A DNA stretch of 64,000 bases. Origin: Minisyncoccota bacterium (GTDB lineage: Bacteria; Patescibacteriota; Minisyncoccia; Phycocordibacterales; UBA9973). The stretch lies in assembly GCA_041667145.1 (NCBI GenBank), contig JBAYFP010000003.1, positions 8,424 to 72,423 of the forward strand, given 5' to 3'. This document shows positions 1 to 64,000 of the stretch, one piece after another (position 1 is the stretch's first letter; each line of letters starts with the position of its first letter). The position numbers and the translations under genes are program-made. The notes beneath the pieces were generated by a model. It had not been told where the DNA came from, ran no database searches, and worked only from the letters and a program-made list of their open reading frames with translations.

Positions 1-1076
1 AAGTCTAAAACTGGTTCAGTTATTATTTTATCGGATTTTTCTAAATCTACTGAAGCGAGAGCTAATTTATTTGCCGATGATGAATTATCTTTCGTTGATT
101 CTTGTATAACGGGAAGTATCGTCGTCAAACTATTTGCTTCGGGTAAACTCCCAATCACATTCGCAGATAAACCAGAAAAAACATTCCCAATTGCTAGACT
201 AGCACTTCGTATTCCACTCCCTATCGTCGCACCGACATTATACACACCATTTGCAATATATTTAGCAGTACTTTTTGTACTATTTATAACAAAATCAGCA
301 GAAGCCAAAACCGCTCCTTGCACTTTGTGAAAAGCGGTAAGTTTTTGTGGAGAAATACAAGTTTCTTGTGATGATTGTTCATCATTATTTTGAAGTTTAT
401 TTAAAGATGTTTTTATGTCAGAAATAATTCTATCTCCTTGATATTTTAAATAAACATCCGAAAAACTATGCCCATTCCCATCACTAGATTGAAGTGGTAT
501 GTGAATATTCGGCGGTAAAATTTTAATAAAACGTGCCACCATCGTCGCGATCACATTGTCTGTATCAGAAGTTAAATATTGTCCTCCTCCTGCTACACGG
601 TTCGCGGGACTTCCGACACCATAGACACCGATAGATTGGCTCGGAACTCCACCTTGTTGTGAAGCAATTTTATCGTAAAAATTATTTGCATAAAAGTTCC
701 CTTGAGAATGACCGAAAAGAAGAAGCTTTTGCGTTGTCACTTTTTGACTTGCATCATTTAGCATCTCAATAAGATCATAATCAGATTTTTCATCAAAAAG
801 CCCTTGCTGCACAGCATCAATTAAATCTTTCACACCAGAAAGATGGGTAGGATTGTAGAGATAATTTACTGTAATAGTTTCATTATTAAAATTCGGTGGT
901 AATTTATATTTTAAGGCAAATGCATTTAACTTTGCACCATTTTCGTCCGTGAATATACCATTTATAGTAGTAACCGTATAACCTTTCGAGGTGCATAATT
1001 CACTTGCCGAAACACTTTTAAAACAAATTAAAAATAGCAAAACCACAACAAGAATATAAGATATCCTTTTTTTCAT
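1..1076 (-). CDS. Secreted alpha/beta-hydrolase (class 2 lipase/esterase-like). 3' end runs off the window start.
   Basis: ATG at 1076..1074 on the minus strand. N-terminal signal peptide MKKRISYILVVVLLFLICF. Nucleophile-elbow motif LLLFGHSQGN (G-H-S-x-G), and a later VYGVGSPANRV segment resembles Bacillus LipA-type lipases. The ORF is open to position 1. Confidence 0.5.
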   Translation of the reverse strand, partial: MKKRISYILVVVLLFLICFKSVSASELCTSKGYTVTTINGIFTDENGAKLNAFALKYKLPPNFNNETITVNYLYNPTHLSGVKDLIDAVQQGLFDEKSDYDLIEMLNDASQKVTTQKLLLFGHSQGNFYANNFYDKIASQQGGVPSQSIGVYGVGSPANRVAGGGQYLTSDTDNVIATMVARFIKILPPNIHIPLQSSDGNGHSFSDVYLKYQGDRIISDIKTSLNKLQNNDEQSSQETCISPQKLTAFHKVQGAVLASADFVINSTKSTAKYIANGVYNVGATIGSGIRSASLAIGNVFSGLSANVIGSLPEANSLTTILPVIQESTKDNSSSANKLALASVDLEKSDKIITEPVLD

Positions 1077-1099
1077 ACAAATATTTAGTTAACTCTTAA

Positions 1100-1696
1100 T
1101 TAATCTGATAATAAACTAACATCAACATCACAACCTGATTGTAATTTAAAACTCCCTACATTCTTATCGAAGTTTATTTTTAAATCTTTTCTTTCTTTTG
1201 TATTGAGTTGCAAATTCTCAACAAAATTACGATATAATTCAATTTTTTGTAAGTCACCATCACCTTTTAAAACAATTCTCCCAATACAATCATAAGAACG
1301 TGATTCATTTTCTGCTACTGCTGTCGCTGTCTCTTTACTAATGTCTAATTGCCCTGTTTCAATCTGAAGTACCAACGCATACTGCAAAAGAACTGCGCGA
1401 GTTTTGGCAGAATTTGGATACTCCTTAAAAACCGCAAGCTCGACGTCATCACGAATGCCATTGTTGTTTGCATCTATCCCCTCTACAGTCTTGCCAGCTT
1501 CTTCTCCTGGGTCCGGTGGAAGATTCTTCCCTAACACATCATCCATAGTAAGTTTAGTATTATGAATTTTTTCTACTTGCGCATTTGTTTTTGCTTCACT
1601 ATTGCGATAGATCACACGTCCAATAATTAAAATTAAAAATAGTCCAAGTAAAATTAAAAAAGTAAATTTTAATATTTTCATTTTTTGCATTTCCAA
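1100..1696 (-). CDS. Hypothetical membrane-anchored protein (single N-terminal TM), co-directional with the downstream hydrolase.
   Basis: 198 aa ORF. Hydrophobic N-terminus KILKFTFLILLGLFLILIIG. No recognisable motifs. Confidence 0.4.
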   Translation of the reverse strand: MEMQKMKILKFTFLILLGLFLILIIGRVIYRNSEAKTNAQVEKIHNTKLTMDDVLGKNLPPDPGEEAGKTVEGIDANNNGIRDDVELAVFKEYPNSAKTRAVLLQYALVLQIETGQLDISKETATAVAENESRSYDCIGRIVLKGDGDLQKIELYRNFVENLQLNTKERKDLKINFDKNVGSFKLQSGCDVDVSLLSD

Positions 1697-1732
1697 ATTA
1701 TATTATTAAAATAAATTAATCAAAAGAAAAAG

Positions 1733-1802
1733 TGTGGAGAACCCTACAGACGTTGGACGTCTGGGACTTATCCACACTCCCAGACGTCCAACGTCTGGGA
1801 GA
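1733..1802. repeat. REP1 composite unit: outer stem tgtggaga/tccaca enclosing the palindrome cagacgttggacgtctg, followed by its inverted copy cagacgtccaacgtctg.
   Basis: Read directly from the sequence. About 94% identical to the unit at 2613..2682 in the same orientation. GC-rich in an AT-rich context. Confidence 0.85.
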
Positions 1803-1829
1803 AAAATTACTTGCAATTTTTTTATAATG

Positions 1830-2486
1830 TTAGACATCAATAGAAAAATCTTCTTTTAGAAAAATAGGAAATTGTTCTCTTTGTTCTCTAACTAAAGAAG
1901 CTACTTTTAAACATTCCTCTTTAAAATTTAAATTATCACCATAAAATTCAAGGAGGATAGCTGCTTCTTTTTTAGAAACTATCTTAAAATTCATTCTCTC
2001 ATATTCTTTATCACTAGATACAATCAGACAACTTTTCTCAGGTGGTATATCATGAATCATGTAATTGACATTTACATAAGGAAAAACCTTTAAAAAATAC
2101 TGTTCGTCACTTATCAAATTAGATTTAAATCTACCTTGGAATAGTGCCCCACTGCGATGATGTACTTCATTGAAGTATTTTGTATACCCACCCAACAATC
2201 TTTTTAGAAATTCAGAAATACCTCCATCTATCTCTTGTTTTAGAACAAAATGAAAATGATTTGGGTTAAAACAATAGCAAACAATAGAAACTAAAACGTT
2301 TTGCTCTCCCATACATACGATACCCGATTTATCCCTAATACTCCCTATTGGTTTAATTGTATTAAACTTCTTTACACTTAAAACAAAACGATCTATATCT
2401 TTTTTGGTTGTAAAAATGTCTCTTTTATCAACACCCCTATTAAAAATATGATAATACTGATCAGTTACGAGAGGATTTTTTCTCAT
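1830..2486 (-). CDS. IS200-like Y1 HuH transposase of the REP-associated (RAYT, COG1943-type) kind.
   Basis: 218 aa. Motifs YYHIFNRGVDKRDIF, the HuH motif NPNHFHFVL, and GYTKYFNEVHHRSGALFQGRFKS. These match the YHV-NRG...NHVHLL...Y--Y-N--H-R-GHLWQGRFKS pattern of PF01797/COG1943 proteins. Flanked on both sides by REP1 palindromes. Confidence 0.8.
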   Translation of the reverse strand: MRKNPLVTDQYYHIFNRGVDKRDIFTTKKDIDRFVLSVKKFNTIKPIGSIRDKSGIVCMGEQNVLVSIVCYCFNPNHFHFVLKQEIDGGISEFLKRLLGGYTKYFNEVHHRSGALFQGRFKSNLISDEQYFLKVFPYVNVNYMIHDIPPEKSCLIVSSDKEYERMNFKIVSKKEAAILLEFYGDNLNFKEECLKVASLVREQREQFPIFLKEDFSIDV

Positions 2487-2495
2487 AATAAATTA

Positions 2496-2527
2496 AGATT
2501 TCCAGACGTTGGACGTCTGGAAATCTT
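2496..2527. repeat. REP1 single extended palindrome agatttccagacgttggacgtctggaaatct, 10 nt upstream of the RAYT start.
   Basis: 31 nt near-perfect palindrome sharing the cagacgttggacgtctg core. Confidence 0.8.
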
Positions 2528-2612
2528 TTTAAAATATTTTAAATTAAATTATAAATGTAATTTAATTATTATCTCACAACACAAAAATTTTACCCTTCCT
2601 TCTGTGGATAAA

Positions 2613-2682
2613 CCTACAGACGTTGGACGTCTGGGACTTATCCACAACCCCAGACGTCCAACGTCTGGGAAAGAATAAAACA
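2613..2682. repeat. REP1 composite unit, second copy (direct repeat of 1733..1802).
   Basis: tgtggataaacctacagacgttggacgtctgggacttatccacaaccccagacgtccaacgtctggga. About 66 of 70 nt identical to copy 1. Confidence 0.85.
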
Positions 2683-2683
2683 A

Positions 2684-2718
2684 ACCAGCCCCAGACGTTT
2701 TACGTCTGGGGCTGGTTA
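2684..2718 (-). terminator. REP1-related 15 bp hairpin followed by a U-run on the minus strand. Likely the terminator of the surface-protein gene 2758..5046.
   Basis: aaccagccccagacg tttta cgtctggggctggtt. On the minus strand it is followed by tgttttattcttt. Confidence 0.6.
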
Positions 2719-2757
2719 AATTTACTTTTTAAAATTAAATTCTAAAAGATAAATTAT

Positions 2758-5046
2758 CTATTGAGCTTGAGAATTCATCATCTGTTTCGTCATAGGACCA
2801 ACAAGACCATCGGATACTAAACCATTAGCAGCTTGCCATTGTTTGATAACTGCGATCGTCTTTGGACCTAATTTGCCATCGAGAACCAAACCAAGATTTA
2901 GTTTAGCATTTAAGAATTTTTGTAATTCTATGACAGCAGCACCTTGACTTCCATTTTTCAAAACAGCCGTTCCAAAATTGTAAGTCGTAGGAGGTGTGAC
3001 GGTCGTCACATGATTCCCAACACAAGAAGCTCCCGTTGATGTACTGAAGCCAGTTGCTCTATTCCCACATCCTGGAATTTGAAGTGTCTCATTATTAACA
3101 CATGCTGCTCCAGTGGATGTATTAAACAAATTCCCTGCTGAACATCCTGGAGTTACAGCTGGTGGAACTACTGGAGTTGTATCTGGAGTTGTATCTGGAG
3201 TTGTATCTGGAGTTGTATCTGGAGTTGTAGTAACTGTAATAGGTTCATCTGAATCACTTGTAGTTTTACCAAGAGCAATGGTTATCATACCATCAGCTGC
3301 AGTAGTAAAGTATGTATTATTTGTATGTGTCGCAACTGGACTTGTAGAACCTGTTGAACCCCATGTACCTTTCTTTTGATAGGCTGTACCAAAATAAAGT
3401 TTATTCGCAGTATAAGTATTTGCAGTTGCTAAACTTAAAGTTCCTGCTGTTATGGTAAGGGTTCGACCTATAGCAAGACTAGTTGCTGTAGCAGCTTTTA
3501 TACCACTACCAGAAAGTCCTAGGTTACTATAAGTATTAGGAGTTCCAGCAAGAGCTGCATTTATTGTTTGCCCTGTCCCTCTGTAATTAACAGTGTTTCC
3601 TGCTGTTGAAACATTTAAGTTGGTAATTGCAGAAAGACCATCAATATTTAAAATACCAGTAGCACCGTTAACAAATCCAGTCCCTGCTCCAGATAAAGCT
3701 GTCGTAGCTGTAACCGTACCACTATTGTTTAATGTTCCAGCAATAGTAAGTAATGTTAATACTGTCAATGTACCAGAGTTAGAACATACTCCAGAAACAC
3801 TTACACTTGGAATGGCTAATGTTCCAGAGAGAGCACATGTCGCAGAAGAAAATGTGTGAACACCAGTAGTATTTGGAGTAGCAGTGAATGTACCAGTATT
3901 TGCTAAATTCCCTGCGAAAGTAATAGCAACAGCCACTGCTCCTTCAGTCCATGTACCAACATTTGATACATTTCCTGTAAAAGTTTTAAGACCTGTTGCG
4001 CTTAAAAAGTTTATTGTCGCTCCACTAGCAATTGTAGTGGTTCCTGTGACAGTTAAGACAGAATCAGCCGTAGCAAGAGTACCAGCAGCTACACTAAGGC
4101 CTCCAGCACCGATGTTTACAGTACTACCTGTTAAAGTTGTATTACTATTTAAAGTAACAAGACCTGTAAAAGTTTTAGTACCACTAGTGAATGATAATGT
4201 TCCTGTAGTAGCTACTGTAGTAGTACCAGTAACATTAAATGTATAAGTCGATGTGTCAAGGGTTCCAGTAGTTACAAGAAGATTTCCACCGATAGTAACA
4301 GTGCTACCAGTTGGAGTAACTGTATTTCCCGTACCAGCAATAGTAACATTGTTGTATGTAGTATAAGCACCCATTGCTTGTGCACCAGTTCCATTAAAAG
4401 TAATAGTACTACCAGTACCAGTAAATGTCCCACCAGCTGTAAAATCACCACCAACAGCAACAAGACTATTTGTAGCATTAAATACTGATGCTGCCCCAAG
4501 AGTCAAATTTGTACCAACATTGATATGACTAATACCCGTAGAAACTAATGAACTTTGAGCATTTGCAGCAAGAGTAATAGCAGCAGAAGTTGTTATCGTT
4601 CCAGTACTTATTGTAACTTGAGAAATTCTTGTTGCTGCCCCTCCTGTAATAGCTAAGTTTTGAGCCAATAATGTAGCATTACCAACAGCAAGAGTAGTTG
4701 TAGCAGAATCTCCTGTCGGAGTAGCAACGGTTACAGTTCCCGTGGCTGTAAGTGTAGTACTTGCTCCAGACATAGTAAGAGCTGTTGTTGAAACTCCATC
4801 GTTTATTGTAAGATTTACAATTGATGTTGCCACTGGAGTTGATGACAAAGTAACAAGGTGTCCTGAAGCAATAACTACAGAATCTCCAGTTTGAGGAGGA
4901 TTACCCCCTACCCAAGTAAGACCTGCATTCCAATCACCACCAGAAGCTGAAGTGACTGTTGCTGCTTCTGCTTTACCTGTAAACAAAGCTAAAGCAAAAA
5001 CAAACATTCCGACTGAAAGAAAAACATTTTTTAAATTAAACTTCAT
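2758..5046 (-). CDS. Large secreted Thr/Gly-rich (beta-helix-like) surface protein with a PDTT linker, Cys-motif repeats and a C-terminal PG_binding_1 peptidoglycan-binding domain.
   Basis: 762 aa. Signal peptide MKFNLKNVFLSVGMFVFALALFTGKAEA. Long T/G/S-rich repetitive region. Linker (PDTT)x4. Cys motifs P-G-C...TG..C repeated. The C-terminal segment GAAVIELQKFLN...DGKLGPKTIAVIKQWQAANGLVSDGLVGPMT matches the PG_binding_1 consensus. Confidence 0.7.
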   Translation of the reverse strand: MKFNLKNVFLSVGMFVFALALFTGKAEAATVTSASGGDWNAGLTWVGGNPPQTGDSVVIASGHLVTLSSTPVATSIVNLTINDGVSTTALTMSGASTTLTATGTVTVATPTGDSATTTLAVGNATLLAQNLAITGGAATRISQVTISTGTITTSAAITLAANAQSSLVSTGISHINVGTNLTLGAASVFNATNSLVAVGGDFTAGGTFTGTGSTITFNGTGAQAMGAYTTYNNVTIAGTGNTVTPTGSTVTIGGNLLVTTGTLDTSTYTFNVTGTTTVATTGTLSFTSGTKTFTGLVTLNSNTTLTGSTVNIGAGGLSVAAGTLATADSVLTVTGTTTIASGATINFLSATGLKTFTGNVSNVGTWTEGAVAVAITFAGNLANTGTFTATPNTTGVHTFSSATCALSGTLAIPSVSVSGVCSNSGTLTVLTLLTIAGTLNNSGTVTATTALSGAGTGFVNGATGILNIDGLSAITNLNVSTAGNTVNYRGTGQTINAALAGTPNTYSNLGLSGSGIKAATATSLAIGRTLTITAGTLSLATANTYTANKLYFGTAYQKKGTWGSTGSTSPVATHTNNTYFTTAADGMITIALGKTTSDSDEPITVTTTPDTTPDTTPDTTPDTTPVVPPAVTPGCSAGNLFNTSTGAACVNNETLQIPGCGNRATGFSTSTGASCVGNHVTTVTPPTTYNFGTAVLKNGSQGAAVIELQKFLNAKLNLGLVLDGKLGPKTIAVIKQWQAANGLVSDGLVGPMTKQMMNSQAQ
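3171..3230. repeat. 12 nt tandem repeat (ctggagttgtat) x5 encoding the (PDTT)n linker of the surface protein.
   Basis: Perfect tandem copies read directly from the sequence. Confidence 0.9.
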
Positions 5047-5224
5047 AATTTTTTTCCGTAAAAACGGATAATTAATAATAATTAATAATAATAATTTTTA
5101 AAGACAATAAACGTATCACCATCAAGACGACCTTCAATGGTAATTTATACATCTATTATAGAACTAAAACAATAAATATGATAACAAGTAAACTGTGGAT
5201 ATCTTTTTATATAAATAACCAAAC

Positions 5225-5254
5225 AAAAAACCACCCCCGTCGGGGTGGTTTTTT
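5225..5254 (-). terminator. Bidirectional intrinsic terminator hairpin ccaccccc-gtc-gggggtgg flanked by A and T runs. Terminates gene 5315..7516.
   Basis: aaaaaaccacccccgtcggggtggtttttt immediately downstream of the minus-strand gene end at 5315. Confidence 0.7.
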
Positions 5255-5314
5255 GAATACTTTTTAAGGCGTATTAACCATAACTAATCTTAAATCTTAG
5301 ATTCTAAACTCTAA

Positions 5315-7516
5315 TTAAAGAGCATAGTCACTTATTGCAGCTGCAGAAACAGGTGAGATAAAGTCAGTTAGATTAATTGTGTAGAACTTAGCAGCAGTAG
5401 CATCTGCTGGATCCCAGTTAATCGAACCAAGCTTTATTTGGTAGTAACCATCACCATCTGTACCTGTTGTATCAAGACTTAATGTAGCTGTCAAATGGAA
5501 ACGACGAGTAGCTCCTTCTTTAACCATAAAGTCGGTTGTACTATCGTCTGTTGTTGCTCCATCAGCTGTGAGAATAGATGTTGGGCCAACAGCATAGTTA
5601 GCCACTGCTTGATCTACTATAGAACCATTTTTAGCAATATAGTAAACAACACCTTGTCCTGCTCCAGTTGGCAAAGAAGCTATTGTAGTGTCAAATAATG
5701 CACTTTTATCAATATATACATCTTCACCGATAGCGGTAATATCAAAGTTGATAACCCCTGTATAAGAATCAGTCAATGTAGCAGTATCAGGAGATACCTG
5801 TCTTGTGCCAGTTGCAGATACTAAAGTAGCAACCATTCCCTTTGTATAGAATGTTTGGATATTACCAGTTGCAGAACCTGTTCTATCACCAGTAAGTACA
5901 GTATCACCACCTTCTGTTGTCTCAACAAGAACCTTTGTTACATCAGTAAGATCTGCACCCAAGAATGAGAGCTTCAAATTGTCTGCTTGGTCAAAGATAG
6001 CAGCACCTGAAGTTGTTGCAAGTGCTTTCATTGTTGCCTTAACTGTAAAGACTGTAGTCGTATCTTTCTCAAGAGTAAGACCAGAAATATCAGAGAAAAT
6101 AACTGTTCCAGCCGTTTCTTTATTAGCATAATCCCATGACGTTGAGGTTGATGGGTCTGAATCTGCTACGGCAATCGAATCTGTTCCTTTAAAGAGTTCC
6201 CAACTATTTACCATTTCAACCATACCATCAGAATCCCCGGTTGAAGTTGCAGCAAATCGAAGTTTTGTAATATCCATAGCACCACCTGTTGCCTTCAAAC
6301 TAAAGGTAAGCATTGGTACAACTGTTGTACCTGTTTCACTTAATGTGACAACTCCAGTTGTAGGATTACCTGATGCTGTAGCAAGTTTAAGTGCTAGGTC
6401 ACCTGAACTAACAACACTTGAGAAAGCAATTAATTCAGAAACAATAGTTGAATCTGTCAAAATGGCACCTGTCGCATCATTATAACGTACACTAACAGTA
6501 GCTACTGTCCAGTCTAAACCTGCACTATGTTGATCTGTTGAATCAATAGTACTATTAGCTGTTACTTCAACAACTAATGTTATTTTCTGACCAGCTTTTA
6601 CTATTACTCCTGAAAGTGGGATAGAACCACTGTATGTATTATTAGAGGTATCTCTTGTGAAGTTACTTGTAGAAAGTGATCCAACTTTAGTTGAACCCAT
6701 ATATATAGCAACATCACTCATATAACGATCTAATCGGTAAGAACCAGATCCACCATTCGCAGCATGTGTAAATTTAAGCTTTAAAGATGTAAGATTCAAA
6801 TCTGAACCATTATCAGCTTTAACCTCAAATGCGAGAACCTTTGCGGAATCACCTTCATTTACTTCCTCATCATTATAAACTGAAAGTTTTGTTAAAGCAG
6901 AAATATTTCCTGCTCCGCCAGTTACTGTTCCAGTTGTTGAATCACACTTTACGCCAGTTGTTGAACTGTATCCTACAGCTGATGTACAGCCTGCTGGATA
7001 AGTCGTAACTGTTGAACATGATAAACCTGTTGTTGTACTGTATCCTGCTGCTGATGTACAGCCTGCTGGATAATTACCAGTAACAGCACCATTACATGCC
7101 AAACCAGTTACTGAACTGAATCCTACGGTTGATGTACAACCTGGTAAGAAAGCACTAGCTGGAGCACCAGCATTGATTTGAGCGACAGCGGAAGCTCTGG
7201 ACATTGCGCCTAGAACACCGTCAGCTGCTAAACCTCTGGAACCCTGCCAAGCTTTAGCTTGAACTTCAGATAATGGTCCGAATTTTCCATCCTCAACTAA
7301 TTGAGCGGTGGTACTGTAACCATTAAGAAATCTCTGCCAAATTAATGCAGCTTGTCCTGAACTACCTGCGCGAACTGTAGCCGCATACTGAATATCAGCT
7401 GCTGTTACAATCGCTTGCTGAGCATTAGCTTTAGGTACAAGAGCGACAGCTCCTGCAACCAAAACTGCTACTAGCATAACTCCTAAAAGAAATTTTGATT
7501 TTAATAATTTACTCAT
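5315..7516 (-). CDS. Large secreted surface protein with an N-terminal PG_binding_1 domain and P-x-G-C-T-S...G-Y-S-x-T-T-G-x-x-C repeats.
   Basis: 733 aa. Signal peptide MSKLLKSKFLLGVMLVAVLVAGAVALVPKANA. QAALIWQRFLNG...DGKFGPLSEVQAKAWQGSRGLAADGVLG matches PG_binding_1. The Cys motif is repeated four times, then a long beta-rich region follows. Confidence 0.7.
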   Translation of the reverse strand: MSKLLKSKFLLGVMLVAVLVAGAVALVPKANAQQAIVTAADIQYAATVRAGSSGQAALIWQRFLNGYSTTAQLVEDGKFGPLSEVQAKAWQGSRGLAADGVLGAMSRASAVAQINAGAPASAFLPGCTSTVGFSSVTGLACNGAVTGNYPAGCTSAAGYSTTTGLSCSTVTTYPAGCTSAVGYSSTTGVKCDSTTGTVTGGAGNISALTKLSVYNDEEVNEGDSAKVLAFEVKADNGSDLNLTSLKLKFTHAANGGSGSYRLDRYMSDVAIYMGSTKVGSLSTSNFTRDTSNNTYSGSIPLSGVIVKAGQKITLVVEVTANSTIDSTDQHSAGLDWTVATVSVRYNDATGAILTDSTIVSELIAFSSVVSSGDLALKLATASGNPTTGVVTLSETGTTVVPMLTFSLKATGGAMDITKLRFAATSTGDSDGMVEMVNSWELFKGTDSIAVADSDPSTSTSWDYANKETAGTVIFSDISGLTLEKDTTTVFTVKATMKALATTSGAAIFDQADNLKLSFLGADLTDVTKVLVETTEGGDTVLTGDRTGSATGNIQTFYTKGMVATLVSATGTRQVSPDTATLTDSYTGVINFDITAIGEDVYIDKSALFDTTIASLPTGAGQGVVYYIAKNGSIVDQAVANYAVGPTSILTADGATTDDSTTDFMVKEGATRRFHLTATLSLDTTGTDGDGYYQIKLGSINWDPADATAAKFYTINLTDFISPVSAAAISDYAL

Positions 7517-8100
7517 AATTTTTTACTACGCCATTAATTAGTTTCGACAAAACTAAAAGCGTATTTTTCTATCATTATTTTTTTATTCACCTATAACTTT
7601 TAAAAATTAATAATGCGGTAAATAAATTTAATAATGAACAGATTTAAACTAAACGAAAACAAAACTATTTCAACAAATTTATTTCGTTAAAATATTCACT
7701 AAATCAGAAATATATTTCTCATTTAGTTATTTAGTTTTCAATGACCTTTCTTTTACCCATACAAATTTTTGACCTTTGATGGGCTTGCTCTCCTTCAAGA
7801 TTTTTTCGACGAAATCGTGAATGAAAACAAATAACATTTGCGAACACAGAACACACTTTACAGTGAGCAATCTGTGTACACCCAAACATTATAATATATA
7901 GCTCTAGGCTAGAGCAATAGACTATGTGGATAACCCCGAACAAAAGCCAAAGGCTTCGTACGAAGCAGGTTCCTTTTTGAGAGAAAACCTGTATAATCCA
8001 TACATCTATATTCTCATAATTTTAATCAAAAAGCAACCTAAATAGACCCTATAATTAAAGTAGACGTTTGACACTAGATAAAAGTACAAAAAATATCCAT

Positions 8101-8215
8101 AAAAATCACTAAATTAACTATCTTAAAAAGCATTGCGCAGGCGGGTAGCCGAGCATAGCAATTCGCCAACAGGCGAATATGCGTGGTTTTTAAAATAGAT
8201 AATTTAGTGATTTTT
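8101..8215. repeat. Hairpin element: about 22 nt AT-rich inverted arms (aaaaatcactaaattaactatctt / aagatagataatttagtgattttt) enclosing a GC-rich core with an internal hairpin attcgcc-aaca-ggcgaat.
   Basis: Read directly. The right arm overlaps the stop codon of gene 8204..9040. The core is followed by tggttttt on the plus strand. Confidence 0.6.
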
Positions 8216-9040
8216 CTGATTTAAAAAGTATTGACTCCAACGTTTCTCTCCAGTTTTCTTAAGGACATTGTCTTTTACCATGGAAACTAATTCACGTTGT
8301 AAAGTTTTCTCTCCGACTTCTTCATTGACACCTTGAAGTGCAACTGCTATGTCTCTTATACTCATTCCATCTGGCTTTTGTCCTAAAACTTTTATTATTG
8401 AATCCCTCCTCCCTTTCTTTATTAATCCCCTATCTTCGCTAAAGCTTCGAAGGGCAGATCCATGCTCAACTTTATTTAAAGCATTCATTAATGTACTTCC
8501 CTTTTGGACACCAATTCTAGTTGACTGTCCTTTATAAAGTGATGGGTTATGTCCTTTAGAAAAATCCTTTTCCTTATCAGACAAAGACACCTGAGGTGTC
8601 TCTAAAAATCCTTCAAGCCATAGATTGTTTCTGGAAGTAAATTCTTGAATAGATAGTTTCAACTCCTCAAACTCCTTTCTTAGGATATTGGAGTTCATTT
8701 CAGATATCATCCTAATGTCAAAAGAAATACTTAAAAAGGACAGGATTGAGACAATCTTTTCATTAAGTCCGTTAAGGTTTCCTCTCTGTCCTGAAGCTGT
8801 GTCTGATAAAATTTCTACACCCAATGTCCTTAATTTGAGACGAATGGGTTCGTCCTTTTCCATAGTGTCTGTGACCATGTAGAGAGCAGTAATAAGCTTA
8901 TTTATTTTAGTATAAGGTAAAGGGCTATACATATTGGGAGTGTCTATATCATATGAAGTCAAAGACCTTGATACAGTGTCTCTTATAGAACCTTTTGGAG
9001 AGTCTTTTAGGTTTTTATTTTCACCTAACATGCTGTCCAT
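8204..9040 (-). CDS. Hypothetical protein with a C-terminal winged-helix-like DNA-binding region.
   Basis: 278 aa. The C-terminal segment MSIRDIAVALQGVNEEVGEKTLQRELVSMVKDNVLKKTGEKRWSQY resembles the wHTH tails of Fic/DeoR-like proteins. No catalytic motif was recognised. Confidence 0.45.
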   Translation of the reverse strand: MDSMLGENKNLKDSPKGSIRDTVSRSLTSYDIDTPNMYSPLPYTKINKLITALYMVTDTMEKDEPIRLKLRTLGVEILSDTASGQRGNLNGLNEKIVSILSFLSISFDIRMISEMNSNILRKEFEELKLSIQEFTSRNNLWLEGFLETPQVSLSDKEKDFSKGHNPSLYKGQSTRIGVQKGSTLMNALNKVEHGSALRSFSEDRGLIKKGRRDSIIKVLGQKPDGMSIRDIAVALQGVNEEVGEKTLQRELVSMVKDNVLKKTGEKRWSQYFLNQKNH

Positions 9041-9080
9041 TATATATAGGACAAAAGAAAATGCAAGTCCATTTTAAAAG

Positions 9081-9230
9081 ATTTTCAGCAAGTGTAGCCT
9101 TTAAAATGCACACATAAAATAAAGCTTTATTTTTGCTCTGCTCGTCGTTCAAGAAAATAATAAATGGAATACCATTTTTATTTTCTAAACTCCTGCGCAA
9201 GGCATTTAAAATGCTACACTTGCTGAAAAT
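9081..9230. repeat. Approximately 29 nt inverted repeat (attttcagcaagtgtagcctttaaaatgc / gcatttaaaatgctacacttgctgaaaat) enclosing about 90 nt that contains two small hairpins. Candidate structured RNA or MITE-like element.
   Basis: Read directly. One or two mismatches over 29 nt. Lies in the divergent intergenic region between 9040 and ftsK. Confidence 0.5.
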
Positions 9231-9283
9231 ATCCACAATCAAAATCCCTTAAAAACATTAGCCTTGTTTTTCTTTAAAAATTT

Positions 9284-9357
9284 TTGATAAAGTATTATGT
9301 TTTTGGAGCTGGTCTGGGGCTCTGCCTCGAGGACCCGAGAAAAATATAAACTTTATC
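9284..9357. repeat. E-family element copy 1: GC-rich core gagctggtctggggctctgcctcgaggacccgag between locus-specific AT-rich inverted arms.
   Basis: The core differs by 1 nt in 35 from the copy at 42139..42173. The arms tgataaagtattatgtttttg / agaaaaatataaactttatca are imperfect inverted repeats. Confidence 0.7.
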
Positions 9358-9417
9358 AAAAATTTTTTATTATAAAGTGAATTTAACTTAAATGATAAAA
9401 AGTGATAAAATGAACAT

Positions 9418-11616
9418 ATGGCAAAAAATGACAAACAGAAAAAGCAAAAAGGTAATAATGGAAATAAAGAATTTTTTAACAAATTAAAAACTGAAACAAA
9501 GCACGGAATTTGGGCAATTCTTTTTTTTGTTTTAGCAATATTTTTTTTAATGTCAATGTTCTCTTCTGCAGGAAAAGCTGGCAATTTTGTTTATGACTTT
9601 TTAAATTATTTCCTTGGTATCGGATATATTCTTCTTCCTATCCTTTTCATACTACTTGGATCTTCTTTTCTGAAATCAGAAACTCCAAATATCGGATGGA
9701 CACGCTCCATAAGTGGAACGATGTTCCTACTCTCAAGTCTCGGCATGATAGATGTCGTTTCTTCAGAGCATGCGGGAGGATTCTTGGGAAGGATTTTATC
9801 GACTCCACTCGTCGCATTGTTCGACGTCTATGCTAGTATAATTTTCCTTGGAGCAATCTTGATCATCTCCATTCTTGTGATGTTTGATGCTAGACTCGAT
9901 CTCGGTCCATCTTTGAAAAAGATCTGGGGACTTCTCATGAAAAAAAAAGATTTGTCTCTCAATACATTAAATGAAAATGAAATAAAAGAGGTAGAAAAAT
10001 CTATGCCGGAGGAAGAGGAGGACACAAAAGAAAAAGTAAAAAAAGTTTTAGGAATAAATAAAAAAGAGGAAGAAGAGGAGGAAGAGATGCCGATTAGAAA
10101 AAGAAAAGGTGGACTCGTATCCACTTATGTCCCTCCCCCGCTCTCATTACTAGAAGAGGATCAGGGTAAACCAAATACGGGAGACATCAAAGCTAATGCG
10201 AATATCATCAAACGCACTCTCGCAAACTTTGGCATTGAAGTCGAGATGGACGAGATAACCATCGGGCCTACAGTGACACGTTACGCATTGAAACCAGCCG
10301 AGGGGGTGAAGCTCTCACGTATAGTAGGATTGCAAAATGACTTAGCACTATCTCTCGCAGCACATCCTATCCGTATCGAAGCTCCTATCCCCGGCAAGTC
10401 ACTCGTCGGTATTGAGATACCAAATAAATCGAAATCCATAGTCGGGCTAGCCACACTACTTGCAGATAGTAAGTTTCAAAATTCTTCAAAGCCTCTCACT
10501 GTGGCACTCGGTCGCGAAATTTCTGGTAAGGCACTTTTTGGAAACCTCGCAAAAATGCCACATTGCCTTGTGGCAGGTACGACTGGATCTGGAAAATCGG
10601 TGACAATACATTCTATGATCGCTTCCCTTCTCTACAGAAACGGACCAGACGATTTGAAGCTAATTTTGATAGATCCAAAACGTGTTGAGCTCACTCTTTA
10701 CAACAACATTCCTCACCTACTCACACCTGTAATAACTGAAGCTAAAAAAACAATCCTTGCCCTAAAATGGGCTGCTAGAGAAATGGATCGCCGTTATGAC
10801 ATATTAGAAGCAGAATCTGTACGAGACATTGAGTCTTATCACACCAACATATTTGGCAAAAATCCTAAAAAGACCAAAACCGACGATAATGGTGTAAAAA
10901 CTGAAGTAGATGCAGATCGTTTGCCATACATTGTCATTATAATAGACGAATTAGCAGATATTATGAGCTCTTACCCAAGAGAACTCGAATCCGCAATCGT
11001 CCGTCTCGCACAAATGTCTAGGGCTGTAGGCATACATTTGATTCTTTCTACTCAACGTCCAGAAGTGAATGTCATCACCGGGCTCATTAAGGCAAACATT
11101 CCTGCTCGTATCGCTTTAAAAGTATCTTCACAGATAGACTCACGTACAATCCTCGATGCTGGTGGAGCAGAAAAACTCTTAGGTGCTGGTGATATGCTTT
11201 ATTCCTCAGGAGAAGCTCAGCCAGAACGTTTACAAAGCGCATTCATATCGGAAACAGAAGTCAAAAAAGTTGTTAAATATTTAGTAGATGCATATAAAGA
11301 TGAAATATCCGATGAAATATCTCTAACGACAGGATCAATATCTGCTGATAAAAGCATTTTTGAAAGTACACTAGAAGATGAGGACAATGATGATGACGAT
11401 GAAATGTATGAGGAAGCTAGACTCTGTGTGATAGAGGCAGGAAAAGCATCAACTTCATATCTTCAAAGAAAATTAAAACTTGGCTATGCTCGTGCGGCTC
11501 GACTTATGGATAAACTCGAAGAGCGTGGAGTGATAAGTGCAGGTGATGGTGCCAAACCAAGAGAAGTATTAGAAAAAATTGAACATGATGAAAATGGAGA
11601 CAACCTGGTCCAGTAA
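9418..11616 (+). CDS. ftsK: DNA translocase FtsK/SpoIIIE.
   Basis: 732 aa. N-terminal TM segments. Walker A motif GTTGSGKSV. C-terminal winged-helix gamma-like domain ARLCVIEAGKASTSYLQRKLKLGYARAARLMDKLEERGVIS. Contains a poly-E low-complexity stretch. Confidence 0.9.
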   Translation: MAKNDKQKKQKGNNGNKEFFNKLKTETKHGIWAILFFVLAIFFLMSMFSSAGKAGNFVYDFLNYFLGIGYILLPILFILLGSSFLKSETPNIGWTRSISGTMFLLSSLGMIDVVSSEHAGGFLGRILSTPLVALFDVYASIIFLGAILIISILVMFDARLDLGPSLKKIWGLLMKKKDLSLNTLNENEIKEVEKSMPEEEEDTKEKVKKVLGINKKEEEEEEEMPIRKRKGGLVSTYVPPPLSLLEEDQGKPNTGDIKANANIIKRTLANFGIEVEMDEITIGPTVTRYALKPAEGVKLSRIVGLQNDLALSLAAHPIRIEAPIPGKSLVGIEIPNKSKSIVGLATLLADSKFQNSSKPLTVALGREISGKALFGNLAKMPHCLVAGTTGSGKSVTIHSMIASLLYRNGPDDLKLILIDPKRVELTLYNNIPHLLTPVITEAKKTILALKWAAREMDRRYDILEAESVRDIESYHTNIFGKNPKKTKTDDNGVKTEVDADRLPYIVIIIDELADIMSSYPRELESAIVRLAQMSRAVGIHLILSTQRPEVNVITGLIKANIPARIALKVSSQIDSRTILDAGGAEKLLGAGDMLYSSGEAQPERLQSAFISETEVKKVVKYLVDAYKDEISDEISLTTGSISADKSIFESTLEDEDNDDDDEMYEEARLCVIEAGKASTSYLQRKLKLGYARAARLMDKLEERGVISAGDGAKPREVLEKIEHDENGDNLVQ

Positions 11617-11944
11617 AAAAATATTAAAAATAGGAGCTTTATTGATTTTGTCGCTTTTTATTATTTTTTATGCTTTTTTTATATCAAGAGATTTGATTTT
11701 CGGTGTAAAAATAAAAAACGTAAATATAACAGATGGAGCTAAAATGACAAATAATGTCGTCCAAATAACAGGAAATGCTAAAAATGCTGTGAGTTTAACG
11801 TTAAATGACAGAGCCATATCAGTAGATCAACAAGGAAATTTCAACGAGACAATAGCCCTACTTTCAGGCTATAATATAGTGACCCTTTATGCTCGTGATG
11901 AGTTTGGGAATAGTGACGAAAAAGATTATAAATTAATGTATTAA
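11594..11944 (+). CDS. Hypothetical small membrane-anchored protein (start uncertain; overlaps the ftsK 3' end).
   Basis: The ORF 11579..11944 has an N-terminal TM segment IGALLILSLFIIFYAFFI followed by a beta-rich domain. No recognised motifs. Confidence 0.35.
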   Translation: METTWSSKKILKIGALLILSLFIIFYAFFISRDLIFGVKIKNVNITDGAKMTNNVVQITGNAKNAVSLTLNDRAISVDQQGNFNETIALLSGYNIVTLYARDEFGNSDEKDYKLMY

Positions 11945-11946
11945 TT

Positions 11947-12026
11947 AAATGATTCTTCTTTTTTAAAGGTCCTCGGTTCCCTGGGTCCCCTACCCCAGCC
12001 AGACCATTTAAAAAAGTAAAATCATT
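11947..12026. repeat. E-family element, diverged copy in the opposite orientation: core ggtcctcggttccctgggtcccctaccccagccagacc between arms aatgattcttcttttttaaa / tttaaaaaagtaaaatcatt.
   Basis: The core shares the ggtcctcg...ccccag.cagacc blocks with the reverse complement of the 9305..9338 core. The arms are about 18 of 20 complementary. Lies just upstream of recA. Confidence 0.55.
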
Positions 12027-12048
12027 CAATTAATAAAAAGCAAACAAT

Positions 12049-13089
12049 ATGCAAAAGAAAAAAGAGAAAAAGGAAGATAAGACAATGGGTGTATCAATGC
12101 TTGATGACACAATAAAAGCGATACAAGCAAAATTCGGAGAAGGATCTATCATGAAGCTTGGTGATTCACCAAAAGTAGATATAAATACAATACCGACGGG
12201 TTCCATCGGACTCGATATGGCACTCGGTGTCGGAGGTATACCTCGCGGAAGAATTATTGAGATATTTGGCCCCGAATCTTCTGGTAAGACTACCCTTTCC
12301 CTTCACATAGTGGCCGAAGCACAAAAGCTTGGAGGTGTCTGCGCATACATAGATGCTGAACATGCTATGGATCCAGAGTACACAAGAAAACTCGGAGTCA
12401 ACATCGATAATCTATTAATCTCTCAACCAGATACAGGTGAACAAGCACTTGAAATAGTAGAAAGTCTCGTGCGAACAGGGAAAATCGACGTCGTCGTCGT
12501 GGACTCTGTCGCTGCCCTCACCCCAAAAGATGAAATCGAGGGAGATATGGGAGCATATCATGTAGGTAAACAAGCCAGACTCATGTCCCAAGCACTTCGT
12601 AAACTCACAGCTATCGTTTCTAGAAGCAAAACCGTCGTTATTTTTATCAATCAAATAAGAATGCAAATAGGAGTGATGTTTGGCAACCCTGAAACAACTC
12701 CAGGAGGAAAAGCTCTCAAGTTCTACACTTCTGTCAGACTTGATATACGAAAAATAGCTCAAATTAAAAAAGGAGAAGATATCGTCGGAAGTCGTACACG
12801 CGTAAAAGTAGTCAAAAATAAAGTCGCTGCGCCTTTCAAACAAACAGAATTTGATATTATCTATAACGAAGGAATCTCAAAAGAAGGCGAAGTAATAGCC
12901 TTAGGAGAGAAATTTAAAATCGTAGAAAAGACTGGCAATTCATATTTTTATATGCCTGCCGGAGAAAAAGCTGAGAAAGTAAAGCTCGGTGTAGGTTATG
13001 ATTCTACACGTACGTTCTTAAAAGAAAATTACAAAATAGCAGAACAAATATTAAAAGAGATTCGTAAAAAGTTTTCAGAAGAAATCTAA
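12049..13089 (+). CDS. recA: Recombinase RecA.
   Basis: 346 aa. [25 protein letters not shown] (Walker A) and other typical RecA blocks. Confidence 0.95.
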
Positions 13090-13661
13090 ACTCTCTCTAC
13101 ATATTCTCCTGTTTCAGTATTTACACGGATAGTATCTCCCTCTTCTATAAACATCGGAGCATTTAATGTCGTGCCATTTTCTAAAGTAATCGTCTTGTTA
13201 CCACTCTTTGAGGTGTCTCCTCTTACCGCTGGAGGTGCTTCTTTTACTTTGAATTCCATTTTAATAGGTAAAGTTATTTTGATGATTTTTTCTTCATCTT
13301 CTTCATTACTCCAAACCAAAGCTATAACTATTCCATTTTCTTTAAAGAATTTACCAGCATCTCCAACAAGAGAGCTATCTAATTTAAATCTATTTTTTAA
13401 ATCATCTGGAGGACAAAACCAGTATTCTCCTTTATTATGATAAAGAAATTTTATTTCTCTTTTTTCTATATCCGCTTCATCAGCAGAATCAGAAACATGA
13501 AAGGTAGCAGCAATCGTTTTGCCTGAAATCAAGCTTTTCAACTTTACTTGGTTTTGTGGTTTTCTTTGCTGAGTTCTTGCTACATGTGAATCTATAACTT
13601 CACAAGGTTCATCACCATAGATAATAATCTTTTTTTCTCTAATTTCGTTATATTGAAGCAT
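13086..13661 (-). CDS. efp: Translation elongation factor P.
   Basis: 191 aa. EF-P-like N-terminus with three-domain architecture. The modification loop reads [10 protein letters not shown] rather than the canonical KPGKG. Confidence 0.8.
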
Positions 13662-13713
13662 GTTTTCTATACTATAGAAATAGTATTTCTAGTTAATTTT
13701 ATAATTAAACTAT

Positions 13714-13914
13714 TTATCTAGCTACAAAAGGTAGTAAACCTAAAAATCGAGCATTTTTGATAGCACTAGCTAAAGCGCGTTGATTCTTCATCGTCACACC
13801 TGTACGCTTGTGATTCATAATCTTCCCATTAGGATTTAAAAACTTTTTAAGGATATCTATGTCCTTGTAGTCTATGTATTTTATATTGTTCGCTGAAAAA
13901 TAATCTTGTTTCAT
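13714..13914 (-). CDS. rpsR: Ribosomal protein S18.
   Basis: 66 aa. [50 protein letters not shown]. Confidence 0.9.
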
Positions 13915-13926
13915 ATTTTTTTATAA

Positions 13927-14385
13927 TTAAAATGGTATATCTTCTGGATTAATGTCTTCTTCTGGATACTCTATGGTATCTATTTCTTCAGGACCTTTCG
14001 CATTTTGAGCTTTCCCTCCATCTACACTTTGTACACTAGGGCTCGAACCACCACTACTCTTTGGACCAAATTGCGTACGATCAGCTACTATTTCTGTGCG
14101 ATATTTCTTTTCTCCACTTGTTTTATCATCCCAACTCCTTGTCTGCATTCTACCTTCGACTAATATTGAACTCCCCTTTTTCATATATTGAGCGACTGTC
14201 TCTGCTTGTCGCCCAAATACTACAACATTGTGATAATCAGTAGATTCCTGACGTGCACCATTCTTATCTTTCCAGACACGATTTGTGGCAAGAGAGAAAG
14301 AACAAACTTTAATACCTGAAGGGAGAGAACGGATTTCTGGATCACGAGTAAGATTTCCTATTACAATTGCTTTATTTAAATACAT
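13927..14385 (-). CDS. ssb: Single-stranded DNA-binding protein.
   Basis: 152 aa. OB-fold N-terminus, Gly/Ser-rich linker and an acidic C-terminal tail ending in DIPF. Confidence 0.9.
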   Translation of the reverse strand: MYLNKAIVIGNLTRDPEIRSLPSGIKVCSFSLATNRVWKDKNGARQESTDYHNVVVFGRQAETVAQYMKKGSSILVEGRMQTRSWDDKTSGEKKYRTEIVADRTQFGPKSSGGSSPSVQSVDGGKAQNAKGPEEIDTIEYPEEDINPEDIPF

Positions 14386-14412
14386 AATTTTATTTTTTGT
14401 ATTAATTAATAA

Positions 14413-14901
14413 TTAAACTGCAACCATCGCATCTATCTCTTTATCTATCTCCTCTTTATCGATAGGTAGAGAAGTCTCATTTTCACCTTCTTTTTTAGGA
14501 CTTGATACTTTCTTTCTAGAATCTTTATGAATAAATCTCTTTGCGGCAATAGTATTCTCTTTGACAGTCTTCAAGATCAAAAATCTGATAAAGTTTGGAT
14601 CAAGATCCAACTTTTTCTTCAATTCTAAAACTTTCTCAGGATTCATCTCAAATTTGACCCAACCAAAATAAGCTGAATCAAATTTACTTCGAACGTTTTG
14701 AACAACCTTGGACATCGTATAAGCAAGAGAGATCATTCTTGGCATCTCGTCTGAAATGATTTCCCCACCTAAACTAACAACAAGATCCTTCAAACTACTA
14801 TATACACCTGGCATACTTTCCTCTCCTAATGTAGGTACTAAAAGATAACCAACCTCATAAACACGAGAATTTATCTCTACATCTTCATTATTATTTTCCA
14901 T
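14413..14901 (-). CDS. rpsF: Ribosomal protein S6 with a C-terminal extension.
   Basis: 162 aa. YEVGYLLVP...RMISLAYTM resembles S6. Gene order rpsF-ssb-rpsR is conserved. Confidence 0.8.
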   Translation of the reverse strand: MENNNEDVEINSRVYEVGYLLVPTLGEESMPGVYSSLKDLVVSLGGEIISDEMPRMISLAYTMSKVVQNVRSKFDSAYFGWVKFEMNPEKVLELKKKLDLDPNFIRFLILKTVKENTIAAKRFIHKDSRKKVSSPKKEGENETSLPIDKEEIDKEIDAMVAV

Positions 14902-14933
14902 TTAGCTATAAATTTTAAATTATTTTTAATAAA

Positions 14934-15007
14934 TCTCACTTCGGACCTTCACCCCGCCATCGGCGAGGGTTTGTGTTCCGACTATAAGGCCGGAACAAAT
15001 GAGACTC
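14934..15007. repeat. Intergenic GC-rich palindromic element (imperfect inverted ends tctcacttcggacc / ggccggaacaaatgagactc around a GC-rich centre).
   Basis: Read directly. Located between rpsF and tatD. Confidence 0.5.
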
Positions 15008-15029
15008 AAATATACTAGCAATATTAAAC

Positions 15030-15965
15030 CTAAATGTCAAAAAGCTTTCTAGCATTATTTACGATCGTTTTTGCCACTTCTTCTAGAGAAAGACCCTTTA
15101 TCTCCGCAATTCTTTTAACTATCTCTTTAACATAAACAGGCTCATTACGTTTTCCACGATAAGGAATCGGTGCCATATATGGTGAATCTGTATCAGCCAA
15201 TATCATTTCTAGGGAAATATTTTTTATTATTCCCTCATAATCACAATTCCTTCCATTTTTTCTTTTTGGATAAGTGATGGCACCAGTAAAAGAAATCATA
15301 AAACCAAAGGATATAAAATCTTTCGCATTTTCTAAACTGCCTTCAAAAAAATGTATAACACCTTTAACTTTTGCATGTTTCTTTAAAATTTTTAATAAAT
15401 CATCATATGCATTTCTTTTTTCATCTTCATAATTATTCCTAACATGAATCATCAAAGGCTTACCTACCTCATTTGCCAACTTGATTTGTTCAATTAGAGC
15501 TTTCTCTTGCTTTTCTATCGAATTTTCGTCCAAATGAAAATAATCAAGGCCACACTCACCTATAGCTACGACTTTCGGATCTTTCGCAAGTTCTAAATAA
15601 ATTTTTTTATCAAAAATCTCTCCACGGGAAGTAAACCCGGTAGTGAATGTTGGCGATGCACTTTTAGTGCGTGGCGAAGCCACATCGCCAACATCTACTA
15701 ACCGGGTAAATTCTTTTTCTATTACACCCAATTCTTCATCATCATGAAAAGATTTATCTGTATGTATAGGATGTAATCCAATAATTGCAAAAACACCTTC
15801 ATCGTATCTATGAGCCAACTTGATCGCTTCACGCGAAGTATCAATCTGCGTTCCTACATTAAAAAACCAAGTATCATTATCTAACGCTCTACGAACGACG
15901 GCATCATGGTCTTCTTCAAAAACCTTAAAATTAACATGAGCATGTATATCTATATATTTTGGCAT
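15030..15965 (-). CDS. tatD: TatD-family metal-dependent hydrolase with an in-frame insertion.
   Basis: 311 aa. IDIHAHVNF...GLHPIH motifs. About 25 aa longer than is typical, because of the inserted segment VGDVASPRTKSASPTFTTGFTSRG. Confidence 0.8.
   Translation of the reverse strand: MPKYIDIHAHVNFKVFEEDHDAVVRRALDNDTWFFNVGTQIDTSREAIKLAHRYDEGVFAIIGLHPIHTDKSFHDDEELGVIEKEFTRLVDVGDVASPRTKSASPTFTTGFTSRGEIFDKKIYLELAKDPKVVAIGECGLDYFHLDENSIEKQEKALIEQIKLANEVGKPLMIHVRNNYEDEKRNAYDDLLKILKKHAKVKGVIHFFEGSLENAKDFISFGFMISFTGAITYPKRKNGRNCDYEGIIKNISLEMILADTDSPYMAPIPYRGKRNEPVYVKEIVKRIAEIKGLSLEEVAKTIVNNARKLFDI
15634..15708. repeat. In-frame palindromic insertion within tatD (cccggtagtgaatgttggcgatg ... catcgccaacatctactaaccggg, with nested hairpins gcact-ttt-agtgc and gtggc-gaa-gccac).
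   Basis: A 75 nt near-perfect palindrome lying entirely inside the coding sequence. Its translation is the extra peptide noted for tatD. Confidence 0.7.
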
Positions 15966-15974
15966 GTTATTTAT

Positions 15975-16583
15975 TTACTGAATGGAATTCATTATCGCTC
16001 TTCTGAACCTTTCAAGGTCTATCTCATTTGAAACAAGCTTTTGTCTTAACATTCTGCTAATCTCTATCTGTAAACCTTTACCGCTATTCCCTTTATTACA
16101 TATATTTTCTATACTAACACCCTTGAGAGTCGAATCAGCATCAGCAATTTCTACAGGGAAATCTACATTTAATAATTGCTGTTTTACCTTTAAAATGAGT
16201 TCCTTATCCAATCCCCCTAAGGTGATCTTCTCAACATCATTTCCCTTCATTCCATGAATAGTAATAACTCTATCAACACTTTTAGCTAATTCTAAAGCTT
16301 GTGGTTCATCAAATGAATTACTACTTATATGCATAAGAAAATTATTAGAACCTTTTTTACCTACGAAAGAATAAAAAGAATATTCATTACCAGCTAAATA
16401 ATGTACAATCTCTGTCGTGCCCGGCTCGATCTTTCCTCCATGAGGAGCAAAGAAAGCAATCTGTGAATCACGTTTTTCTATTTGAATATCAAAATCTTCA
16501 CCTTGGATTTCTGACTTTACCAAGTCTGCGAAAGAATTATAGGACATTCTTTCATTTTCTTTGTTTGGAAATTCTTCAACCAT
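15975..16583 (-). CDS. Poly-gamma-glutamate hydrolase-like zinc peptidase (PF05908-like).
   Basis: 202 aa. FFAPHGGKIEPGTTEIV and ITIHGMKG resemble the H-G-G-x-I-E-x-G-T...HG metal-binding pattern of PghP/YjqB-type proteins. Confidence 0.5.
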   Translation of the reverse strand: MVEEFPNKENERMSYNSFADLVKSEIQGEDFDIQIEKRDSQIAFFAPHGGKIEPGTTEIVHYLAGNEYSFYSFVGKKGSNNFLMHISSNSFDEPQALELAKSVDRVITIHGMKGNDVEKITLGGLDKELILKVKQQLLNVDFPVEIADADSTLKGVSIENICNKGNSGKGLQIEISRMLRQKLVSNEIDLERFRRAIMNSIQ

Positions 16584-16601
16584 AATAAATTAGTTAATAT
16601 T

Positions 16602-18086
16602 TTATTCCCTCCTCAAAAACAACGGCTTCTCTGGCTTTTTGTTTTCCCTGATCAACTCCTGAATTTTTTGTGATGTCTCTGGGAGAGCTGGTTCTATAGC
16701 CAATGCTGCCTTATATAAATGTAGTAATAAATAATGTACATCTTTTTCTGCCTCTTCTTTATTTATTTTAATTTTTTTAAATGGCTCATTTTTTTGGATA
16801 TACTCATCTAAGCTACCTAAACAACTCCAAATCCAATTTATAAATTTATGAATATCATAATTTTCAAGATCCTCCCTTTTTTCTTCAAAATATTTGATAT
16901 TTAACTCATCTTTATTTAATTTCACTCCATAGTTTACTGCCATAGTCATTATTCTCGAAACTAAATTGCCTAACCCGTTTGCAAGCCCTGAATTATAAGC
17001 ATCTTTAAATCTCTCTATAGTAAATGGGCTATCTTCAAAGCTACTTATTTCTCTCAAAAGAAAATATCGCAAAGCATCAATCCCATATTCATTCACAATA
17101 TCTCTCGGATCAACTCCATTACCTAATGATTTAGACATTCTGACTCCACCCTCGCCCGTGATAAAACCATCCACAATTACTTGATGAGAATTTGGTAATC
17201 CCGCAGCCATAAGCATAGCTTGCCACATAGCCCCCTGAAAACGAGTATTATCTTTGCCACAGTATTGTGTAGGAGTACCATCTACCCAGAATTTTTCGAA
17301 TTGTTCTTTATTTTCGGGCCAACCAAGTGTAGAGATATAATTTACTAATGCATCAAACCAAACATACATGACTTGGTCAGAATCACCTGGTACTTCTATC
17401 CCCCAAGGCATTTTTGATTTTAATCTTGAAATAGAAAAATCTTGTGAACCATTCTTAACAAAAGTTTTTATTTCATTAAAACGGAAATCTGGTATTATAA
17501 AATTTGGATTTTTTTCATAAAAATGGAGAAGTTTATCAGCAAATGCACTATATTTGAAAAAATAATTCTCTTCGTTGATTATAGAAACTTTTACGCCTCT
17601 ATGTTCTTTGCATTCATCATTTTCTAATTCAGAATCGGTCTTTTCACTTTCACACCCGATACAATATTTTGATTCATAATTTTTTTTATATATAAAACCA
17701 TTTTTCGCGACAAGTTCCCAAAAATATTGCGCAGATTCAACATGATGTTTGTCTGTAGTGCGAACGAAGTGTATATCTTCTGTAACTCCAAACATTTTTA
17801 TCTGATCCCTAAATGTCTCAAAAGCTTCATTCACAAAACTTTGAACTTCTTTTCCTTTTTCTTTTGCCTTTTCATAAATTTTCATTCCATGCTCGTCAGT
17901 ACCAGTATTAAAATATACATCAAATTGAGCAAGCTTTTTATAACGAGCGATCGTATCTGCCCTGACAAGCTCAAGTGCATGCCCCATGTGAAGAGGTGCA
18001 TTCACATAAGGTAGTGTCGTTGTTAAATAAAAACTATTTTTTTTCATTTTTTTCTCTAGCAAAAGTTTTATGTTTTTCAAGGTCAC
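16602..18086 (-). CDS. metG: Methionyl-tRNA synthetase (short form).
   Basis: 494 aa. HIGH motif present as HMGH. KMSKS motif present as RMSKSLGN. Zinc-knuckle Cys cluster CIGCESE...DECKEH. Confidence 0.9.
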   Translation of the reverse strand: MTLKNIKLLLEKKMKKNSFYLTTTLPYVNAPLHMGHALELVRADTIARYKKLAQFDVYFNTGTDEHGMKIYEKAKEKGKEVQSFVNEAFETFRDQIKMFGVTEDIHFVRTTDKHHVESAQYFWELVAKNGFIYKKNYESKYCIGCESEKTDSELENDECKEHRGVKVSIINEENYFFKYSAFADKLLHFYEKNPNFIIPDFRFNEIKTFVKNGSQDFSISRLKSKMPWGIEVPGDSDQVMYVWFDALVNYISTLGWPENKEQFEKFWVDGTPTQYCGKDNTRFQGAMWQAMLMAAGLPNSHQVIVDGFITGEGGVRMSKSLGNGVDPRDIVNEYGIDALRYFLLREISSFEDSPFTIERFKDAYNSGLANGLGNLVSRIMTMAVNYGVKLNKDELNIKYFEEKREDLENYDIHKFINWIWSCLGSLDEYIQKNEPFKKIKINKEEAEKDVHYLLLHLYKAALAIEPALPETSQKIQELIRENKKPEKPLFLRRE

Positions 18087-19152
18087 TTAATAATTCCATC
18101 AAAAAGACAGACACAGGAATGGCTAAAACTAAACCCCAAAAACTACCTAATTCAAAACCGACGACTGCAGCAATGATCACCACAAGTGGAGAAAGACCAA
18201 CTACGCTCTTTATAATAAGAGGAGAAAATAGAAAAACTTCAAATTGATGAAGGATGGTATAAGCTCCAGCAACCATAAGTGCACTTCCTATTCCTCCCGA
18301 AAGAAAAGAAAAGGAAACAGCAGGAATAAGTGCAACCAAAATACCGTAAGGAACAAGCTCCATTATTCCAGCGATAATAGCCAAAAGAAGAGCATATTGA
18401 ATACCCATAATAGACAACATAAGGTAAGTCAGAATGGTTATGAGTACACCAAGAAGCATCTGCCCCTTCATCCATAATGCTATCTTCCTTCGAGAACGCT
18501 CCCATAAATCTACTGCATATTCCTCATACTCTATAGGTAAAATAATTCTCAAAAAATTCTCTATACCTTTCTCTTGGATCGAAAGATAAAAAGAAATTAA
18601 AACAATAAGCACAACGTTAAAAATACTTCCGAAAGCGACAGAAAGTACTTGGAAGAATCCACCAGAAAGATTGGTGATAAATGCTCTTGAAGTATCAAGC
18701 AATGTGGTAAGAGACAAACTATGAGAAAGATTGCTAACGATATCTTTGGCTCCAGCAAATGCGTCATTCTTGAAATAATTTATTATAGAAGAATCTGGAG
18801 CATAGGCAGACAAAAAAACAGAAAAGTTATAAATTTCAGTTATTAAGAGTGGAACGAAAAGATAAAATAAAAATGCTAAGAAAAGAATCGCCGAAGCATA
18901 CATTATAACTACTGCTAAAATACGATTGACTTTTATCTTTCTAAAATGTGGAACTCCTGACTCTACAAAAGAAGCTATAATAATAGCTGTCAAAAGAACA
19001 AGGAATAAATCCCTCAAGAACCAAATCAAGAAAAATGCAAGCGCAACTAAAAAGAAACGAATTATCGTCCCAGTATTTATTGAAATAGAAGTAATATTAT
19101 TCTTCTCAAACATATCATTATAGTACCATAAAATATTAAATTTTAAAAACAC
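18034..19152 (-). CDS. AI-2E family (UPF0118/PF01594) transporter/permease.
   Basis: 372 aa polytopic membrane protein with typical AI-2E blocks LLLAIIAGIMELVPYG and LAIPVSVFL. Overlaps the metG start by about 50 nt. Confidence 0.65.
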   Translation of the reverse strand: MFLKFNILWYYNDMFEKNNITSISINTGTIIRFFLVALAFFLIWFLRDLFLVLLTAIIIASFVESGVPHFRKIKVNRILAVVIMYASAILFLAFLFYLFVPLLITEIYNFSVFLSAYAPDSSIINYFKNDAFAGAKDIVSNLSHSLSLTTLLDTSRAFITNLSGGFFQVLSVAFGSIFNVVLIVLISFYLSIQEKGIENFLRIILPIEYEEYAVDLWERSRRKIALWMKGQMLLGVLITILTYLMLSIMGIQYALLLAIIAGIMELVPYGILVALIPAVSFSFLSGGIGSALMVAGAYTILHQFEVFLFSPLIIKSVVGLSPLVVIIAAVVGFELGSFWGLVLAIPVSVFLMELLSDLEKHKTFAREKNEKK

Positions 19153-20421
19153 CTAAAATTTCAATACCTTAGAAAATTTTGTTTTATCTTTAAATGGCCC
19201 AATAAGAGCTAAGTTGAGTTTATCATCTTTAAATATATTTTTAGCTAAAATCTGTATTTCTAACGCTGTAACTTTCCTAATCTCGTCTGATTTTTGTTCT
19301 ATCTCCTTTATTTCACGCTTTAAAAGTTCTTGCATCCCATAAAAGCTAGCAATATCATCACTGGACTCTAAAGAGAGCTTCATATTACCTATCAAAAATT
19401 CTTTTACTTTATTTAATTCTTCTTTAGAAATTTTTTGTTCCTTTAATTTTTTACACTCCTCTAAAACTGCTTCTATGACCTCATAAATCCTCTTATTATC
19501 CACCCCCGCCGAAACTTGGAAAAAACCATGATCTGTATAAGCATCGTTATATGCACGTACATAATATCCGACACCCATTTCTTCGCGTAATTTCTGGAAA
19601 AGTCTTGAACTCATTCCTCCACCTAGGACTCCCGCCAATACGGAAAGTACTGCATTTTTCTTATAAAATAAATCATAACTTCGTAAACCTAAAACAAAGT
19701 GTGTCTGATCTGTTTTTTTAAATTTTACCAAAATTCCTGGCTTTGTCTGAGTTTCTTTTACTTTTAATTTTAAAGATTTTTTACCATGTGAAATTTTACC
19801 AAAAATTTTTGTCACTTCTTTCGATACCTCACGCTCATTCACCTTCCCTGCCACTACTATAGTCGTCGCCTCCGGTAAATAATGCGCTTTTTTATAATTT
19901 ATAAAATCACTACGCTTCATATTTAAAATATTTTTTTTATCTCCTGCTATGTTCCACCCTGCTGGTTGGTCACCATACAAAAGCTCCATTATCAAATCTT
20001 GAACATGCCTATTTGGCATATCTTCATACATATTTATCTCTTCGACAATGACACCCTTTTCTTTCTGCATTTCTACTTCTGGGAAAGTTGAATTCAAATA
20101 AATATCTGAGACAACATCAAAAATTTGTCTGAAATGCCTAGCATCTGATTTAGCATAATATCCTGTATATTCCTGCGCTGTGAAAGCATTATATTGGGAA
20201 CCTAAAGCATCTAATTCCTTTGAAATATCTATGGCCTTAGGTCTTTTGATAGTCCCTTTGAAACACATATGTTCTAAAAAGTGTGAAATGCCATTAATTT
20301 CTTTCCTTTCGTATTTAGACCCTGCTTCTACCAATACCAAAACAGTCACCGTCGGGTTATCTTTCATTGGAACAGTAATCACTCGCAAACCATTATGTAG
20401 AATTTTCTTAGAAAACTTCAT
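19153..20421 (-). CDS. M16-family zinc peptidase (pitrilysin/insulinase-like).
   Basis: 422 aa. Inverted zinc motif HFLEHMCFKGT (HxxEH). Confidence 0.85.
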   Translation of the reverse strand: MKFSKKILHNGLRVITVPMKDNPTVTVLVLVEAGSKYERKEINGISHFLEHMCFKGTIKRPKAIDISKELDALGSQYNAFTAQEYTGYYAKSDARHFRQIFDVVSDIYLNSTFPEVEMQKEKGVIVEEINMYEDMPNRHVQDLIMELLYGDQPAGWNIAGDKKNILNMKRSDFINYKKAHYLPEATTIVVAGKVNEREVSKEVTKIFGKISHGKKSLKLKVKETQTKPGILVKFKKTDQTHFVLGLRSYDLFYKKNAVLSVLAGVLGGGMSSRLFQKLREEMGVGYYVRAYNDAYTDHGFFQVSAGVDNKRIYEVIEAVLEECKKLKEQKISKEELNKVKEFLIGNMKLSLESSDDIASFYGMQELLKREIKEIEQKSDEIRKVTALEIQILAKNIFKDDKLNLALIGPFKDKTKFSKVLKF

Positions 20422-20432
20422 TTAAATTTTAA

Positions 20433-21647
20433 TTATATTTTATCCTCTATATATTTTTTTAATCCAGAAACTTTTACCCTCTCCTGCTCTCCTCCATCCC
20501 TATCTCTCACAGTCACTGCATCATCAGTCAATGTATCAAAATCCACCACTATACAGAATGGTGTTCCTATCTCATCTTGTCTTCTATATCGTTTACCTAT
20601 GTTGCCATTATCATCCCACATCACTCTACCAAATTCTGCTTTAAGCGGTGCAAAAACTTTTGTATTTGCATATTCTACGAGTTCCGGTTTATTTTTAAGT
20701 AGAGGAGATACAGCACAAATAACTGGCGCTATACTAGGCTTAAACTTTAAATATGATCTTACTTCTCCATCTTTTTCTTCCTCCATATATGCTGAGACAA
20801 GTAAAGACAAAAGAGCTCGATCGACTCCTATCGATGGTTCTATGACATGTGGTGTCATTTTTTCTGCAAGATCTTCATCTATATATTCTAGTTTATGATT
20901 TTTTAAATCAAAATCTGTTCTATAAGCTAAACCAAGAAGTTCTTTTTTACCAAAAGGAAAATCAAATTCAAAATCAATCGTTCTCTCTGAATAATGAGCC
21001 CTATCTTGACCTCCCACTTCAAGTTCATGGACTTTCGTCATATCGACTCCAATCTCTTCAAGCCAATCGATCATCTCCCCTCTCCAATATTCAAAATACT
21101 TTTCCCAATCAGTCGAACGAACAAAATACTCTATCTCCATTTGTTCAAATTCACGAACTCGAAAAATGAAATCTCTCGGCGCTATCTCATTTCTAAATGC
21201 TTTGCCTATTTGTGCCATTCCAAAAGGAAGTTTTGGATGAAAAGCATCTACTGTATTTTTAAAATTAACAAACATTCCTTGAGCTGTCTCTGGTCGAAGA
21301 TATGAAACAGCCGCTTCTTCTCCTGCTCCCACCTGTGTCTTAAACATCACATTAAATTGTTTACCGTCCTCCGTCGGATCTGAAAAACCTGCCACGTGCC
21401 CAGAAGCTTCCCATGCTTTTGCATTCATCAAAATAGCCGCATCGAGCCCATACATATCTCGCCTACTATCTACAAATTTCTTCCACCAACTCTGCTTGAT
21501 ATTATTTTTTAAAGCTACTCCAAAATGACCATAGTCAAACGTCCCAGCTAGGCCTCCATATATCTCCGAGCCTTGAAATATAAAACCTCGTCTCTTGCAA
21601 AGTGAAACTATCTTTTCCATTAAATCATTATCTTTTTTTTCTTGCAT
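20433..21647 (-). CDS. glyQS: Glycyl-tRNA synthetase, alpha2 dimeric type (compact).
   Basis: 404 aa. N-terminus MEKIVSLCKRRGFIFQGSEIYGGLAGTFDYGHFGVALKNNIKQSWW matches glyQS-type GlyRS. Confidence 0.85.
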   Translation of the reverse strand: MQEKKDNDLMEKIVSLCKRRGFIFQGSEIYGGLAGTFDYGHFGVALKNNIKQSWWKKFVDSRRDMYGLDAAILMNAKAWEASGHVAGFSDPTEDGKQFNVMFKTQVGAGEEAAVSYLRPETAQGMFVNFKNTVDAFHPKLPFGMAQIGKAFRNEIAPRDFIFRVREFEQMEIEYFVRSTDWEKYFEYWRGEMIDWLEEIGVDMTKVHELEVGGQDRAHYSERTIDFEFDFPFGKKELLGLAYRTDFDLKNHKLEYIDEDLAEKMTPHVIEPSIGVDRALLSLLVSAYMEEEKDGEVRSYLKFKPSIAPVICAVSPLLKNKPELVEYANTKVFAPLKAEFGRVMWDDNGNIGKRYRRQDEIGTPFCIVVDFDTLTDDAVTVRDRDGGEQERVKVSGLKKYIEDKI

Positions 21648-21670
21648 TTTTTTATCTTTATTTTATTAAA

Positions 21671-23602
21671 CTATTCAACTACCCTACTACCATTAAATGT
21701 AAAACCTGGATCATTCAAAAGGCGAGTACTCAATGATGCTTTATTGACTCTCACATCTACATTAGCAAAATCATCATGCCCGGTCAAAGTCGTATCATTA
21801 ATGATTGTCGGCTCTGTACCAACTTGAGAAAGTGAAGGCGTCAATTCTACTTGGAAAGAAATCTCTCTCCCCTCTTCAGTAATACCTGTACCCTTTGGTA
21901 TCCCTCCAACATTCCAAACTATTTCTTTTGTAGAAGCATTATAGGTCAAATCTTCAGTAGCAGGAATAAAAGGCCCAACAAATCTTACCCATGGTGGAAG
22001 AGTCGAGCGTACCTGCGTATTAGAAATATTATTTGCCGTATTAGAAAGAGACCAAACTACCGTATAAGTCGTTTTTTGTTCTACCTTAGGAGGAATCGGC
22101 CCACTATTTGTAAAAGCTCCAGAATAAAAAAGTGCCTTACTAGAAAGACCAACATCAGAAATAATTCTTATCACCTTCGATTCAGTACTACTCAAATCAG
22201 TAGTGACACCAGCACTCTGTGATTGCTCTCCTGTCACAGAGACATCTATATTTATGGTCGGTGAAGAAACGATACCACTCGAAGCCGAAAAGAGCGAGAG
22301 AGGAGAGAAGGAAAAAGAAACTGCCCCAGAATCTCCTGGATCTACTGAAGTAAATTTACTTTGTGAATTCTTATCCCAAACTATTACATCCTGTGTCGAA
22401 TCATAAAAACCCTGCCCCACTGATATAGTTTTACGATTTATTGAATTACCAGAAATTTTTGCACGAATAGATAAATTATTTATCTTTGTTTCTAGGTTAT
22501 TTGTCCATTGTATTTGTCCTTGAATAGAAGTCTTAGTATCTATGGCATATTCTCTCTGATATACACCATTTATAAGTAGCCTTGCATCAATCGAAGACTT
22601 TTTTACTAAAACGATGTGTTCTAGAGAATTAAAAACAACAGCGATTAAGGATTTATCTGTCGGCGACTGCGAACCACTCCAGACACGAAATACTTTTTCC
22701 TCTCCATCAAATACGTCAACCATTTTGCCTAAAATAGAGATACTGCGTTCTGCCCCTGGAGACAAATCTCCCAAGTTCCAAATATTATTACCCAAGGATG
22801 GCGAGGGTGTTGATTTCACAAATTGGAAACCAATGGGGTAATCAACCTTGAGAAGCATCTTTGAAACCGATTTCGTCGCGTTAAGTGTCGCTTTCACATT
22901 GAGAGTGATGTCTTGATTAGAACTCACTTCCGTAGGTGCATCAACAGAAAGATTGATAGGTGTAGAACTTATAGAAATATCAAATAATTTATCTTTCACA
23001 AAAATAGCATTTGAACCTTCAACTCTATACTCAATAGAAACTTTTATCTGGCGAGTACTTCCCTGTTCTCCAAACAGTATAAATTTCACATTCTCATTTT
23101 TTATTCCCCCAGCTGGAATCGTCCCTAACGATATACGCAAGTGCTCATTGTCTTGTGACAAACTAGCCTGTGAACTTTTCGGATATTCCACCAAAAGGTC
23201 GACAAGTTGTAATGGAGAGCTATTTCTATTTACCACTTCTAACAAAAGAGGATATTCTTCTCCCCCAGCGGTGAAAGCATTACTCAATATAGAAATATCA
23301 ATATTGTCATTGGAAACGCTATTACTATTACCAAAAAACATATAAGCTGCATAGCCAATAGATAATACAAAAAAGATTATCGAAAATATAAAGAATTTTT
23401 TAAACATAGATGTCTTCATAAAAAACTTCTCTCTCAAATCAGACCTGACTTCTTCTTTCTTCTGCCAAGAATCCATCACCTCTCTTTTTTGGAAATGCGG
23501 AAAACTATCACGATGCTCTATTTTTACTTGATAGTCTTTACTAAAAAGCTTACTTTTTAATTCTTCTATCTTATTTAATTTATCTCCATCTTGAAGCGAC
23601 AT
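21671..23602 (-). CDS. Hypothetical large membrane-anchored extracytoplasmic protein.
   Basis: 643 aa. One TM segment near residue 80 (FFIFSIIFFVLSIGYAAYMFF), followed by a beta-rich domain. No recognised motif. Confidence 0.45.
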   Translation of the reverse strand: MSLQDGDKLNKIEELKSKLFSKDYQVKIEHRDSFPHFQKREVMDSWQKKEEVRSDLREKFFMKTSMFKKFFIFSIIFFVLSIGYAAYMFFGNSNSVSNDNIDISILSNAFTAGGEEYPLLLEVVNRNSSPLQLVDLLVEYPKSSQASLSQDNEHLRISLGTIPAGGIKNENVKFILFGEQGSTRQIKVSIEYRVEGSNAIFVKDKLFDISISSTPINLSVDAPTEVSSNQDITLNVKATLNATKSVSKMLLKVDYPIGFQFVKSTPSPSLGNNIWNLGDLSPGAERSISILGKMVDVFDGEEKVFRVWSGSQSPTDKSLIAVVFNSLEHIVLVKKSSIDARLLINGVYQREYAIDTKTSIQGQIQWTNNLETKINNLSIRAKISGNSINRKTISVGQGFYDSTQDVIVWDKNSQSKFTSVDPGDSGAVSFSFSPLSLFSASSGIVSSPTINIDVSVTGEQSQSAGVTTDLSSTESKVIRIISDVGLSSKALFYSGAFTNSGPIPPKVEQKTTYTVVWSLSNTANNISNTQVRSTLPPWVRFVGPFIPATEDLTYNASTKEIVWNVGGIPKGTGITEEGREISFQVELTPSLSQVGTEPTIINDTTLTGHDDFANVDVRVNKASLSTRLLNDPGFTFNGSRVVE

Positions 23603-23657
23603 TTATTAATTATACCACCCCGAACAAGATTTAGAAATCTCTTAAGGGACAGGTATT

Positions 23658-24236
23658 CTACAAGTGTGTCTCTTTAAGAGCTTTATTTATTTGATATAAT
23701 ATTTTAGTTCTATTTTCTGATGCTTTAAATACTAAATCTTCCTCAAATGGTGACCTAATAAAATCTTTCAAAACCTCATTTCCTCCTATATATCCTAGAT
23801 TATTTAAAATACGTAAAACGATAATAACCTCAATATTTCGCAATTCATCTTTAGTTTCAGATTTTTCTAAAATAAATAATCCATTCAATAAATCATTAAA
23901 TAAAACTTCGTTTGGGTCTTCTCCGGCAAGTAAACGTTTCAAAAGTTTAGAAATATTTACAAAAACTTTAAAAACTTCTGGGTTAGATAAATTCTCCAGT
24001 TTATTTGTTTTAGCTACATTTGTAATTCGCCAAAAATCTTTCCCTTTTACTAAATCAATCTTGAGATATGCAAAGTCTTGCAAAACGAAACGCAACTTCG
24101 AGGATATTTTTCTCACACCCTGCGCGCTTGCATATATCATTCCTAAGTCACGGGTAAAAATGGAGTAATACTTCCCCGTCTCTCCAAAGTGCCCACTTCC
24201 TAATATTATTCCTTCTGTGTGGTGTATATGATGCAT
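23658..24236 (-). CDS. recO: DNA repair protein RecO (short form).
   Basis: 192 aa. N-terminal OB-like EGIILGSGHFGETGKYYSIFTRDLGMIYASAQGVRK matches the RecO N-terminus. Linkage to glyQS is conserved in many bacteria. Confidence 0.6.
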   Translation of the reverse strand: MHHIHHTEGIILGSGHFGETGKYYSIFTRDLGMIYASAQGVRKISSKLRFVLQDFAYLKIDLVKGKDFWRITNVAKTNKLENLSNPEVFKVFVNISKLLKRLLAGEDPNEVLFNDLLNGLFILEKSETKDELRNIEVIIVLRILNNLGYIGGNEVLKDFIRSPFEEDLVFKASENRTKILYQINKALKETHL

Positions 24237-24874
24237 TAGAATTCTTCTTCTTTATTTTCTTCAAAATTTTTAAAAATTATATTATGTTCTTTTAAAACCA
24301 AAGATGGCATCTCATGATTAGCTCCAAAAGAAATAAGCATCCCATCATGAATTGGAAAACAAATTTTAGGTTTTACATCTAGGGCATAGCTGATTGAATC
24401 TTTTACATTCGCCCATGGACCAGCCACAGGTAAAGCCAAAATTTCAACAGGTTTATTTGGATTATAAAAAGCATCTCCTGGATAAAATAATCTTTTACCT
24501 ATAAAATATGCAGTATTTTGTACTATAAAAATGTCCCCAAAAATTTCTTCATGTTTACAATCATGTGCTTCTATCTCTACACCAAAAAAATCTTTCGGAT
24601 CTTTATACTTTAAGATTTCATACTTAATACCAACTCCATCCAACAACTTTCCGACCCCTTCATTTGTAATTATTTTAATATTGGGATTATTTTTTATAAT
24701 TTCCTTTAAAGACTCAATATGTATGTGATCCCTGTGTTCATGAGTGATAATTATTAAATCAATATTAAATTCCTTCTCCTGCTCTCCAACAGTCCAAGAA
24801 CCTGGATCAGTCATAATCCTTTTTCCATTTTCCTCTATAACTAAACAACAATGTCCAAGTTTTTTGATTTTCAC
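24236..24874 (-). CDS. MBL-fold metallo-hydrolase.
   Basis: 212 aa. HEHRDHIH (HxHxDH) motif. Confidence 0.75.
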   Translation of the reverse strand: MKIKKLGHCCLVIEENGKRIMTDPGSWTVGEQEKEFNIDLIIITHEHRDHIHIESLKEIIKNNPNIKIITNEGVGKLLDGVGIKYEILKYKDPKDFFGVEIEAHDCKHEEIFGDIFIVQNTAYFIGKRLFYPGDAFYNPNKPVEILALPVAGPWANVKDSISYALDVKPKICFPIHDGMLISFGANHEMPSLVLKEHNIIFKNFEENKEEEF

Positions 24875-24881
24875 AAAATTT

Positions 24882-25292
24882 TTAACCTCTCGTTTTATTA
24901 AAAATTTCTATACCATCTAAAATCCACTCAGCACGTAAATTTGTAAATTTCTTTAATTCGTCCAAGGAAAACCAACCGGCATTCATTATCTCATCTGCAG
25001 GTATTTTTAATTCTCCACCTATAATTTCGGCATAAAATAAATGTGCTACCGGTCTGGTAATATCTTTATGAAATATTCCAATCTCTTTAATAAGAGAAAC
25101 ATCAAAACCGGATTCTTCTTTCGCTTCCTTAACTGCCGTCTGTTCTATATTGTCTCCTTTGTCAACCTTCCCCGCTGGCCAATTCCAAAGACCTTTTTTG
25201 GGACCCCTACCCTCTTGGACAAGTAAAAATTTGTTATCTTTAAATAATAAAACCCCAGCAACAACTTCAATTTTTTCAGTTTCTTTTTCCAT
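24882..25292 (-). CDS. NUDIX hydrolase.
   Basis: 136 aa. Nudix box GKVDKGDNIEQTAVKEAKEESG. Confidence 0.8.
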   Translation of the reverse strand: MEKETEKIEVVAGVLLFKDNKFLLVQEGRGPKKGLWNWPAGKVDKGDNIEQTAVKEAKEESGFDVSLIKEIGIFHKDITRPVAHLFYAEIIGGELKIPADEIMNAGWFSLDELKKFTNLRAEWILDGIEIFNKTRG

Positions 25293-25312
25293 CTCTAAAT
25301 TATACTACATTT

Positions 25313-28300
25313 TTACTTTTCAATCTTTACTTTAAACAGCAAAGTGTCAATTTTAATCTCCTCCCCATTATTTTCCTCAAATTTTATCTTTGAAGCTAGG
25401 ATTATTTTCAACAAATCTTCTTCAAATTTTTGAATTAATTTTTTACCCTCGTCATTGGTCTCAACAGTGAGAGAAATAACATCACTAGGAGTGAGCCCCA
25501 TCTTCTTGCGCATGTCTTGTATTGCTCGCACAAATTCTCGATAATCTCCTTCTTGTTTTAACTCTCCTGTGATATTCATATCAAGCAATACTTCAACTTC
25601 AAGATTCTTATTTTCTTTTACTTCTTTCACATTAAGCTCATCCTTAATTAATTCAATATATTCACCACCTAAATTACAATCCTTCACTTCAAGTGAAGCT
25701 AAAGGCTGGCGAACTTTTAATCCTGCCTTTTGTCGAGCCTCGAGGCCTAAAGTCACGATCTTTCTGACAGTTTCCATATGTTCCAGTACCCCCTCCTTCT
25801 TCCTCCCCCTATATAGGGGGAGGCTAGGTAGGGGTATAAATCCAAATATCTTTGAAACCTTTACCTCTGGCCACTCTGTTAAATGCACACTTTCTTCATC
25901 TTCTTCGCTCCTTAATTTCAACCAAATATCTTCCGCAGTAAATGGTACAAACGGCGCCATTATTTTTGTAAGAGTTTTTAATACAAAATACAAAGTTATC
26001 TTTGCTTTTTCAGCATCACCAATCTCCAAATCTATAGCTCCTTTTATTCTTTCCCTTGAACGACGTAAGTACCAAGTAGAGAGGTCACCAATAAAATCAC
26101 GAATAGCCCTAGTTGGTTCAAGTAATTTATAGTCATCAAGGTGTTTAGTAACAAGATCTATCAACTCATCCAATTTAGCTAAAATCCATTGATCTAAAAT
26201 ATCATCTGATTTTCTAGGTCCTAAAATTTCTAAATGAGGATCTCTATATAACTCATAAAATGCTAAAACATTATACAATAATCCAAAAACCTGACGATGA
26301 AGTTCGAGTACTGTTTTTTCATCAAAATTCTTTGATTCACCCGGCTGATTTACAGAATACATCCAAAGACGCAATGTATCTGCCCCATATTTATCCATTG
26401 CTTCCCATGGGTCAACAATATTACCAAGAGACTTCGACATCTTCTTACCTTTTGCATCAAGTAAATGTCCTAAACAAATAACATTCTTAAAAGCTTTACC
26501 ACGACCCATCAATACACCAATAGCATGTAAAGTATAAAACCATCCACGAGTCTGATCTATGGCTTCAGAAATAAAATCAGCAGGATATCCAGGACCATCA
26601 ACCCATTCTTTATTTTCAAAAGGATAATGATCTTGTGAAAAAGGCATAGTTCCAGAATCTAGCCAAACATCCATAACTTCTTTTGTGCGTATTAAATTTC
26701 CACCACATTTACAAACAAGTTCTACTTCATCGATAAAAGGCCTATGTAAATCAAGTTCATAATTTTCATTATGAGGAAGCGGGACAAAATCAAAATTTTT
26801 AATTTGTGCGTTAGCCAAATCACTATCTTTATCGCATAATGTTTCTTCTTTATTTAAACCTTTCACCATTGAAAATAGCGCCCAAGCAGTATCTTCATGT
26901 GTCACAATCAAAATATTTTTATTTTCATATTTTTGATCCACTTCATAAATAAATTTACCTACCCTTTTTTTTACATCAAGTAAAGCCTCTCCTTTTGGAC
27001 AAGCTCCGTCATATCTTTCTAATTTGTGCTCTATAAAATAATCATCAATGTCTTTCATCGAACTAGAAGCAAAAATACCATCATTTATTTCCACTAATCG
27101 TGAATCATTTTTTATATCTTTTACTTGGAAATTTATTCCTTCAGCAACAATCTTCGCTGTTTCTTGTGTACGTAAAAAAGGTGAAGCAAAAATCAAATCA
27201 ATTTTCTTATCTATTAAAAGTTTGACAGCTTCTTTAACCTGTTTATTACCTTTTTCAGTAAGATGATGAGTATTATTTGGGTTACTTGAAACTACATTAA
27301 GAGCATTATTTTCGGCCTCTCCGTGCCTCATCACGAAATATTTATTGCCAGATTTTTTTGTCTTTTCTTTTATTTCTTCTACACCCCCAATCACATCAAT
27401 CTTTTTACATGAATCACAAATCCAAACTGGAAGCGGGGTCCCCCAATAACGTTCACGAGATATAGCCCAATCTTTTATATCTTTAAGCCATTCACCAAAA
27501 CGCCCATCACGTATATGTGAAGGTTCCCAATTTATATCTTTATTTTCCTCAATCATTTTGTTCTTAATTTTCGGATCAGACATTCTGATATACCAAGAAT
27601 CACGGGCATAATAAATAAGTGCAGTATGGCAACGCCAACAGTGAGGATAAGAGTGCTCATATTTTTCTTTTTTTAACAAAAGATTTTTATGGGCAAGATC
27701 TTTTATAATATCAACAGCGACTTCTTCATCTCTAACAAATCTATCTTCTAAAAATTCAGTTCCCTTTAAAAATTTACCATCAAGACCAACAAGGTGATGT
27801 TTTGGTAGCCCAATTTCATTGCCTAATACAAAGTCATCCTGACCATACATCACTGCGGTGTGCACTACACCTGTTCCATCTTCAGTTGTCACAAAATCTG
27901 CGTTGTAAACTTTATAAGCCTTTTCTAATTTTGGTTTTTCACTTTCAGAAATTGTATTTTGCAAAAATGGATAAAGTGATTCATATTGTAAACCAATTAA
28001 ATCTTTACCTTTTATTTCATCATGAATAATCTCAATATTCTGACCTTCAAAAACATTTTTTATTCTATCTTTTGCAAGAATGTAAAGTCCAGAAACACCA
28101 ACGACTCTTAATGCCACATAAGAAATATCTTTCCCCACGGCTAAAGCGACATTCCCTGGAAGTGTCCACGGTGTTGTGGTCCAAGCCAAGATATAAGCAC
28201 TCTCTTTTATTATCATACCCTTCCCAAAAGATTGACCGGGCTTGAGGTGAAATTTTACTGTTACTGACAAATCTTTTACATTTTCATACCCTTGGGCTAA

Positions 28301-28879
28301 TTCATGAGAAGACAAACCTGTACCACATCTAGGACACCATGGTACAACTTTATAATCCTTGTAGAGTAAATTTTGCTCATTAACTTTCTTCAAAATACTC
28401 CATACAGACTCCATGTAAGTATTATGATATGTGACATATGCATTTTCTTGATCAACAAAGTAGCCCATTCTCTCAGTAAATTTACTCCAATCATCCGTAT
28501 ACTGCCAGACACTTTCTTTACACTGTTGGTTGAATTTTACAATTCCATATTTTTCAATTGCAATTTTTGAATCTAAATTTAATTTTTTTTCTACTTGAAG
28601 TTCTACTGGTAATCCATGAGTATCCCACCCACCTTTACGACGCACATGAAAACCCTGCATAGTCTTATATCTAGGAATAGCATCTTTAAATGCCCTAGCC
28701 TCTAAGTGATGAATACCTGGTTTGCCATTAGCAGTAGGAGGTCCTTCGTAAAAAATAAATTCTTTCTTCCCTTCTGTTTGAGTTAGAGATTTTTGAAAAG
28801 TTTTATTTTCTTTCCAAAACTCTAAAATACGCTCTTCTCTAAGTGCTGTTTCTGATTTTACGTTTTTTTCTTTTTCCAT
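25313..28879 (-). CDS. ileS: Isoleucyl-tRNA synthetase carrying an internal histidine-phosphatase (PGAM-like) domain.
   Basis: HIGH motif present as PGIHHLE. KMSKS motif present as KMSKSLGN. The likely start is the ATG at 28879, because the T-box terminator U-run lies between 28879 and the TTG at 28912 used by the ORF track. About 190 aa containing FVMRHGE, SPFLRTQETA and ILIVTHED are inserted between WICDSC and DLHRPFIDE. Confidence 0.9.
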   Translation of the reverse strand: MEKEKNVKSETALREERILEFWKENKTFQKSLTQTEGKKEFIFYEGPPTANGKPGIHHLEARAFKDAIPRYKTMQGFHVRRKGGWDTHGLPVELQVEKKLNLDSKIAIEKYGIVKFNQQCKESVWQYTDDWSKFTERMGYFVDQENAYVTYHNTYMESVWSILKKVNEQNLLYKDYKVVPWCPRCGTGLSSHELAQGYENVKDLSVTVKFHLKPGQSFGKGMIIKESAYILAWTTTPWTLPGNVALAVGKDISYVALRVVGVSGLYILAKDRIKNVFEGQNIEIIHDEIKGKDLIGLQYESLYPFLQNTISESEKPKLEKAYKVYNADFVTTEDGTGVVHTAVMYGQDDFVLGNEIGLPKHHLVGLDGKFLKGTEFLEDRFVRDEEVAVDIIKDLAHKNLLLKKEKYEHSYPHCWRCHTALIYYARDSWYIRMSDPKIKNKMIEENKDINWEPSHIRDGRFGEWLKDIKDWAISRERYWGTPLPVWICDSCKKIDVIGGVEEIKEKTKKSGNKYFVMRHGEAENNALNVVSSNPNNTHHLTEKGNKQVKEAVKLLIDKKIDLIFASPFLRTQETAKIVAEGINFQVKDIKNDSRLVEINDGIFASSSMKDIDDYFIEHKLERYDGACPKGEALLDVKKRVGKFIYEVDQKYENKNILIVTHEDTAWALFSMVKGLNKEETLCDKDSDLANAQIKNFDFVPLPHNENYELDLHRPFIDEVELVCKCGGNLIRTKEVMDVWLDSGTMPFSQDHYPFENKEWVDGPGYPADFISEAIDQTRGWFYTLHAIGVLMGRGKAFKNVICLGHLLDAKGKKMSKSLGNIVDPWEAMDKYGADTLRLWMYSVNQPGESKNFDEKTVLELHRQVFGLLYNVLAFYELYRDPHLEILGPRKSDDILDQWILAKLDELIDLVTKHLDDYKLLEPTRAIRDFIGDLSTWYLRRSRERIKGAIDLEIGDAEKAKITLYFVLKTLTKIMAPFVPFTAEDIWLKLRSEEDEESVHLTEWPEVKVSKIFGFIPLPSLPLYRGRKKEGVLEHMETVRKIVTLGLEARQKAGLKVRQPLASLEVKDCNLGGEYIELIKDELNVKEVKENKNLEVEVLLDMNITGELKQEGDYREFVRAIQDMRKKMGLTPSDVISLTVETNDEGKKLIQKFEEDLLKIILASKIKFEENNGEEIKIDTLLFKVKIEK
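25789..25843. repeat. P-family nested GC-rich palindrome inserted in-frame in ileS (ccccctccttcttcctccccctatatagggggaggctaggtaggggtataaatcc).
   Basis: Inner palindrome cctccccct-atat-agggggagg and outer palindrome cccctcc...ggtagggg. Translates on the minus strand as GFIPLPSLPLYRGRKKEG. About 85% identical to 39592..39645. Confidence 0.8.
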
Positions 28880-29075
28880 ATATAAATTAAAAAACTCGTC
28901 CACGTACAACAATTAATAATTGCTATACAAGGACGAGTTTCTTCTCGTGGTACCACCTTGGTTACTTCTCATTACCGCTATAACGGGCTTACCCGTCGGG
29001 TTCTACTTAATTTCCTCCCGAAGCTCAGAGGTGATAACCTCCTCAATGCCTATAAATAAAGTATAGCATAAAATT
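28880..29075 (-). promoter_or_regulatory. T-box riboswitch leader upstream of ileS (putative Ile specifier; terminator/antiterminator).
   Basis: The minus strand reads AACCAAGGTGGTACCACGAG, which matches the T-box consensus AGGGUGGNACCGCG at 12 of 14 positions. A downstream helix CTCGTCC...GGACGAG plus UUUUUU ends 12 nt before the ATG. An upstream hairpin GAGG-AGGTTATCA-CCTC contains AUC. Confidence 0.65.
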
Positions 29076-29084
29076 TAAATTTTT

Positions 29085-30833
29085 CTACACCACCTCTTGC
29101 TGATAACATTTCTCACAATAGATCAAAAAGTTCTCTGATAGATCAAAAACAGTCTCCATATCTTTTTTACATTTTCCACATACTGCTCTATATTTCTTAC
29201 CTTCTTTAACGAAAGAAAGTCTATTTTCTATTCGTAATAACGGATGTGTATCTGGAAGAGGTAAATTCATTCTTCGATAAAACTCAAGCTCAGAACTAGC
29301 TACTCTAAAGGGCCTCCCACTTTTCACGCAAAGTATCGCTTTATTTAAAATATCATCTGGTATTTCTTGAATAGTTTTAGGTAAATCAGAGTATTTTACA
29401 ACCTCAATATTACCGACATTTGTTTCTGGCTCTTTCGCAATATAACCACCAAGCTTCAATATCTCTTCATCACTAAGTGGAAAAGAAATCTGGGCTAAAG
29501 AAAAATTATAGGCTTGGGCTGAAAATTCTAAGCCCAATCCATCTCCATATTCTCCCCTATTAAGCATGTCAGTTTTTATCTCATCAACTATTCTAAAATA
29601 TTCCTCTTCAGAATATTGTTTATTTAAAACACAATAAGATTTATTCTGAAGTCCAAAACACATGAAACAATTATTTAAGTTTTTTGAATTAAAAATAAAT
29701 TCACAATCTGTACAAAATTTTGATGACACAGAAAATTTCACCCTACTAGACTGTGAACCGACATTAATATTCATATAAACCTGACTTGAATTACCGCCAG
29801 AGAAAAGAAAGTCCATAGAATCTTTATGAGACATGGCTCCGTCTCCATGTCTAACGTTTTCAGAATTATTCGCATCTATCACATCATACAAATTTCTCGA
29901 ATTCTTTATATTCACACCAAAAACATTACTAGAAGCGACATTTCTAGATCCGTTTATTGGGAGTCTTTTAACTAACTCCCAAAATTTTTCTTGGTAACTT
30001 AATATTTTATCTAAAGTAAGTGGGTAAACTGTATTTAAAAAATTTTCATATTCATCTTTAGAGTATTGTTCATTAAAAACACAATACTTAGCATTACGTA
30101 AATTCACACAGCCAAAACAATTCATACAATTCCGACAATCAAATAATAACATGCTATCTGCGCAACTATTTGAGAAATAAATAAAAGAAGATTTATATAG
30201 ATGATCTGAAAATAAAGCCTCGTAAACAAATTCTGAATCAGTGACTACTTTAGAATCCATTATGTTTCTACTCTTCATTAACATATTTGAATACCATGCA
30301 TCTTCGACATCATAACAAGCCATAACATAATACCCATTCTTTAAATTACGTCCTCCATTTGAATAATCACTATTTACAGAAGATGGATCACGATTTAAAA
30401 AAGACGGCATTGGAAATTTCTTGCGAATTGAAGACAAAACCCTCATCGGGTCGTCGCCTTCTTTATACTTAATTCCAAAAGAAAAAGGATCAAACTCTTC
30501 ACCAATAAAATATTGATAATCGTACACAGGGAATGGACACTCTTCCGGGAATATAGATATCATCATTTCACTATGTCCAGGTGCATCACATTCACGTTTA
30601 AAAAGGCGAGAAAAATTCATGTGTACAAGACGTCGCATTCTTCTACATGTAGGACAAAAATTCGGTGGCGGAACATTAAACATTTTTAAAAATTTAATAT
30701 CTCCTTCTTCAATTTCAAAATCCCCTTCACAATAGGGATGTAAGCCTGACCATTTACATGTTCGCCCATGAGGAATCAGAGAGTCTATTATTTCTTTTAT
30801 TGCACTATCAAATTTTGGCGTTTTATTTGTCAT
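29085..30833 (-). CDS. Hypothetical Cys-rich protein with tandem C-x2-C...N-C-x2-C-F-G-C...Y-C-V-x-N-x-Q-Y-S-x-[DE]-E-Y modules and terminal zinc-ribbon-like CxxC pairs.
   Basis: 582 aa. Two homologous about 60 aa modules (LLFDCRNCMNCFGCVNLRNAKYCVFNEQYSKDEY and FIFNSKNLNNCFMCFGLQNKSYCVLNKQYSEEEY). N-terminal CKWSGLHPYC...CPTC and C-terminal CGKCKK...CEKC. Lies in the argS-ileS operon. Confidence 0.5.
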   Translation of the reverse strand: MTNKTPKFDSAIKEIIDSLIPHGRTCKWSGLHPYCEGDFEIEEGDIKFLKMFNVPPPNFCPTCRRMRRLVHMNFSRLFKRECDAPGHSEMMISIFPEECPFPVYDYQYFIGEEFDPFSFGIKYKEGDDPMRVLSSIRKKFPMPSFLNRDPSSVNSDYSNGGRNLKNGYYVMACYDVEDAWYSNMLMKSRNIMDSKVVTDSEFVYEALFSDHLYKSSFIYFSNSCADSMLLFDCRNCMNCFGCVNLRNAKYCVFNEQYSKDEYENFLNTVYPLTLDKILSYQEKFWELVKRLPINGSRNVASSNVFGVNIKNSRNLYDVIDANNSENVRHGDGAMSHKDSMDFLFSGGNSSQVYMNINVGSQSSRVKFSVSSKFCTDCEFIFNSKNLNNCFMCFGLQNKSYCVLNKQYSEEEYFRIVDEIKTDMLNRGEYGDGLGLEFSAQAYNFSLAQISFPLSDEEILKLGGYIAKEPETNVGNIEVVKYSDLPKTIQEIPDDILNKAILCVKSGRPFRVASSELEFYRRMNLPLPDTHPLLRIENRLSFVKEGKKYRAVCGKCKKDMETVFDLSENFLIYCEKCYQQEVV

Positions 30834-30842
30834 TTTTTATTC

Positions 30843-32603
30843 TTACATCCTTTCTGGAGCTTTGATACCGAGAAGATACAAACCGTTTTTCATAACGAGA
30901 GAAAAGGCTAAGGTTAAAGCCACTCGATAGGATGATTCTTCATCATTTTTATCGATTATTTTTGTATTTCCATAATAAGTATTGAAAGCACGAGCAATTT
31001 CAATCAAATAATTTGCAATATGATGTGGTTCAAATTCCTTTGTGCTTCGTTCTACAATTTCAGGGAATCTATATAAAAGTTTTTCTACTTCGGATATACA
31101 AAGGTCGAACCTTAAAAACCCCGGCAAAATATTTTCTGCCTTTGCTTTTTCTAAAATAGAATTTGCTCGAGCATATGAATATTGTAAATATGGGCCAGAA
31201 TCCCCCTCAAAAGAAATAGACTTCTCAAAATCATAAACAATATCTCCTCCAATGTTTTGTTTCAAGATAGAATATTTAAGCGCGCTTACCCCCACATCTT
31301 TACTTATTTGTTTTTTCTCTTCTTCAGTAAAATCCCTATCTTTTATCTTCTCTGAAATTTCTGCACAAGATTCTCGAATTAATGATTCTCCAGTTATTAC
31401 ATTTCCTTTTCTAGAAGACATCTTCCCTGTCGAAAGGCGCATCATGCCATGAATAATATGCTTCATTTTATGAGCTATCTCAGGATTCATTATTTCAAGC
31501 GCTTTACTGACTACTTTCATATACTCTTCTTGTTCATGCGCAGTCACTACTACAGATAGATCTAAGTTTTTTTCCTTTTCAAATTTCATCTCCGTAAGTC
31601 CAAGCTCTTTCGTCTCATAAGTAGGCAATCCTTGAGAATTCACAAAAACTCGGGTATGAAGTTTTGGGTCATATTTTTCACCATGAAAAACTATTGCTCC
31701 ATCACTTTTTTCAAAAATTTTATTTTCTGAAACTATTTTTAGCCCAATAGGAGCCACGACACTTTCAAAGAAATAATAATTAAAGCTTGTGCCTAGTGTC
31801 TTATAGATCTCTTCAAACGCTTCGAGTGTAATTATTTTCCCCCAATCATAAATTTCATTTATTTTTTTATCACTCTTATCATAAACTTTTCTATTTATTT
31901 CATCAATTTCTTTTTTTGCCTGCTCATCAGCCTCATAGACATCATTTCCTTTTACATAAAGCTCTCCGATATATTGCGCTTTTTCTGTCACAGATTTATT
32001 TTCATCTGGCATTCCAAACTTCAAAAGTCCATAAATTGCTTTTGCCACATGTGGGCCCACATCACCTTGATAATTTGCACGAATCGTTTTAGCCCCAGAA
32101 AACTCTACGATACGAGAGATAGATTCACCTATAGCGTTACTCATCAAATGACCGATATGAAAAGGTTTAAAAGGGTTCGGTTGTGTATATTCCACCATTA
32201 ATTTTTTTCCTTCAAAAATATTGTTGTGTCCAAAATTTTTATTCTCTAAAACTTCTTTCACACTATCTACAAAAAAAGTCTTATTTAAATAAAAATTTAT
32301 AAAGCCAGCACCGGCAACCTGAATTTCGGAAATTAGACCCCCTCCAACCTCCCCCTTCGCAGGGGGAGAGCTTAAATCCCTTAATTCTTTGACTATCTTA
32401 TTTGCTAATTCTTTTGGGTTCGTTTTTAATTCCTTCGCTAAAGTCATAGCAACATTTGTAGAATAATCTCCCATCTTCAAATCTGCTGGATGCTCTAAAG
32501 AAATATCTTCAATTTCTATATTGAGATTTTTAAGAGCATTTTTTATTAAATTTTTTAAATTATGTTGCATTTTTTTATGTAATGTTCTGGTAAAGAATTT
32601 CAA
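30843..32603 (-). CDS. argS: Arginyl-tRNA synthetase.
   Basis: 586 aa. HIGH motif present as HIGH. DALR anticodon-binding C-terminus. Typical N-terminal Arg_tRNA_synt_N segment. Confidence 0.9.
   Translation of the reverse strand: MKFFTRTLHKKMQHNLKNLIKNALKNLNIEIEDISLEHPADLKMGDYSTNVAMTLAKELKTNPKELANKIVKELRDLSSPPAKGEVGGGLISEIQVAGAGFINFYLNKTFFVDSVKEVLENKNFGHNNIFEGKKLMVEYTQPNPFKPFHIGHLMSNAIGESISRIVEFSGAKTIRANYQGDVGPHVAKAIYGLLKFGMPDENKSVTEKAQYIGELYVKGNDVYEADEQAKKEIDEINRKVYDKSDKKINEIYDWGKIITLEAFEEIYKTLGTSFNYYFFESVVAPIGLKIVSENKIFEKSDGAIVFHGEKYDPKLHTRVFVNSQGLPTYETKELGLTEMKFEKEKNLDLSVVVTAHEQEEYMKVVSKALEIMNPEIAHKMKHIIHGMMRLSTGKMSSRKGNVITGESLIRESCAEISEKIKDRDFTEEEKKQISKDVGVSALKYSILKQNIGGDIVYDFEKSISFEGDSGPYLQYSYARANSILEKAKAENILPGFLRFDLCISEVEKLLYRFPEIVERSTKEFEPHHIANYLIEIARAFNTYYGNTKIIDKNDEESSYRVALTLAFSLVMKNGLYLLGIKAPERM
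32337..32380. repeat. P-family palindrome inserted in-frame in argS (ccccctccaacctcccccttcgcagggggagagcttaaatccc).
   Basis: Same 5' half and inner palindrome cctccccct-tcgc-agggggag as the ileS and rnhA copies. Translates as SSPPAKGEVGGG. Confidence 0.75.
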
Positions 32604-32670
32604 GAGTCGTGGGTCCCCTGCCCTTATGACTCCGAGGGCGAAGGCTCAGAAATTTTTTATCAGAACATTA
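32580..32670. repeat. E-family-like hairpin element: arms taatgttctggtaaagaatttc / gaaattttttatcagaacatta around GC-rich core aagagtcgtgggtcccctgcccttatgactccgagggcgaaggctcag.
   Basis: About 20 of 22 nt of the arms are complementary. The core shares tgggtcccctRccc with 11947..12026. Lies between the dut stop and the argS start. Confidence 0.55.
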
Positions 32671-32678
32671 TATATCAT

Positions 32679-33128
32679 TTATTTATGTCCTGTACTTCCT
32701 TCACGTCCATCACCACGGATAGTCTCTGAAAGTTCTCCTACTTCAAGAATATCACAATGTTCAAATTTTTGTATTAGCATTTGCGCAATTTTATGGCCTT
32801 TTTCTAGCACCACCTTTTTATCCCCAGTATTTAATAAATTCATTATTATCTCACCTCTATAACTAGAGTCTATGACCCCACCCATGATTTTAAGACCCAA
32901 ATTGAAGGAAATCCCTGATTTGTCCCAAATTAATCCTACATAGCCTTCCGGTATCTCTACAGCTATTCCAGTAGGCACACGTTCTTGTTTACCAGGTAAA
33001 AATACGACATCCTGCAAAGCATAAAAATCCATCCCTGCATCCCCTGGATGTCCATGTGTCGGTATTTTTGCATCCTTATTTAACTTTTTAACTTTGAATT
33101 GCATATTTATTTGATTTAACAAAATCAC
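32679..33128 (-). CDS. dut: dUTP diphosphatase (start possibly at the internal Met at 33104).
   Basis: GDAGMDF, GVIDSSYRGE and RG..GEGSTG motifs. Confidence 0.9.
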   Translation of the reverse strand: MILLNQINMQFKVKKLNKDAKIPTHGHPGDAGMDFYALQDVVFLPGKQERVPTGIAVEIPEGYVGLIWDKSGISFNLGLKIMGGVIDSSYRGEIIMNLLNTGDKKVVLEKGHKIAQMLIQKFEHCDILEVGELSETIRGDGREGSTGHK

Positions 33129-33818
33129 CTACTTGGTTAAAACCTTTTTAACTTCTTCATAAACTTTATTATGAATATTTTCACGTGTATCTAAAACACC
33201 ATTTTTTAAGCAATCTATTTTTACCCAATTTTTCTGTGTCTTCGCAAGCCATAAAGCACTTTTTATAGAATTCTTTTTAAAATTAAGATCCACTTCATGA
33301 ACATCTTTTTTATTCCCTGCATAAGCTCTAACTGCCTTTTTATTTCTCTCTTTTATTAATCTCTCGACTATATTGAGAGGTAAAGAAAGATAAACAGTAA
33401 TATCAGGTCTTGGAATTTTAAAAACTTTATACTCCATCTCATCTAACCATCTTAAAAAATCAGTTCTTTTTTTAACACTTTTAATCTTTCCTCCTTGGTG
33501 TATCTGATTTGCGCTTACATATCTATCAAGAATAACAATATACCCTTCATTTAAAAACCTCTTTATTTGTTCTGAAGATTCCCATCTATCAGCAGCATAA
33601 AGCACAGAAACGATCTTTGGGTGAACTTTCACAAAATTGTAATATTGCTCGGTCAGGCAGTGTCCAATAAAACCACCGAAAAAATTATTGTAATGTGGAA
33701 AATGTATAGTTTTAATTTTAAAACCTAATTTTTTTAATCTTTTAGCTAAAAGATTTATTTGAGTAGTTTTCCCACTACCATCCGTCGCGTCTATAACTAT
33801 AAGTTTACCTTTTGCCAT
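33129..33818 (-). CDS. tmk: Thymidylate kinase.
   Basis: 229 aa. P-loop IVIDATDGSGKTTQ. DRY motif DRYVSAN. Confidence 0.85.
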   Translation of the reverse strand: MAKGKLIVIDATDGSGKTTQINLLAKRLKKLGFKIKTIHFPHYNNFFGGFIGHCLTEQYYNFVKVHPKIVSVLYAADRWESSEQIKRFLNEGYIVILDRYVSANQIHQGGKIKSVKKRTDFLRWLDEMEYKVFKIPRPDITVYLSLPLNIVERLIKERNKKAVRAYAGNKKDVHEVDLNFKKNSIKSALWLAKTQKNWVKIDCLKNGVLDTRENIHNKVYEEVKKVLTK

Positions 33819-33857
33819 ATAGAAAATATAGCAGAAAAAAGATCAAAATGAAAATTA

Positions 33858-34664
33858 TTATGAATCAAATTCTTTTTTTCTGTATAAATTTGCAATATCT
33901 TCCTCTGTGCCATTTTTAAGTGTTATAGAAATCCATAAATCATAAGGTAAGTAACCAGTTTTCTTATTAATTGAATTAGCTGTACATTCTTTTACTAATT
34001 TCACTATTTTATGAATATCAATGAACTCTGGTACTTTAAATAATTGGTTCACTTCTATAAAAAGTTTTTTGCTTTCTGGAAATTTTTTCTCAAATTTTGA
34101 AAAATACTTCATATAGTGATCAGTTGGAAGTGAAATAGTTCCATATTTATTTACAACATTCCTTGTCCAAAGTTGGTGCCCAGCAAAAATTTCATGGAGT
34201 GCTTCACAAAAACCATCATATTTATCTGCCCAGTCTACCACCATAGATTCAAGAGAATTTTTATTCACTGCTTCATCAAGTAATATTTTATAAACATAAC
34301 CATCTACATTAGAAGGAAATCTTTTTACTAACTCTTTAACTGCTTCTTTCTCTAGGTCATCTAATTTATGAATTTGTTCTTCTGTCATTGTATCTTTATT
34401 CCCTGCTTGAATATCTCCTATAATCATTTCCGCATCATCATGGACCAAAGCTGAAATATAAGCTTTTTTTTCATCAAACTTATCTCCAAATACTTTTTTC
34501 ACCAGAGGAGAAATTTCTTTTACAATCCATGCTACTCTTCTTGAATGAATCCATAAATCAGTCCTATACCACATTACATCATATAAACTATATCTAGTTA
34601 TATTTCGTAAATTATCTTCACGACCAATAAATTTATCTAAATCATTAATAATAATTTCACTCAT
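33858..34664 (-). CDS. HD-domain phosphohydrolase (YfbR-like 5'-deoxynucleotidase-like).
   Basis: 268 aa. HSRRVAWIV...LVHDDAEMIIGD (H...HD...D). Confidence 0.6.
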   Translation of the reverse strand: MSEIIINDLDKFIGREDNLRNITRYSLYDVMWYRTDLWIHSRRVAWIVKEISPLVKKVFGDKFDEKKAYISALVHDDAEMIIGDIQAGNKDTMTEEQIHKLDDLEKEAVKELVKRFPSNVDGYVYKILLDEAVNKNSLESMVVDWADKYDGFCEALHEIFAGHQLWTRNVVNKYGTISLPTDHYMKYFSKFEKKFPESKKLFIEVNQLFKVPEFIDIHKIVKLVKECTANSINKKTGYLPYDLWISITLKNGTEEDIANLYRKKEFDS

Positions 34665-34667
34665 AAT

Positions 34668-35132
34668 TTATTTTTCTCCTAACTCATTTAAGACTTCAGT
34701 TGCATAAAATAAAATATTTGGGCGTAAGTTCATGGTTTTTAATTCTTCTTTAGTCACCCAACGAGTTTCTGCACGTTCATGCTCATTTTTTGATCCAGAA
34801 ATAATGTTTGATTGAGATGTAGCAAAATATATAAGTACCACGTGTTGATGGGTATCATTTACATGGTGAGTAGCGAGATAACGAGGAGCTATGAGATGTT
34901 CATAATCAAATTCATTCTCAATTGCGGGTTTAGAACCAACTATTTTTATATCAAGCCCAACTTCTTCTTTCACTTCTCTCACCGCCGCTTGCAATGGATT
35001 CTCATCAAGCTCGATGTGCCCACCGACAGAAAGCCAAAGATTATGCTTTTCATGAAAACGAAGAAGCACTTTATCTTTATGGACAATAAATACTTCTACA
35101 CAATAATCAATTTTCTCGTGAATATGTGGCAT
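34668..35132 (-). CDS. NUDIX hydrolase.
   Basis: 154 aa. Nudix box GGHIELDENPLQAAVREVKEEVG. Confidence 0.75.
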   Translation of the reverse strand: MPHIHEKIDYCVEVFIVHKDKVLLRFHEKHNLWLSVGGHIELDENPLQAAVREVKEEVGLDIKIVGSKPAIENEFDYEHLIAPRYLATHHVNDTHQHVVLIYFATSQSNIISGSKNEHERAETRWVTKEELKTMNLRPNILFYATEVLNELGEK

Positions 35133-36308
35133 TTAATTCTTTTTTAGAATTTTATGAATTTTCCTAGCTATCAAAATCATATCCTTTTCTTTTTTGCCAC
35201 GAGTAGTCTCCGCGCAAGTACCCAGGCGAATACCAGATGGATCCATCACACTGCGTGTATCTCCAGGAATAGTATTCATATTTACAATAATATTCTCTTT
35301 TTCTAACCTTTCCCCTGCTTCTTTCCCAGAAATACCAACACCATTCATCCACGTATCCATAAGAATCAAATGAGAATCCGTGCCGCCAGAAATAATATGC
35401 CAGCCGAGTTTTTGTAATTCATTAGCTAAAGTTTTTGCATTTTTTACAACTTGTTTTGCATATTTTTTGAAGCTTGGAGTCATTGCTTCTTTTAAAGCAA
35501 TAGCTACAGCAGCAATATTATTTTCGTGTGGTCCACCAAAAAGTCCAGGAATAACCATCTTATCTAATTTTTTATCAAAACCTCTTTCATCTTTTTTTAC
35601 AAATAAGATAGCTTGTCTGGGGCCACGAAGGCTCTTGTGTGTCGTCGTCATGACGCTATCTGCATAAGGAAAAGGCGAAGGATAAACTCCTCCTGCAATG
35701 AGTCCAGCAAAGTGAGACATATCTACATGTAAAATCGCTCCACATGCATCAGCAATCTCTCTAAATTTTTTAAAATCAACAAATCTAGGATAAGCAGTAA
35801 AGCCTGCAACAATAATATCCGGTTTTTCGGCTATTGCTATTTCTTTTAATTTTTTGTAATCAATAACTTCACTCTTTGCATCAAGTTCAAATTGAAGTGG
35901 CTTCCAGAGTTTACCTGTCATTGAAAGAGGATGACCATGAGTCAAATGTCCACCAGAAGTTAATTTCATCCCCATAATTTTTCCACCTAATGGGACTAGA
36001 GCAGAATACAAAGCAAAGTTTGCTGGAGAACCCGAAAGAAGCTGCACATTCACATGCCATTCTTCAGGTTTTAATTTAAAAAGTTTTAAGGCACGCTCTT
36101 TACAAAGATTTTCTACTTTATCAATAACAGTATTTCCACCATAATATCGTTTTCCAGGATATCCCTCAGCATACTTATTTGTAAGTTTTGAACCTAATGC
36201 TTTTAAAATATCATTCGAAACATAATTTTCTGAAGCTATTAAATTAATAACGCTTTTTTGTCTTTTTTCCTCTTCTTTTATTAATCTTTCTACTTGTTTA
36301 TCTTGCAT
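35133..36308 (-). CDS. glyA: Serine hydroxymethyltransferase.
   Basis: 391 aa. LIASENYVS and TTTHKSLRGPR (PLP lysine). Confidence 0.9.
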   Translation of the reverse strand: MQDKQVERLIKEEEKRQKSVINLIASENYVSNDILKALGSKLTNKYAEGYPGKRYYGGNTVIDKVENLCKERALKLFKLKPEEWHVNVQLLSGSPANFALYSALVPLGGKIMGMKLTSGGHLTHGHPLSMTGKLWKPLQFELDAKSEVIDYKKLKEIAIAEKPDIIVAGFTAYPRFVDFKKFREIADACGAILHVDMSHFAGLIAGGVYPSPFPYADSVMTTTHKSLRGPRQAILFVKKDERGFDKKLDKMVIPGLFGGPHENNIAAVAIALKEAMTPSFKKYAKQVVKNAKTLANELQKLGWHIISGGTDSHLILMDTWMNGVGISGKEAGERLEKENIIVNMNTIPGDTRSVMDPSGIRLGTCAETTRGKKEKDMILIARKIHKILKKN

Positions 36309-37156
36309 GTTTTTATTGTATCACATCTCATAATTATTGTGCCTAGCTGGTCAGTTCTCAAAGTTTTTATATTAAATGAAGATAAAATATCTAATATTTC
36401 CTTATGTGGATGACCATACTTATTATCTTTACCATCTGAGATAAATGCATACTCCGGAGAAACAGCCTTCAAAAACTCTGTAGATGTAGAAGTCCGCGAA
36501 CCGTGATGTCCTACCTTCAGAATAGTACTTTGCAATTTTTCTTTTGAATTTTCTTGAAGAATTATTTTTTCTGTTTTTATCGTTGCGTCTCCTGTAAGTA
36601 CTATCGAAGTCTCGCCATAAGAAAGTCGCGCTACAGTAGATCCTTCGTTCGTCGCCCAAGAAGAAACGTCTCTATCTGGGAATAAAATATTTACCACTAC
36701 TCCACCACCAATATCGAGCTTCATCCCCCTTTTTACTAAGATGTCAGGGATATTATTTTTCTTAATCTCATCTTTCAAATTTTGATATGTTTTAGAATCA
36801 GTCAATGTACCTGACTCAAACATTTTACCTACCTTATAAATTTTTAAAACATCTAAAAACCCAGCGATATGGTCTGCATCTGGATTGGTAATAATGAATG
36901 CATCTATTGTTCTATCAAAAGGAGACATCACTTTAGAAAGTTGACTTAAAATCTTTTTCGGTGGTCCACCATCCACTAATATTTGTATACCTGTCGGAGA
37001 CTCAATAAATAAAGCATCACCTTGACCGACATCTAACATTGCAAAAGTAAAACCTCTATGAGAACTCTGCCAATCAAAATAAAAAATAAAAATATTCGTC
37101 ATCAAAAGCAAACAAACAAGAATAAACAACCAGTATTTTTTGCAATTCTCAAACAT
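36290..37156 (-). CDS. comEC: ComEC-type metallo-beta-lactamase domain protein (C-terminal part of a split ComEC).
   Basis: 288 aa. N-terminal TM segment. MLDVGQGDALFIESPTGIQILVDGG and NPDADHIAGF match the ComEC lactamase-B domain. Confidence 0.7.
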   Translation of the reverse strand: MFENCKKYWLFILVCLLLMTNIFIFYFDWQSSHRGFTFAMLDVGQGDALFIESPTGIQILVDGGPPKKILSQLSKVMSPFDRTIDAFIITNPDADHIAGFLDVLKIYKVGKMFESGTLTDSKTYQNLKDEIKKNNIPDILVKRGMKLDIGGGVVVNILFPDRDVSSWATNEGSTVARLSYGETSIVLTGDATIKTEKIILQENSKEKLQSTILKVGHHGSRTSTSTEFLKAVSPEYAFISDGKDNKYGHPHKEILDILSSFNIKTLRTDQLGTIIMRCDTIKTCKINK

Positions 37157-37222
37157 ATTTTAATATTAACATGGAGAAATAAACATCTTCATATTAATTT
37201 CATTAAAATTGTGTCATAATTC

Positions 37223-37822
37223 ATGTATATGAAAACATTCACACAAAAAAGTTTTAATATAGATGAACTAAAAGGTATATCAACTAAAAATATAGAAGAA
37301 CATTTGAAACTTTATGCAGGATATGTAAATCAAACAAATCTTGTACTTGAAAAAATAAATGAACTATCTGAAAATGCTGAAACAAATATGGGTATTTTAA
37401 GTGGACTACAAAGAAGGTTTAGTTTTGAATATAATGGCATGCGAAACCATGAAATCTATTTTGAATCGCTTTCAGGTAAAGCAAATACCCTAGAAGGGGG
37501 CAGTAAATTAAGAGAAGCCATAACAGCAGAATGGGGTTCGTTTGAAAAATGGCTCGCATTGTTTAAAGCTATCGCCACGACGAGAGGTGTCGGCTGGGCA
37601 ATACTTTATTTTGATAAAAAAGAGAATAGATTATTAAATGCTTGGGTTGATGAACAACATTTAGGTCAGCTCCAAGACTGTACACCTATCATAGCTCTCG
37701 ACATGTGGGAACATGCTTATCTCTTTGACTATATACCAGCAGATAAGAAAAAATATATTGAAGCTTTTTTTGAAAATATTAACTGGGAAGTAATTGAAGA
37801 AAATTTTAAAAAGGCTCAATAA
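37223..37822 (+). CDS. sodA: Fe/Mn superoxide dismutase.
   Basis: 199 aa. DMWEHAY signature and N-terminal metal-ligand His residues. Confidence 0.9.
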   Translation: MYMKTFTQKSFNIDELKGISTKNIEEHLKLYAGYVNQTNLVLEKINELSENAETNMGILSGLQRRFSFEYNGMRNHEIYFESLSGKANTLEGGSKLREAITAEWGSFEKWLALFKAIATTRGVGWAILYFDKKENRLLNAWVDEQHLGQLQDCTPIIALDMWEHAYLFDYIPADKKKYIEAFFENINWEVIEENFKKAQ

Positions 37823-39302
37823 AGAAACCTTTAATGCTTTTCCAAAAAAGAAAATAAATAAAATACATATAAATTAGTATTGTTAAAATAAGTGGAAAGT
37901 TGGGTATGGTTAACGAGGCAAAAGAGATATTTGCAAAGAAACTTATAATAGAAAGCTCATAATGAAGAAAGAGATATGAAATATACCCAAAAGGAACAGA
38001 AAGCATATACCAAATAATCCCCGTAAAACCAGTTAAAAATCCCAAAATCATAGTAAAAGGAATAAAAGGCAAAATTAAAATATTTGCAGGCAATGCTACA
38101 AGAGAAAGATTCCCCATCTTATATAAAATAAATGGCAAAACAAATATATAACAAGCACATGTCACTGACACAATATCTCGTAACCCAAAACGAGAAGTGG
38201 CCCACAAAAAATATTTCTCAATCCTAGGTGTATAAAATATCACAGCTACAGTCGCTATAAAAGAAAGCTGAAAAGAGACGTCATAACGAAGAATAAAAGG
38301 ATTTATTAAAATCATAGACACGCCAGCGAGCATGAGCGCCCGAGAGACATCATAATTTCTCCCTATAAGACGAGCTGTGAGTGCAAGAGTCGCCATTATC
38401 CCCGCTCGCACAGCGGTAGAAGAACCACCGGTCATTATTATAAAAAGTAAAATGGAAAATATTCCAGCTCCTATCCCAATATTTTTAGGAAAGGAAGAAA
38501 AAAGTTTCATTATCCATTCAGCTACAATCGTCACATTATATCCAGAAAGCGCGACGATGTGTATCGTACCAGTATCTACAAAACTCTTTCTTAGAGAAGC
38601 ATCAAAGGCAGATTTCTCTCCTAGAATAAGACCACTCATGAGTAGCGACTCTGGTTCCCTAATTACCAAATTCATCTTTTCTAAAAATTTTTCTTTAATA
38701 TAAAAAAGTGAACTTTTTACTAAATTCCCATTCCCGCTAGAGAGAACCTCAATCTTAGGATATGTCATCACATAAAATACTCCATCTTTTCTTAGATAAT
38801 TCACATAATCAAATTCTTTTCCTTGATCAGTAACAAAATTCTCCGGTTTCTTCAAAATTCCTTCAAAATTTATTTCATCACCATATTTAAATTCCTGATC
38901 TAAATTGGTAGATATCAGTATTTGCGTTTTATCTTTACCACCTAAAACTTTAACAATTAATTTTTGATTATTTACTCCGATACTTGGTTCATCTACTACA
39001 ATTCCAGAAAGTTTTATTTTATTAGATTCCCAGCCTAAAGCTGGTCCGTCTTGGGCGAAAAAAATATTATCTAGAGAAACATCAACTATACTAAATCTAA
39101 AAATACCTAGAGAAAACAATAATACAAAAATGGAAACTAAAATACCAAATTTATTTTTAGATATAAATACAAAAAATACTAATAAAGCAAAAGAAACTAT
39201 TCCTATAAAGACAACTGAAAATAAGTTCACAAAAACAAAAGAGCGCAATAGCACTCCTAAAACAAAACCAAAACAAGATACATAAAAAATTTTACCTTGC
39301 AT
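37806..39302 (-). CDS. comEC: ComEC/Rec2 N-terminal OB (DUF4131) plus membrane competence domain (N-terminal part of a split ComEC).
   Basis: 498 aa polytopic protein. FVDTGTIHIVALSGYNV competence-domain signature. Confidence 0.75.
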   Translation of the reverse strand: MQGKIFYVSCFGFVLGVLLRSFVFVNLFSVVFIGIVSFALLVFFVFISKNKFGILVSIFVLLFSLGIFRFSIVDVSLDNIFFAQDGPALGWESNKIKLSGIVVDEPSIGVNNQKLIVKVLGGKDKTQILISTNLDQEFKYGDEINFEGILKKPENFVTDQGKEFDYVNYLRKDGVFYVMTYPKIEVLSSGNGNLVKSSLFYIKEKFLEKMNLVIREPESLLMSGLILGEKSAFDASLRKSFVDTGTIHIVALSGYNVTIVAEWIMKLFSSFPKNIGIGAGIFSILLFIIMTGGSSTAVRAGIMATLALTARLIGRNYDVSRALMLAGVSMILINPFILRYDVSFQLSFIATVAVIFYTPRIEKYFLWATSRFGLRDIVSVTCACYIFVLPFILYKMGNLSLVALPANILILPFIPFTMILGFLTGFTGIIWYMLSVPFGYISYLFLHYELSIISFFANISFASLTIPNFPLILTILIYMYFIYFLFWKSIKGFFIEPF

Positions 39303-39322
39303 CTAAAAATTTAAATAAAAAA

Positions 39323-39832
39323 TTATTTTCCGTTTTTAAGTCTTATTTCATTACCATCTGCAAAATTTGTAGCTATTTCATCTGCGCGTTCATTCCATTT
39401 ATTACCATTGTGTCCTTCTACATAAATCCATTTAATCTTAAATAATTTAGTAAGTTCATAAAGTTCTTCCCATAGTTCTTTGTTTAAAACAGGTTTTTTG
39501 GCAGCATTTCTCCAGTTATTTTTCTGCCAATTAAAAATCCATTCTGTAATTCCCAAAATAACGTATTTTGAATCAGAAAAAACCTCAAATACCCCCTCCT
39601 TACTCCTCCCCCTACCGTAGGGGGAGGCTGGGTGGGGGTAAATACCACTATTTTTCATATACTTGAGAGCCTCTATAGGTGCAGTGAGTTCCATTTGATT
39701 ATTTGTAGCATGTTTAGAAGCCCCACCAATTTCAAAAACTTTTTTACCGTCAATTATGATGGCTCCCCATCCGGCTGGCCCTGGGTTCCCCCTCGCCGCC
39801 CCATCTGTATAAATTATTATTTTTGATTTCAT
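39323..39832 (-). CDS. rnhA: Ribonuclease HI with an in-frame insertion.
   Basis: 169 aa. IYTDGAARGNPGPAGWGA, NQMELTA and EGHNGNKWNERADE. Extra segment GIYPHPASPYGRGRSKEG encoded by a P-family palindrome. Confidence 0.85.
   Translation of the reverse strand: MKSKIIIYTDGAARGNPGPAGWGAIIIDGKKVFEIGGASKHATNNQMELTAPIEALKYMKNSGIYPHPASPYGRGRSKEGVFEVFSDSKYVILGITEWIFNWQKNNWRNAAKKPVLNKELWEELYELTKLFKIKWIYVEGHNGNKWNERADEIATNFADGNEIRLKNGK
39592..39645. repeat. P-family nested palindrome inserted in-frame in rnhA (ccccctccttactcctccccctaccgtagggggaggctgggtgggggtaaatacc).
   Basis: About 85% identical to the ileS copy. Same orientation and same reading frame relative to the host gene. Confidence 0.8.
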
Positions 39833-39866
39833 ATTTAAATTATACCAAAATATTTAACTATAAACC

Positions 39867-39906
39867 AATGTCAAAACTCTTAGCGATAGCAGAGACTTTT
39901 GACATT
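39867..39906 (+). promoter_or_regulatory. Palindromic operator-like site aatgtcaaaactct-N10-agagacttttgacatt upstream of the wHTH/Cas2-like gene.
   Basis: 14 bp inverted repeat with 13 of 14 complementary, located 20 to 60 nt upstream of the ATG at 39927. Confidence 0.5.
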
Positions 39907-39926
39907 AATTAATATATAATAATATT

Positions 39927-40409
39927 ATGACATTAGTTTACGAAATGCTTAAAGCAATAAGTGAAACTTCCCTCTCCTATAAAGGAACCCAAGTAAACAT
40001 TTTTGGGATACCAAAATTAAAAAATAGATCTTACAAATCTATCCGTTCTATGGTGTCTTATGTGAAAAAGAATAATTTAATAGTACAAAATGATAAAGGT
40101 TGGCATCTTTCCCCCGCTGGGAAAAAGTATATGAAAAGAAAAGAAGTTTCATTGAAACAGTTTGAAAATGAGTTCACAAAAGAAGCACCTAAAAATTTAA
40201 TAGTCATGTTTGATATTTCAGAAAAACAAAAAGCGGAACGAGAATGGTTTCGCTGGCATCTAAAAAAGTTTAACTATGAAATGATTCAGAGAAGTGTCTG
40301 GGTCGGACCATCACCTCTACCGAAGGAATTTATGAACTATATAGAAAAAATAAAATTAAAAGATTCTATAAAAACCTTTAAACTTGCTAAGTCATATAAA
40401 ATTTCTTAA
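39927..40409 (+). CDS. Orphan protein with an N-terminal wHTH-like region and a C-terminal Cas2-like (VapD/Cas2 fold) domain.
   Basis: 160 aa. The C-terminal NLIVMFDISEKQKAEREWFRWHLKKFNYEMIQRSVWV aligns with the Cas2 pattern hhhhYDIS...RRK...L..YG.RVQ.SVF. The N-terminal 85 aa have a helix-turn-wing-like composition. No cas genes or CRISPR array are nearby. Confidence 0.45.
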   Translation: MTLVYEMLKAISETSLSYKGTQVNIFGIPKLKNRSYKSIRSMVSYVKKNNLIVQNDKGWHLSPAGKKYMKRKEVSLKQFENEFTKEAPKNLIVMFDISEKQKAEREWFRWHLKKFNYEMIQRSVWVGPSPLPKEFMNYIEKIKLKDSIKTFKLAKSYKIS

Positions 40410-40415
40410 CAAATT

Positions 40416-42080
40416 TTAAAATATATCCTCTACTCTTAAACGTAATTCTTCTCTCCCTCTAAATCTAGATAAATCAAAGGTGGCTAAAAGATTTATTTTT
40501 TTATCGACAACCAAAGGTACGTCAAAAGAATCGCTGTTTGAAAAAAAGGATACACCTTTTATTTTATTTTTATTCTGTTCATTACTCTTGTCAGAAAAAG
40601 TAATCTCTAAATGTTCTCCTGAACCATTTTTCCCAAATTTCTTAATATTTTCTATTTTTACATTTTCAAAAAGAAAAATCGGCTTAGGGTTCCCAAGACC
40701 GAAAGGAGCGAGCTTCTCTATTTCTCGCCAATTTTTCATATTTACAATACTCAAATCTGATTTAACATCATAAATTATTTCATTTTCTATTTTATCTCGC
40801 TTCACCTTGTGAAAAGAAACAGAGAGAGCTTCTTCTAAAAAATGAACCTTATCTCCAGAAACTGTAAAACCTCCAGCAAACTCATGCCCACCAAATTCTG
40901 TGAAAAATTCACTGGTCTCGGTCATCAATTCTACAAGAGAAACTGATCCATCAGAACGACATGAACCTTTGATTAAATCATTCTCATCTTTTCCCCAAAC
41001 AAAAACAGGTCTTTTGTGTTCTTCGACTATCTTGCCGGCTACTATTCCCAAGACTCCTACACGCCACAATGGATTACCGATGACTATCACTTCTCGCATC
41101 TCTCTTTTTTCAAATTTTTTATTTACTTCACGCATGATACTTGTAACCATAGTTTTCCTATCGTCATTTATTTTTGATAAATGATTTGCAATAGTTCCAG
41201 CTTCTATCTCGTCCGATGTAGAGAGAAGTTCATATGCTCTCCTTGGATCATCCATTCGTGAAGCAGCATTTAATCTAGGTGCAATCATAAAGCCAACATC
41301 ATCTTCAGTCAGATATTTTTGATCAATATTCATTTTTGCGAGAAGTTTCTGTAAACCAGGGCGTGGAGATTTTCTCAAAACTTTCATACCAAAATATGCA
41401 ATAGCTCTATTCTCACCCAAAAGAGGCACAAGGTCAGAAAGAGTAGCGAGCCCTGCCATATCTAACAACCACTTTTCGTAACCTTCTTTTATCTTATAAA
41501 ACTCACCATATTTTTTTATAAAACCTTGTACAAATTTAAAAACTACGCCTGCTCCACACAACATTTTATCTGGGTACTTATCTACTTTTGGATTTAAAAT
41601 AGCAAAAGCTTTTGGCAAAACAGCATGGGGTAAATGGTGATCAGTAACAATAACATCCATACCTCCTACTTCTGCTTGAGCTATTTCAGATACTGCTGTA
41701 ATGCCTAAATCAACAGTAATCAAAAGCTTCACTCCTTTTGAGACAAATTGTTCTATGGCAGAAAGATTGAGGCCATAACCCTCAGAATTTCTCCCTGGAA
41801 TATAAACTTCATATTCTTTAAAACCTATTTTTTTAAACAAATCTTCTAAAATAACAGCTCCGGGAATACCATCACAATCATAATCAGCATAGATAACAAT
41901 CTTTTCTTTAGCTTCTATCGTCTCAAAAAGCTTCACACATGCCTTTTCCATGTCTTTCATTTCAAATGGATCATGTAGATCTCGTTCATAATCTGGGTTT
42001 AAAAAAATCTCTGCTTCTTTTTCAGTTTTTATCCCTCTCTTTTCCAAAATTGCTCTCAGTAATTCATGATATCTTTGCAT
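40416..42080 (-). CDS. recJ: Single-stranded-DNA-specific exonuclease RecJ.
   Basis: 554 aa. DHH motifs YADYDCDG and VTDHHLP, plus a DHHA1 region. Confidence 0.85.
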   Translation of the reverse strand: MQRYHELLRAILEKRGIKTEKEAEIFLNPDYERDLHDPFEMKDMEKACVKLFETIEAKEKIVIYADYDCDGIPGAVILEDLFKKIGFKEYEVYIPGRNSEGYGLNLSAIEQFVSKGVKLLITVDLGITAVSEIAQAEVGGMDVIVTDHHLPHAVLPKAFAILNPKVDKYPDKMLCGAGVVFKFVQGFIKKYGEFYKIKEGYEKWLLDMAGLATLSDLVPLLGENRAIAYFGMKVLRKSPRPGLQKLLAKMNIDQKYLTEDDVGFMIAPRLNAASRMDDPRRAYELLSTSDEIEAGTIANHLSKINDDRKTMVTSIMREVNKKFEKREMREVIVIGNPLWRVGVLGIVAGKIVEEHKRPVFVWGKDENDLIKGSCRSDGSVSLVELMTETSEFFTEFGGHEFAGGFTVSGDKVHFLEEALSVSFHKVKRDKIENEIIYDVKSDLSIVNMKNWREIEKLAPFGLGNPKPIFLFENVKIENIKKFGKNGSGEHLEITFSDKSNEQNKNKIKGVSFFSNSDSFDVPLVVDKKINLLATFDLSRFRGREELRLRVEDIF

Positions 42081-42115
42081 AAGTTGAATTTTAACATAAA
42101 TAACATATAATAAAT

Positions 42116-42196
42116 AAAGTTAAGCAAATTAAAGTTTTCGAGCTGGTCTGGGGCTCTGCCTTGAGGACCCGAGAAAACTTTAATTTGCTTAACTTT
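42116..42196. repeat. E-family element copy 2: a perfect 23 bp AT-rich inverted repeat (aaagttaagcaaattaaagtttt / aaaactttaatttgcttaacttt) enclosing the core cgagctggtctggggctctgccttgaggacccgag.
   Basis: The core is 34 of 35 nt identical to 9305..9338. The arms are unrelated to the arms at the other loci. The element ends 3 nt before the hit start codon. Confidence 0.75.
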
Positions 42197-42198
42197 AT

Positions 42199-42591
42199 AT
42201 GCAAAACTGCATTTTTTGTAAAATAATAAAAGGAGAAATACCATGCGACAAAATATATGAAGATGAGAAATACTTATCTTTTTTGGATATTGAACCCGTA
42301 TCAGCAGGGCATATTTTAGTAATACCTAAAGAACATATCGTCTGGATGCAAGAAGTAGATGATGAAACGATATCAGGAATTTTTAAATTATGTAAAAAAT
42401 TAATGCTCGCAATTAAAAAAGGCGTCGACTGTGATTATGTACAGCTCGCTATCAGTGGTAAAGATATTCCTCATTTCCATATACACCTCATCCCACGCTA
42501 TTTCAACGACGGCCTTAGTGAATGGCCAACTATAGAATATAAAGACGGGGAATCGAAAGAAATAATAAACAAAATTATTTCAGCGCTTTAA
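42199..42591 (+). CDS. HIT-family (histidine triad) hydrolase.
   Basis: 130 aa. HFHIHLIP (HxHxHxx). Confidence 0.85.
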   Translation: MQNCIFCKIIKGEIPCDKIYEDEKYLSFLDIEPVSAGHILVIPKEHIVWMQEVDDETISGIFKLCKKLMLAIKKGVDCDYVQLAISGKDIPHFHIHLIPRYFNDGLSEWPTIEYKDGESKEIINKIISAL

Positions 42592-43711
42592 TAGCTGGCA
42601 AGGTACCATTCGCAAGAAAGTCTAGCGCCGCCCCACCCCCAGTAGAGACAAAAGTAAACTTGTCCCCTAATTTTAATTTAGAAATAACTTCTCCTGTATC
42701 TCCCCCACCTACGATAGAGATAGCTTTCGTTTCAGTAATAGCTTGAATAATTTCCTCTGTAGCTTTATCGAAACCACTACTTGATTTTCCAAGCGGTCCA
42801 TTCCATAAAATCATCTTGGATTTTTTAATCTTCTTCTCTAAATTCTTTATTGTCTCTGGACCTATGTCTACTATTTCCTCTTGCTCTCCAACTTTATCAA
42901 ATGAAATTACAGACTCTTTCACATTCGCAAGAACGAGAAGATCGCTTGGTAAAATTATTTTTGGATTTTTGACGATAGAAGGTAAACCATATTTTTTATT
43001 TTCAACCAAAGAGGTACCAACTTCATATCCCTTTTCTTTAAGAATTTGACTAACGAGAGCTCCTCCGATAAATAGATCATCTACTGTCTTCAAAAAACGT
43101 TTTATAATAGGGAGTTTTGTCTCAAATTTTGCTCCACCTAAAATTAAAAGAAATGGATGTTTGGCTTTTTTTAATACAAGCGATAAATATTTAACTTCTT
43201 TGAGAAATTGAAACCCTGCGTAGCTTGGTAAGTATTTAGGTACACCAACTATCGAAGCATGTTCTCTATGTGCATCTGGAAAAGCATCAATAACATAGAT
43301 ATCTCCAAGTTTAGCTAATTTTTTGGCGAAACTCGGATCATTTTTTTCTTCTCCTGGTTCAAAACGTAGATTCTCAACTAAAAGAACCTCTCCCTTTTTT
43401 AAAGATCTAGCCATATTTTCTGTCTCAACACCAATACAACTATCAGCAAATTTAATTTTTCTTTTTAATAACTCTTCTAAAACAGGAACCAACGGTTTTT
43501 CTGTAAAATTCATATCCCTTTTCCCTCCGGGCCTACCTTGATGAGTTAAAATGACAAGTGGACCTTTTTTTATTAGAAACTTAATAGTAGGCAACAATAC
43601 TTCAATTCTTTTTGAATCAATGACTTTCCCATCCTTTATAGGCACATCGAAACCAGCACGTAAAAGTATCACTTTATCTTTAAAACTTTTTATTTGTTTG
43701 ATGCTTCGCAT
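42575..43711 (-). CDS. pgk: Phosphoglycerate kinase.
   Basis: 378 aa. LLRAGFDVP and GGGAALDFL motifs. Confidence 0.9.
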   Translation of the reverse strand: MRSIKQIKSFKDKVILLRAGFDVPIKDGKVIDSKRIEVLLPTIKFLIKKGPLVILTHQGRPGGKRDMNFTEKPLVPVLEELLKRKIKFADSCIGVETENMARSLKKGEVLLVENLRFEPGEEKNDPSFAKKLAKLGDIYVIDAFPDAHREHASIVGVPKYLPSYAGFQFLKEVKYLSLVLKKAKHPFLLILGGAKFETKLPIIKRFLKTVDDLFIGGALVSQILKEKGYEVGTSLVENKKYGLPSIVKNPKIILPSDLLVLANVKESVISFDKVGEQEEIVDIGPETIKNLEKKIKKSKMILWNGPLGKSSSGFDKATEEIIQAITETKAISIVGGGDTGEVISKLKLGDKFTFVSTGGGAALDFLANGTLPAIKALK

Positions 43712-44451
43712 AACTTTACAATTTTAGAAAATTTTTCTCCATCTAAATTAGCCCTACCAACCAAAAAACCATCTGCGTTACCATCCTTAATAAAATCTAT
43801 AGTATTTTTCTCATCAACTGACCCACCATAAATTATTTTAATATCTGATGCTTCCTTTACACCAAATTTATCACTCAAAATTTTCTTAATAAAAATATTC
43901 ATCTCAAGGAATTCTAATGGGCTAGCTGGGTGAGCTCCATTACCTATAGCCCAGATGGGCTCGTAAGCAATGATAACTTTTGAAATAGAATTTTTTGAGA
44001 CTCCATTTAAGCATTCTTCTATTTGTGTTTTTATGAAATTTAAATACTCGTGATTTTCGTCCCGAATACTCTCCCCTACGCAAAGTATAGGAGAAAGGCC
44101 TGCCTTAAGTGATGCTTTTATCTTTTTATTTATATCAACATTACTTTCTCCCATTGCACGTCGCTCTGAATGACCAACTATCACATAGCGCACTCCAAGA
44201 TTATAAATCATATCTCCAGACACCTCCCCTGTATATGCTCCACTATCCTCCCAAAAAAGATCTTGCGCACCTAAAGATATTTTTCTTGTCTCTTTTTTTA
44301 ATTTTTCTAAATATATGAAAGGCGGACAGATTATAATTTCTGTCTTTTTGACACCTAATATGGATTTCGCTACATTACTAAGTAATTTTTCCGCTTCTTT
44401 TAGAGACTCAGGATTCATCTTCCAATTTCCTATAACTATCTTTTTAGACAT
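43690..44451 (-). CDS. tpiA: Triosephosphate isomerase.
   Basis: 253 aa. IGNWKMN, GHSERR and AYEPIWAIGNG. Confidence 0.9.
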   Translation of the reverse strand: MSKKIVIGNWKMNPESLKEAEKLLSNVAKSILGVKKTEIIICPPFIYLEKLKKETRKISLGAQDLFWEDSGAYTGEVSGDMIYNLGVRYVIVGHSERRAMGESNVDINKKIKASLKAGLSPILCVGESIRDENHEYLNFIKTQIEECLNGVSKNSISKVIIAYEPIWAIGNGAHPASPLEFLEMNIFIKKILSDKFGVKEASDIKIIYGGSVDEKNTIDFIKDGNADGFLVGRANLDGEKFSKIVKLCEASNK

Positions 44452-44477
44452 AAAAATATTGTATCACATTATTACTC

Positions 44478-46280
44478 TCATTGTGTTTCTCCCCAACCTT
44501 GCACATTCCATGCCCCTGATGGACCACCTACAAAATTTTGATTAATCAATCCACTATCATAAATAAGATCAGAATCATTACCTAGATCTATGCCATACCC
44601 AGTAAGTTGTCTTGCTTTAGCTTTACTTCGTACATCGATTATCCCATTTGCAGCATATAAAATGACAGCTTCTACCTTACTACTCAATGTAATAGCATCA
44701 TCACCATTACAGCTCGGATCAAAAGGACAATTACTAGTAGTTAAAGCTAGAACGTAACTTTTAGAATTTCCAGAAGTAAATTCTGCATCATTACTAATAG
44801 TAATATTACCATCGACGATTATAGCCACACTTGCACCTCCATATGAATCTGATGGTTTTACTATAGCCCTATGATCCACACGAAGGTTCCCAGTAATCCA
44901 AAGTGTGCCAGTAAGCGTAAGAATATCTTTATCATCTAAATGAAAATTGCCATTAATTTTTTTAGGACCTAGAGTTACTCCATGACCACCAGGTATATAA
45001 TCACCATTTATAATTCCACCCGCCAAAGCATCATCCTTCCAATCTTGTATATTTTGGTCTGAGATAGGCATAGCGATAGAAACTGGATCAGCTAAAGATG
45101 TATTACAAGCTCCATTATTAGTTCCAGTATTATTACTTCCAATTTGGCAATAATTCGTTCCAACAATAGAAGAATTTTTTACTGTATGAGCATAAGCATT
45201 CCCAGTGCTATTTTGTCCAATATCAATATTATCAATCGAACCAACTAACCCTTGTAAATAAATCCTAAAAAACAAATCTGCATTTGATGGAGAAACTTCA
45301 CTCCAACCATGATCATGATGATGGTGGTCATGAGAATAACTTCCAATCAGAGCAAAACCATCCGTATAAGAAGTATTGGCACCTATAGTGTAATAATTAT
45401 TATGATCATTATTACTTTCAATAACCAACCAATAACTCTGACCACTAATAAGATTCGGAATGGAGTCAAATGTCACTGTCACCCAACCATACGAAGTAGA
45501 AACCAGAGAAGCAGACAATGTCCCGCGTGCTAAATAGTCTCTCACATCATCTGGCTCACTACTCATATCGTGGGCAATATAAACTGTCGCGTTAGATGGA
45601 TGTCCCACCTTTTTTATATAAATTTCTGCTTTATTTAGAGGTCCAGTGTTATCAACAATAAAACTTTGGGCAATATCTGCGCTAGAATCATGTTGACCAA
45701 AAGATAAATTATATGCTGGGGTGCCAGAACCATTTTCTTGATCAGCCTCCAATGCTGAGCTATTAGCTGATGTGACACTACCTGTGACATCAGCATTACC
45801 CGTCCCAATTACAGGACCATTAGAATAAATACTGCCATCTATAAATGATTTATCTCCCATACGAAAACCCCATTCACCAGCTTGGATACCATAACTAAAA
45901 GAAAGCCCATCGCCAATACTTAAAGACAAGGCATTTTTTCTCTGATAACTCAAAACATCTCCCATAGAAATGATATTCTTTAAACCAAAACTAGTATCTG
46001 TAATATTTGTAACCACAGAATTTCCATTAAGATTTAATGTCTCACTACTAGATATCGCCATATTCTTTCTTATACGATATATCGCATCTTCGCTTCCTGA
46101 TTCAGATAAAAAATATGACTTCTTTGAATTCAAACTCATATTGGCATCTTTAAATTCACTTACTGTCGGTGAAACAAGACCTGAAATTATTGCCAGAGAA
46201 ATAAAAAGAAAAAAAACAATAGATACAAGCATCGCTGCTCCGGATTGATTATTTATTTTTCTTTTCTTTTCTTTTTGCAT
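44478..46280 (-). CDS. Large PilX-like minor pilin / candidate pilus tip-associated protein.
   Basis: 600 aa. The N-terminus QSGAAMLVSIVFFLFISLAIISGL resembles the PilX N-terminal domain. His-rich patch HDHHHHDHGW. It is the last gene of the pilus operon. Confidence 0.5.
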   Translation of the reverse strand: MQKEKKRKINNQSGAAMLVSIVFFLFISLAIISGLVSPTVSEFKDANMSLNSKKSYFLSESGSEDAIYRIRKNMAISSSETLNLNGNSVVTNITDTSFGLKNIISMGDVLSYQRKNALSLSIGDGLSFSYGIQAGEWGFRMGDKSFIDGSIYSNGPVIGTGNADVTGSVTSANSSALEADQENGSGTPAYNLSFGQHDSSADIAQSFIVDNTGPLNKAEIYIKKVGHPSNATVYIAHDMSSEPDDVRDYLARGTLSASLVSTSYGWVTVTFDSIPNLISGQSYWLVIESNNDHNNYYTIGANTSYTDGFALIGSYSHDHHHHDHGWSEVSPSNADLFFRIYLQGLVGSIDNIDIGQNSTGNAYAHTVKNSSIVGTNYCQIGSNNTGTNNGACNTSLADPVSIAMPISDQNIQDWKDDALAGGIINGDYIPGGHGVTLGPKKINGNFHLDDKDILTLTGTLWITGNLRVDHRAIVKPSDSYGGASVAIIVDGNITISNDAEFTSGNSKSYVLALTTSNCPFDPSCNGDDAITLSSKVEAVILYAANGIIDVRSKAKARQLTGYGIDLGNDSDLIYDSGLINQNFVGGPSGAWNVQGWGETQ

Positions 46281-46321
46281 TTTTTCTTTTTAACTTTCTA
46301 CTTTATAAACTTTATAACTAC

Positions 46322-46825
46322 TCAATAATTTCCACGAAGTACAACCGTATCATAAAAATCTTCCGTACGACTTTGTGAATCACGATTGGACTTAACAGTT
46401 AAAAATACTTTTACAGCTTTACCTTTTGTTGTATCTATTTGGGTAAAAATAATATCTGTCACGATTATATTGGATGTGTTTAAATTTGCTGTAAATATAT
46501 TATTTTCCAAAAATCTAATATCTGAACCAGAAAGCGAAAATTCTACTGTCTTTTCGTCCCCCGTACTATCTTTTGTATCAAGTGTTAAATCATTTGTATT
46601 TATAAAATTTATATCGGATGCTTGTCTTATTTCTCGAGAAATTCTTTCCATTACATTTCCACCCTGCATTAGATCCGCTTGAATCACCGTTTCTTTATAA
46701 GCTTTTGTCATAGTGATCAATGAATCAATCACTGCAATAGAAATAATAGCAAAAAGGGCAATATAAAAAAGTGTTTCTAGTAATGCATAACCTTTATTCG
46801 TTTTTTTTATACTGAAAATTTTCAT
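46322..46825 (-). CDS. Prepilin-type pseudopilin / minor pilin.
   Basis: 167 aa. KGYALLETLFYIALFAIISIAV is a class III signal-peptide-like N-terminus. Confidence 0.55.
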   Translation of the reverse strand: MKIFSIKKTNKGYALLETLFYIALFAIISIAVIDSLITMTKAYKETVIQADLMQGGNVMERISREIRQASDINFINTNDLTLDTKDSTGDEKTVEFSLSGSDIRFLENNIFTANLNTSNIIVTDIIFTQIDTTKGKAVKVFLTVKSNRDSQSRTEDFYDTVVLRGNY

Positions 46826-47292
46826 GAAAAAATATCTGTTATATAAAATTGCAATGTCTTTACTACTGTCGCGCCTCCCTCAGGCCAAGATACTGTCACT
46901 GTAACTAATTTTGTTCCTGAATCAGGAGTGCCACCAAGACTGACGATTTTCGAAGTATCGTCTCTATTAACATTCGTTATGTTAACCGTACGTGTAAAAA
47001 TCCCAATTGTGGAAGAAGTAGACGATAAAGTCCAAATTTTATTAACACTATCAAAAGTCGGATAGTAAGTGCCATTAGAAATATTACTCCAAGCATTATC
47101 ACGAACGACTCGAACGACTTCAGCTCCTTCTTCTAATAAAAAAGATGTCTGATAAATGTGTAAAGACTGACGAGAGATAGAAATAGCTTTTTGTGTGACA
47201 AACATCGCAGCCAGCATAGAAACGACAATAATAGAAATACCTACTAATATTTCAACAGTCATAAAACCTCCATTTTTTCTAAAATTTGTCAT
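46822..47292 (-). CDS. Prepilin-type pseudopilin / minor pilin.
   Basis: 156 aa. GGFMTVEILVGISIIVVSMLAA N-terminus. Confidence 0.55.
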   Translation of the reverse strand: MTNFRKNGGFMTVEILVGISIIVVSMLAAMFVTQKAISISRQSLHIYQTSFLLEEGAEVVRVVRDNAWSNISNGTYYPTFDSVNKIWTLSSTSSTIGIFTRTVNITNVNRDDTSKIVSLGGTPDSGTKLVTVTVSWPEGGATVVKTLQFYITDIFS

Positions 47293-47295
47293 TTT

Positions 47296-47769
47296 TTAAT
47301 TTACACTAACTGTCCCCGTTGGAGAAATCGTTATAATTTTAGAGTAAGAAGACGTAGATATTGTAACTGTATTTACGCCAGAATTACTCGGTGTCCCCGA
47401 GGGACGATTAAAATAAATATCTCCAGATGTCCCACTTACACCATTGATTGTAACATTTGAAATAACGGCAGGTGAAGTTATATTTGTTGTTTTATTATCA
47501 ACTGCATTAGACGAAAAAACTTTACCCTTAAAAAGAATCATTTTATCAGATTGAAAATGTACACCATACTCTGAAGAATTTACCGAAGCCAAGCTTTGAG
47601 CTTGCGCAGTATGAAGTACAGAAGTGATATCACCTACTGTATTTTTAAGTATTTGATTTTCTTTCATTTTTGAAAATTGTGGTAATACAACCGCAACTAA
47701 AATACCAATAATAGCGACAACCATCAGCATTTCAATCATCGTTATTCCTTTTTTATAAAAATTTTGCAT
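47296..47769 (-). CDS. Type IV pilin (candidate major pilin).
   Basis: 157 aa. KKGITMIEMLMVVAIIGILVAVVLP resembles the G/FTLIEL prepilin methylation motif. Confidence 0.65.
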   Translation of the reverse strand: MQNFYKKGITMIEMLMVVAIIGILVAVVLPQFSKMKENQILKNTVGDITSVLHTAQAQSLASVNSSEYGVHFQSDKMILFKGKVFSSNAVDNKTTNITSPAVISNVTINGVSGTSGDIYFNRPSGTPSNSGVNTVTISTSSYSKIITISPTGTVSVN

Positions 47770-49004
47770 TATTTTATATTATCCATTACTGAATACAAAG
47801 GTGAAATCATAGAAATAGCAAAAAATCCGACAGCAGCACCGATAAATACCATGAGCACCGGCTCAATAATCGTGGAAAGGTTTTTTGTTTTATTTTCTAT
47901 TTCTTCTTCATAAAAAAGAGCTACTTGAAGCAACATATCAGATAGTTTCCCCGTCTCCTCTCCGACCTCTATCATCTCCGACATCATTATCGGGTAAAGA
48001 TATGGATTTTCTGAAAAAGCTTTAGAAAAAAGCGCACCTTTTTGTATATCTTCCTTAGCCTGCATCAAAACTTTTTTATAATAAATATTCTGCACGACAT
48101 CTCCTGTTATCTCTATCGCTCGAATTATGGAAACTCCTGACAATAATAAAGAAGACATGGTGCGTGTAGTGCGAGCAGTGTTTAATTCTTTAGATAATTT
48201 ACCAATAATCGGCAACCTTATAACTATAAAATCAATATACTTCTTCATAAAAGGAGCCCGAAATAAATAAATAAAACCGACAACAAACCCTATTATCAAG
48301 CCAAAAGACAAAATCAAATATTGGGAAAAGAAAGTACCCAAAGCAATTATGAATTCTGTCGAGGCTGGAAGTTTCGTCCCGAGTTCTTTAAAAGTCCCTG
48401 CAAGCGTCGGCACGACAAATGCAAACATCAAAATACCTATTATGACCATGGCGCAAAGTATCACTCCTGGATACATGAGTGCCCCTTTTACTTTTTTAGT
48501 TATTGAATGAGCTTTTTCTAAATTCATACCGACTTCAGACAATGCACCAGCAAAATTGCCTGATTCCTCACCTGCTTTTGTCATCGATATAAAAAGATTA
48601 GAAAAAGTTTTTGGGAATTTTGCTAAACCTGAAGAAAGTGTTCCACCCGTATCTATCTCGTTGCTCAATGATGTTAAAATATTACTAAATGCAGGATTTT
48701 TGGTTTGTTTTTTAAGAACTGATAATGCTCTTGAAAGAGAAAGCCCCGCTCGAAGCATTCCGCCTAAATTTTTAGTAAAAAGAATTTGTTCTTCAATTTT
48801 TACTTTCGAAAAAATACGAGCAAAAATCAATGAAAAATCAAGCGAAGTAATTTTTTTCTCTTTTATGGATCTAGGAATGTTTCCCTTGGATCTTAATTCA
48901 CGAGAAAGTGAAAAACGATCGACTGCCTCCATCGTGCCTTCAAAAATTTCTCCCGTCTTCAATTTTGCCTTATAAGAGAAGAGCATATTATTCTGATACA
49001 ACAC
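47769..49004 (-). CDS. pilC: Type IV pilus / T2SS platform protein PilC (GspF family).
   Basis: 411 aa. Duplicated T2SSF domains with three TM segments. Confidence 0.85.
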   Translation of the reverse strand: MLYQNNMLFSYKAKLKTGEIFEGTMEAVDRFSLSRELRSKGNIPRSIKEKKITSLDFSLIFARIFSKVKIEEQILFTKNLGGMLRAGLSLSRALSVLKKQTKNPAFSNILTSLSNEIDTGGTLSSGLAKFPKTFSNLFISMTKAGEESGNFAGALSEVGMNLEKAHSITKKVKGALMYPGVILCAMVIIGILMFAFVVPTLAGTFKELGTKLPASTEFIIALGTFFSQYLILSFGLIIGFVVGFIYLFRAPFMKKYIDFIVIRLPIIGKLSKELNTARTTRTMSSLLLSGVSIIRAIEITGDVVQNIYYKKVLMQAKEDIQKGALFSKAFSENPYLYPIMMSEMIEVGEETGKLSDMLLQVALFYEEEIENKTKNLSTIIEPVLMVFIGAAVGFFAISMISPLYSVMDNIK

Positions 49005-50763
49005 GAAATACTTCTTCCAAACTCGTATTCCCTAAAACTGCTTGAAAAACACCATCCTCGAGAATCGTCATCATCCCCTCCTTTTTCGCTTGCACCTCTA
49101 TTTCATCTTGAGAACTTCCACGAATAATCATTTCTTTTATAGAAGCCGTCACTTTTAACACTTCATGTATTCCAATACGACTTGCATACCCATCTACTGA
49201 TTCAGCATTCTTCACTGGTTTATAAAATGGAACTGTCGCCCACGTATCTTTTGGTCCTATGACTTTTTCATTTTTTAATAATAAAAGCATACGATCGAGA
49301 TCAATGAGTTTCGCTAAATTTTTCAACTCATCTGTTGATAAAAAATATTTCTCTTTATTCGATACAAGCTTTCGCACTAATCTCTGCGCAATGATAGTTT
49401 TTACTGTCGAAATTATCAAAAATGGCAACACTCCCATATCTATCAATCTTGGGATAGCCCCTGAAGCGGAATTGGTATGTATCGTAGACAATACAAGATG
49501 TCCTGTAAGAGAAGCATTCACTGCGAGCCCTGCTGTCTCTCCATCACGGATCTCTCCGACCATGATGATATCGGGGTCTTGACGCAAAAGAGAACGAAGT
49601 CCATTTGCAAAGGTAAGTCCGATTTCTGGTTTTACTTGAGTTTGGTTCACACGTGGCATTTGATACTCTATCGGATCTTCTACTGTAGAAATATTTACTT
49701 CTGGTCTATTTAGAATTTCAAGAAGAGTATAAAGCGTCGTCGTCTTTCCGCTTCCTGTAGGCCCTGTGGCGAGCACCATACCTATCCTTTGTTTCATAGA
49801 ATCATGAATGCGTTCGAGTCCTTCGCCATGGAAACCAAGTGTCTCGAGAGAATATCCATGCGCCCCTTCTTTTAAGATTCTTATTACTGTCTTTTCACCA
49901 TAAAAAGTCGGAAGAGTAGAAACACGGAAGGAAACCCTTTCTCCATTTTGTTCGATTTTAAATCTGCCGTCTTGAGGCAATCTTTTTTCATCCAATTTTA
50001 AATTCGCCAGCACTTTTATACGAGTTGTTATACCCGGGCCCGCTCCTCTCTCTAGTATCATGGCATCATGTAAAATACCATCGATCCTGTATCTGACAGT
50101 CAATTCATTTTCTCCTGGTTCAATATGAATATCGGAAGCATTTTGCAAGATGGCATGAAAGATTAAAGAGTCTACAATTTTTACCACTGGTAAATCTTCA
50201 GCCAATTCTTTTAGTTCTTCGCCAGTTTTTTCTAAATTTTCTTCACTCTCACCAATCGGAACAGATTTCTTTAAATCATCTTTCAATGAGACAGCTTCCT
50301 TTTGAATAAAATTACTAAAATCAGCTTGCAAACTTTTTCTGTATTGTACAAGAGCTGATTTTATTGAGACACTGTCTGTAAGTCTAGAAAGAATTTTTTC
50401 TCCTGCACGTTTTTTAATAAAATCGATCATCGGAAGATCATCGACATCGAGCATCGCTATTTCAAGCCCTGTATCACTTTTTTTATAAGCAATAATATTA
50501 TGATTTCTAGCTATCGGTTCAGGAATGAGAGAGAGCACAGAAAGATCAATCTTTTTATTAACTAAACTGACAAAAGGTATTCCTAAAACAAATGCTTCCA
50601 TCCTTTTCAAATCAGTTTCAGATATTTTCCCATTTGATAATAAAATATCACCAAGTTTTTGTTTTTTTGTTTCTGCTTCTTTTACTAAACCATCGATATC
50701 AGAACGCGAAACAAGTCCAGATTCTAAAATAACTTTTTTAAATTGCTCCTCATCGATTACCAT
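48988..50763 (-). CDS. pilB: Type IV pilus assembly ATPase PilB (GspE family).
   Basis: 591 aa. Walker A VLATGPTGSGKTTTLYTLL. Asp and His boxes. N-terminal T2SSE_N domain. Confidence 0.9.
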   Translation of the reverse strand: MVIDEEQFKKVILESGLVSRSDIDGLVKEAETKKQKLGDILLSNGKISETDLKRMEAFVLGIPFVSLVNKKIDLSVLSLIPEPIARNHNIIAYKKSDTGLEIAMLDVDDLPMIDFIKKRAGEKILSRLTDSVSIKSALVQYRKSLQADFSNFIQKEAVSLKDDLKKSVPIGESEENLEKTGEELKELAEDLPVVKIVDSLIFHAILQNASDIHIEPGENELTVRYRIDGILHDAMILERGAGPGITTRIKVLANLKLDEKRLPQDGRFKIEQNGERVSFRVSTLPTFYGEKTVIRILKEGAHGYSLETLGFHGEGLERIHDSMKQRIGMVLATGPTGSGKTTTLYTLLEILNRPEVNISTVEDPIEYQMPRVNQTQVKPEIGLTFANGLRSLLRQDPDIIMVGEIRDGETAGLAVNASLTGHLVLSTIHTNSASGAIPRLIDMGVLPFLIISTVKTIIAQRLVRKLVSNKEKYFLSTDELKNLAKLIDLDRMLLLLKNEKVIGPKDTWATVPFYKPVKNAESVDGYASRIGIHEVLKVTASIKEMIIRGSSQDEIEVQAKKEGMMTILEDGVFQAVLGNTSLEEVFRVVSE

Positions 50764-50777
50764 AACTCCATTATATC

Positions 50778-50805
50778 AAAAAATCCCCCACATGGGGGAT
50801 TTTTT
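50778..50805. terminator. Bidirectional hairpin aaaaaatccccca-cat-gggggatttttt.
   Basis: Perfect 11 bp stem flanked by A and T runs, between pilB and the upstream 840 aa gene. Confidence 0.55.
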
Positions 50806-50824
50806 GATAAATAAATTTTTATTT

Positions 50825-53347
50825 TTACCACTCTAAAAGAACATACCCAGATTTACCATTAGCACCAGTTCCAGCATGAATACCACCAGAAGCACCGACA
50901 CCAAAACCACTACCATTAGTACCAGAGAAAAAAGTCAAACCACCTTTACCAACAACTTCACCTGTAGAACTTGTGCCAGAAATTCCATCTGTACCAGATT
51001 CACCGTCAATTCCATCAACACCAGAAGTGACAGAACCACCAGAACCACCAGAACCAGGAGCAGGGGGATTATTGCCACCTGTCCCCCCAGCCGTACCACC
51101 AGAACCACCTAAGGCAAATACACTCGTTGAAGAATTAGTTACATACACTCCAGCCTTCACTCCAGAATAACCATTCCTTGTAGCAAGACCACCAGAACCA
51201 CCACCACCACTATATATTTGAATCCAATCACCTTCCGTCACAGTAATTTCTCTCTTAAAAATAAATCCACCACCACCACCACCACCACCGGGACCACCGT
51301 TAAATGAACCACTACCAGCATAACCACCACCACCACCACCACCACCACCGGCGACTGCAGTAACCCAAATTTTTGTTACACCGTTGGGTACAATCCATTT
51401 AATGGGCACAGCATAATCTAAAGAACCTTTATAATACAATCTCCCACTTGGTGTCGCTGCTGTCTTTTGTATTGTATCATCAGGAAACTTAAAACCAGAA
51501 AAAGATTTAACATTACCAGTAGCGTCTATTATCATCCTAAGAGAATTAGACATGTTCCCTCCTGTATAAAATCTTATATCACCTTCAGGAGTTAAACTAC
51601 TATTATTATATGCAACAATATTTAATCCCCCTGCGCCACTTGCGTCAAGTAATGCCCCATTTGGAATAGCTATATCACCATTACTGCCAGAAACAAATCC
51701 AGAAGAAAATACATCTAACTGTACAGTAGCTTTATCTGATTCACTTATAATTTGGTTCATAACATTGGGTCCTGTATTTTTGTTTCGAACCGATAATCCA
51801 CCTGTCGTATTTATTTTACCGTTTACTTCCAACTTAGCATTTGGTGCTGTTGTTCCTGTTCCAATCCCAACATTTCCCCCATTAAACAATATATCACCTA
51901 CGTTTGGTATATTATTTTTCGCATTAACATTAACAATTCCAATAACTGTCCCATCAGAACCTGTACAATTGCCAACACTATTATTCGTACATATAGCGCC
52001 ATAAGAATAAATACTATCATTAGCGGCTATACTTTGCGCTCCTAATGCATAATAAGCATTATTTGCCCCAGTTCCACTTCCAGAAGAACCACCAGCAACA
52101 AATAATTTGCTTAGTGGAGCCGTTGTCCCAATTCCAACATTACCTGAACCTTTTATAACTAAAGCGTCACTCGTTATACCACTTGCAAAATTATTAGATG
52201 TTCCAAAATGTAATTCAGAGCCACTTGCTGTCGGCAACATTGCTATTTTTGCTATTGGTGTAGAATTTAATGAATATCTAAATGAAATAGTTGAATAATT
52301 ATTAATAGTACCTCCAGAAATTTTTAATATTCCAGAATTCACAGTATTACCTAAAAACGAGGTCTCTCCGCTCGTATCAGTAAGCTCTAATTTCGCAGTT
52401 GGATTAGTATTTCCTATCCCCACATCCCCACCAGCATTGTAATAAATATTCGTCCCATTCGTCGTCCATTGACTAGCTACTACTGCACTTGGCGTGACCC
52501 ACGTCGGCACACCAGCACCATTTGATTGCAATACCTGACCTGCAGTACCAGCCAAACCACCTGGCATAAGTGCACCAGAGAATTTAATATTTCCAACAAC
52601 ATCTAATTTTTCTGCAGGCTCTATTGTCCCAATACCAAAATTCGCACCATTATTAATATAACTTTTTATACCTACCCCTCCTAAAAAATTATTATTAGGA
52701 CCTGTAGTGTTACCTGTACCAAAAATCGCCAAGCCCAACCCGGACTTTCGGATATACATATTCTGCCCAACAGTATCAGAAAAAACTAAATTAGGAGACA
52801 AAACACTAGAAGCTGTATTGTTCTTTAAAATAAAGGCAGCTGTATAATCACTACTTATAGATTTAATAGTACCTAAAGCATCCACATTTCCATTGACATA
52901 CAATTTTGCTGTACCTGCATCATTTGCACCAATAGCCACACCGCCATTATTTGCAGTATATCCCCCAGGATAAATTGCTAAGTCTCCATTCCAAGCACCC
53001 ATATCAACAATTCCAGGAGTATCTCCTGTTCTTTCTAGTCGCAACTGTACACCCAAGTTTTCAGCCGATACATGTAATTTTGCTGCGGGGATTGTTGCTG
53101 TTACTTCACCAGTTCCAATACCAACCTTCCCGTCAAAAACCGCAGTTGTAAAAGATTTAAAACCATTGACAGCAAAAGCACCATCTTTTTGTTGGGGAAC
53201 AGTACCTGCATTTATTGGAGGATTAATATCACCTCCAGTTGGAGATGTGAGTGGAGCACTGTAACCTGCAGCAAAAATTTGTATTGATAAAGCAAACAAT
53301 GCCAACACTAGAACTGATTTTAAAATTACTTTTATTTTTTGACTCAT
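50825..53347 (-). CDS. Large secreted protein with tail-fibre-like G-x-V-G-I-G-T-x-x-P-x-A-K-L-x-V repeats and a Gly-rich C-terminal domain.
   Basis: 840 aa. Signal peptide. At least five copies of G[ND][VF]GIGT..P.AKL[EHD][VL]. C-terminal poly-Gly blocks (GGGGGGGGYAGSGSFNGGPGGGGGGGG) ending in YVLLEW. Lies immediately upstream of pilB in the same orientation. Confidence 0.5.
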   Translation of the reverse strand: MSQKIKVILKSVLVLALFALSIQIFAAGYSAPLTSPTGGDINPPINAGTVPQQKDGAFAVNGFKSFTTAVFDGKVGIGTGEVTATIPAAKLHVSAENLGVQLRLERTGDTPGIVDMGAWNGDLAIYPGGYTANNGGVAIGANDAGTAKLYVNGNVDALGTIKSISSDYTAAFILKNNTASSVLSPNLVFSDTVGQNMYIRKSGLGLAIFGTGNTTGPNNNFLGGVGIKSYINNGANFGIGTIEPAEKLDVVGNIKFSGALMPGGLAGTAGQVLQSNGAGVPTWVTPSAVVASQWTTNGTNIYYNAGGDVGIGNTNPTAKLELTDTSGETSFLGNTVNSGILKISGGTINNYSTISFRYSLNSTPIAKIAMLPTASGSELHFGTSNNFASGITSDALVIKGSGNVGIGTTAPLSKLFVAGGSSGSGTGANNAYYALGAQSIAANDSIYSYGAICTNNSVGNCTGSDGTVIGIVNVNAKNNIPNVGDILFNGGNVGIGTGTTAPNAKLEVNGKINTTGGLSVRNKNTGPNVMNQIISESDKATVQLDVFSSGFVSGSNGDIAIPNGALLDASGAGGLNIVAYNNSSLTPEGDIRFYTGGNMSNSLRMIIDATGNVKSFSGFKFPDDTIQKTAATPSGRLYYKGSLDYAVPIKWIVPNGVTKIWVTAVAGGGGGGGGGYAGSGSFNGGPGGGGGGGGFIFKREITVTEGDWIQIYSGGGGSGGLATRNGYSGVKAGVYVTNSSTSVFALGGSGGTAGGTGGNNPPAPGSGGSGGSVTSGVDGIDGESGTDGISGTSSTGEVVGKGGLTFFSGTNGSGFGVGASGGIHAGTGANGKSGYVLLEW

Positions 53348-53393
53348 AATTTTTAATTAATTAATAAATTTATCTAATAATTATACTACTTTT

Positions 53394-54347
53394 TTAATGT
53401 TCTATATATGTTGGAATTTTAGTATCAACAGGGTCTGGTATTGGGATAATACACTCTTCCGGTTTTGGATCAGCATCACAATATTCTGGTGGTTTTCGCA
53501 AGAGGAAAACTGGATCTGCATTAATAATTTTACTATTTAAATTATCAAAACAATGTAAATCGTATTTTACTGGACTCTCGCTAACAGGGACAATAACTAT
53601 TTTAGAAGAGGAACTACCCAACGCAGGAGCATCCTCTACATCTCCATCCCAAGAAATATCACTAGAAGTATTTGAAGCTTTACAATCAGTCAATTTACTA
53701 CTTGTCATTGAACTCCAACTAAGTTTATTTTTATATAAAGGAGGGTAAGAGTAAGTAACTGGTGCTGAATTAAAATTAATCATTGAGGTACCAGCAATTT
53801 TCATCACAACTTTACTAAAATCAATCCATCCGACAATATCAGGACCACCCCAAGCATAGCTATCCGCTGTTTGATTTAATTTAACTCCATAATTTGCTCC
53901 ACTTAAACTAACCCACCCATCCCATCCACCAGTAGCAGTCGTTGGCAATAAAGCACCAGAACATCCAGATGCAAATACTGAACAAAATCTTGCCCAACCG
54001 ACGAGATTATTACCCTCTTTTCGTGCAGAACATATACCTGAAGGACAACCAGTGAGTTCATTACTATTGAAACTCAACCAGCCATAATTAGAAGACCACG
54101 CATAACCAGAAACATCCCCAGATAGATCAATATTTACACCATAATCTGCAATACCACAATTCCCAGTAGAAACACAATTATTAAAAGAAAGCCAACCCAT
54201 ACCACCCCCCTCACTATCAGCTGACCACCCATATCCTGAAACATTTTGTAAAACACTTGAATCTACTGGATGGTTAAAACCAAAATAAACAGAAAAAATC
54301 AAAATCGTAACACTCACTATAAGAAAATTTTTAAAATTATTTTTCAT
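53394..54347 (-). CDS. Secreted repeat protein (G-Y-x-W-S...G-W-L-S-F-N repeats).
   Basis: 317 aa. Signal peptide. Repeated GYGWSADSEGGGMGWLSFNN, GYAWSSNYGWLSFNS, GWARF and GWIDF. Cys pairs. Confidence 0.4.
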   Translation of the reverse strand: MKNNFKNFLIVSVTILIFSVYFGFNHPVDSSVLQNVSGYGWSADSEGGGMGWLSFNNCVSTGNCGIADYGVNIDLSGDVSGYAWSSNYGWLSFNSNELTGCPSGICSARKEGNNLVGWARFCSVFASGCSGALLPTTATGGWDGWVSLSGANYGVKLNQTADSYAWGGPDIVGWIDFSKVVMKIAGTSMINFNSAPVTYSYPPLYKNKLSWSSMTSSKLTDCKASNTSSDISWDGDVEDAPALGSSSSKIVIVPVSESPVKYDLHCFDNLNSKIINADPVFLLRKPPEYCDADPKPEECIIPIPDPVDTKIPTYIEH

Positions 54348-54353
54348 AAACTT

Positions 54354-54782
54354 CTATGGTTTAAAATTATTTAATGAATTTAATATATCATTTTGATTTA
54401 TGTCTGGTGCTTTAAAAGAATTTAAGTCGTTCATTACTTCTGCTTCAGTTTTTGGCTTAGTTTGAGTTTTTGATTTTACACCAACATTCGAAGAGTTATC
54501 GTCTACTGTACCGGTAGTTGTAGAAAGAACAGTCGGAGCCTTAAATGAATTTAGTTCTTTTGTTACTTCCGTTTCAGTTTTCACATTGGCTGGATCTAAC
54601 TTAAAACTATTAAGTTCAGTCATCACTGCTTCTTGGCGCAACTGCTCAGCAGTTTTTTGCTCAGCTGTCCTCTCTTCCGTATTCTTCGTAAGATTTTGAT
54701 TTTCAATATATAAGTAAACACCGACAGCACAGGAGATAACTACCAAAAACAAAACTAGTAAAATAATATTTTTCCTAGACAT
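54354..54782 (-). CDS. Small membrane-anchored protein with four [ED]LNSFKAP repeats.
   Basis: 142 aa. N-terminal TM segment. ELNSFKLDP, ELNSFKAPT, DLNSFKAPD and LNNFKP. Confidence 0.35.
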   Translation of the reverse strand: MSRKNIILLVLFLVVISCAVGVYLYIENQNLTKNTEERTAEQKTAEQLRQEAVMTELNSFKLDPANVKTETEVTKELNSFKAPTVLSTTTGTVDDNSSNVGVKSKTQTKPKTEAEVMNDLNSFKAPDINQNDILNSLNNFKP

Positions 54783-54849
54783 ATCATTTATTATACAACA
54801 TTAAAATATATAAAGGAAAGAAATAGAAGATGTGGATAAGTAAAAAGTA

Positions 54850-54878
54850 TTGCAAAAAAAGACAATAAGTGCTATATT
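54850..54878 (+). promoter_or_regulatory. Sigma70-like promoter (TTGCAA-17 nt-TATATT) upstream of nusA.
   Basis: Near-consensus -35 and -10 hexamers with a 17 nt spacer. Confidence 0.5.
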
Positions 54879-54888
54879 GTCAATATAT

Positions 54889-54916
54889 GAGTCCTGTCGC
54901 AACAGGGCTTTTTTAT
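54889..54916 (+). terminator. Leader hairpin (gtcctg-tcgcaa-cagggc) followed by a U-run, about 10 nt downstream of the predicted promoter. Candidate nusA leader attenuator.
   Basis: 6 bp stem followed by ttttttatt. Confidence 0.4.
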
Positions 54917-54950
54917 TAAAATAATGAGCAAAGCGAATATATTTTAAAAA

Positions 54951-55010
54951 CCCTGTTAAATAGCTTTTGTTTAACAAAAGCTAAAATTTAAAAAATTTTA
55001 TTTAACAGGG
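54951..55010 (+). promoter_or_regulatory. Nested hairpin in the nusA leader (ccctgttaaata ... tatttaacaggg enclosing agcttttgtt-taa-caaaagct).
   Basis: 12 bp outer stem and 9 bp inner stem, read directly from the sequence. Confidence 0.4.
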
Positions 55011-55052
55011 TAAAGATTTTTATACTCACTATATGTTCGTTAAAAATCATTT

Positions 55053-56213
55053 ATGTTAGACATAAAAACATTCAAATCGGCTTTAGAGCAACTTGAAGAA
55101 GAGAAGAAAATTCCAAAAGAAAAAATATTAGACGCCATAGAGCAGGCCATGGCTGCTGCCTATAAAAAAGATTACGGCAAAAAAGGACAAATCATCCGAG
55201 CTAAATTTGATTTGGAAACTGGTAAAACAGATTTTTTTCAAATAAAAATAGTAGTCGATGACACTATTGCAAAAGTAGTTGATGAAAAAGAGGATGACAA
55301 GGAATATTCAGTAAAAGATGAAGCCGATGAACGTGTACGTTTCAATGGAGAACATCATATAATGCTCGAAGATGCGAAAAAAATAAAAAAGAATGTAGAA
55401 CTCAATGATGAAGTTGTCTTCCCTCTCGAGTCAAAAGAAGACTATGGACGTATCGCAGCTCAGACGGCCAAACAAGTCATCATTCAAAGAATTCGTGAAG
55501 CAGAAAGGACATCTATCATAGATGAATATGGCACAAAAGAAGGAGAAATAGTTACAGGTATCGTTCAAAAAATAGAAAGAGGCAATGTATATGTAGACTT
55601 CAATCGCGCAACGGGAATATTACCAGCTGAAGAACAAATCCCTGGAGAATTTTTCCAGAGAGGTCAACGTGTACGGGCTTATTTATATTCAGTAGAAGAT
55701 ACTCAAAGAGGCATCAATCTTCGCCTTTCTCGCAGTCATCCTAAGTTTATCGAAAAACTTTTTGCTATTGAAGCTCCAGAAATAGAAAATGGAACAGTAG
55801 AAATAAAATCTATCGCGAGAGAGGCTGGTGCCCGTTCAAAAATAGCAGTACATTCAAATGATGAACACATTGACCCTGTCGGTTCATGCGTCGGACAGAA
55901 AGGAACTCGTGTAAATACTATTACTCAAGAGCTTCTAGGAGAAAAAATAGACATCATCCCTTGGTCTGAAGACCCAAAAGAATTTGTCTCAAATTCTATC
56001 TCACCAGCCAAAGTGCTTTCAATAGAAATAGATGAAAAGGAACATAAAGCTGTAATAGAAGTCGCAGATGATCAACTTTCTCTAGCTATCGGAAAAGGTG
56101 GACAAAATGTACGTCTCGCAGCTAAGCTCACTGGGTGGAGAATAGATATCAAAGGCAATGGCAAAGAAGTCGCCACTACTGACGGAGAAAAAGTAGAAGT
56201 CAAAGAGGACTAA
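55053..56213 (+). CDS. nusA: Transcription termination/antitermination factor NusA.
   Basis: 386 aa. N-terminal domain, S1 domain (GEIVTGIVQKIERGNVYVDF) and two KH domains. Confidence 0.9.
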   Translation: MLDIKTFKSALEQLEEEKKIPKEKILDAIEQAMAAAYKKDYGKKGQIIRAKFDLETGKTDFFQIKIVVDDTIAKVVDEKEDDKEYSVKDEADERVRFNGEHHIMLEDAKKIKKNVELNDEVVFPLESKEDYGRIAAQTAKQVIIQRIREAERTSIIDEYGTKEGEIVTGIVQKIERGNVYVDFNRATGILPAEEQIPGEFFQRGQRVRAYLYSVEDTQRGINLRLSRSHPKFIEKLFAIEAPEIENGTVEIKSIAREAGARSKIAVHSNDEHIDPVGSCVGQKGTRVNTITQELLGEKIDIIPWSEDPKEFVSNSISPAKVLSIEIDEKEHKAVIEVADDQLSLAIGKGGQNVRLAAKLTGWRIDIKGNGKEVATTDGEKVEVKED

Positions 56214-56260
56214 AAACTGCAAAAATCGTTTTTATGAATTTTTTTGCATAAAAACAAAAA

Positions 56261-56355
56261 GGAGATACTTTTAAAGGGGTTTCGAGCGCGACGGCGCGAG
56301 AATTTCAGGATTTTTTAAGCTTCAAAAAATCCGTACCGGCTAAAAGTATCTCTTT
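56261..56355. other. Structured element between convergent nusA and hppA: inverted repeat gagatactttta / taaaagtatctc enclosing a GC-rich segment and the hairpin ggatttttt-aagcttc-aaaaaatcc.
   Basis: Read directly. Plausibly a bidirectional terminator complex or small RNA. Confidence 0.4.
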
Positions 56356-56368
56356 TTGTTTTTTTAAA

Positions 56369-58399
56369 CTACATGAACAAAGCTACTAGTGCGAGAGAAA
56401 GAGTTCCTAGCAATTTTACCAACACGTGTAGAGAAGGACCAGATGTATCTTTGAATGGATCACCGACAGTATCTCCTGTGACAGCTGCTTTATGAGCTTC
56501 ACTACCCTTTCCGCCTAGATTCCCCATTTCAATATATTTTTTAGCATTGTCCCAAGCTCCACCAGCATTGTTCATAAGAGTAGCAAGGAGAATACCAGCG
56601 ATAGTACCTACCATGATGAGTCCCGCCTCTGCTTCTGCTTTCATAAATACTCCGACGAGTATAGGCACAGCAACAGCGAGTACTCCTGGTAAAATCATTT
56701 CTCTTAAGGCTGCTTTAGTGGTGATATCTACGCATGCTGCGTAATCAGGTTTACTCGTTCCTGCCATTATTCCTGAATCAGCTTTAAATTGACGTCGAAC
56801 TTCTTCAACAATTTTTCCTGCTGCTTTTCCTACGGCCATCATTGTAAGACCAGAGAAAAAGAAAACTAACATTGCTCCTATCAATGCAGCAACGAAAACT
56901 TCTACTTTTGCTAAGTCTACAGTAGCAATTCCTGCCTCTTGTAAAAATGCTGAGAAAAGTAAAAAGGCTGCAAGTGCTGCACTACCCATGGCATATCCTT
57001 TAGTCAAAGCCTTTGTAGTATTTCCTGCAGAATCAAGTTTGTCTGTCCTTTGTCTTACTGCTTCTGACGCACCAGACATTTCAACTATTCCACCTGCATT
57101 ATCTGTGATTGGTCCAAATGTATCCATGGCAAGAACATATGCAGCAGTAGCTAACATTCCCATAGTAGCGACAGCTGTACCATAAAGTCCTCCTGAAGCA
57201 AAACCTGTCATCGCTCCTAATTTAAATGAACAGAGAAGGGCTGCAGAAATAGTGACGACAGTTGCTGCTGTACATTCAAAGCCTACAGAAAGTCCTGCGA
57301 TAATATTCGTAGCATGCCCAGTCTTAGAAGCGTTTGCAATGGACTGCACAGGTCTGTATTTGTGTTCTGTATAATATTGAGTGATAAATACAAAGGCAAT
57401 ACTTGCGACGATACCTACCAACCCTGCGTAAAAGAATAATACATTACCTAACATATCCATCGTGACGAAATAGAAAGCGACAGTAGCCAAAGCACAAGTG
57501 ACAAAATATCCTTTATTTAAAGCTTTCAATGGCTCATCTTCCTCTTTTGCCTTAGCAAACATTACTCCGATAATAGCCGCAAGTAATCCAAAACCTCTGA
57601 TAACTAATGGGAAAATAATACCGTTAATTCCAAAATGAGGGAAAAGAGCAACACCTAAAATCATTGCTCCGATATTTTCTGCTGCAGTTGATTCAAAAAG
57701 ATCTGCTCCACGGCCTGCGCAATCTCCGACATTGTCTCCGACTAAGTCAGCAATAACGGCTGGATTTCTTGCATCGTCTTCAGGAATTCCTGCTTCAACT
57801 TTACCGACTAAATCTGCTCCGACATCTGCTGCCTTTGTGTAAATTCCTCCTCCGAGCTGAGCAAAAAGTGCCACCAAGCTAGCTCCAAAACCGAAACCGA
57901 CGAGTAAGGCTGGAATTTGTATTGCTGTATATCCCAATAATCCATAAATATAATAAAGTCCTGTGATACCTATCAAACTCAAAGCAACTATAGTAATTCC
58001 AGAAACTGCTCCGGCTCTTAAAGCAATAGTCAATGCTTTACTCAAGCTCGTTTGTGCCGCAGAAGCCGTTCTGATGTTTGACCTGACAGAGATCCACATA
58101 CCGACAAGACCAGAAAGTCCTGAGAGGGCAGCACCTAAAAGAAAAGCGAGTCCGACTTGAAGACCTGCCTCAGGTTTTCCATTTAAAGCATAAACTCCGT
58201 AAAGTAATAATGCTAAACAAACAGCCATAATGCCAATGGTCTTATATTGTCTTTTTAAAAACGCATTTGCACCCTTTTTGATAGCTTCATAAATTTCCTG
58301 CATTTTTAATGTACCCATATCTTGTTTTTTAATCCAATAAACGAGATATCCGGCAAAAAGTAAAGCAAGAAGAGATATAATAAATGAAGTTAATAACAT
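56369..58399 (-). CDS. hppA: Membrane-bound proton/sodium-translocating pyrophosphatase.
   Basis: 676 aa. Signature GGIYTKAADVGADLVGKVE. 15 to 16 TM segments. Confidence 0.95.
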   Translation of the reverse strand: MLLTSFIISLLALLFAGYLVYWIKKQDMGTLKMQEIYEAIKKGANAFLKRQYKTIGIMAVCLALLLYGVYALNGKPEAGLQVGLAFLLGAALSGLSGLVGMWISVRSNIRTASAAQTSLSKALTIALRAGAVSGITIVALSLIGITGLYYIYGLLGYTAIQIPALLVGFGFGASLVALFAQLGGGIYTKAADVGADLVGKVEAGIPEDDARNPAVIADLVGDNVGDCAGRGADLFESTAAENIGAMILGVALFPHFGINGIIFPLVIRGFGLLAAIIGVMFAKAKEEDEPLKALNKGYFVTCALATVAFYFVTMDMLGNVLFFYAGLVGIVASIAFVFITQYYTEHKYRPVQSIANASKTGHATNIIAGLSVGFECTAATVVTISAALLCSFKLGAMTGFASGGLYGTAVATMGMLATAAYVLAMDTFGPITDNAGGIVEMSGASEAVRQRTDKLDSAGNTTKALTKGYAMGSAALAAFLLFSAFLQEAGIATVDLAKVEVFVAALIGAMLVFFFSGLTMMAVGKAAGKIVEEVRRQFKADSGIMAGTSKPDYAACVDITTKAALREMILPGVLAVAVPILVGVFMKAEAEAGLIMVGTIAGILLATLMNNAGGAWDNAKKYIEMGNLGGKGSEAHKAAVTGDTVGDPFKDTSGPSLHVLVKLLGTLSLALVALFM

Positions 58400-58620
58400 A
58401 AATTTTTAATAAATTAACCCGACGCTAAAAAGCGGGGTAAGCTAATAATAAATAATAAAAAAAATTATAGATCTTCGACTTTCTATAATTAATTAACCAG
58501 AAATAACTATAACTGAATATCTGCCAAAAAGCAAACAAAAATAGGTTGATTTTCATTAATTTGGTATAATAGAGTTAGGTCAAATTATTAGTTAATAAAA
58601 AAATTAAAATATAAAAAATT

Positions 58621-59319
58621 ATGAAAAAATACATAAACCTGTTTATTATAAGCGCATTAGTATTCTCGCTCTTTGGCCCCCTTAAGATGGTCCAAGCAGT
58701 TGAAGATTCAAATGAGGCAGATAAGAATCTAGGGCAAGAAGTAAAAACTTTAGAACAAGACTTTAAAGAGAAAAAGGATGAGGTCAAAAATGAATTAAAA
58801 GATAAAATAGAAAAAATAAGAGAAGATGCAAATACTTTGAGAGAGGAGGCAAAAAGTAAAATGGAGGTATTAAAAGAAAATTTGAAAAAACAAAAAGATC
58901 AAGTTAAAGCAAAGGTCGCAGAACTCCGAATCACCGGCCGCGAAAAAGCTTTAGAAAGATTTGATAACAAAATAAAAGAGTTAGAAGATTTAAAACAAAA
59001 AGTTGGTAATCAAATCATTAAATTAAAAGCAAAAGGAATAGATACAACTGGAGCAGAAAGTTTAGTTACCATTATTGAAGCAAAATTAGCTACAATAAAA
59101 GCAAAAATAGCAGAAGCTAATACATTGTTGGCGCAATCCACAAACCAACTTTCAGCAGAAAATAAGGCTAAATTACAAACTCTCACTAAAGATACACAAA
59201 CCCTAATCCAAGAAGTACACAAAGCTTTAAACGATGCAGTCAAATCATTAAAGGATGCAGTAAAAGCAAAAAATGCTACCACTGAAAAAGCTTCCACAGA
59301 GACAGAGAATAATCAATAA
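58621..59319 (+). CDS. Secreted K/E-rich coiled-coil protein.
   Basis: 232 aa. Signal peptide MKKYINLFIISALVFSLFGPLKMVQA. Heptad-like K/E/L-rich sequence throughout. Confidence 0.5.
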   Translation: MKKYINLFIISALVFSLFGPLKMVQAVEDSNEADKNLGQEVKTLEQDFKEKKDEVKNELKDKIEKIREDANTLREEAKSKMEVLKENLKKQKDQVKAKVAELRITGREKALERFDNKIKELEDLKQKVGNQIIKLKAKGIDTTGAESLVTIIEAKLATIKAKIAEANTLLAQSTNQLSAENKAKLQTLTKDTQTLIQEVHKALNDAVKSLKDAVKAKNATTEKASTETENNQ

Positions 59320-59345
59320 ATTATAAATTTAAATAAAATAATCTT

Positions 59346-59579
59346 ATGGAAACAGAAAAAAAATCAAATGGAGCATTACTTGGATCAATAGTCATCATCG
59401 TCCTCCTTATCATTGGTGGTATATACATCTGGCAATCTAAAGTACAGAAAGCTTTGGAGCAAAAGAAAACGGAAGCTGGAATGGTGACGCCTGAAGACGC
59501 AAATGCATTAGATGCACTTGACCAAGACATAAATGCAACAGATCCTAATGTAGGAGTAGATGCAAGTACTATAAATTAA
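59346..59579 (+). CDS. Small single-TM protein.
   Basis: 77 aa. TM segment GALLGSIVIIVLLIIGGIYIW. Confidence 0.35.
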   Translation: METEKKSNGALLGSIVIIVLLIIGGIYIWQSKVQKALEQKKTEAGMVTPEDANALDALDQDINATDPNVGVDASTIN

Positions 59580-59586
59580 AAATAAT

Positions 59587-59687
59587 AAAAATGTAAAGAA
59601 ACACTTTTTCATGGCTCGCACTCGAACCTGAATATGGTTTACGAATGTAATATTGCGTATGCCAAAAAAAGTGTTTCTTTACATTTT
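59587..59687. repeat. Hairpin element with a perfect 22 bp AT-rich inverted repeat (aaaatgtaaagaaacacttttt / aaaaagtgtttctttacatttt) around a 57 nt GC-richer core.
   Basis: Read directly. Same architecture as the E-family elements. Located downstream of 59346..59579 and upstream of tig. Confidence 0.6.
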
Positions 59688-59768
59688 TTACGGAAGTTAT
59701 TAAAAAGCATCTGCTTCGTGTTTTTTTATTATCTTTGCATTTTTTTTAAAAAAATATAGTATATTTAT

Positions 59769-60857
59769 ATGTCTAAAATAAACGTAAAAAAATTACCAAA
59801 AAGTGAAGTAGAAATCGAAGGAGAGATAGAAGCTGATGTTTTTGAGGCCTATTTCAGTAAGGCTGTAAAAAAAATAGGAGAAAACTTGGAAATGGATGGT
59901 TTCCGAAAAGGAAAAGTCCCTGAAAATATTTTACTTTCTAAGATACCCGAAGCACAAATATTAGGAGAAATGGCAGAGCTTGCACTCAGTGAACATTACC
60001 CACAAATTTTAAAAGATGAAAAGATTGATGCCATCAGCCAACCAGAAATTTCTATCACCAAACTCGCTCGTAAAAATCCTCTAGGATTTAAAATAAAAAC
60101 AGCAACGATGCCTGAGATGGATCTTCCTGATTATAAACAAATCGCTAAAAAAGTTGTTTCAGAAATAAAAGACGAAGAAAAAAACGTAGAACCCACCGAG
60201 AAAGAAGTAGAAGACACTATCATGGACATCAGAAAATCACGTGCTCCTAAAATACATATGGCAAATGAAGCTGAACACATACACAAGGAAGGTGAAAAAC
60301 ATGAGCACGAAGAAAAAAAAGAGATAAAAGAAGAAGAACTACCACCATTTAATGATGAATTCGTACAAGCATTAGGACCCTTCAAAAATATAGAGGATTT
60401 TAAAGAAAAATTAAAACAAAATATAAAATTAGAAAAAGAAAATCAGTTAAAAGAAAAAACCCGACTAAAAATCGTAGAAAAAATAATCGACGACTTGAAA
60501 GTTGAAATGCCAGAAATCCTAATAGAAGTAGAATTAAACAAAATTTTATATAGAATGGAATCTGACATCACTCAAATGGGTCTAAAATTCGAGGACTATT
60601 TGAAACATTTAAGCAAGACAGTTGAGGATTTGAGAAAAGAATTCAGAGTCGATGCAGAAAAGAAAGCAAAACTTGGTTTAATCTTAAATAAAATAGCTGA
60701 ATTAGAAAAAATTACTGCCGACCCTGAACAAGTAGCCAATGAAGTAGCAAAAATACTCGAACATTACAAAGATACTGATGCTGAACGCGCCACAATACAC
60801 GCTGAAAATGTTTTAACTAATGAAAAGGTGTTTCAGTTTTTGGAAGAACAGAAATAG
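59769..60857 (+). CDS. tig: Trigger factor (short form).
   Basis: 362 aa. N-terminal ribosome-binding signature DGFRKGKVP. Conserved tig-clpP neighbourhood. Confidence 0.85.
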   Translation: MSKINVKKLPKSEVEIEGEIEADVFEAYFSKAVKKIGENLEMDGFRKGKVPENILLSKIPEAQILGEMAELALSEHYPQILKDEKIDAISQPEISITKLARKNPLGFKIKTATMPEMDLPDYKQIAKKVVSEIKDEEKNVEPTEKEVEDTIMDIRKSRAPKIHMANEAEHIHKEGEKHEHEEKKEIKEEELPPFNDEFVQALGPFKNIEDFKEKLKQNIKLEKENQLKEKTRLKIVEKIIDDLKVEMPEILIEVELNKILYRMESDITQMGLKFEDYLKHLSKTVEDLRKEFRVDAEKKAKLGLILNKIAELEKITADPEQVANEVAKILEHYKDTDAERATIHAENVLTNEKVFQFLEEQK

Positions 60858-60862
60858 AATTT

Positions 60863-61126
60863 CTATTCTCCTTTTAATCCTTTACTAAAGGTATCAGGTT
60901 GCTTCCAGCCTCTATGACTAAAATCAAATATTTTATCGACTTCTTCCTTCGACAAACCTTTCTCTTTTGCTATTCTTATGATATCAGAACAAGTACTAAC
61001 ATGTGGTGCTTCTTTAGAATCAAAAAGAAGATCAAAAATCTTTTTAAATTCTTTAATAGTTTCCTCTCTCTCCTCAGACATGATCTTATTAGGTATGTTT
61101 TCCATAGTAATATATCTTAACGCCAT
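60863..61126 (-). CDS. Hypothetical small protein.
   Basis: 87 aa ORF between tig and the RAYT unit. No motifs. Confidence 0.3.
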   Translation of the reverse strand: MALRYITMENIPNKIMSEEREETIKEFKKIFDLLFDSKEAPHVSTCSDIIRIAKEKGLSKEEVDKIFDFSHRGWKQPDTFSKGLKGE

Positions 61127-61210
61127 TAGCGAAATTATTTTATAATACCTTAATACTACCCCCCCCCGACATATTTTGTCAAATATTTGTATTAATCCAG
61201 CCCACTACTT

Positions 61211-61914
61211 AAACACTTGGACATCGGATGTCCAAGTGTTTAATTTTCTAATTCTTTTAACATTTCTTTTCTTAATTCCATATCTTCCAACGATGAAGAG
61301 ACAAAGTCCTCGTACTCTTTTTTATTTCTAAACTGTTCTAGCACAATATTTGTATTACAAAATTTATTATTTAACGTTTCATCTAAAAATTCATTCAAAC
61401 TTGATTTACTCAACTTAGACATCGGATGTCCAAGTTTGTTATTTCCATTAATATAAGCGCTAAGGTGAAGCAAATATTCATTTGAATCAATATGTTTTGA
61501 TTTAAATTTACCTTGGAAAAGAACACCGCTACGTTTATGCCTATTATTAAAATATTTTGTATACCCATTCCCCAACCTCTGCATAAATTTCTCAACCCCT
61601 TTCTCTTGAAGAGGAGTAATTAAAAAATGAAAGTGATTAGGGTTCATACAATAAGCAATAAATTGTACAAGCGGTTTCTTTTTTTTATTAGCTTCGCCAA
61701 ACTTTTTCTTAAAAGAAAATTCATAAACACTACCGATTGGCTCTGTTTGATTAAAATCAAATATACTTTCACAAAAACGAAATAAATCCTTTTCATCAAC
61801 AAAAATATTCCTCTTATCTGTTCCACGATTATAAATATGATAATACTCATTAATTGCAAAAGAATGTTTTCTCATACTCAAACTATATCACTTGGACATC
61901 GGATGTCCAAGTGG
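61211..61914 (-). mobile_element. REP-RAYT-REP unit B, inserted between tig and clpP. Its cognate palindrome family REP2 (ttggacatcggatgtccaa) is distinct from REP1.
   Basis: Palindromes at 61211..61241 (overlapping the stop codon), 61412..61436 (inside the coding sequence) and 61889..61914 (8 nt upstream of the start and 37 nt upstream of clpP). Confidence 0.7.
61240..61881 (-). CDS. IS200-like Y1 HuH transposase of the RAYT type, paralog of 1830..2486.
   Basis: 213 aa. [15 protein letters not shown], the HuH motif NPNHFHFLI, and [23 protein letters not shown]. About 40% identical to RAYT A across the conserved blocks. Confidence 0.8.
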
Positions 61915-61950
61915 CTTGATTCACTCATAAAACAGGTATATTATAGACAC

Positions 61951-62550
61951 ATGTTAATACCAACAGTAATAGAAAAATCACAATTTGGAGAAAGAGCTTA
62001 TGATATATACTCCCGTCTTTTAAGAGAGAGAATAGTTTTCTTGGCTGGCCCTATCGATGACAACGTCGCAAATATCGTCATTGCACAGCTTTTATTTTTA
62101 GAATCAGAAGATTCAAAAAAAGATATCTCACTCTATATCAACTCCCCTGGCGGATCTGTGACTTCAACTTTAGCAATAGTAGACACCATGAACCATGTTC
62201 GCCCAGATATTTCTACTTTTTGTGTGGGAATAGCGGCATCCGGTGCAGCTATTATACTTTCTGCAGGTAAAAAAGGTAAAAGATTTATTTTGCCAAATGC
62301 AGAAATAATGATTCATCAGCCACTCGGTGGTGTAGAGGGACAAGCTACAGATATCGCTATCACTGCTAAACACATTTTGAAAACGAGAGACAATTTAAAT
62401 AAAATTTTAGCCAAAAATACAGGCAAACCTCTAACTCAAATAGAAAAAGATGTGGAAAGAGATTTCTTCATGGATGCAGAAGAGGCCAAGAAATATGGCA
62501 TTATCGATGAAATAGTCACCAAATCAAAAGCCCCTACTCCAAAATCATAA
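61951..62550 (+). CDS. clpP: ATP-dependent Clp protease proteolytic subunit.
   Basis: [29 protein letters not shown] plus catalytic Ser (GIAASGAA), His and Asp context. The start is taken at the ATG at 61951, because the upstream extension in the ORF track covers a REP2 palindrome. Confidence 0.9.
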
Positions 62551-62798
62551 GTTTCTCAAAAAACACAAAAACTGACTAATTATCAACATATAGACAAAAT
62601 ATGTTTAATTTGTTATATTACATATGTTGAATTTTACAAATTTATTTTCACTTAGTTTATAAGAATATCCTATATATGTTGTTGAGAGATAAAATTTTAG
62701 AGAAAAATTCCCCATGTTTTAAAGGAATCAATCATATCTTTTGCCTAAGAGCAAAACTGCAGATATAGTGGCTTGTTTTTATAAGCTGAAATAAGCTT

Positions 62799-64000
62799 AT
62801 GAGCACATTAATAATAATTCTAATCGGAGTCGGTGTACTCCTTTTGGGTGTAGGAATCGGATATTATCTCCGAGTTATCGTCGCGTTAGGAAAAAGAAAA
62901 TCTATAGAAATTGACATCAAACAAATGATGGTCGGTGCCAAAGAAGAGGCACAAAAAATAACAGATGAAGCCAAAAATAAAGTAGAAAAGAGGCTTACAG
63001 AGTTAAAGGAAGAAGAAAAGAAGAGAGAGCAAGAATATAAAGAGACAGAAAAAAGACTTATCAAAAAAGATGAGTTTTTAGACATTCGACAAGTCGAAAT
63101 AAATAAAGAAGCTGAAAATATCAAATTAAAAGTAGAAGAAGTAAAAAAAATTCAAGAAAAAATATCAGGAATCGAAACAGAAAAAAGAGCCGAACTTGAA
63201 AAAGTATCAAAACTCACAGAAGAAGAAGCAAAAGAAGTATTGATGAGAGATATCGAGAAAAAATATGAAGAAGATATCTTAATCAGAATCCAAAAACTTG
63301 AAAATAGTAATGAAGAAAAGTTGGACAGAAGAGCAAAAGATATCTTGGCTACATCCATCCAACGTCTTGCTTCAAGTACTGCCTCTGAATTGATGACGAC
63401 TATCGTCAGTATCCCAAATAACGAAATAAAAGGTAAAGTTATCGGAAAAGAAGGCCGAAATATAAGAGCTTTTGAGAGGGCTTCAGGAGTAGAGCTCATT
63501 GTGGATGATACTCCAGGATCTATCATCATTTCATCTTTCGACCCTATCAGACGACAAGTAGCTCGTTTAGCTCTTGAAAATTTAATCTTAGATGGACGCA
63601 TCCAGCCAGCCAAAATTGAAGAACTAGTAGAAAAAGCTAAAGAGGATATAAATAAAATCATAAAAGAAAAAGGTGAACAAGCAGTGTATGAATGTGGAAT
63701 ATTTAATTTTGATCCACGCATTGTCGCTATCATAGGACGATTATATTTCCGTACAAGTTATGGGCAAAATGTTCTTCAACATTCTATAGAGATGGCACAT
63801 ATCGCTGGAATGATTGCTGAAGAACTCGGAGCAGATGTAGCCATCGCTAAAGCAGGTGCATTAGTACATGATATAGGAAAAGCACTCGATCATGAAGTAC
63901 AAGGTACTCATATAGAGATAGGTATGAGAATATTACAGAAATTCGGTGCGGACGAGCGTATTATAACTGCGATGAAGTCACATCATGAAGATCATCCTTA
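62799..64000 (+). CDS. rny: Ribonuclease Y, 3' truncated at the window end.
   Basis: N-terminal TM segment, K/E-rich coiled coil, KH domain (GKVIGKEGRNIRAFE) and HD domain (HSIEMAHIAGMIAEELG...LVHDIGKA). The ORF is open to position 64000. Confidence 0.85.
   Translation, partial: MSTLIIILIGVGVLLLGVGIGYYLRVIVALGKRKSIEIDIKQMMVGAKEEAQKITDEAKNKVEKRLTELKEEEKKREQEYKETEKRLIKKDEFLDIRQVEINKEAENIKLKVEEVKKIQEKISGIETEKRAELEKVSKLTEEEAKEVLMRDIEKKYEEDILIRIQKLENSNEEKLDRRAKDILATSIQRLASSTASELMTTIVSIPNNEIKGKVIGKEGRNIRAFERASGVELIVDDTPGSIIISSFDPIRRQVARLALENLILDGRIQPAKIEELVEKAKEDINKIIKEKGEQAVYECGIFNFDPRIVAIIGRLYFRTSYGQNVLQHSIEMAHIAGMIAEELGADVAIAKAGALVHDIGKALDHEVQGTHIEIGMRILQKFGADERIITAMKSHHEDHP

Follow-up and report, generated by a model that had tools for sequence, protein, structure and literature searches.

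Gene A in the window (the whole 64,000-nt stretch of DNA that was analysed), together with the hairpins around it (unit A), is probably a "REPtron", i.e., a domesticated and chromosomally fixed gene for a RAYT-type Y1 HuH single-stranded DNA (ssDNA) nuclease, bracketed by its cognate REP hairpins. We propose that the protein would bind the folded hairpin on ssDNA, probably on the lagging-strand template, would cut the strand beside the hairpin with Y137 as the site of a 5'-phosphotyrosyl link, and would then rejoin it. Hairpin doublets could occasionally be copied or moved in trans, the gene itself presumably being no longer mobile. The leader hairpin, 8 nt from the ATG, probably holds expression low, and the hairpin at 2683-2717 probably acts as a terminator for the upstream gene. 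Counting against this reading are the lack of dispersed copies in 67.5 kb, the absence of presence/absence polymorphism, a score of 25 bits with the RAYT model, a weak hhalign alignment, the missing GTAG tag, and the reported lack of REPs in subclass 2.1, the closest one described. A domesticated transposase/repeat system of this kind is known, but in the literature searched has so far not been described in CPR (Paceibacterota) bacteria. The features of unit A are as follows.

1733-1805, unstranded: composite repeat copy 1, 73 nt, 28 nt downstream of the gene A stop codon
1733-1741, reversed: TGTGGAGAA of copy 1, a DnaA box with one mismatch
1747-1763, unstranded: hairpin of copy 1, loop TGG
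1768-1776: perfect DnaA-box nonamer TTATCCACA of copy 1
1781-1797, unstranded: inverted hairpin of copy 1, extended stem 1777-1801
1830-2486, minus strand: gene A, Y1 HuH nuclease, ORF of 218 aa with motifs NPNHFHF and GALFQGRFKS
2495-2527, unstranded: leader hairpin, single copy, 33 nt, 15-bp stem, 3-nt loop
2548-2577, minus strand: best sigma-70-like promoter match, GTGAGA-18-TATAAT, 10/12, a consensus match only
2603-2675, unstranded: composite repeat copy 2, 73 nt, with TGTGGATAA at 2603-2611, a hairpin at 2617-2633, TTATCCACA at 2638-2646, and an inverted hairpin at 2651-2667
2683-2717, unstranded: hairpin variant, 16-bp stem, loop TTT, terminator-like score on both strands

The Y1 HuH protein encoded by gene A

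The ORF at 1830-2486 encodes, as the initial annotation had stated, a 218-aa Y1 protein with the HuH motif NHFHF and a GALFQGRFKS block. The HuH residues are H77 and H79 (NHFH), followed by F116-Q117-x-R119 and by Y137 with N141 (YVNVN), after which come an SS motif and a helical tail. The HuH, FQ-x-R, Tyr, and Asn positions are invariant in 23 of 23 family members, whose motifs read NHFH, FQ, YV[NH]xN[YH], and LxLSS, the residue after the Asn being Tyr or His. All catalytic residues are intact in both Y1 genes of the window, gene A and its paralogue gene B.

Y115 is, as Messing et al. reportedly found in 2012, the catalytic Tyr of E. coli RayT. Y137 (PYVNVNY) lies opposite this residue in a profile alignment, and is therefore the predicted catalytic Tyr of gene A. 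The earlier placement of the catalytic Tyr within GYTKYFN was an error, this segment being part of the helix that precedes strand β4 in the structure model. The hhalign alignment also pairs H77/H79 with H59/H61, F116-Q117 with W94-Q95, R119 with R97, and N141 with N119 of RayT (numbering checked against the residues quoted in PMC6006769), its score being weak when taken alone (E 0.038, probability 1.3%).

Gene A matches Pfam Y1_Tnp marginally over the cut-off. Its sole NCBIfam match is the RAYT equivalog REP_Tyr_transpos (NF047646), with 25.3 bits, far below the cut-off of 80; none of the other NCBIfam models, including those for IS200/IS605, matches at E up to 1. A fold search with the structure model (pLDDT 73) returned 4ER8_A, which is RayT bound to REP, as the top PDB match (E 6e-4, TM 0.44/0.56); IS608 and ISDra2 TnpA rank below it, the lead over IS608 TnpA being modest. 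When the solved structures were searched by sequence, neither the family profile nor the N-terminal 150 aa returned a relevant match. The gene A protein has a Y---N motif at the Tyr, and not the Y---Q of IS200/IS605 TnpA. These comparisons support the assignment of gene A to the Y1 HuH enzymes of RAYT (class 2) type, and not to ordinary IS200 TnpA. The "IS200-like" label given initially is misleading. The REP/RAYT reading made at the same time is largely right, with the reservations that the protein scores below the NCBIfam RAYT cut-off and that the hairpins carry no GTAG tag.

Gene A occupies a fixed locus and is inherited vertically. The gene order ftsK-g278-...-Y1-g193-g1223-rplJ is kept in loci L002, L004, and L006, giving four genomes with the source; in these three loci the Y1 protein is 65-66% identical, and the neighbouring genes 43-87%. 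The orthologues are hairpin-flanked as well: the same 17-mer is found in L002, JARLIG01, and CAZKWN01, and L004 and L006 have flanking hairpins with a different stem and a shared GTTGGAC centre. In 72 of the 120 closest homologues a hairpin-coded peptide lies inside the coding sequence, before the HuH motif in the αA/β2 loop; gene A itself has none.

Hairpin repeats in the window and in related genomes

The core hairpin of unit A is the 17-mer CAGACGT-TGG-ACGTCTG. With up to three mismatches, the core hairpin CAGACGTTGGACGTCTG occurs at six sites (12 two-strand matches) against 0.05 expected, all of them within 1747-2708. The two composite copies are direct repeats, 92% identical across 73 nt, and both have the architecture of a REPIN, in which two inverted hairpins with a short spacer form one long hairpin. 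As ssDNA each composite folds into a hairpin of 19-20 bp (z -7 to -12.5), copy 1 giving a 20-bp hairpin (-25.5 kcal/mol, z -7.3) whose 11-nt loop contains the DnaA box. We infer that the composites replicate as a unit. The initial annotation had correctly recognized two near-identical flanking units, but had put the second at 2613-2682, about 10 nt away from 2603-2675, and their identity at a slightly too high 94%. No GTAG (GT[AG]G) tag is present at the hairpin foot, where the flanks are CCTC or CCTA, paired as a stem extension; a GTAG or CGTC tag was rejected, since the CCTC flank belongs to the extended stem. RayT residues E100, H101, and R104, which are said to read GTAG, are unconserved in the gene A protein.

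The leader hairpin is terminator-like on the minus strand, and a transcript from the promoter candidate at 2548-2577 would contain it. This palindrome upstream of the start had been described as 31 nt long and 10 nt from the start codon, instead of 33 nt and 8 nt. The variant at 2683-2717 follows the stop codon of a 762-aa gene (2758-5046, minus strand) at a distance of 41 nt and is likely its intrinsic terminator; the proposal that a hairpin variant doubles as a terminator agrees with its score on both strands, its stem being 16 bp and not 15 bp.

In related Paceibacterota genomes, copies of the hairpin are dispersed, mostly as REPIN-like doublets. In JARLIG01 the same 17-mer was counted at least 48 times, on 10 contigs, and in CAWHSF01 at least 26 times, spread between 41 and 286 kb on a contig of 430 kb. 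These include 17 and 8 inverted doublets, respectively, nearly all with a spacing of 25 nt; the spacing is 22-23 or 30 nt in other genomes and 34 nt in the window. In the related genomes, hairpin copies are rarer in long ORFs (18-48%) than random positions are (74-87%). Another stem type, beside the A type, is GGGTGTTGGACACCC. Away from the two Y1 genes, no hairpin copy is found in 67.5 kb of the source genome. A metagenome scan for the rest of this genome, with a source-specific composite 20-mer, gave no matches. The "clear cognate REP clusters" claimed for this genome are thus to be credited to relatives (JARLIG01 and CAWHSF01), given that the 67.5 kb contain no distant copy. As for mobility, L006, L007, and L008 are 99.9% identical with zero indels, and an all-versus-all megablast of 230 loci showed only a tandem-repeat indel and no presence/absence polymorphism. 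Movement of the hairpin doublets, and its catalysis by the gene A protein, are presumed.

The window contains a second Y1 gene with a palindrome of its own (unit B).

61209-61243, unstranded: palindrome with core CACTTGGACATCGGATGTCCAAGTG, overlapping the stop codon
61240-61875, minus strand: gene B, paralogous Y1, 211 aa, Pfam Y1_Tnp 36 bits
61412-61436, unstranded: degenerate palindrome within the coding sequence, encoding KLGHPMSKL
61889-61913, unstranded: palindrome 13 nt upstream of the ATG

Gene B is 48% identical to gene A across the catalytic core and sits between tig and clpP, in an order that is the same in L207; unit B has the architecture of unit A and measures about 707 bp. Internal copies of the palindrome likewise occur in L129, L158, L207, and L228. 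The palindrome core was found in more than 120 metagenome stretches; among the 120 listed, 17 have a Y1 gene and 103 do not, and in 15 of the 17 the palindrome lies inside the gene or within about 270 nt. Proteins with as little as 33-38% identity to gene B are flanked by the B-type core, indicating that the palindrome cores are more conserved than the proteins, and strict co-evolution of hairpin and protein was rejected on these grounds. Because gene B carries its own palindrome, the suggestion that REP/RAYT accounts for the other palindromes of the window is right for this one family; it does not extend to those at 25.8/39.6 kb and 9.3/42.1 kb, whose sequences are unrelated. Rfam and tRNA scans across the window gave no matches.

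Alternative explanations

The gene could instead belong to an autonomous minimal insertion sequence of IS200/IS605 type, whose hairpins would be subterminal ends and whose unit of about 0.7-1 kb would move whole. A gene of IS200-like size with hairpins on either side (unit B being about 707 bp) fits this description, and the HuH/Y1 fold also resembles IS608 and ISDra2 TnpA, if less than RayT. Recognition of DNA hairpins would be common to both kinds of system. IS200/IS605 TnpA are, however, proteins of about 130-150 aa with a Y---Q motif, found in multicopy, near-identical mobile units and transferred horizontally, none of which is seen in units A and B. Here, one chromosomal neighbourhood is kept across four genomes at about 65% protein identity, the two Y1 copies of the window are merely 48% identical and near-identical copies were not found, most homologue clusters are found on a single contig or a few, there are hairpins with no Y1 gene anywhere near, and the protein has 218 aa rather than about 150, a Y---N motif, and no match to any IS200 model. 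This explanation is largely refuted, and we give it very little credence. It is also highly unlikely that the source genome holds a decaying system, in which the Y1 genes and their adjacent hairpins would be the sole remnants and no live repeat population would exist: both Y1 genes are intact with every catalytic residue present, and the two 73-nt doublets are still 92% identical. Decay would explain the zero dispersed copies in 67.5 kb, where about 3 are expected at the density of JARLIG01 (about 1 site per 20 kb), but at the density of CAWHSF01 zero in 64 kb is not unusual (P about 0.2-0.3, an estimate).

The hairpins might, on the other hand, be mainly structural or regulatory elements of the host (terminators, mRNA stabilizers, or carriers of DnaA boxes), with the Y1 protein having a host function there, e.g., the processing of hairpin DNA, and with little or no ongoing transposition. 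We regard this as unlikely, although several observations point in this direction. Hairpin copies are terminator-like, one of them as a leader hairpin, the evolution of gene A resembles that of its housekeeping neighbours, and of the 120 closest homologues, 72 incorporate a hairpin in their coding sequence. Perfect DnaA-box nonamers lie inside the composite units, accounting for 3 of the 5 exact boxes of the window against 0.85 expected, and an exact box occurs at 11 of 31 REP sites in JARLIG01 and at 7 of 18 in CAWHSF01; the association is, however, absent in CAZKWN01 and CAIYVW01. Moreover, the fixed, genome-specific spacing of the doublets and the many near-identical copies argue for copying of a unit and against independent origins. 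Such host elements would in any case overlap with the RAYT domestication view and would be compatible with catalysed spread.

Relation to known Y1 systems

We compared the domesticated RAYT-type system proposed here with E. coli RayT (TnpA-REP, YafM; PDB 4ER8) and its REP/BIME, and with the REPIN-RAYT systems of Pseudomonas (Bertels groups 2 and 3; Quentin subclasses 2.2 and 2.5). All have a single-domain Y1 HuH protein with the order HuH ... [WF]Q-x-RF ... Y---N, a hairpin-flanked gene, inverted doublets that fold into a single long hairpin, low copy number, divergent paralogues each with its own repeat, and vertical inheritance. Unlike RayT, gene A lies under the NCBIfam RAYT cut-off, with 13% identity in the structural alignment, lacks the GTAG tag and the residues that read it, has an extra 70-aa helical tail, and belongs to a family that has FQ where RayT has WQ and N-[YH] where RayT has NP. 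The host also differs, being a small CPR genome in which copies would number in the tens rather than the hundreds.

Judged by motif, the nearest relatives are the Y1 proteins of subclass 2.1 (2.1/2.1.2 TnpA-Y1; Bertels group 1; "TIRYT"). The best match among plasmid records is WP_131739603.1 from a Legionella adelaidensis plasmid (28% identity, E 2e-12), and the motifs held in common are NH[YF]H, GxYTxxFNxxHxRxGxxFQGR[FY]K, Y[IV]xLN, and the SS tail motif. The gene A family agrees with the motifs given for this subclass (NH[YF]H, FQ, Y[IV]HLNP, and a tail with a conserved Ser; Table 1 of PMC6006769). Subclass 2.1 is reported to be without REPs, or with terminal inverted repeats, whereas the CPR proteins have clear hairpin REPs and stop short of the C-terminal HTH/Bac_DnaA_C-like domain. 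Gene A has no Pfam match to an HTH (Bac_DnaA_C, HTH_23, or HTH_28) at E up to 1, and its protein ends about 70 aa earlier. A DnaA-domain-IV-like C-terminal tail was rejected for gene A on account of the missing Pfam HTH, the tail corresponding to the linker that precedes the HTH of the Legionella homologue. Subclass 2.4 TnpA-REP (Bertels group 4; Cyanobacteria and Bacteroidetes) is similar in having NH[IFV]H and REP copies in frame inside the transposase gene, but there the HuH and Tyr motifs enclose the insertions and the W motif reads WQ, whereas the CPR hairpin peptide lies before the HuH motif.

More speculatively, and with clear doubt on our part, units A and B might belong to a CPR-wide, vertically inherited Y1-nuclease/hairpin system of the subclass 2.1 lineage that was co-opted for a host function and not for selfish spread. 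This is suggested by the hairpin that about 60% of close homologues carry within the gene for the enzyme itself, by the doublets of several genomes that contain a perfect TTATCCACA, loop-exposed in the folded doublet of the window, and by the DnaA-domain-IV-like HTH of non-CPR relatives, which would have been lost from the CPR proteins. If true, the three together would point to a link with DnaA binding or titration, replication-coupled single-strand processing, or self-regulation.

REP/RAYT and REPIN have been described mainly in Proteobacteria and in some Cyanobacteria and Bacteroidetes, both being associated with larger genomes (PMC6006769), and the full-text literature searched contained no paper that ties REP/RAYT or REPIN to CPR/Patescibacteria. 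If our reading of unit A is correct, a partnership of domesticated transposase and repeat is maintained even in episymbiont genomes of 0.5-1 Mb, and a large subclass 2.1-like Y1 branch, reported as REP-less, gains a clear hairpin partner. The system would also offer compact material for tests of hairpin recognition, as the stems vary between lineages around the common GTTGGAC centre. Finally, the repeats should be kept in mind where assemblies of CPR MAGs break and where their genes are called, given the hairpin-coded peptides inside ORFs.

Architecture of the two Y1 units

The window, with a G+C content of 34.5%, contains a Y1 HuH gene with flanking hairpins (unit A) and a paralogous unit (unit B). 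Unit A comprises the following features.

1830-2486, minus strand: ORF of the Y1 HuH protein (218 aa)
1733-1805 and 2603-2675: a 73-nt composite repeat in two copies of the same orientation, 92% identical
2495-2527: single hairpin copy with a 15-bp stem, its end 8 nt from the ATG of the Y1 gene
2683-2717: hairpin variant with a 16-bp stem and a TTT loop, 41 nt beyond the stop of a 762-aa gene that is likewise on the minus strand

The initial annotation had described a hairpin-bracketed 218-aa Y1 gene, which we confirm with small corrections to the identity of the composites and to the second composite, which had been placed at 2613-2682, about 10 nt off. Each composite is made up of a 17-mer, CAGACGT-TGG-ACGTCTG (the A-type hairpin), followed by a spacer and an inverted CAGACGT-TGG-ACGTCTG. 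With up to 3 mismatches, the 17-mer occurs at 6 sites in the window, versus 0.05 expected, and all 6 lie within 1747-2708. In ssDNA folding, either composite forms a single 19-20-bp hairpin with an 11-13-nt loop (z = -7.3 and -12.5), and both single hairpin copies have terminator-like scores. If transcription of the Y1 gene began at its top promoter-like site, a sequence match at 2577-2548, the 5' leader would include the 2495-2527 hairpin.

Unit B spans 61207-61913 as a whole hairpin-gene-hairpin unit.

61240-61875: paralogous Y1 gene, between tig and clpP
61209-61243 and 61889-61913: copies of a 25-nt palindrome, CACTTGGACATCGGATGTCCAAGTG, which differs from the A-type hairpin
61412-61436: degenerate copy of this palindrome within the ORF

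The unit B protein is 48% identical to that of unit A over the catalytic core. At a homologous locus from another contig (L207), the order tig-B-clpP is kept and the B gene is 82% identical. More than 120 metagenome stretches contain the 19-nt core of the unit B palindrome. A Y1 gene is present in 17 of the 120 listed; for 15 of the 17, the palindrome is inside the gene or within ~270 nt of it. The remaining 103 lack a Y1 gene, and 51 of them are at least 6 kb long.

Relationship of the unit A protein to RayT

Database matches of the unit A protein are weak, yet agree in direction. Pfam Y1_Tnp scores 23.5 bits (cut-off 23) and the sole NCBIfam match, REP_Tyr_transpos, reaches 25 bits (cut-off 80), with no further NCBIfam model, including those for IS200/IS605, at E up to 1. 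The AlphaFold model (pLDDT 73, pTM 0.71) has the topology of TnpA, with the HuH motif on strand 77-84, GGYTKYFN within helix 89-108, and strand 120-125 followed by helix 128-139, which bears Y130 and Y137. Searched against solved structures, the model retrieves E. coli RayT with a REP hairpin first (4ER8_A, E 6e-4), then IS608 and ISDra2 TnpA. The label "IS200-like" used in the initial annotation is wrong.

The residues invariant in a 23-member family alignment are N76-H77-F78-H79, G100-Y101, Y104-F105-N106, L115-F116-Q117-G118, F120-K121-S122, Y130, Y137, and N141. An hhalign comparison of the family profile with E. coli RayT scores weakly (E 0.038) in a consistent register, pairing H77/H79 with H59/H61, F116-Q117 with W94-Q95, R119 with R97, Y137 with Y115, and N141 with N119 of RayT. 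We take Y115 to be the catalytic tyrosine of RayT, a role reportedly described by Messing et al. in 2012. The catalytic tyrosine of the unit A protein is therefore assigned to Y137, in YVNVN, and not a residue of the GYTKYFN region, where it had previously been placed. The RayT numbering agrees with the residues named in PMC6006769.

By motif, the closest group to the CPR family is subclass 2.1 (Table 1 of PMC6006769), with NHFH, FQ, Y[VI][NH]xN, and an "SS" tail. REPs are reported absent from this subclass (PMC6006769), whereas hairpin REPs adjoin members of the CPR family. The best tblastn match among plasmid records is a Legionella protein of 288 aa (28% identity, E 2e-12) with the motifs NHYH, VFQGRYK, YIVLNP, and WSS; it has a weak C-terminal Bac_DnaA_C/HTH match, and the CPR proteins stop short of that HTH. 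In the full-text library searched, no paper connected Patescibacteria, Parcubacteria, or CPR with REPs or RAYTs, apart from an annotation label.

Inheritance of the gene and dispersal of its hairpins

A word-indexed protein search found 3,235 homologues of the unit A protein. Among the 120 listed, all named ones belong to Paceibacterota or other Patescibacteria groups, annotated for instance as "transposase", "RayT", or "hypothetical protein". An exhaustive search gave 12,652 clusters (50% identity) at E up to 0.001 and 89 at E up to 1e-30, most ~215-230 aa long. A 93-kb ENA contig encodes an exactly identical protein; NCBI gives its source as a Candidatus Paceibacterota MAG.

The neighbourhood ftsK, g278, ..., Y1, g193, g1223, rplJ is kept in three other genomes (loci L002, L004, and L006), with Y1 orthologues ~65% identical to unit A and neighbours 43-87% identical. 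This pattern agrees with vertical inheritance of the gene at an unchanging position and not with a hopping IS.

The hairpins at these loci differ by lineage. The L002 orthologue is flanked by hairpins with the same 17-mer as unit A, and those of L004 and L006 by hairpins with another stem, GTCGGGTGT-TGG-ACACCCGAC, sharing the GTTGGAC centre. Scanning species-representative genomes, which exclude the source genome of the window, located the 17-mer in 101 stretches. At least 48 copies lie on 10 contigs of MAG_BO118 (JARLIG01), and CAWHSF01, the Nomurabacteria MAG holding L002, has at least 26, from 41 to 286 kb of a 430-kb contig whose Y1 gene lies at ~99 kb. Most copies form inverted doublets whose spacing is genome-specific: 25 nt in JARLIG01 and CAWHSF01, either 22-23 or 30 nt in further genomes, and 34 nt in the window. 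Copies are rarer in long ORFs, with 18%-48% inside versus 74-87% of random positions.

The REP/RAYT interpretation is largely right for the family, while dispersal of the repeat in the source genome is unproven, with zero dispersed copies in 67.5 kb: neither A-type nor B-type copies occur away from their own gene in the 64-kb window and 3.5 kb of ENA contig L001. By our estimate, a lack of extra A-type sites over 64 kb would be no surprise at the density of CAWHSF01; at that of JARLIG01, one would expect about three. The comparison of homologous loci showed no insertion polymorphism, so mobility, like catalysis, stays at the level of inference.

DnaA boxes, hairpin-coded peptides, and other repeats

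DnaA-box nonamers, hairpin-coded peptides, and REPs in a 2.1-like family lie beyond the known pattern. Many doublets in the window, JARLIG01, and CAWHSF01 have a conserved one-sided flank, TGTGGATAA(A/C)CCT(C/A), where TGTGGATAA is the reverse complement of TTATCCACA, which we take to be the DnaA-box consensus. The doublet spacer in the window holds TTATCCACA too. The window has 5 exact TTATCCACA boxes versus 0.85 expected, 3 of them in unit A.

1733-1741, 1768-1776, 2603-2611, and 2638-2646: perfect or near-perfect nonamers in the unit A composites
7925-7933 and 54831-54839: nonamers elsewhere in the window

Of the REP sites, 11 of 31 in JARLIG01 and 7 of 18 in CAWHSF01 have an exact box next to them, as against none in CAZKWN01 or CAIYVW01. 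The solo box at 7925-7933 (TGTGGATAACCCC) keeps its position 3' of the g278 orthologue in L002 (3567), L004 (3707), and L006 (3441).

A 16-bp-stem hairpin copy also occurs within the Y1 coding sequence of L004 (10179-10213) and L006 (10173-10207), in frame in the loop before HuH; in both, it is the lineage's own hairpin. This loop holds the corresponding peptide, x[DG]V[GQK][RHP][LP], in 72 of the closest 120 homologues; the unit A gene of the window lacks it, and 10 of the 120 have a C-terminal hairpin-coded peptide. In-frame REP insertion in a transposase's own gene has been called "unique" to subclass 2.4, generally between the HuH and Tyr motifs, with some cases also in 2.8 (PMC6006769).

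Other repeats were also observed. An imperfect, G/C-rich palindrome of 48 nt, TACCCC..CCTCCCCCTA..TAGGGGGAGG..GGGGTA, occurs in two 71% identical copies (25789-25836 and 39593-39640); its sequence bears no relation to the hairpins of units A and B, and it has no identified cognate gene. A G/C-rich core, GAGCTGGTCTGGGGCTCTGCCTYGAGGACCCGAG, also has two copies (9294-9349 and 42128-42183, 88% identical), each within an AT-rich inverted repeat (9267-9293/9350-9376 and 42088-42139/42173-42224); it has no Rfam match and may represent either a further repeat family or a small structured RNA. The whole 64 kb (1-64000) contains no tRNA genes and no Rfam families at gathering score. A terminator-like hairpin, CAAAAAACCACCCC-loop-GGGGTGGTTTTTTG, is common to the window (5224-5255), L002 (7775-7807), L004 (8283-8312), and L006 (7292-7327) and is unrelated to the REP hairpins. 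Within the gene of the 762-aa PG_binding_1 protein, a 12-nt tandem repeat (3147-3230) codes for TPDT repeats; the window and L001 differ there by a 24-nt indel and are otherwise 99.8% identical.

Follow-up and report, generated by a model that had tools for sequence, protein, structure and literature searches.

The window (the whole 64,000-nucleotide stretch of DNA that we analysed) belongs to a Candidatus Paceibacterota MAG and contains three copies of a short palindromic element, which we call the E-family. We think it probable, at roughly three chances in four, that the E-family is selfish DNA: a palindromic insertion element, non-autonomous, that is carried by Patescibacteria (class Paceibacteria/Parcubacteria). 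As part of the same explanation, all three copies in the window would be resident insertions of long standing beside ftsK, recA, and hit/recJ, rather than genes or dedicated regulators. In other words, we read the family as selfish palindromes, akin to Rickettsia palindromic elements (RPEs) or to the GC clusters of yeast mitochondria, rather than as an RNA gene. Searches of the literature on Patescibacteria and CPR found no relevant account of such palindromic elements.

Copies in the window and beyond

We define the E-family (model R1) by a tip that reads TGGTCTGG...CCGAGGACC and that is closed by a covarying AT-rich stem. Written out more fully, the tip is TTTYY-GAGC-TGGTCTGG-(apical loop of 7-22 nt)-CC-GA-GGACC-CGA-RRAAA. 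This GC-rich conserved tip folds as a short imperfect hairpin and is carried by an AT-rich stem of about 24 bp; the median length of the element is 86 nt. Copies are found in intergenic spacers and at in-frame positions within housekeeping genes.

Table 1. Hairpins in the window, with matches to the E-family covariance model.
Feature	Positions	Strand	Arms	Core	Covariance model match
E copy 1	9267-9376	+	9267-9305, 9340-9376	9306-9339	63 bits at 9296-9348
E copy 2	42116-42196	+	42116-42139, 42173-42196	42140-42173	64 bits at 42130-42182
E copy 3, diverged subfamily	11939-12035	-		11968-12006	26 bits, E=4e-4, at 11955-12019
Hairpin of another core family, same architecture	32576-32674	.	32576-32601, 32649-32674	32602-32648	

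An earlier note on this DNA had reported near-identical cores at two distant loci. Both loci are right (copies 1 and 2), with the 5' end of the core off by 1 nt. GAGCTGGTCTGGGGCTCTGCCTYGAGGACCCGAG occurs exactly twice in the window, as these two cores and both times on the + strand, while 0 occurrences are expected by chance. The cores differ at 1 of 34 nt, and the base just before the core is G vs. C. As the note also claimed, the arms are unrelated yet self-complementary. The outer arms of the two copies are 38% identical, which is the background level (median 31%), and both hairpins fold far better than shuffled sequences (z = -6.4 and -8.8). In copy 1, which lies between a divergent unknown ORF (8204-9040, - strand) and ftsK (9418-11616, + strand), 9267-9293 pairs with 9350-9376 at 85%, and there is an imperfect inner stem as well. 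In copy 2, the 24-bp arms pair fully, so the perfect inverted repeat noted at 42116/42174 is real, and weaker pairing (77%) reaches to 42088/42224. Copy 2 occupies most of the divergent spacer between recJ (start at 42080, - strand) and hit (+ strand); its 3' arm ends at 42196 and the ATG of hit is at 42199. Because these canonical copies have no similarity to each other in their arms, recent transposition is not evident in this genome.

The diverged relative that the note saw at 11947-12026 proved to be a true member of the family (copy 3). It keeps TGGTCTGG...CCGAGGACC, with AAA/TTT in place of GAGC/CGAG and an apical hairpin of 22 nt. It is flanked by a small ORF (stop codon at 11942-11944) on one side and by recA (12049) on the other, and is antisense to each. 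More than 10 relatives have canonical E copies upstream of recA that are its orthologues. The other proposed relative, at 32580-32670, shares the architecture only: the E covariance model does not match this hairpin, and its core clusters with a different family. It lies between dut (stop at 32679) and argS (whose real ATG is at about 32570). Its core family is also found in frame within the recJ of one relative (L154), and in L156.

Searching genomes and metagenomes for the core, we found it in 4 Patescibacteria MAGs and about 85 AT-rich metagenome contigs, and every copy lies within its own inverted repeat. We count 84 distinct copies, spread over 41 sites. About half of these (43 of the 84 copies, or 24 of the 41 distinct sites) are in frame inside long ORFs, in all three phases; 39 of these copies are antisense to the host gene and 4 are sense. 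In IMG/VR, the strict pattern found no E copies and the relaxed pattern found none with arms, so we rejected phages as vectors.

Insertion sites and host proteins

In relatives, we found orthologous sites that are empty: either spacers of 7-36 nt or an uninterrupted RecJ loop. The hit-recJ spacer of two relatives (L152 and L154) is 36 nt and has no hairpin, and the dut-argS spacer of L156 is 31 nt and lacks a hairpin of the 32576-32674 type. Upstream of recA, two of five relatives, which were sampled without regard to the presence of the element, are empty, with spacers of 7 nt (L161) and 11 nt; the closest relative by RecA has no copy there. Since none of these empty sites has a pre-existing hairpin, the comparison with relatives shows the inserted unit to be the whole hairpin. 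The earlier note had instead proposed a mobile core that enters the loops of pre-existing hairpins or that creates flanking inverted duplications. The element does seem to be mobile, and there is some support for a modular core (see below), but the empty sites have no hairpin to enter, neither arm copies the flank, and there is no target duplication. More broadly, we rejected the idea that the arms derive from the target, because comparing filled and empty sites at RecJ, hit-recJ, and recA shows that both arms are new DNA.

One subfamily also argues for mobility of the whole unit, as its arms are alike at unlinked loci. Specifically, one contig has three copies, located in the atpA-atpG, dnaB-recR, and hydrolase spacers, with outer arms that are 71-73% identical (vs. 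31% for the background). So the note's suggestion that the flanks are always unrelated holds for the outer arms, which are usually locus-specific, but not for this subfamily or for the inner part of the stem, where about 9 pairs are common to the family. Outside genes, the landing sites are very short spacers, within operons or between divergent genes; sites are polymorphic among relatives. At the ends of the elements that we tested, there is no target-site duplication (direct repeats are not above chance) and no common terminal sequence. We found no transposase and no consensus of terminal inverted repeats for the E-family.

Arms at the recA and cysteine-desulfurase sites are homologous across genomes. 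As judged from such alleles, resident copies are retained from genus to genus, and the arms drift apart through substitutions that compensate for each other. The copy upstream of recA is kept in many lineages and could have been co-opted.

The genes with in-frame insertions, which include RecJ and cysteine desulfurase, have unrelated functions. None of the 43 ORF copies closes the reading frame over its length of about 86 AT-rich nucleotides, and the arms are poor in stop codons (3.4 open frames out of 6, vs. 1.7 in shuffled sequences). Given the open frames, these inserts are presumably translated; an example of a peptide encoded by the junction and the core is SRVLGLGPDQLEN. In RecJ of L096 and L123, the arms and core correspond to a 27-amino-acid insertion that is absent from the RecJ of the window. 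In an AlphaFold model of a cysteine desulfurase (P0121), two segments are encoded by the core: residues 329-341 are below a pLDDT of 50, and residues 193-204 are in blocks that average 77 and 60, while the rest of the fold is mostly above 90. In this model the inserts are low-confidence loops; the coding copies land in surface loops of housekeeping proteins. In one protein family, each hot spot has an insertion in 33-50 of 120 homologues.

Alternatively, the element might be an intervening sequence that is cut from the mRNA, with the ends rejoined, so that coding copies are not translated. The circumstantial case for this is that there are insertions in essential genes and that the stem brings the boundaries of the insertion together; also, one preprint relates that Patescibacteria are known for unusual introns (bioRxiv 10.1101/2025.07.03.662931). 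But a spliced sequence has no need for an open frame or depleted stop codons, both orientations occur in ORFs, and gene callers and homologues handle the inserts as protein loops. We consider splicing extremely unlikely.

The conserved tip and its covarying arms

The core is invariant in all reading frames, at sites where the arms and the flanking genes are 20-30% diverged, and this fits a function at the nucleotide level better than it fits junk DNA, with the caveat that the conservation is partly due to ascertainment, as our database patterns demanded exact anchors. The stem covaries: in an 18-pair model, 95.7% of positions are paired and 9 pairs change on both sides, which was reached by 0 of 500 shuffles. 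Mismatches that are compatible with G·T pairing lean to one strand (46 vs. 16 when the copies are collapsed to the 41 sites, p=2e-4). Of the 31 sites that can be oriented, 28 have the wobble-favoured strand antisense to the host gene. This bias points to some role for a strand-specific single-stranded form, either RNA or ssDNA. We rejected mutation bias as its cause. C-to-T and A-to-G changes are usually in excess on the non-template strand, and with a G-rich sense strand, the direction expected is opposite to that observed.

The covariation could be taken to indicate a structured RNA that has a function in the cell: within operon transcripts, it might regulate in cis or serve in processing, or it might act as an antisense RNA. 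A protein would bind the conserved internal loop and the tip, and the long stem would be under selection. Besides the covariation and the very stable folds, the internal loop is conserved and, as read from its sequence, might form tandem G·A/A·G pairs; the G·U-compatible mismatches gather on one strand; and copies are conserved ahead of recA and beside start codons. But half of the copies are in ORFs, in three frames and two orientations, and the favoured strand is usually antisense to genes whose functions are unrelated. Presence is polymorphic even among near relatives, the closest RecA relative being one that lacks the recA copy, and there is no common promoter or terminator, because the arms differ. 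So the earlier note was right about covariation, but there is no dedicated RNA locus, and we consider a cellular RNA very unlikely. Rfam 15 has no match at gathering scores anywhere in the window; at E-value thresholds, 42080-42230 and 9041-9270 match only generic long-hairpin models (miRNA precursors), far below the thresholds.

Other RNA identities were examined as well. The note's remark that the cores are not simply terminators is correct: the T or A runs are inside the stem, there is no consistent 3' U-tract, and copies occur in divergent spacers and ORFs. ARAGORN found no tRNA or tmRNA in the window. A relaxed pattern matched a viral tRNA-Pro whose 3' half has GGTCCTCGGTTC and AGCCAGACCA, as does the antisense strand of copy 3. 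We treat this as chance, as the element has no partner for the T-stem and the Patescibacteria tRNAs in these loci do not match. For group II intron domain V, Y RNA (which shares GCUGGUC), the tip of SRP RNA, and the k-turn, the required pairings or order of motifs are absent.

A different possibility is that the core alone is mobile or convertible. A cassette of about 35-45 nt (the core plus about 9 inner pairs) would be copied into the tips of resident AT-rich hairpins, either through short-patch gene conversion or by an enzyme dedicated to hairpin tips, and the arms and the core would have separate histories. In the window, the two canonical cores are near-identical and their arms are at background similarity. 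Elsewhere, homologous arms hold the E core in either orientation and with different loop classes (L158 vs. L099), and some palindromes that consist of arms only are homologous to alleles with cores, in RecJ (L152 vs. L154) and in cysteine desulfurase (L159 and L160 vs. L099). Several core families occur at the same hot spots, and the class of apical loop is genome-specific (it matches in 13 of 17 pairs within a contig, vs. 25% of pairs between contigs). These alleles show, at the level of sequence, that the core is a separable module that can be flipped or deleted. However, a route by core alone requires a hairpin that the empty sites do not have, and one subfamily has duplicated its arms together with the core. 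L159 is most simply explained as a deletion of the core and the inner 5' arm, and changes in orientation take the asymmetric mismatches of the inner arm along, as predicted for recombinational inversion within the outer arms. No known enzyme is a candidate. We think it unlikely that the core moves on its own.

Under our preferred reading, in which whole palindromes insert and then persist, the core would be a module that is recognised by a putative trans-acting factor, or that is homogenised among copies by short-patch gene conversion, or both. Such recognition or conversion would lead to an invariant core with a genome-specific apical loop. Complementarity of the arms may be kept because the GAGCTGG strand is selected to form a hairpin, or because hairpin-templated (quasi-palindrome) correction restores it. 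As for the antisense bias, it may reflect selection against having the more stable hairpin in the mRNA. We also speculate, while thinking it improbable, that the invariant tip is a functional nucleic-acid module with dedicated machinery. This might be an enzyme specific for the hairpin tip, able to place cores in resident AT-rich hairpins, to turn them round, or to swap them, or else the antisense RNA or ssDNA might be the strand-specific ligand of a conserved Patescibacteria protein. If so, the enzyme would represent a novel form of DNA mobility or of directed gene conversion, and the in-frame insertions in essential genes, hundreds in number, would be by-products or substrates of an undescribed system.

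Comparison with known elements, and implications

The closest parallels are in other organisms. RPEs, attributed to Ogata et al. in 2000, are reportedly palindromic repeats in a small AT-rich Rickettsia genome, both intergenic and in frame within unrelated housekeeping ORFs. The E-family is likewise short, multi-copy, palindromic, and without an associated transposase; it is both intergenic and coding, and it adds a stop-free peptide loop at tolerated sites. But RPE copies are alike over their full length of about 100-150 bp, whereas E copies cannot be aligned over the whole element, as only the tip of about 45 nt is conserved and the outer arms are locus-specific. Also, the E-family is from another phylum, has another sequence (we compared RPEs by their description), and has a strong antisense bias, genome-specific loops, and hot spots that are shared by several families. 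The GC clusters of yeast mitochondria are short GC-rich hairpins that are optional among strains, are sometimes in frame (var1), and fall into several classes; gene conversion spreads them or makes them uniform. E elements are similarly GC-rich, hairpin-forming, scattered in an AT-rich genome, optional, sometimes in frame, and of several classes, but GC clusters have target duplications and lack long complementary AT-rich arms, while E elements have such arms and no target duplication.

REPs and REPINs likewise consist of many copies of an imperfect hairpin that is GC-rich and about 35 nt long, and the strand asymmetry of the E-family would fit a single-strand-specific enzyme. However, REPs lie outside genes, next to the gene for their RAYT (REP-associated Y1 tyrosine transposase), and bear GTAG or CGTC tags, while the E core has no tag and is often intragenic; also, REPINs have conserved arms and a variable spacer, which is the reverse of the E-family. 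The window does contain two RAYT-like Y1 genes (1830-2486 and 61240-61881), but we rejected a link to them, as the hairpins that flank them are unrelated to E and stay local. MITEs, with the Correia elements and the QMITEs of Coxiella as examples (PMC5896051, PMC10969869), are small, non-autonomous, and hairpin-forming, with occasional in-frame fusions to ORFs, as for E. MITEs are distinguished by terminal inverted repeats that match an insertion sequence and by a target-site duplication, and neither was found for the E-family.

The genomes of Patescibacteria are among the smallest and most streamlined of bacteria. Nevertheless, they carry several families of hairpin insertions, which are placed in the spacers of operons and in surface loops of such essential proteins as RecJ, cysteine desulfurase, RNase H, and ArgRS. 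This has consequences across the phylum for gene calling, for statistics of protein length, and for structure prediction, and it offers markers for population genetics at the level of strains. The combination of an invariant tip, compensating locus-specific arms, genome-specific loops, and a wobble bias points to a testable mechanism of spread or homogenisation. These elements also give a second case in nature, independent of the one in Rickettsia, for studying how selfish DNA is accommodated by proteins.

An E-family core on shared and unshared arms

The window is AT-rich (31-41% GC per 2-kb block). The earlier note had claimed that a near-identical GC-rich core lies at two distant loci, each within its own AT-rich inverted repeat with unlike arms, and this is what we found. 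Two + strand copies of the 34-nt GAGCTGGTCTGGGGCTCTGCCTYGAGGACCCGAG were found, at 9306-9339 and at 42140-42173; one mismatch separates them, and 100 shuffles gave no matches. The stem of copy 2 (42116-42139 vs. 42173-42196) pairs perfectly; the stem of copy 1 (9267-9293 vs. 9350-9376) is 85% paired and has an imperfect inner stem as well. The outer arms of the two copies are 38% identical, which is the background level. Both hairpins fold far better than shuffled sequences (z = -6.4 and -8.8), and folding is better for the GAGCUGG strand than for the complementary one. The hit protein (MQNCIFCKII...) starts at 42199, 2 nt past the end of the copy 2 arm.

The note also listed two more diverged relatives, and one of them belongs to the family. 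We built a covariance model (R1) from 35 non-redundant copies of this palindromic element, and in the window it has exactly three matches (see the table). The third, copy 3, retains TGGTCTGG...CCGAGGACC and has a 22-nt apical hairpin, with AAA/TTT instead of the GAGC/CGAG internal loop. The dut-argS hairpin did not match R1 in the window scan, and its core clusters with another core family, which is also found in two contigs of relatives or metagenomes (L154, in frame within recJ, and L156; L-numbers denote such contigs or loci). It therefore has the architecture in common with the E-family but is not a member. Cores related to the third core family in the window (8098-8218) lie at the recA-upstream site of L162 and at a site in L076.

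Palindromic elements and other features of the window
Feature	Position	Strand	Neighbours or host	Remarks
E copy 1	9267-9376	+	unknown ORF, ftsK	R1 match 9296-9348, 63 bits
E copy 2	42116-42196	+	recJ, hit	R1 match 42130-42182, 64 bits
E copy 3	11939-12035	-	small ORF, recA	R1 match 11955-12019, 26 bits, E=4e-4
dut-argS hairpin	32576-32674		dut, argS	
Third core family	8098-8218			35-nt AT-rich inverted repeat around 51-nt GC-rich core (GCATTGCGCAGGCGGGTAGCCGAGCATAGCAATTCGCC...)
Long hairpin	9077-9235		just upstream of copy 1	arms ~9086-9112 and ~9199-9227
Y1 ORF	1830-2486	-		flanked by CAGACGTTGGACGTCTG at 1733-1805 and 2603-2675
Y1 ORF	61240-61881	-		flanked by TTGGACATCGGATGTCCAA at 61207-61238 and 61882-61913
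Armless palindrome	39591-39649		RNase H ORF	
Armless palindrome	32333-32380		ArgS ORF	
Armless palindrome	25780-25836		IleS ORF	
Inverted repeat	56250-56364		convergent nusA and H+-pyrophosphatase genes	AT-rich; 24-nt arms, 88%, 67-nt centre
Inverted repeat	59587-59688		upstream of tig	AT-rich; perfect 23-nt arms, 56-nt centre
IleS-like ORF	25313-28912	-		1199 aa

The RecJ of the window is 100% identical to a protein encoded on a 97,953-bp contig of a Candidatus Paceibacterota MAG. When one genome per species was scanned, the E core was present in four Patescibacteria MAGs; the remaining 52 matches were due to chance, in GC-rich genomes. A metagenome scan found 95 stretches, about 85 of them on contigs of 27-45% GC, and there were no copies in the viral contigs searched. 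Every real copy fits the consensus ...TTTYY GAGC TGGTCTGG [7-22 nt loop] CC GA GGACC CGA RRAAA... and is enclosed by an inverted repeat. The median length is 86 nt, and at least 14 arm positions are paired in 84 of 90 distinct copies (median 24 of 26). The inner stem covaries: an 18-pair model has 95.7% of its cells paired and 9 pairs in which both sides are altered, which was not matched by any of 500 shuffles or by any slid register. No Rfam family matches the element. The 3' half (GGTCCTCGGTTCAAATCCGAGTAGCCAGACCA) of a viral tRNA-Pro(CGG) (L210 8711-8787, an IMG/VR contig of 31% GC) resembles the antisense strand of copy 3, with 12 nt in common at one end and 10 nt at the other. We judged this likeness to be chance, although the core may yet derive from a tRNA or an att site.

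Empty sites and insertions within genes

In relatives, the orthologous sites lack the insertion and have no hairpin. L152 and L154 have a hit-recJ spacer of 36 nt; in L156, the closest relative that we sampled, this spacer is 106 nt and has no E core, and the dut-argS spacer is 31 nt. Upstream of recA, in five relatives that were selected via RecA alone, the spacer is 7 or 11 nt in two and 125-153 nt in three, one of which (L162) has a different core family, that of window positions 8133-8183. In the E-bearing contigs, the recA site has a copy with homologous arms, mostly antisense (sense in L065, L082, and L108). The whole hairpin can also be copied: contig Ga0247840_10000307 has three long-loop copies (in the atpA-atpG, dnaB-recR, and hydrolase spacers) whose outer arms are 71-73% identical, vs. 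a background of 31%. At the ends of the elements we found neither a target duplication nor a conserved terminus.

Many copies lie within long open reading frames (43 of 84, or 24 of 41 distinct sites). Among the hosts are RecJ, a cysteine desulfurase, and another, putatively ligase-like protein with the motif FFAYDIAE. By conceptual translation, all three phases of the element are used. Its usual antisense strand would encode, for example, FSRVLGLGPDQLENF, FFGSSEGGQPDQLKN, or FSGPRLGPRPARKF, and its sense strand SSWSG...RGPE or RAGLGPSRGPEK; NGLAGVGDPENRGPEK is a further peptide expected from the insert, and like FSRVLGLGPDQLENF and RAGLGPSRGPEK it would be joined to RecJ or cysteine desulfurase flanks. 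In L096 and L123, RecJ has a 27-aa insertion past the DHH motif that corresponds to arms plus core, and the window's RecJ lacks it. Stop codons are rare in the arms: copies within ORFs have 3.4 of 6 frames open, vs. 1.7 after shuffling. One cysteine desulfurase, P0121, was modelled with AlphaFold (mean pLDDT 84); the segments that the core encodes, at residues 193-204 and 329-341, come out as loops of low confidence, with confidently modelled parts of the fold on either side. These observations are evidence that the inserts are probably carried as coding sequence. RPEs (Rickettsia palindromic elements) are known for such in-gene palindromic insertions, and the coding insertions of the E-family match that pattern.

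The coding context does not sit easily with a dedicated RNA gene or a riboswitch. A structured RNA, one of the two explanations in the earlier note, agrees with the covarying inner stem, but the 24 intra-ORF sites argue against a dedicated RNA gene.

Exchange of cores and strand asymmetry

At a hot spot in RecJ, the core behaves as a separable module. Proteins have nothing inserted, or arms only (KVQDIKN|NFLHPGL; L152), or arms of the L152 type with another core family (L154), or the E core on different arms (L096, L123). Across genomes, the RecJ hot spot after TDHHLP (P0013-P0111) gathers insertions of many core families. Among 120 cysteine desulfurase homologues (P0121-P0240), there are three hot spots, each with insertions in 33-50 proteins, from many core families and with E in both orientations and several frames. 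The length of this one enzyme varies between 370 and 484 aa. One of the hot spots has homologous arms throughout several core states: an antisense E core (L099 and five others), a sense E copy with the loop of copy 3 (L158), and arms only (L159, L160). L159 resembles a deletion of the core and the inner 5' arm, and L160, a perfect palindrome of 14 bp, shows a compensatory change from C:G to G:C. The class of the apical loop agrees in 13 of 17 within-contig pairs, vs. 25% of between-contig pairs, and differs between orthologous sites of different genomes. This pattern is a signature of concerted evolution or of core replacement.

The two strands of the arms differ. Arm mismatches that are compatible with G·T pairing number 73 on the GAGCTGG strand (the strand on which the core reads GAGCTGG) vs. 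29 on the other strand; when collapsed to the 41 sites, it is 46 vs. 16 (p=2e-4), or 25 sites vs. 7. Of the 31 sites that could be oriented, 28 have the GAGCTGG strand antisense to their host gene, and sense copies are few (5 vs. 1 in the G·T comparison). The usual mutation bias of the non-template strand, C-to-T and A-to-G, predicts the opposite pattern, and we rejected it as the cause. Two explanations remain: the hairpin of the GAGCTGG strand might be in use, as ssDNA or antisense RNA, or selection might weaken the hairpin on the mRNA side.

Mechanism and relation to known elements

The window encodes two paralogous Y1 (IS200/RAYT-like) proteins, 48% identical to each other. Both match PF01797 (Y1 IS200-like transposase) and, weakly, a model of REP-associated tyrosine transposases, and each gene lies between GC-rich hairpin repeats of its own that resemble REPIN doublets. 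These hairpins are unrelated to E and are local, not dispersed, so no link between E and the Y1 genes is apparent. Y1 homologues in L081 and L143 have yet other flanking hairpins.

A second kind of insert in the window is GC-rich palindromes (CCCCCTCC...GGAGGGGG) without AT-rich arms, in frame within ORFs. There are relatives that lack the corresponding 14-aa segment of RNase H and the ~9-aa segment of ArgS; in L156, another part of ArgS has a small insert of a different kind, and L161 has an armless-type palindrome upstream of ftsK. The IleS-like ORF has a histidine phosphatase domain (His_Phos_1, residues 526-690) within the synthetase catalytic domain. The hairpin at 9077-9235 matched no Rfam family; it includes a 75-nt stretch (9138-9212) that is 93% identical to a part of L132 and also matches L156 and L157. 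At ~55000-58500, gene orientation and GC skew switch jointly: on the left side most genes lie on the - strand, with a skew near -0.2, and on the right side they lie on the + strand, with a positive skew. A nearby replication origin would give such a pattern, but dnaA was not seen.

Overall, our comparisons demonstrate insertion of whole hairpins, polymorphism, persistence in frame, compensatory evolution of the arms, and flipping and loss of the core. The invariant tip might be recognized by a trans-acting factor, or homogenized through short-patch conversion via the 21-25 nt of conserved sequence that flank the loop on each side, or both. The complementarity of the arms would be maintained by selection or by hairpin-templated correction. 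The nearest analogues are RPEs, the GC clusters of yeast mitochondria, REP/REPINs, and MITEs. What sets the E-family apart from RPEs is that conservation is confined to its tip. It fails the defining test for MITEs (terminal inverted repeats plus target-site duplications) and the one for REP/RAYT systems (extragenic, tagged, and flanking a RAYT gene). Full-text literature searches turned up no account of elements like these in Patescibacteria. The E-family is genuine and widely distributed, and its interest lies more in genome biology than in an RNA motif.

Follow-up and report, generated by a model that had tools for sequence, protein, structure and literature searches.

A 75-nt insert in the tatD gene of a Candidatus Paceibacterota bacterium is probably one copy of a family of DNA palindromes, mobile now or formerly, which is dispersed among Patescibacteria (CPR of the Paceibacteria type) and which sits in this gene as a tolerated in-frame insertion. 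The family itself is best read as a new group of MITE/REP/RPE-like mobile palindromes. The gene lies in a 64-kb stretch of DNA (64,000 nucleotides, analyzed as a whole and referred to here as the window), whose relevant features are as follows.

15030..15965, minus strand: coding sequence of the TatD-family hydrolase, the host gene (311 aa, intact; from the ORF list and Pfam)
15636..15706, minus strand: body of the palindromic element, made up of the long stem and two inner hairpins, encoding TatD residues ~86-110
15706..15710, minus strand: direct repeat copy 1, coding-strand TTTAC, 5' of the element in gene sense, its last base shared with the stem
15684..15706, minus strand: arm 1, CCCGGTTAGTAGATGTTGGCGAT in gene sense, a conserved terminal inverted repeat
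15671..15683, minus strand: inner hairpin P2, GTGGCTTCGCCAC in gene sense, hypervariable among copies
15658..15670, minus strand: inner hairpin P3, GCACTAAAAGTGC in gene sense, the variant common to the TatD copies and most pilin copies
15636..15657, minus strand: arm 2, ATCGCCAACATTCACTACCGGG in gene sense, partner of arm 1
15631..15635, minus strand: direct repeat copy 2, coding-strand TTTAC, 3' of the element in gene sense
1830-2486 and 61240-61881: the RAYT-like genes of the window, flanked by the palindromes CAGACGTTGGACGTCTG and TTGGACATCGGATGTCCAA

Read on the plus strand, the element runs from one arm (15636-15657) through two hairpins, at 15658-15670 (GCACTTTTAGTGC) and 15671-15683 (GTGGCGAAGCCAC), to the other arm (15684-15706), and both direct repeats read GTAAA (15631-15635 and 15706-15710). 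The insert totals 75 nt, consisting of a 70- to 71-nt palindrome and one copy of the 5-nt direct repeat; it is located wholly within the TatD open reading frame, in frame, and adds the 25-residue peptide TRLVDVGDVASPRTKSASPTFTTGF. A previous sequence-only reading of the window had correctly placed a 75-nt in-frame palindrome within tatD. The span that it gave, 15634-15708, narrows to a body of 71 nt at 15636-15706, and its estimate of about 25 added residues was right in length, but the TSRG that it included in the added peptide is native TatD. It had also described two nested small hairpins; both are indeed nested in the long stem, and they are adjacent to each other, so that the whole forms a three-way junction. 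Folded as RNA, the tatD copy reached -45.9 kcal/mol (z = -6.7), with 0 of 200 shuffles as good, and folded as DNA, its two strands gave -26.3 and -26.2 kcal/mol (z = -7.9 and -8.9). Moreover, the covariance model R1 scored this copy at 83.9 bits (E = 3e-24) as its sole significant match in the window; when the model was run unfiltered, the next score in the 64 kb was 12 bits, and no diverged copies were found elsewhere in it.

The Pfam family PF01026 (TatD_DNase) covers residues 5-309 of the host protein (E = 1e-71; 241.7 bits against a cut-off of 27) and positions 1-252 of the 253 in the profile, and the PDB relatives of the protein include 1j6o and 6l25. Residues H8, H10, E137, H174, H205, and D260, which we take to be the metal ligands, are invariant across a 25-sequence alignment. 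In the AlphaFold2 model (mean pLDDT, 81.7), residues 73-112 fall below a pLDDT of 50, while the remaining barrel is confident; the loop that carries the insert is predicted to be a disordered surface loop.

Comparison with TatD orthologues showed the site both empty and filled. Two close insert-less orthologues (L081 and L082) have an exact empty site, GAATTTAC|TTCC; where the window reads TTTAC-[70 nt]-TTTAC, these read GAATTTACTTCC. The closest orthologues measure 286-287 aa, which, rather than the ~260 aa used in the sequence-only reading, is the proper baseline for the 311 aa that it reported accurately. Among the 118 nearest orthologues, the insert is present in 15 and missing from 103, the closest ones included, and the window TatD is nested among insert-less proteins 79-81% identical to it. 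On a neighbor-joining tree of these 118 sequences, the insert is scattered, with at least 8 gains or losses. The 15 insert-bearing proteins are only 61-73% identical overall, yet the insert peptide is recognizable in them and its position is constant. At the DNA level, the TatD copies differ in a compensatory manner, with whole hairpins swapped, and the middle of the peptide changes freely. Furthermore, the tatD gene of L003 (P0072) holds two different copies of the element in tandem, with TTTAC common to both. The claim that a palindromic element had inserted in frame is therefore borne out by the empty sites, by the patchy distribution (15 of 118), and by the same element at unrelated sites in relatives; in the alignment of TatD orthologues which that reading had proposed, the segment recurs in some diverse homologues, yet the site is empty in the nearest relatives. 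For one tatD site to be filled in several separate lineages, the target must be strongly preferred, the element must have been lost precisely more than once, or the lineages must have recombined with each other, and we infer that target preference, precise loss between the repeats, or both are at work. A second TatD indel, located a few residues upstream (PSFAKATDGQ in some orthologues), was considered as another palindrome and rejected, its DNA fold not being significant (z = -0.9).

Scanned with a DNA pattern, 185,579 species genomes gave 73 matches, ~69 of them in Patescibacteria. For the strict two-part pattern we estimated ~1 chance match; four matches looked spurious, and all genuine copies from the scan were in Patescibacteria. 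Several genomes hold two to four strict-pattern copies (four in JBAZVG01; three each in MFTO01, JBAYKK01, and CAYZOL01). These multi-copy genomes are relatives of the source genome; in the 64 kb of the latter that make up the window, the tatD copy is the only one. Copies occur in either orientation relative to genes and are solitary or head to tail, without cassettes; one metagenome contig (L083) has five tandem 72-nt copies that are 98% identical and have TCAA(C) in common. The majority are intergenic, many of them just 5' of genes (pnp, cysteine desulfurase, rpsL, and UDG), and some are found at orthologous positions across species (pnp in L018 and L062; cysteine desulfurase in L056, L064, and L071). 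One sub-family adjoins the start codon of three different genes within one genome. In addition to tatD, in-frame copies that are read through were found in two kinds of genes. A profile of the insert peptide matched type IV pilin-like proteins, in which the element lies in frame in the leader peptide, directly before G|FTLIE, and UvrC contains one in-frame copy, at RI|...|EAYDI. The same DNA pattern had 0 matches in viral contigs, giving no sign of phage carriage. A search of the literature on MITE, palindromic, or in-frame elements in CPR, Patescibacteria, or Parcubacteria found nothing relevant, and the family appears to be previously undescribed.

Across the family, the element is a non-coding repeat of about 65-81 nt with inverted arms of 22-24 nt, for which the consensus is CCC(N)G(T)TAGTAGATTTTGGCRATG ... 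YTYGCCAAAAYTCACTACNGGG. The arms are 97% paired over 41 copies, and double-sided changes number 32, versus 7.2 in shuffles. GTAG stands at the base of each arm, base-paired within the 22-bp long stem, which has one conserved mismatch. Structure prediction gives a three-way junction for 69 of 79 copies. The inner hairpins are short and GC-rich, and their sequence is free while their pairing is kept: the central regions of 77 copies comprise 76 distinct sequences, nearly all of which form two hairpins (mean z = -2.7). L074 has GCGCTAAAAGCGC as its P3 variant. G·T accounts for ~1% of the arm and hairpin pairs, and strand asymmetry is absent; the rarity of G·T pairs, together with the equal folding of both strands, indicates a constraint at the DNA rather than the RNA level. 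Flanking direct repeats of at least 5 nt were present at 50 of 70 copies, compared to 18.5% in mismatched controls, and always abutted the stem. Their core is mostly T-N-N-A(C), and identical cores occurred in 33% of comparisons within a sub-family versus 7% otherwise, pairs that are not independent. Such specificity of the core for the sub-family makes a recognized target possible instead of a staggered-cut duplication, which does not predict this correlation. The direct repeat would mark the insertion event, either as a target-site duplication or as a target "core" that travels with the element.

Comparison with known structured elements identified no relative. With Rfam 15 at the gathering score, 10 element-bearing loci yielded tRNAs only and no match to the element, and at E <= 10 no family came near threshold in the region of the window. 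Hammerhead and other ribozymes were rejected, given that the element has no unpaired junction nucleotides. Integron attC sites are characterized by inverted core sites (RYYYAAC / GTTRRRY) at their ends, by cassette arrays, and by IntI nearby; the element has direct rather than inverted flanks and no cassettes, and this identity was rejected as well.

Several explanations other than a mobile palindrome family were weighed. That the tatD segment became palindromic by chance, or through a single local event of duplication and inversion, and belongs to no family accords with the single copy in the window, but it is extremely improbable given z-scores of -6.7 to -8.9 and the ~69 further strict-pattern copies in other genomes, where ~1 match was estimated by chance. 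Very improbable, too, is an ancestral native TatD loop that is palindromic by accident, has been kept for protein function, and has been lost in most relatives. Such a loop would agree with the recognizable conservation of the peptide in 15 orthologues of 61-73% identity and with its constant position; however, the insert is missing from 103 of the 118 nearest orthologues, including the closest, the same nucleotide element is found in intergenic DNA, pilin genes, and uvrC, the TatD copies vary by compensatory changes and whole-hairpin swaps, and the loop is predicted to be disordered. The family might instead be a functional structured RNA, such as an RNase III or other processing site, an mRNA stabilizer, or a translational regulator, that is kept for its fold, the tatD copy then being a regulatory element within a coding sequence. 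The strong predicted fold of the tatD copy and the conserved structure with compensatory changes suit this idea, as do the many copies a few codons upstream of housekeeping start codons, some at orthologous positions across species (pnp and cysteine desulfurase), and the sub-family that abuts the start codons of three genes in one genome. Nonetheless, we regard it as rather unlikely: G·U makes up ~1% of pairs without strand asymmetry, unlike in selected RNA helices, copies stand in both gene orientations and inside coding sequences, the flanking direct repeats, tandem arrays, and empty sites are signatures of insertion, and Rfam has no matching family.

Another account concerns not the nature of the element but its mode of movement. 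The same element may be moved as folded single-stranded DNA by an HUH/Y1 enzyme of the IS200/IS605 TnpA or RAYT type, inserting 3' of a short core and carrying its own copy of the core at its 3' end; the flanking repeat would then not be a target-site duplication, and excision would be precise. Consistent with this, hairpin shape is kept while hairpin sequence is free, the long stem has a conserved mismatch, head-to-tail arrays share one common core, exact empty sites are known, and both the window and related genomes contain Y1_Tnp genes. Moreover, each arm has at its base a GTAG, a tag that typifies the REPs associated with RAYTs (PMC3733652); the core is specific to the sub-family, and IS608 relies on base pairing between element and target to recognize TTAC (PMC5934647, PMC3201880). 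On the other hand, the palindromes that flank the two Y1 genes of the window are different ones, unrelated to the element, and the same holds for the Y1 genes of L025 and L081. The element has no sequence relation to CAGACGTTGGACGTCTG or TTGGACATCGGATGTCCAA, which flank the two RAYT-like genes of the window, in agreement with the sequence-only reading, where the tatD palindrome was called a second, unrelated one. Furthermore, 0 of 80 RAYT-like metagenome loci (293 kb) contained the element, a Y1 gene was found at only 1 of ~70 element loci and there at a distance of 2 kb, and no TnpA was seen adjoining the element loci. Both strands pair to the same perfect degree, and nothing points to a top-strand specificity such as IS200/IS605 elements have; in known IS200/IS605 ends the left and right cleavage sequences differ. 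On balance, we consider movement by such an enzyme possible but doubtful. As a separate observation, one copy of another palindrome was noticed inside a RAYT-like open reading frame.

The mobile palindrome family that we favor shares traits with several known systems and differs from each. Ogata and colleagues reportedly described the Rickettsia palindromic elements (RPEs) in 2000, as in-frame palindromic repeats. RPEs are found between genes and also in frame within them, where translation turns them into additional peptide (PMC10969869). The element resembles them as a short palindromic repeat in a reduced-genome bacterium, both intergenic and in frame, whose peptide is read through at tolerated positions; for the copies in TatD, UvrC, and the leader peptides of pilins, this likeness is one of function and no more. 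It is set apart from the RPE families by host (Patescibacteria versus Alphaproteobacteria) and by their descriptions: it is about half as long (65-80 nt compared to about 100-150), direct repeats clearly flank it, it has a three-way junction and hypervariable inner hairpins, and most of its copies are intergenic, whereas RPEs are reported mostly in frame. Like MITEs (Correia/NEMIS, Nezha, QMITE, and bcr1), the element is short and codes for no protein of its own, ends in inverted repeats, lies between short direct repeats, and in several related genomes is present in two to four copies; bacterial MITEs, too, occasionally form in-frame fusions with host open reading frames (PMC10969869). In contrast to MITEs, it consists almost only of two inverted repeats with an interior held to two perfect mini-hairpins, its flanking repeat looks sequence and sub-family specific rather than arbitrary, and a search of ~0.5 Mb of loci turned up no parent insertion sequence whose ends match.

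With REPs and REPINs, the element has in common a palindromic repeat, GTAG at the arm bases, and RAYT-like Y1 genes in the same genomes; REPs have been reported inside replication and repair genes (PMC3733652), and the element is found in uvrC. REPs, however, are single hairpins of 20-40 nt with an unpaired tag, GTAG or CGTC, and no flanking duplication, whereas in the element GTAG is paired in the stem, the fold is a three-way junction, and flanking repeats are present; in addition, the RAYT-like genes examined carry other repeats. The likeness to IS200/IS605 ends and their miniature derivatives, the PATEs, lies in the dependence on hairpin shape, in what may be insertion beside a specific 4- to 5-nt sequence, and in the possibility of an exact empty site; IS608, for example, inserts next to TTAC (PMC5934647, PMC3201880, PMC5027513). 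No internal guide sequence for the T-N-N-A-like core was identified in the element. The element differs in having no associated TnpA in the loci examined, an identical core on both sides, hairpins that are symmetrical on both strands, and a single long hairpin instead of separate left and right subterminal hairpins.

In the reading that we prefer, the element would have entered tatD at the TTTAC of Phe-Thr codons in a loop. Body and repeat together come to 75 nt, and one frame of this sub-family is free of stops, so tatD stayed open and gained 25 residues, with the presumed catalytic residues left untouched by the insertion. Most likely, the insertion is not useful to the protein but tolerated by it. 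Elsewhere, copies at conserved spots just upstream of start codons could be functional in some cases and not selfish. The ~0.5 Mb around the copies yielded neither a transposase nor a longer autonomous element bearing these arms, and none of the arm pairs 0.7-2 kb apart around an open reading frame that a parent insertion sequence would show; by a rough estimate, solo arm matches in these loci were at chance level. More speculatively, and perhaps against the odds, the family may represent a class of hairpin DNA elements, site specific and hitherto undescribed, in CPR. A ~70-nt three-way-junction palindrome carrying its own 4- to 5-nt target core would insert and excise precisely via a single-stranded or cruciform intermediate, through an enzyme that is neither a neighboring RAYT nor that of a classical insertion sequence, and a number of copies would have been recruited as extended pilin leaders, enzyme loops, or 5'-leader hairpins at start codons.

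CPR/Patescibacteria have very small genomes, which are usually portrayed as containing little mobile DNA. With a palindromic repeat dispersed among them, the RPE phenomenon of Rickettsia would extend to an unrelated, deeply branching group. The conserved three-way-junction shape and the near absence of G·T pairs offer a handle for finding the enzyme that recognizes the element. For annotators, insertions of 24-25 residues of the VDFGDA...SPKFTTG type are to be expected in CPR proteins, and protein clusters can be split by them. The element repeatedly lands in housekeeping genes (tatD and uvrC) and in type IV pilin leaders, and is read through; the pilin copies lengthen the leader upstream of the apparent prepilin cleavage motif (G|FTLIE).

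The palindrome in tatD (the element) lies where the sequence-only reading had placed it, with both arms and the two mini-hairpins present, and wholly within the TatD coding sequence. Its parts, in + strand coordinates of the window, are as follows.

15030..15965, minus strand: tatD ORF, 311 aa, enclosing the whole element
15636-15657: element arm, pairing with 15684-15706
15658-15670, + strand: inner mini-hairpin GCACTTTTAGTGC, between the arms and adjoining the second hairpin
15671-15683, + strand: inner mini-hairpin GTGGCGAAGCCAC, between the arms and adjoining the first hairpin
15684-15706: element arm, pairing with 15636-15657

The ORF matches Pfam TatD_DNase end to end (E = 1e-71), its product aligns with solved TatD/YcfH structures, and an identical protein, annotated as a TatD family hydrolase, is recorded for a Candidatus Paceibacterota MAG, placing the organism within the CPR/Patescibacteria. 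The sense-strand RNA of the element folds at -45.9 kcal/mol (z = -6.7; 0 of 200 shuffles as good), while DNA-parameter folds are equal on the two strands, at -26.3 and -26.2 kcal/mol (z = -7.9 and -8.9).

In the orthologue alignment, the closest TatD relatives (79-81% identity) read ...GKEFTSRGE... at the place where the window's TatD has ...EKEFTRLVDVGDVASPRTKSASPTFTTGFTSRGE.... The filled DNA site is GAA-TTTAC-[70 nt]-TTTAC-TTCC, and the same place in two insert-less orthologues (loci L081 and L082) is GAATTTACTTCC. Because empty and filled DNA sites were compared, the size of the added block is exact: the palindrome plus the second TTTAC copy amounts to 75 nt (25 codons), in agreement with the roughly 25 residues proposed from the sequence alone. 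That reading wrongly counted TSRG, which is native TatD, into the inserted peptide, and its baseline of about 260 aa should be the 286-287 aa of the closest relatives. Judged from this site comparison, the element is a secondary insertion into tatD at an exact site.

The proposed insertion is borne out by the orthologues: a homologous insert occupies the same site in 15 of the 118 best full-length TatD proteins and is absent from the closest relatives. When the insert columns were left out of a neighbour-joining tree, insert-bearing TatDs fell in at least eight separate places, and insert-less sequences surrounded the window's protein. One tatD (P0072, locus L003) carries two unlike copies head to tail, as TTTAC-a-TTTAC-b-TTTAC. 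Across the TatD copies, the long stem has changed by compensatory pairs (GTTGG/CCAAC, GTCGG/CCGAC, TTTGG/CCAAA, ATTGG/CCAAT, and GTTGAC/GTCAAC), and the inner hairpins have been replaced by unrelated ones, e.g., TGGCTTCGCCA, CGACAAAGTCG, and CTCCAGTTAATACTGGAG. These changes, read from aligned sequences, indicate that the conserved insert peptide is a by-product of the conserved DNA palindrome. The repeated occupation of the tatD site may be due to a (G)TTTAC-like target preference, precise loss between direct repeats, or recombination between lineages. A second indel of about 10 aa ("PSFAKATDGQ"-like) precedes the palindrome site by a few residues in P0070, P0080, P0108, P0072, and P0085 (columns 101-115 of the 25-sequence TatD alignment), and the TatD loop is therefore an indel hot spot; the DNA of this second indel from L003 has no significant structure (z = -0.9).

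An AlphaFold2 model computed from the 25-sequence alignment gave a confident TIM barrel (mean pLDDT 81.7, pTM 0.83), with pLDDT below 50 for residues 73-112, which span a lineage-specific loop and the entire insert. H8, H10, E137, H174, H205, and D260, which we take to be the metal ligands, are invariant in the alignment. With a confident barrel and invariant presumed ligands, the insert-bearing gene most likely remains functional, its insert being most likely a tolerated, disordered surface loop.

Regarding further copies, also raised in the sequence-only reading, several per genome were found in related genomes, and the tatD copy is alone in the 64-kb window: a relaxed arm search of the window found no other, and an unfiltered covariance model of the element scored the tatD copy at 83.9 bits and the next match at 12 bits. 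When 1.84 billion representative proteins were searched with a 30-residue insert-peptide profile, most of the 15 matches were not TatD; these non-TatD matches were proteins of about 200 aa matched near residues 10-40. Among ten scanned proteins, every one with a Pfam match carried the PF07963 prepilin N-methylation motif, bar one large repetitive protein. In these pilins the element sits directly before the cleavage motif (...KGFT|RLVDFGDA...SPKFTTG|FTLIEVL), again at TTYAC (Phe-Thr), as in tatD.

A strict two-part DNA pattern searched against 185,579 genomes, one per species, returned 73 matches. About 69 were in MAGs of Patescibacteria (Paceibacterota, Nomura-, Zambryski-, and Kaiserbacteria, some labelled Saccharibacteria), and four, in Bacteroidota, Clostridia, and Chitinophaga, looked like chance; the same pattern found no copy in viral contigs, and Rfam holds no family matching the element. 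Several genomes have 2-4 copies, on separate contigs or at different positions in one contig. Copies are mainly intergenic, many lying a few codons upstream of gene starts on both strands (PNPase, class-V aminotransferase/cysteine desulfurase, ribosomal protein S12, UDG, a PLD-like protein, and a Vut_1 transporter). The same gene has the element in this position in different species for pnp (L018, L062) and the class-V aminotransferase (L056, L064, L071), and copies of a TATAC-flanked group have a -10-like box on one side and the start codon on the other; with this conserved 5'-leader placement, some copies could have been co-opted. In-frame copies in recognisable genes comprise three further TatD, five pilins, and one UvrC. 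In UvrC, RI|EAYDI at the beginning of the endonuclease domain is interrupted by the element, whose 3' half is read in a different frame. Locus L083 (2121-2482, one metagenome contig) is an intergenic head-to-tail array of five 72-nt copies with 98% identity, in which each neighbouring pair has one TCAA(C) in common; it has been miscalled as a 212-aa protein, P0134.

The arm consensus of the family is CCC(N)G(T)TAGTAGATTTTGGCRATG ... YTYGCCAAAAYTCACTACNGGG, with a conserved stem imperfection, A·C / G·T. Over 14 tested pairs in 41 diverse copies, 97% were paired, compared to 19-48% when the arms were slid, and double-sided changes numbered 32 versus 7.2 in shuffles; the copy-finding pattern had fixed parts of the left arm only, leaving the corresponding right-arm positions free. 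The centres are nearly all different (76 distinct sequences in 77 copies), and nearly all consist of two adjacent GC-rich hairpins with stems mostly of 4-5 bp (up to 9 bp) and loops mostly of 3 nt (mean z versus shuffles, -2.7). It is at the DNA level that the hairpin architecture of the element is conserved. In RNA helices under selection, G·U pairs are normally tolerated in large numbers, and such helices are strand-specific. Here, G·T pairs account for only about 1% of pairs in the arms and inner hairpins, with no excess on either strand; this pattern suggests that what is constrained is DNA palindromy, or the two strands alike, and not an RNA function.

Of 70 copies, 50 have flanking direct repeats of 5 nt or more, which always adjoin the base of the stem; in controls that took left and right flanks from different copies the share was 18.5%. 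The core, i.e., the short flanking repeat, is mostly T-N-N-A (TTTA 13, TCAA 11, TATA 8, TTGA 6, TCAT/TTCA 8). Pairs of copies with common inner hairpins at non-orthologous sites have the same 4-nt core in 33% of cases versus 7% of other pairs (odds ratio 6.6, the pairs being non-independent). An example is one sub-family that occupies TCAT, the reverse complement of an ATGA start-codon context, before three different genes of a single genome. Its copies, with inner hairpins GTTATTTAATAAC and AATTCCGTAGGAATT, are always at (A/T)TCAT (L022, L037, and L043 in one genome; L039, L047, L050, L054, and L055); they abut the ATG of an opposite-strand gene, whose start-codon context is duplicated. Taken together, the sequence comparisons identify the element as a dispersed repeat bounded by short direct repeats.

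The best-supported interpretation places the element among mobile, non-autonomous DNA palindromes, of the MITE/REP/RPE kind. The coding sub-family, which totals 75 nt and in most coding copies has GCACYAAARGTGC as inner hairpin P3 (15658-15670 in tatD), has an open frame; insertions at Phe-Thr codons would therefore survive in loops and leader peptides. In behaviour (in-frame and read through), the closest known system is the Rickettsia palindromic elements of a reduced genome (PMC10969869), from which the element is set apart by host and size. Bacterial MITEs resemble it most in build, given its inverted ends and flanking repeats, and it largely answers to their definition, with several copies per genome in related genomes and no parent element seen in the searched loci. 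It has in common with RAYT-associated REPs their GTAG motif (PMC3733652), but it differs from REPs/REPINs in the paired tag and the flanking repeats, and no cognate RAYT was found at the loci examined. For MITEs, palindromic repeats, or palindromes inserted in frame, the literature searched on CPR, Patescibacteria, and Parcubacteria contained nothing relevant. The element extends in-frame selfish palindromes to CPR bacteria and accounts for odd insertions in CPR proteins, pilin leaders included.

As for the mechanism, an HUH/Y1 enzyme could move the element in single-stranded form, beside a core that the element itself recognises, by analogy with IS608, which recognises the core TTAC next to which it moves (PMC5934647, PMC3201880, PMC5027513). 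Such a route would account for the conservation of shape rather than sequence, the sub-family-specific cores, the exact empty sites, and the head-to-tail arrays. However, the direct test of this link failed: the RAYT-like genes examined each have their own, different flanking palindrome, a further 80 RAYT-like loci (293 kb) all lack the element, and no parent insertion sequence with its arms was seen in the searched loci. A less ordinary mechanism is still conceivable in view of the element's three-way-junction shape and core specificity. The window has two RAYT-like Y1_Tnp genes, both above the Pfam cut-off, with the following palindromes.

1747-1797 and 2617-2667: inverted doublets of palindrome CAGACGTTGGACGTCTG
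1830-2486, minus strand: RAYT-like Y1_Tnp gene (PF01797, 23.5 bits; cut-off 23)
2503-2519 and 2692-2708: single copies of CAGACGTTGGACGTCTG
61217-61235 and 61892-61910: palindrome TTGGACATCGGATGTCCAA, flanking the second gene
61240-61881, minus strand: second RAYT-like Y1_Tnp gene (36.1 bits)

The region 1747-2708 resembles a classic REP-RAYT arrangement, here in a CPR genome, and CAGACGTTGGACGTCTG is probably the "first" palindrome family meant in the sequence-only reading. A third, slightly diverged TTGGACATCGGATGTCCAA copy lies in frame within the second RAYT-like ORF (61415-61433), where homologues have a different segment. A RAYT-like Y1_Tnp gene of 230 aa is directly upstream of insert-less tatD in L081 (5346-6048 region) and on the P0003 contig; in L081 a perfect inverted repeat of 20 nt (6006-6025 / 6029-6048) comes after this gene and overlaps the annotated start of tatD. 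Long AT-rich inverted repeats with arms of 23-52 nt, unrelated to the element, lie in the window at 42088-42224, 8098-8218, 9081-9230, and 59587-59688, the arms of the last (59587-59609 / 59666-59688) being perfect.
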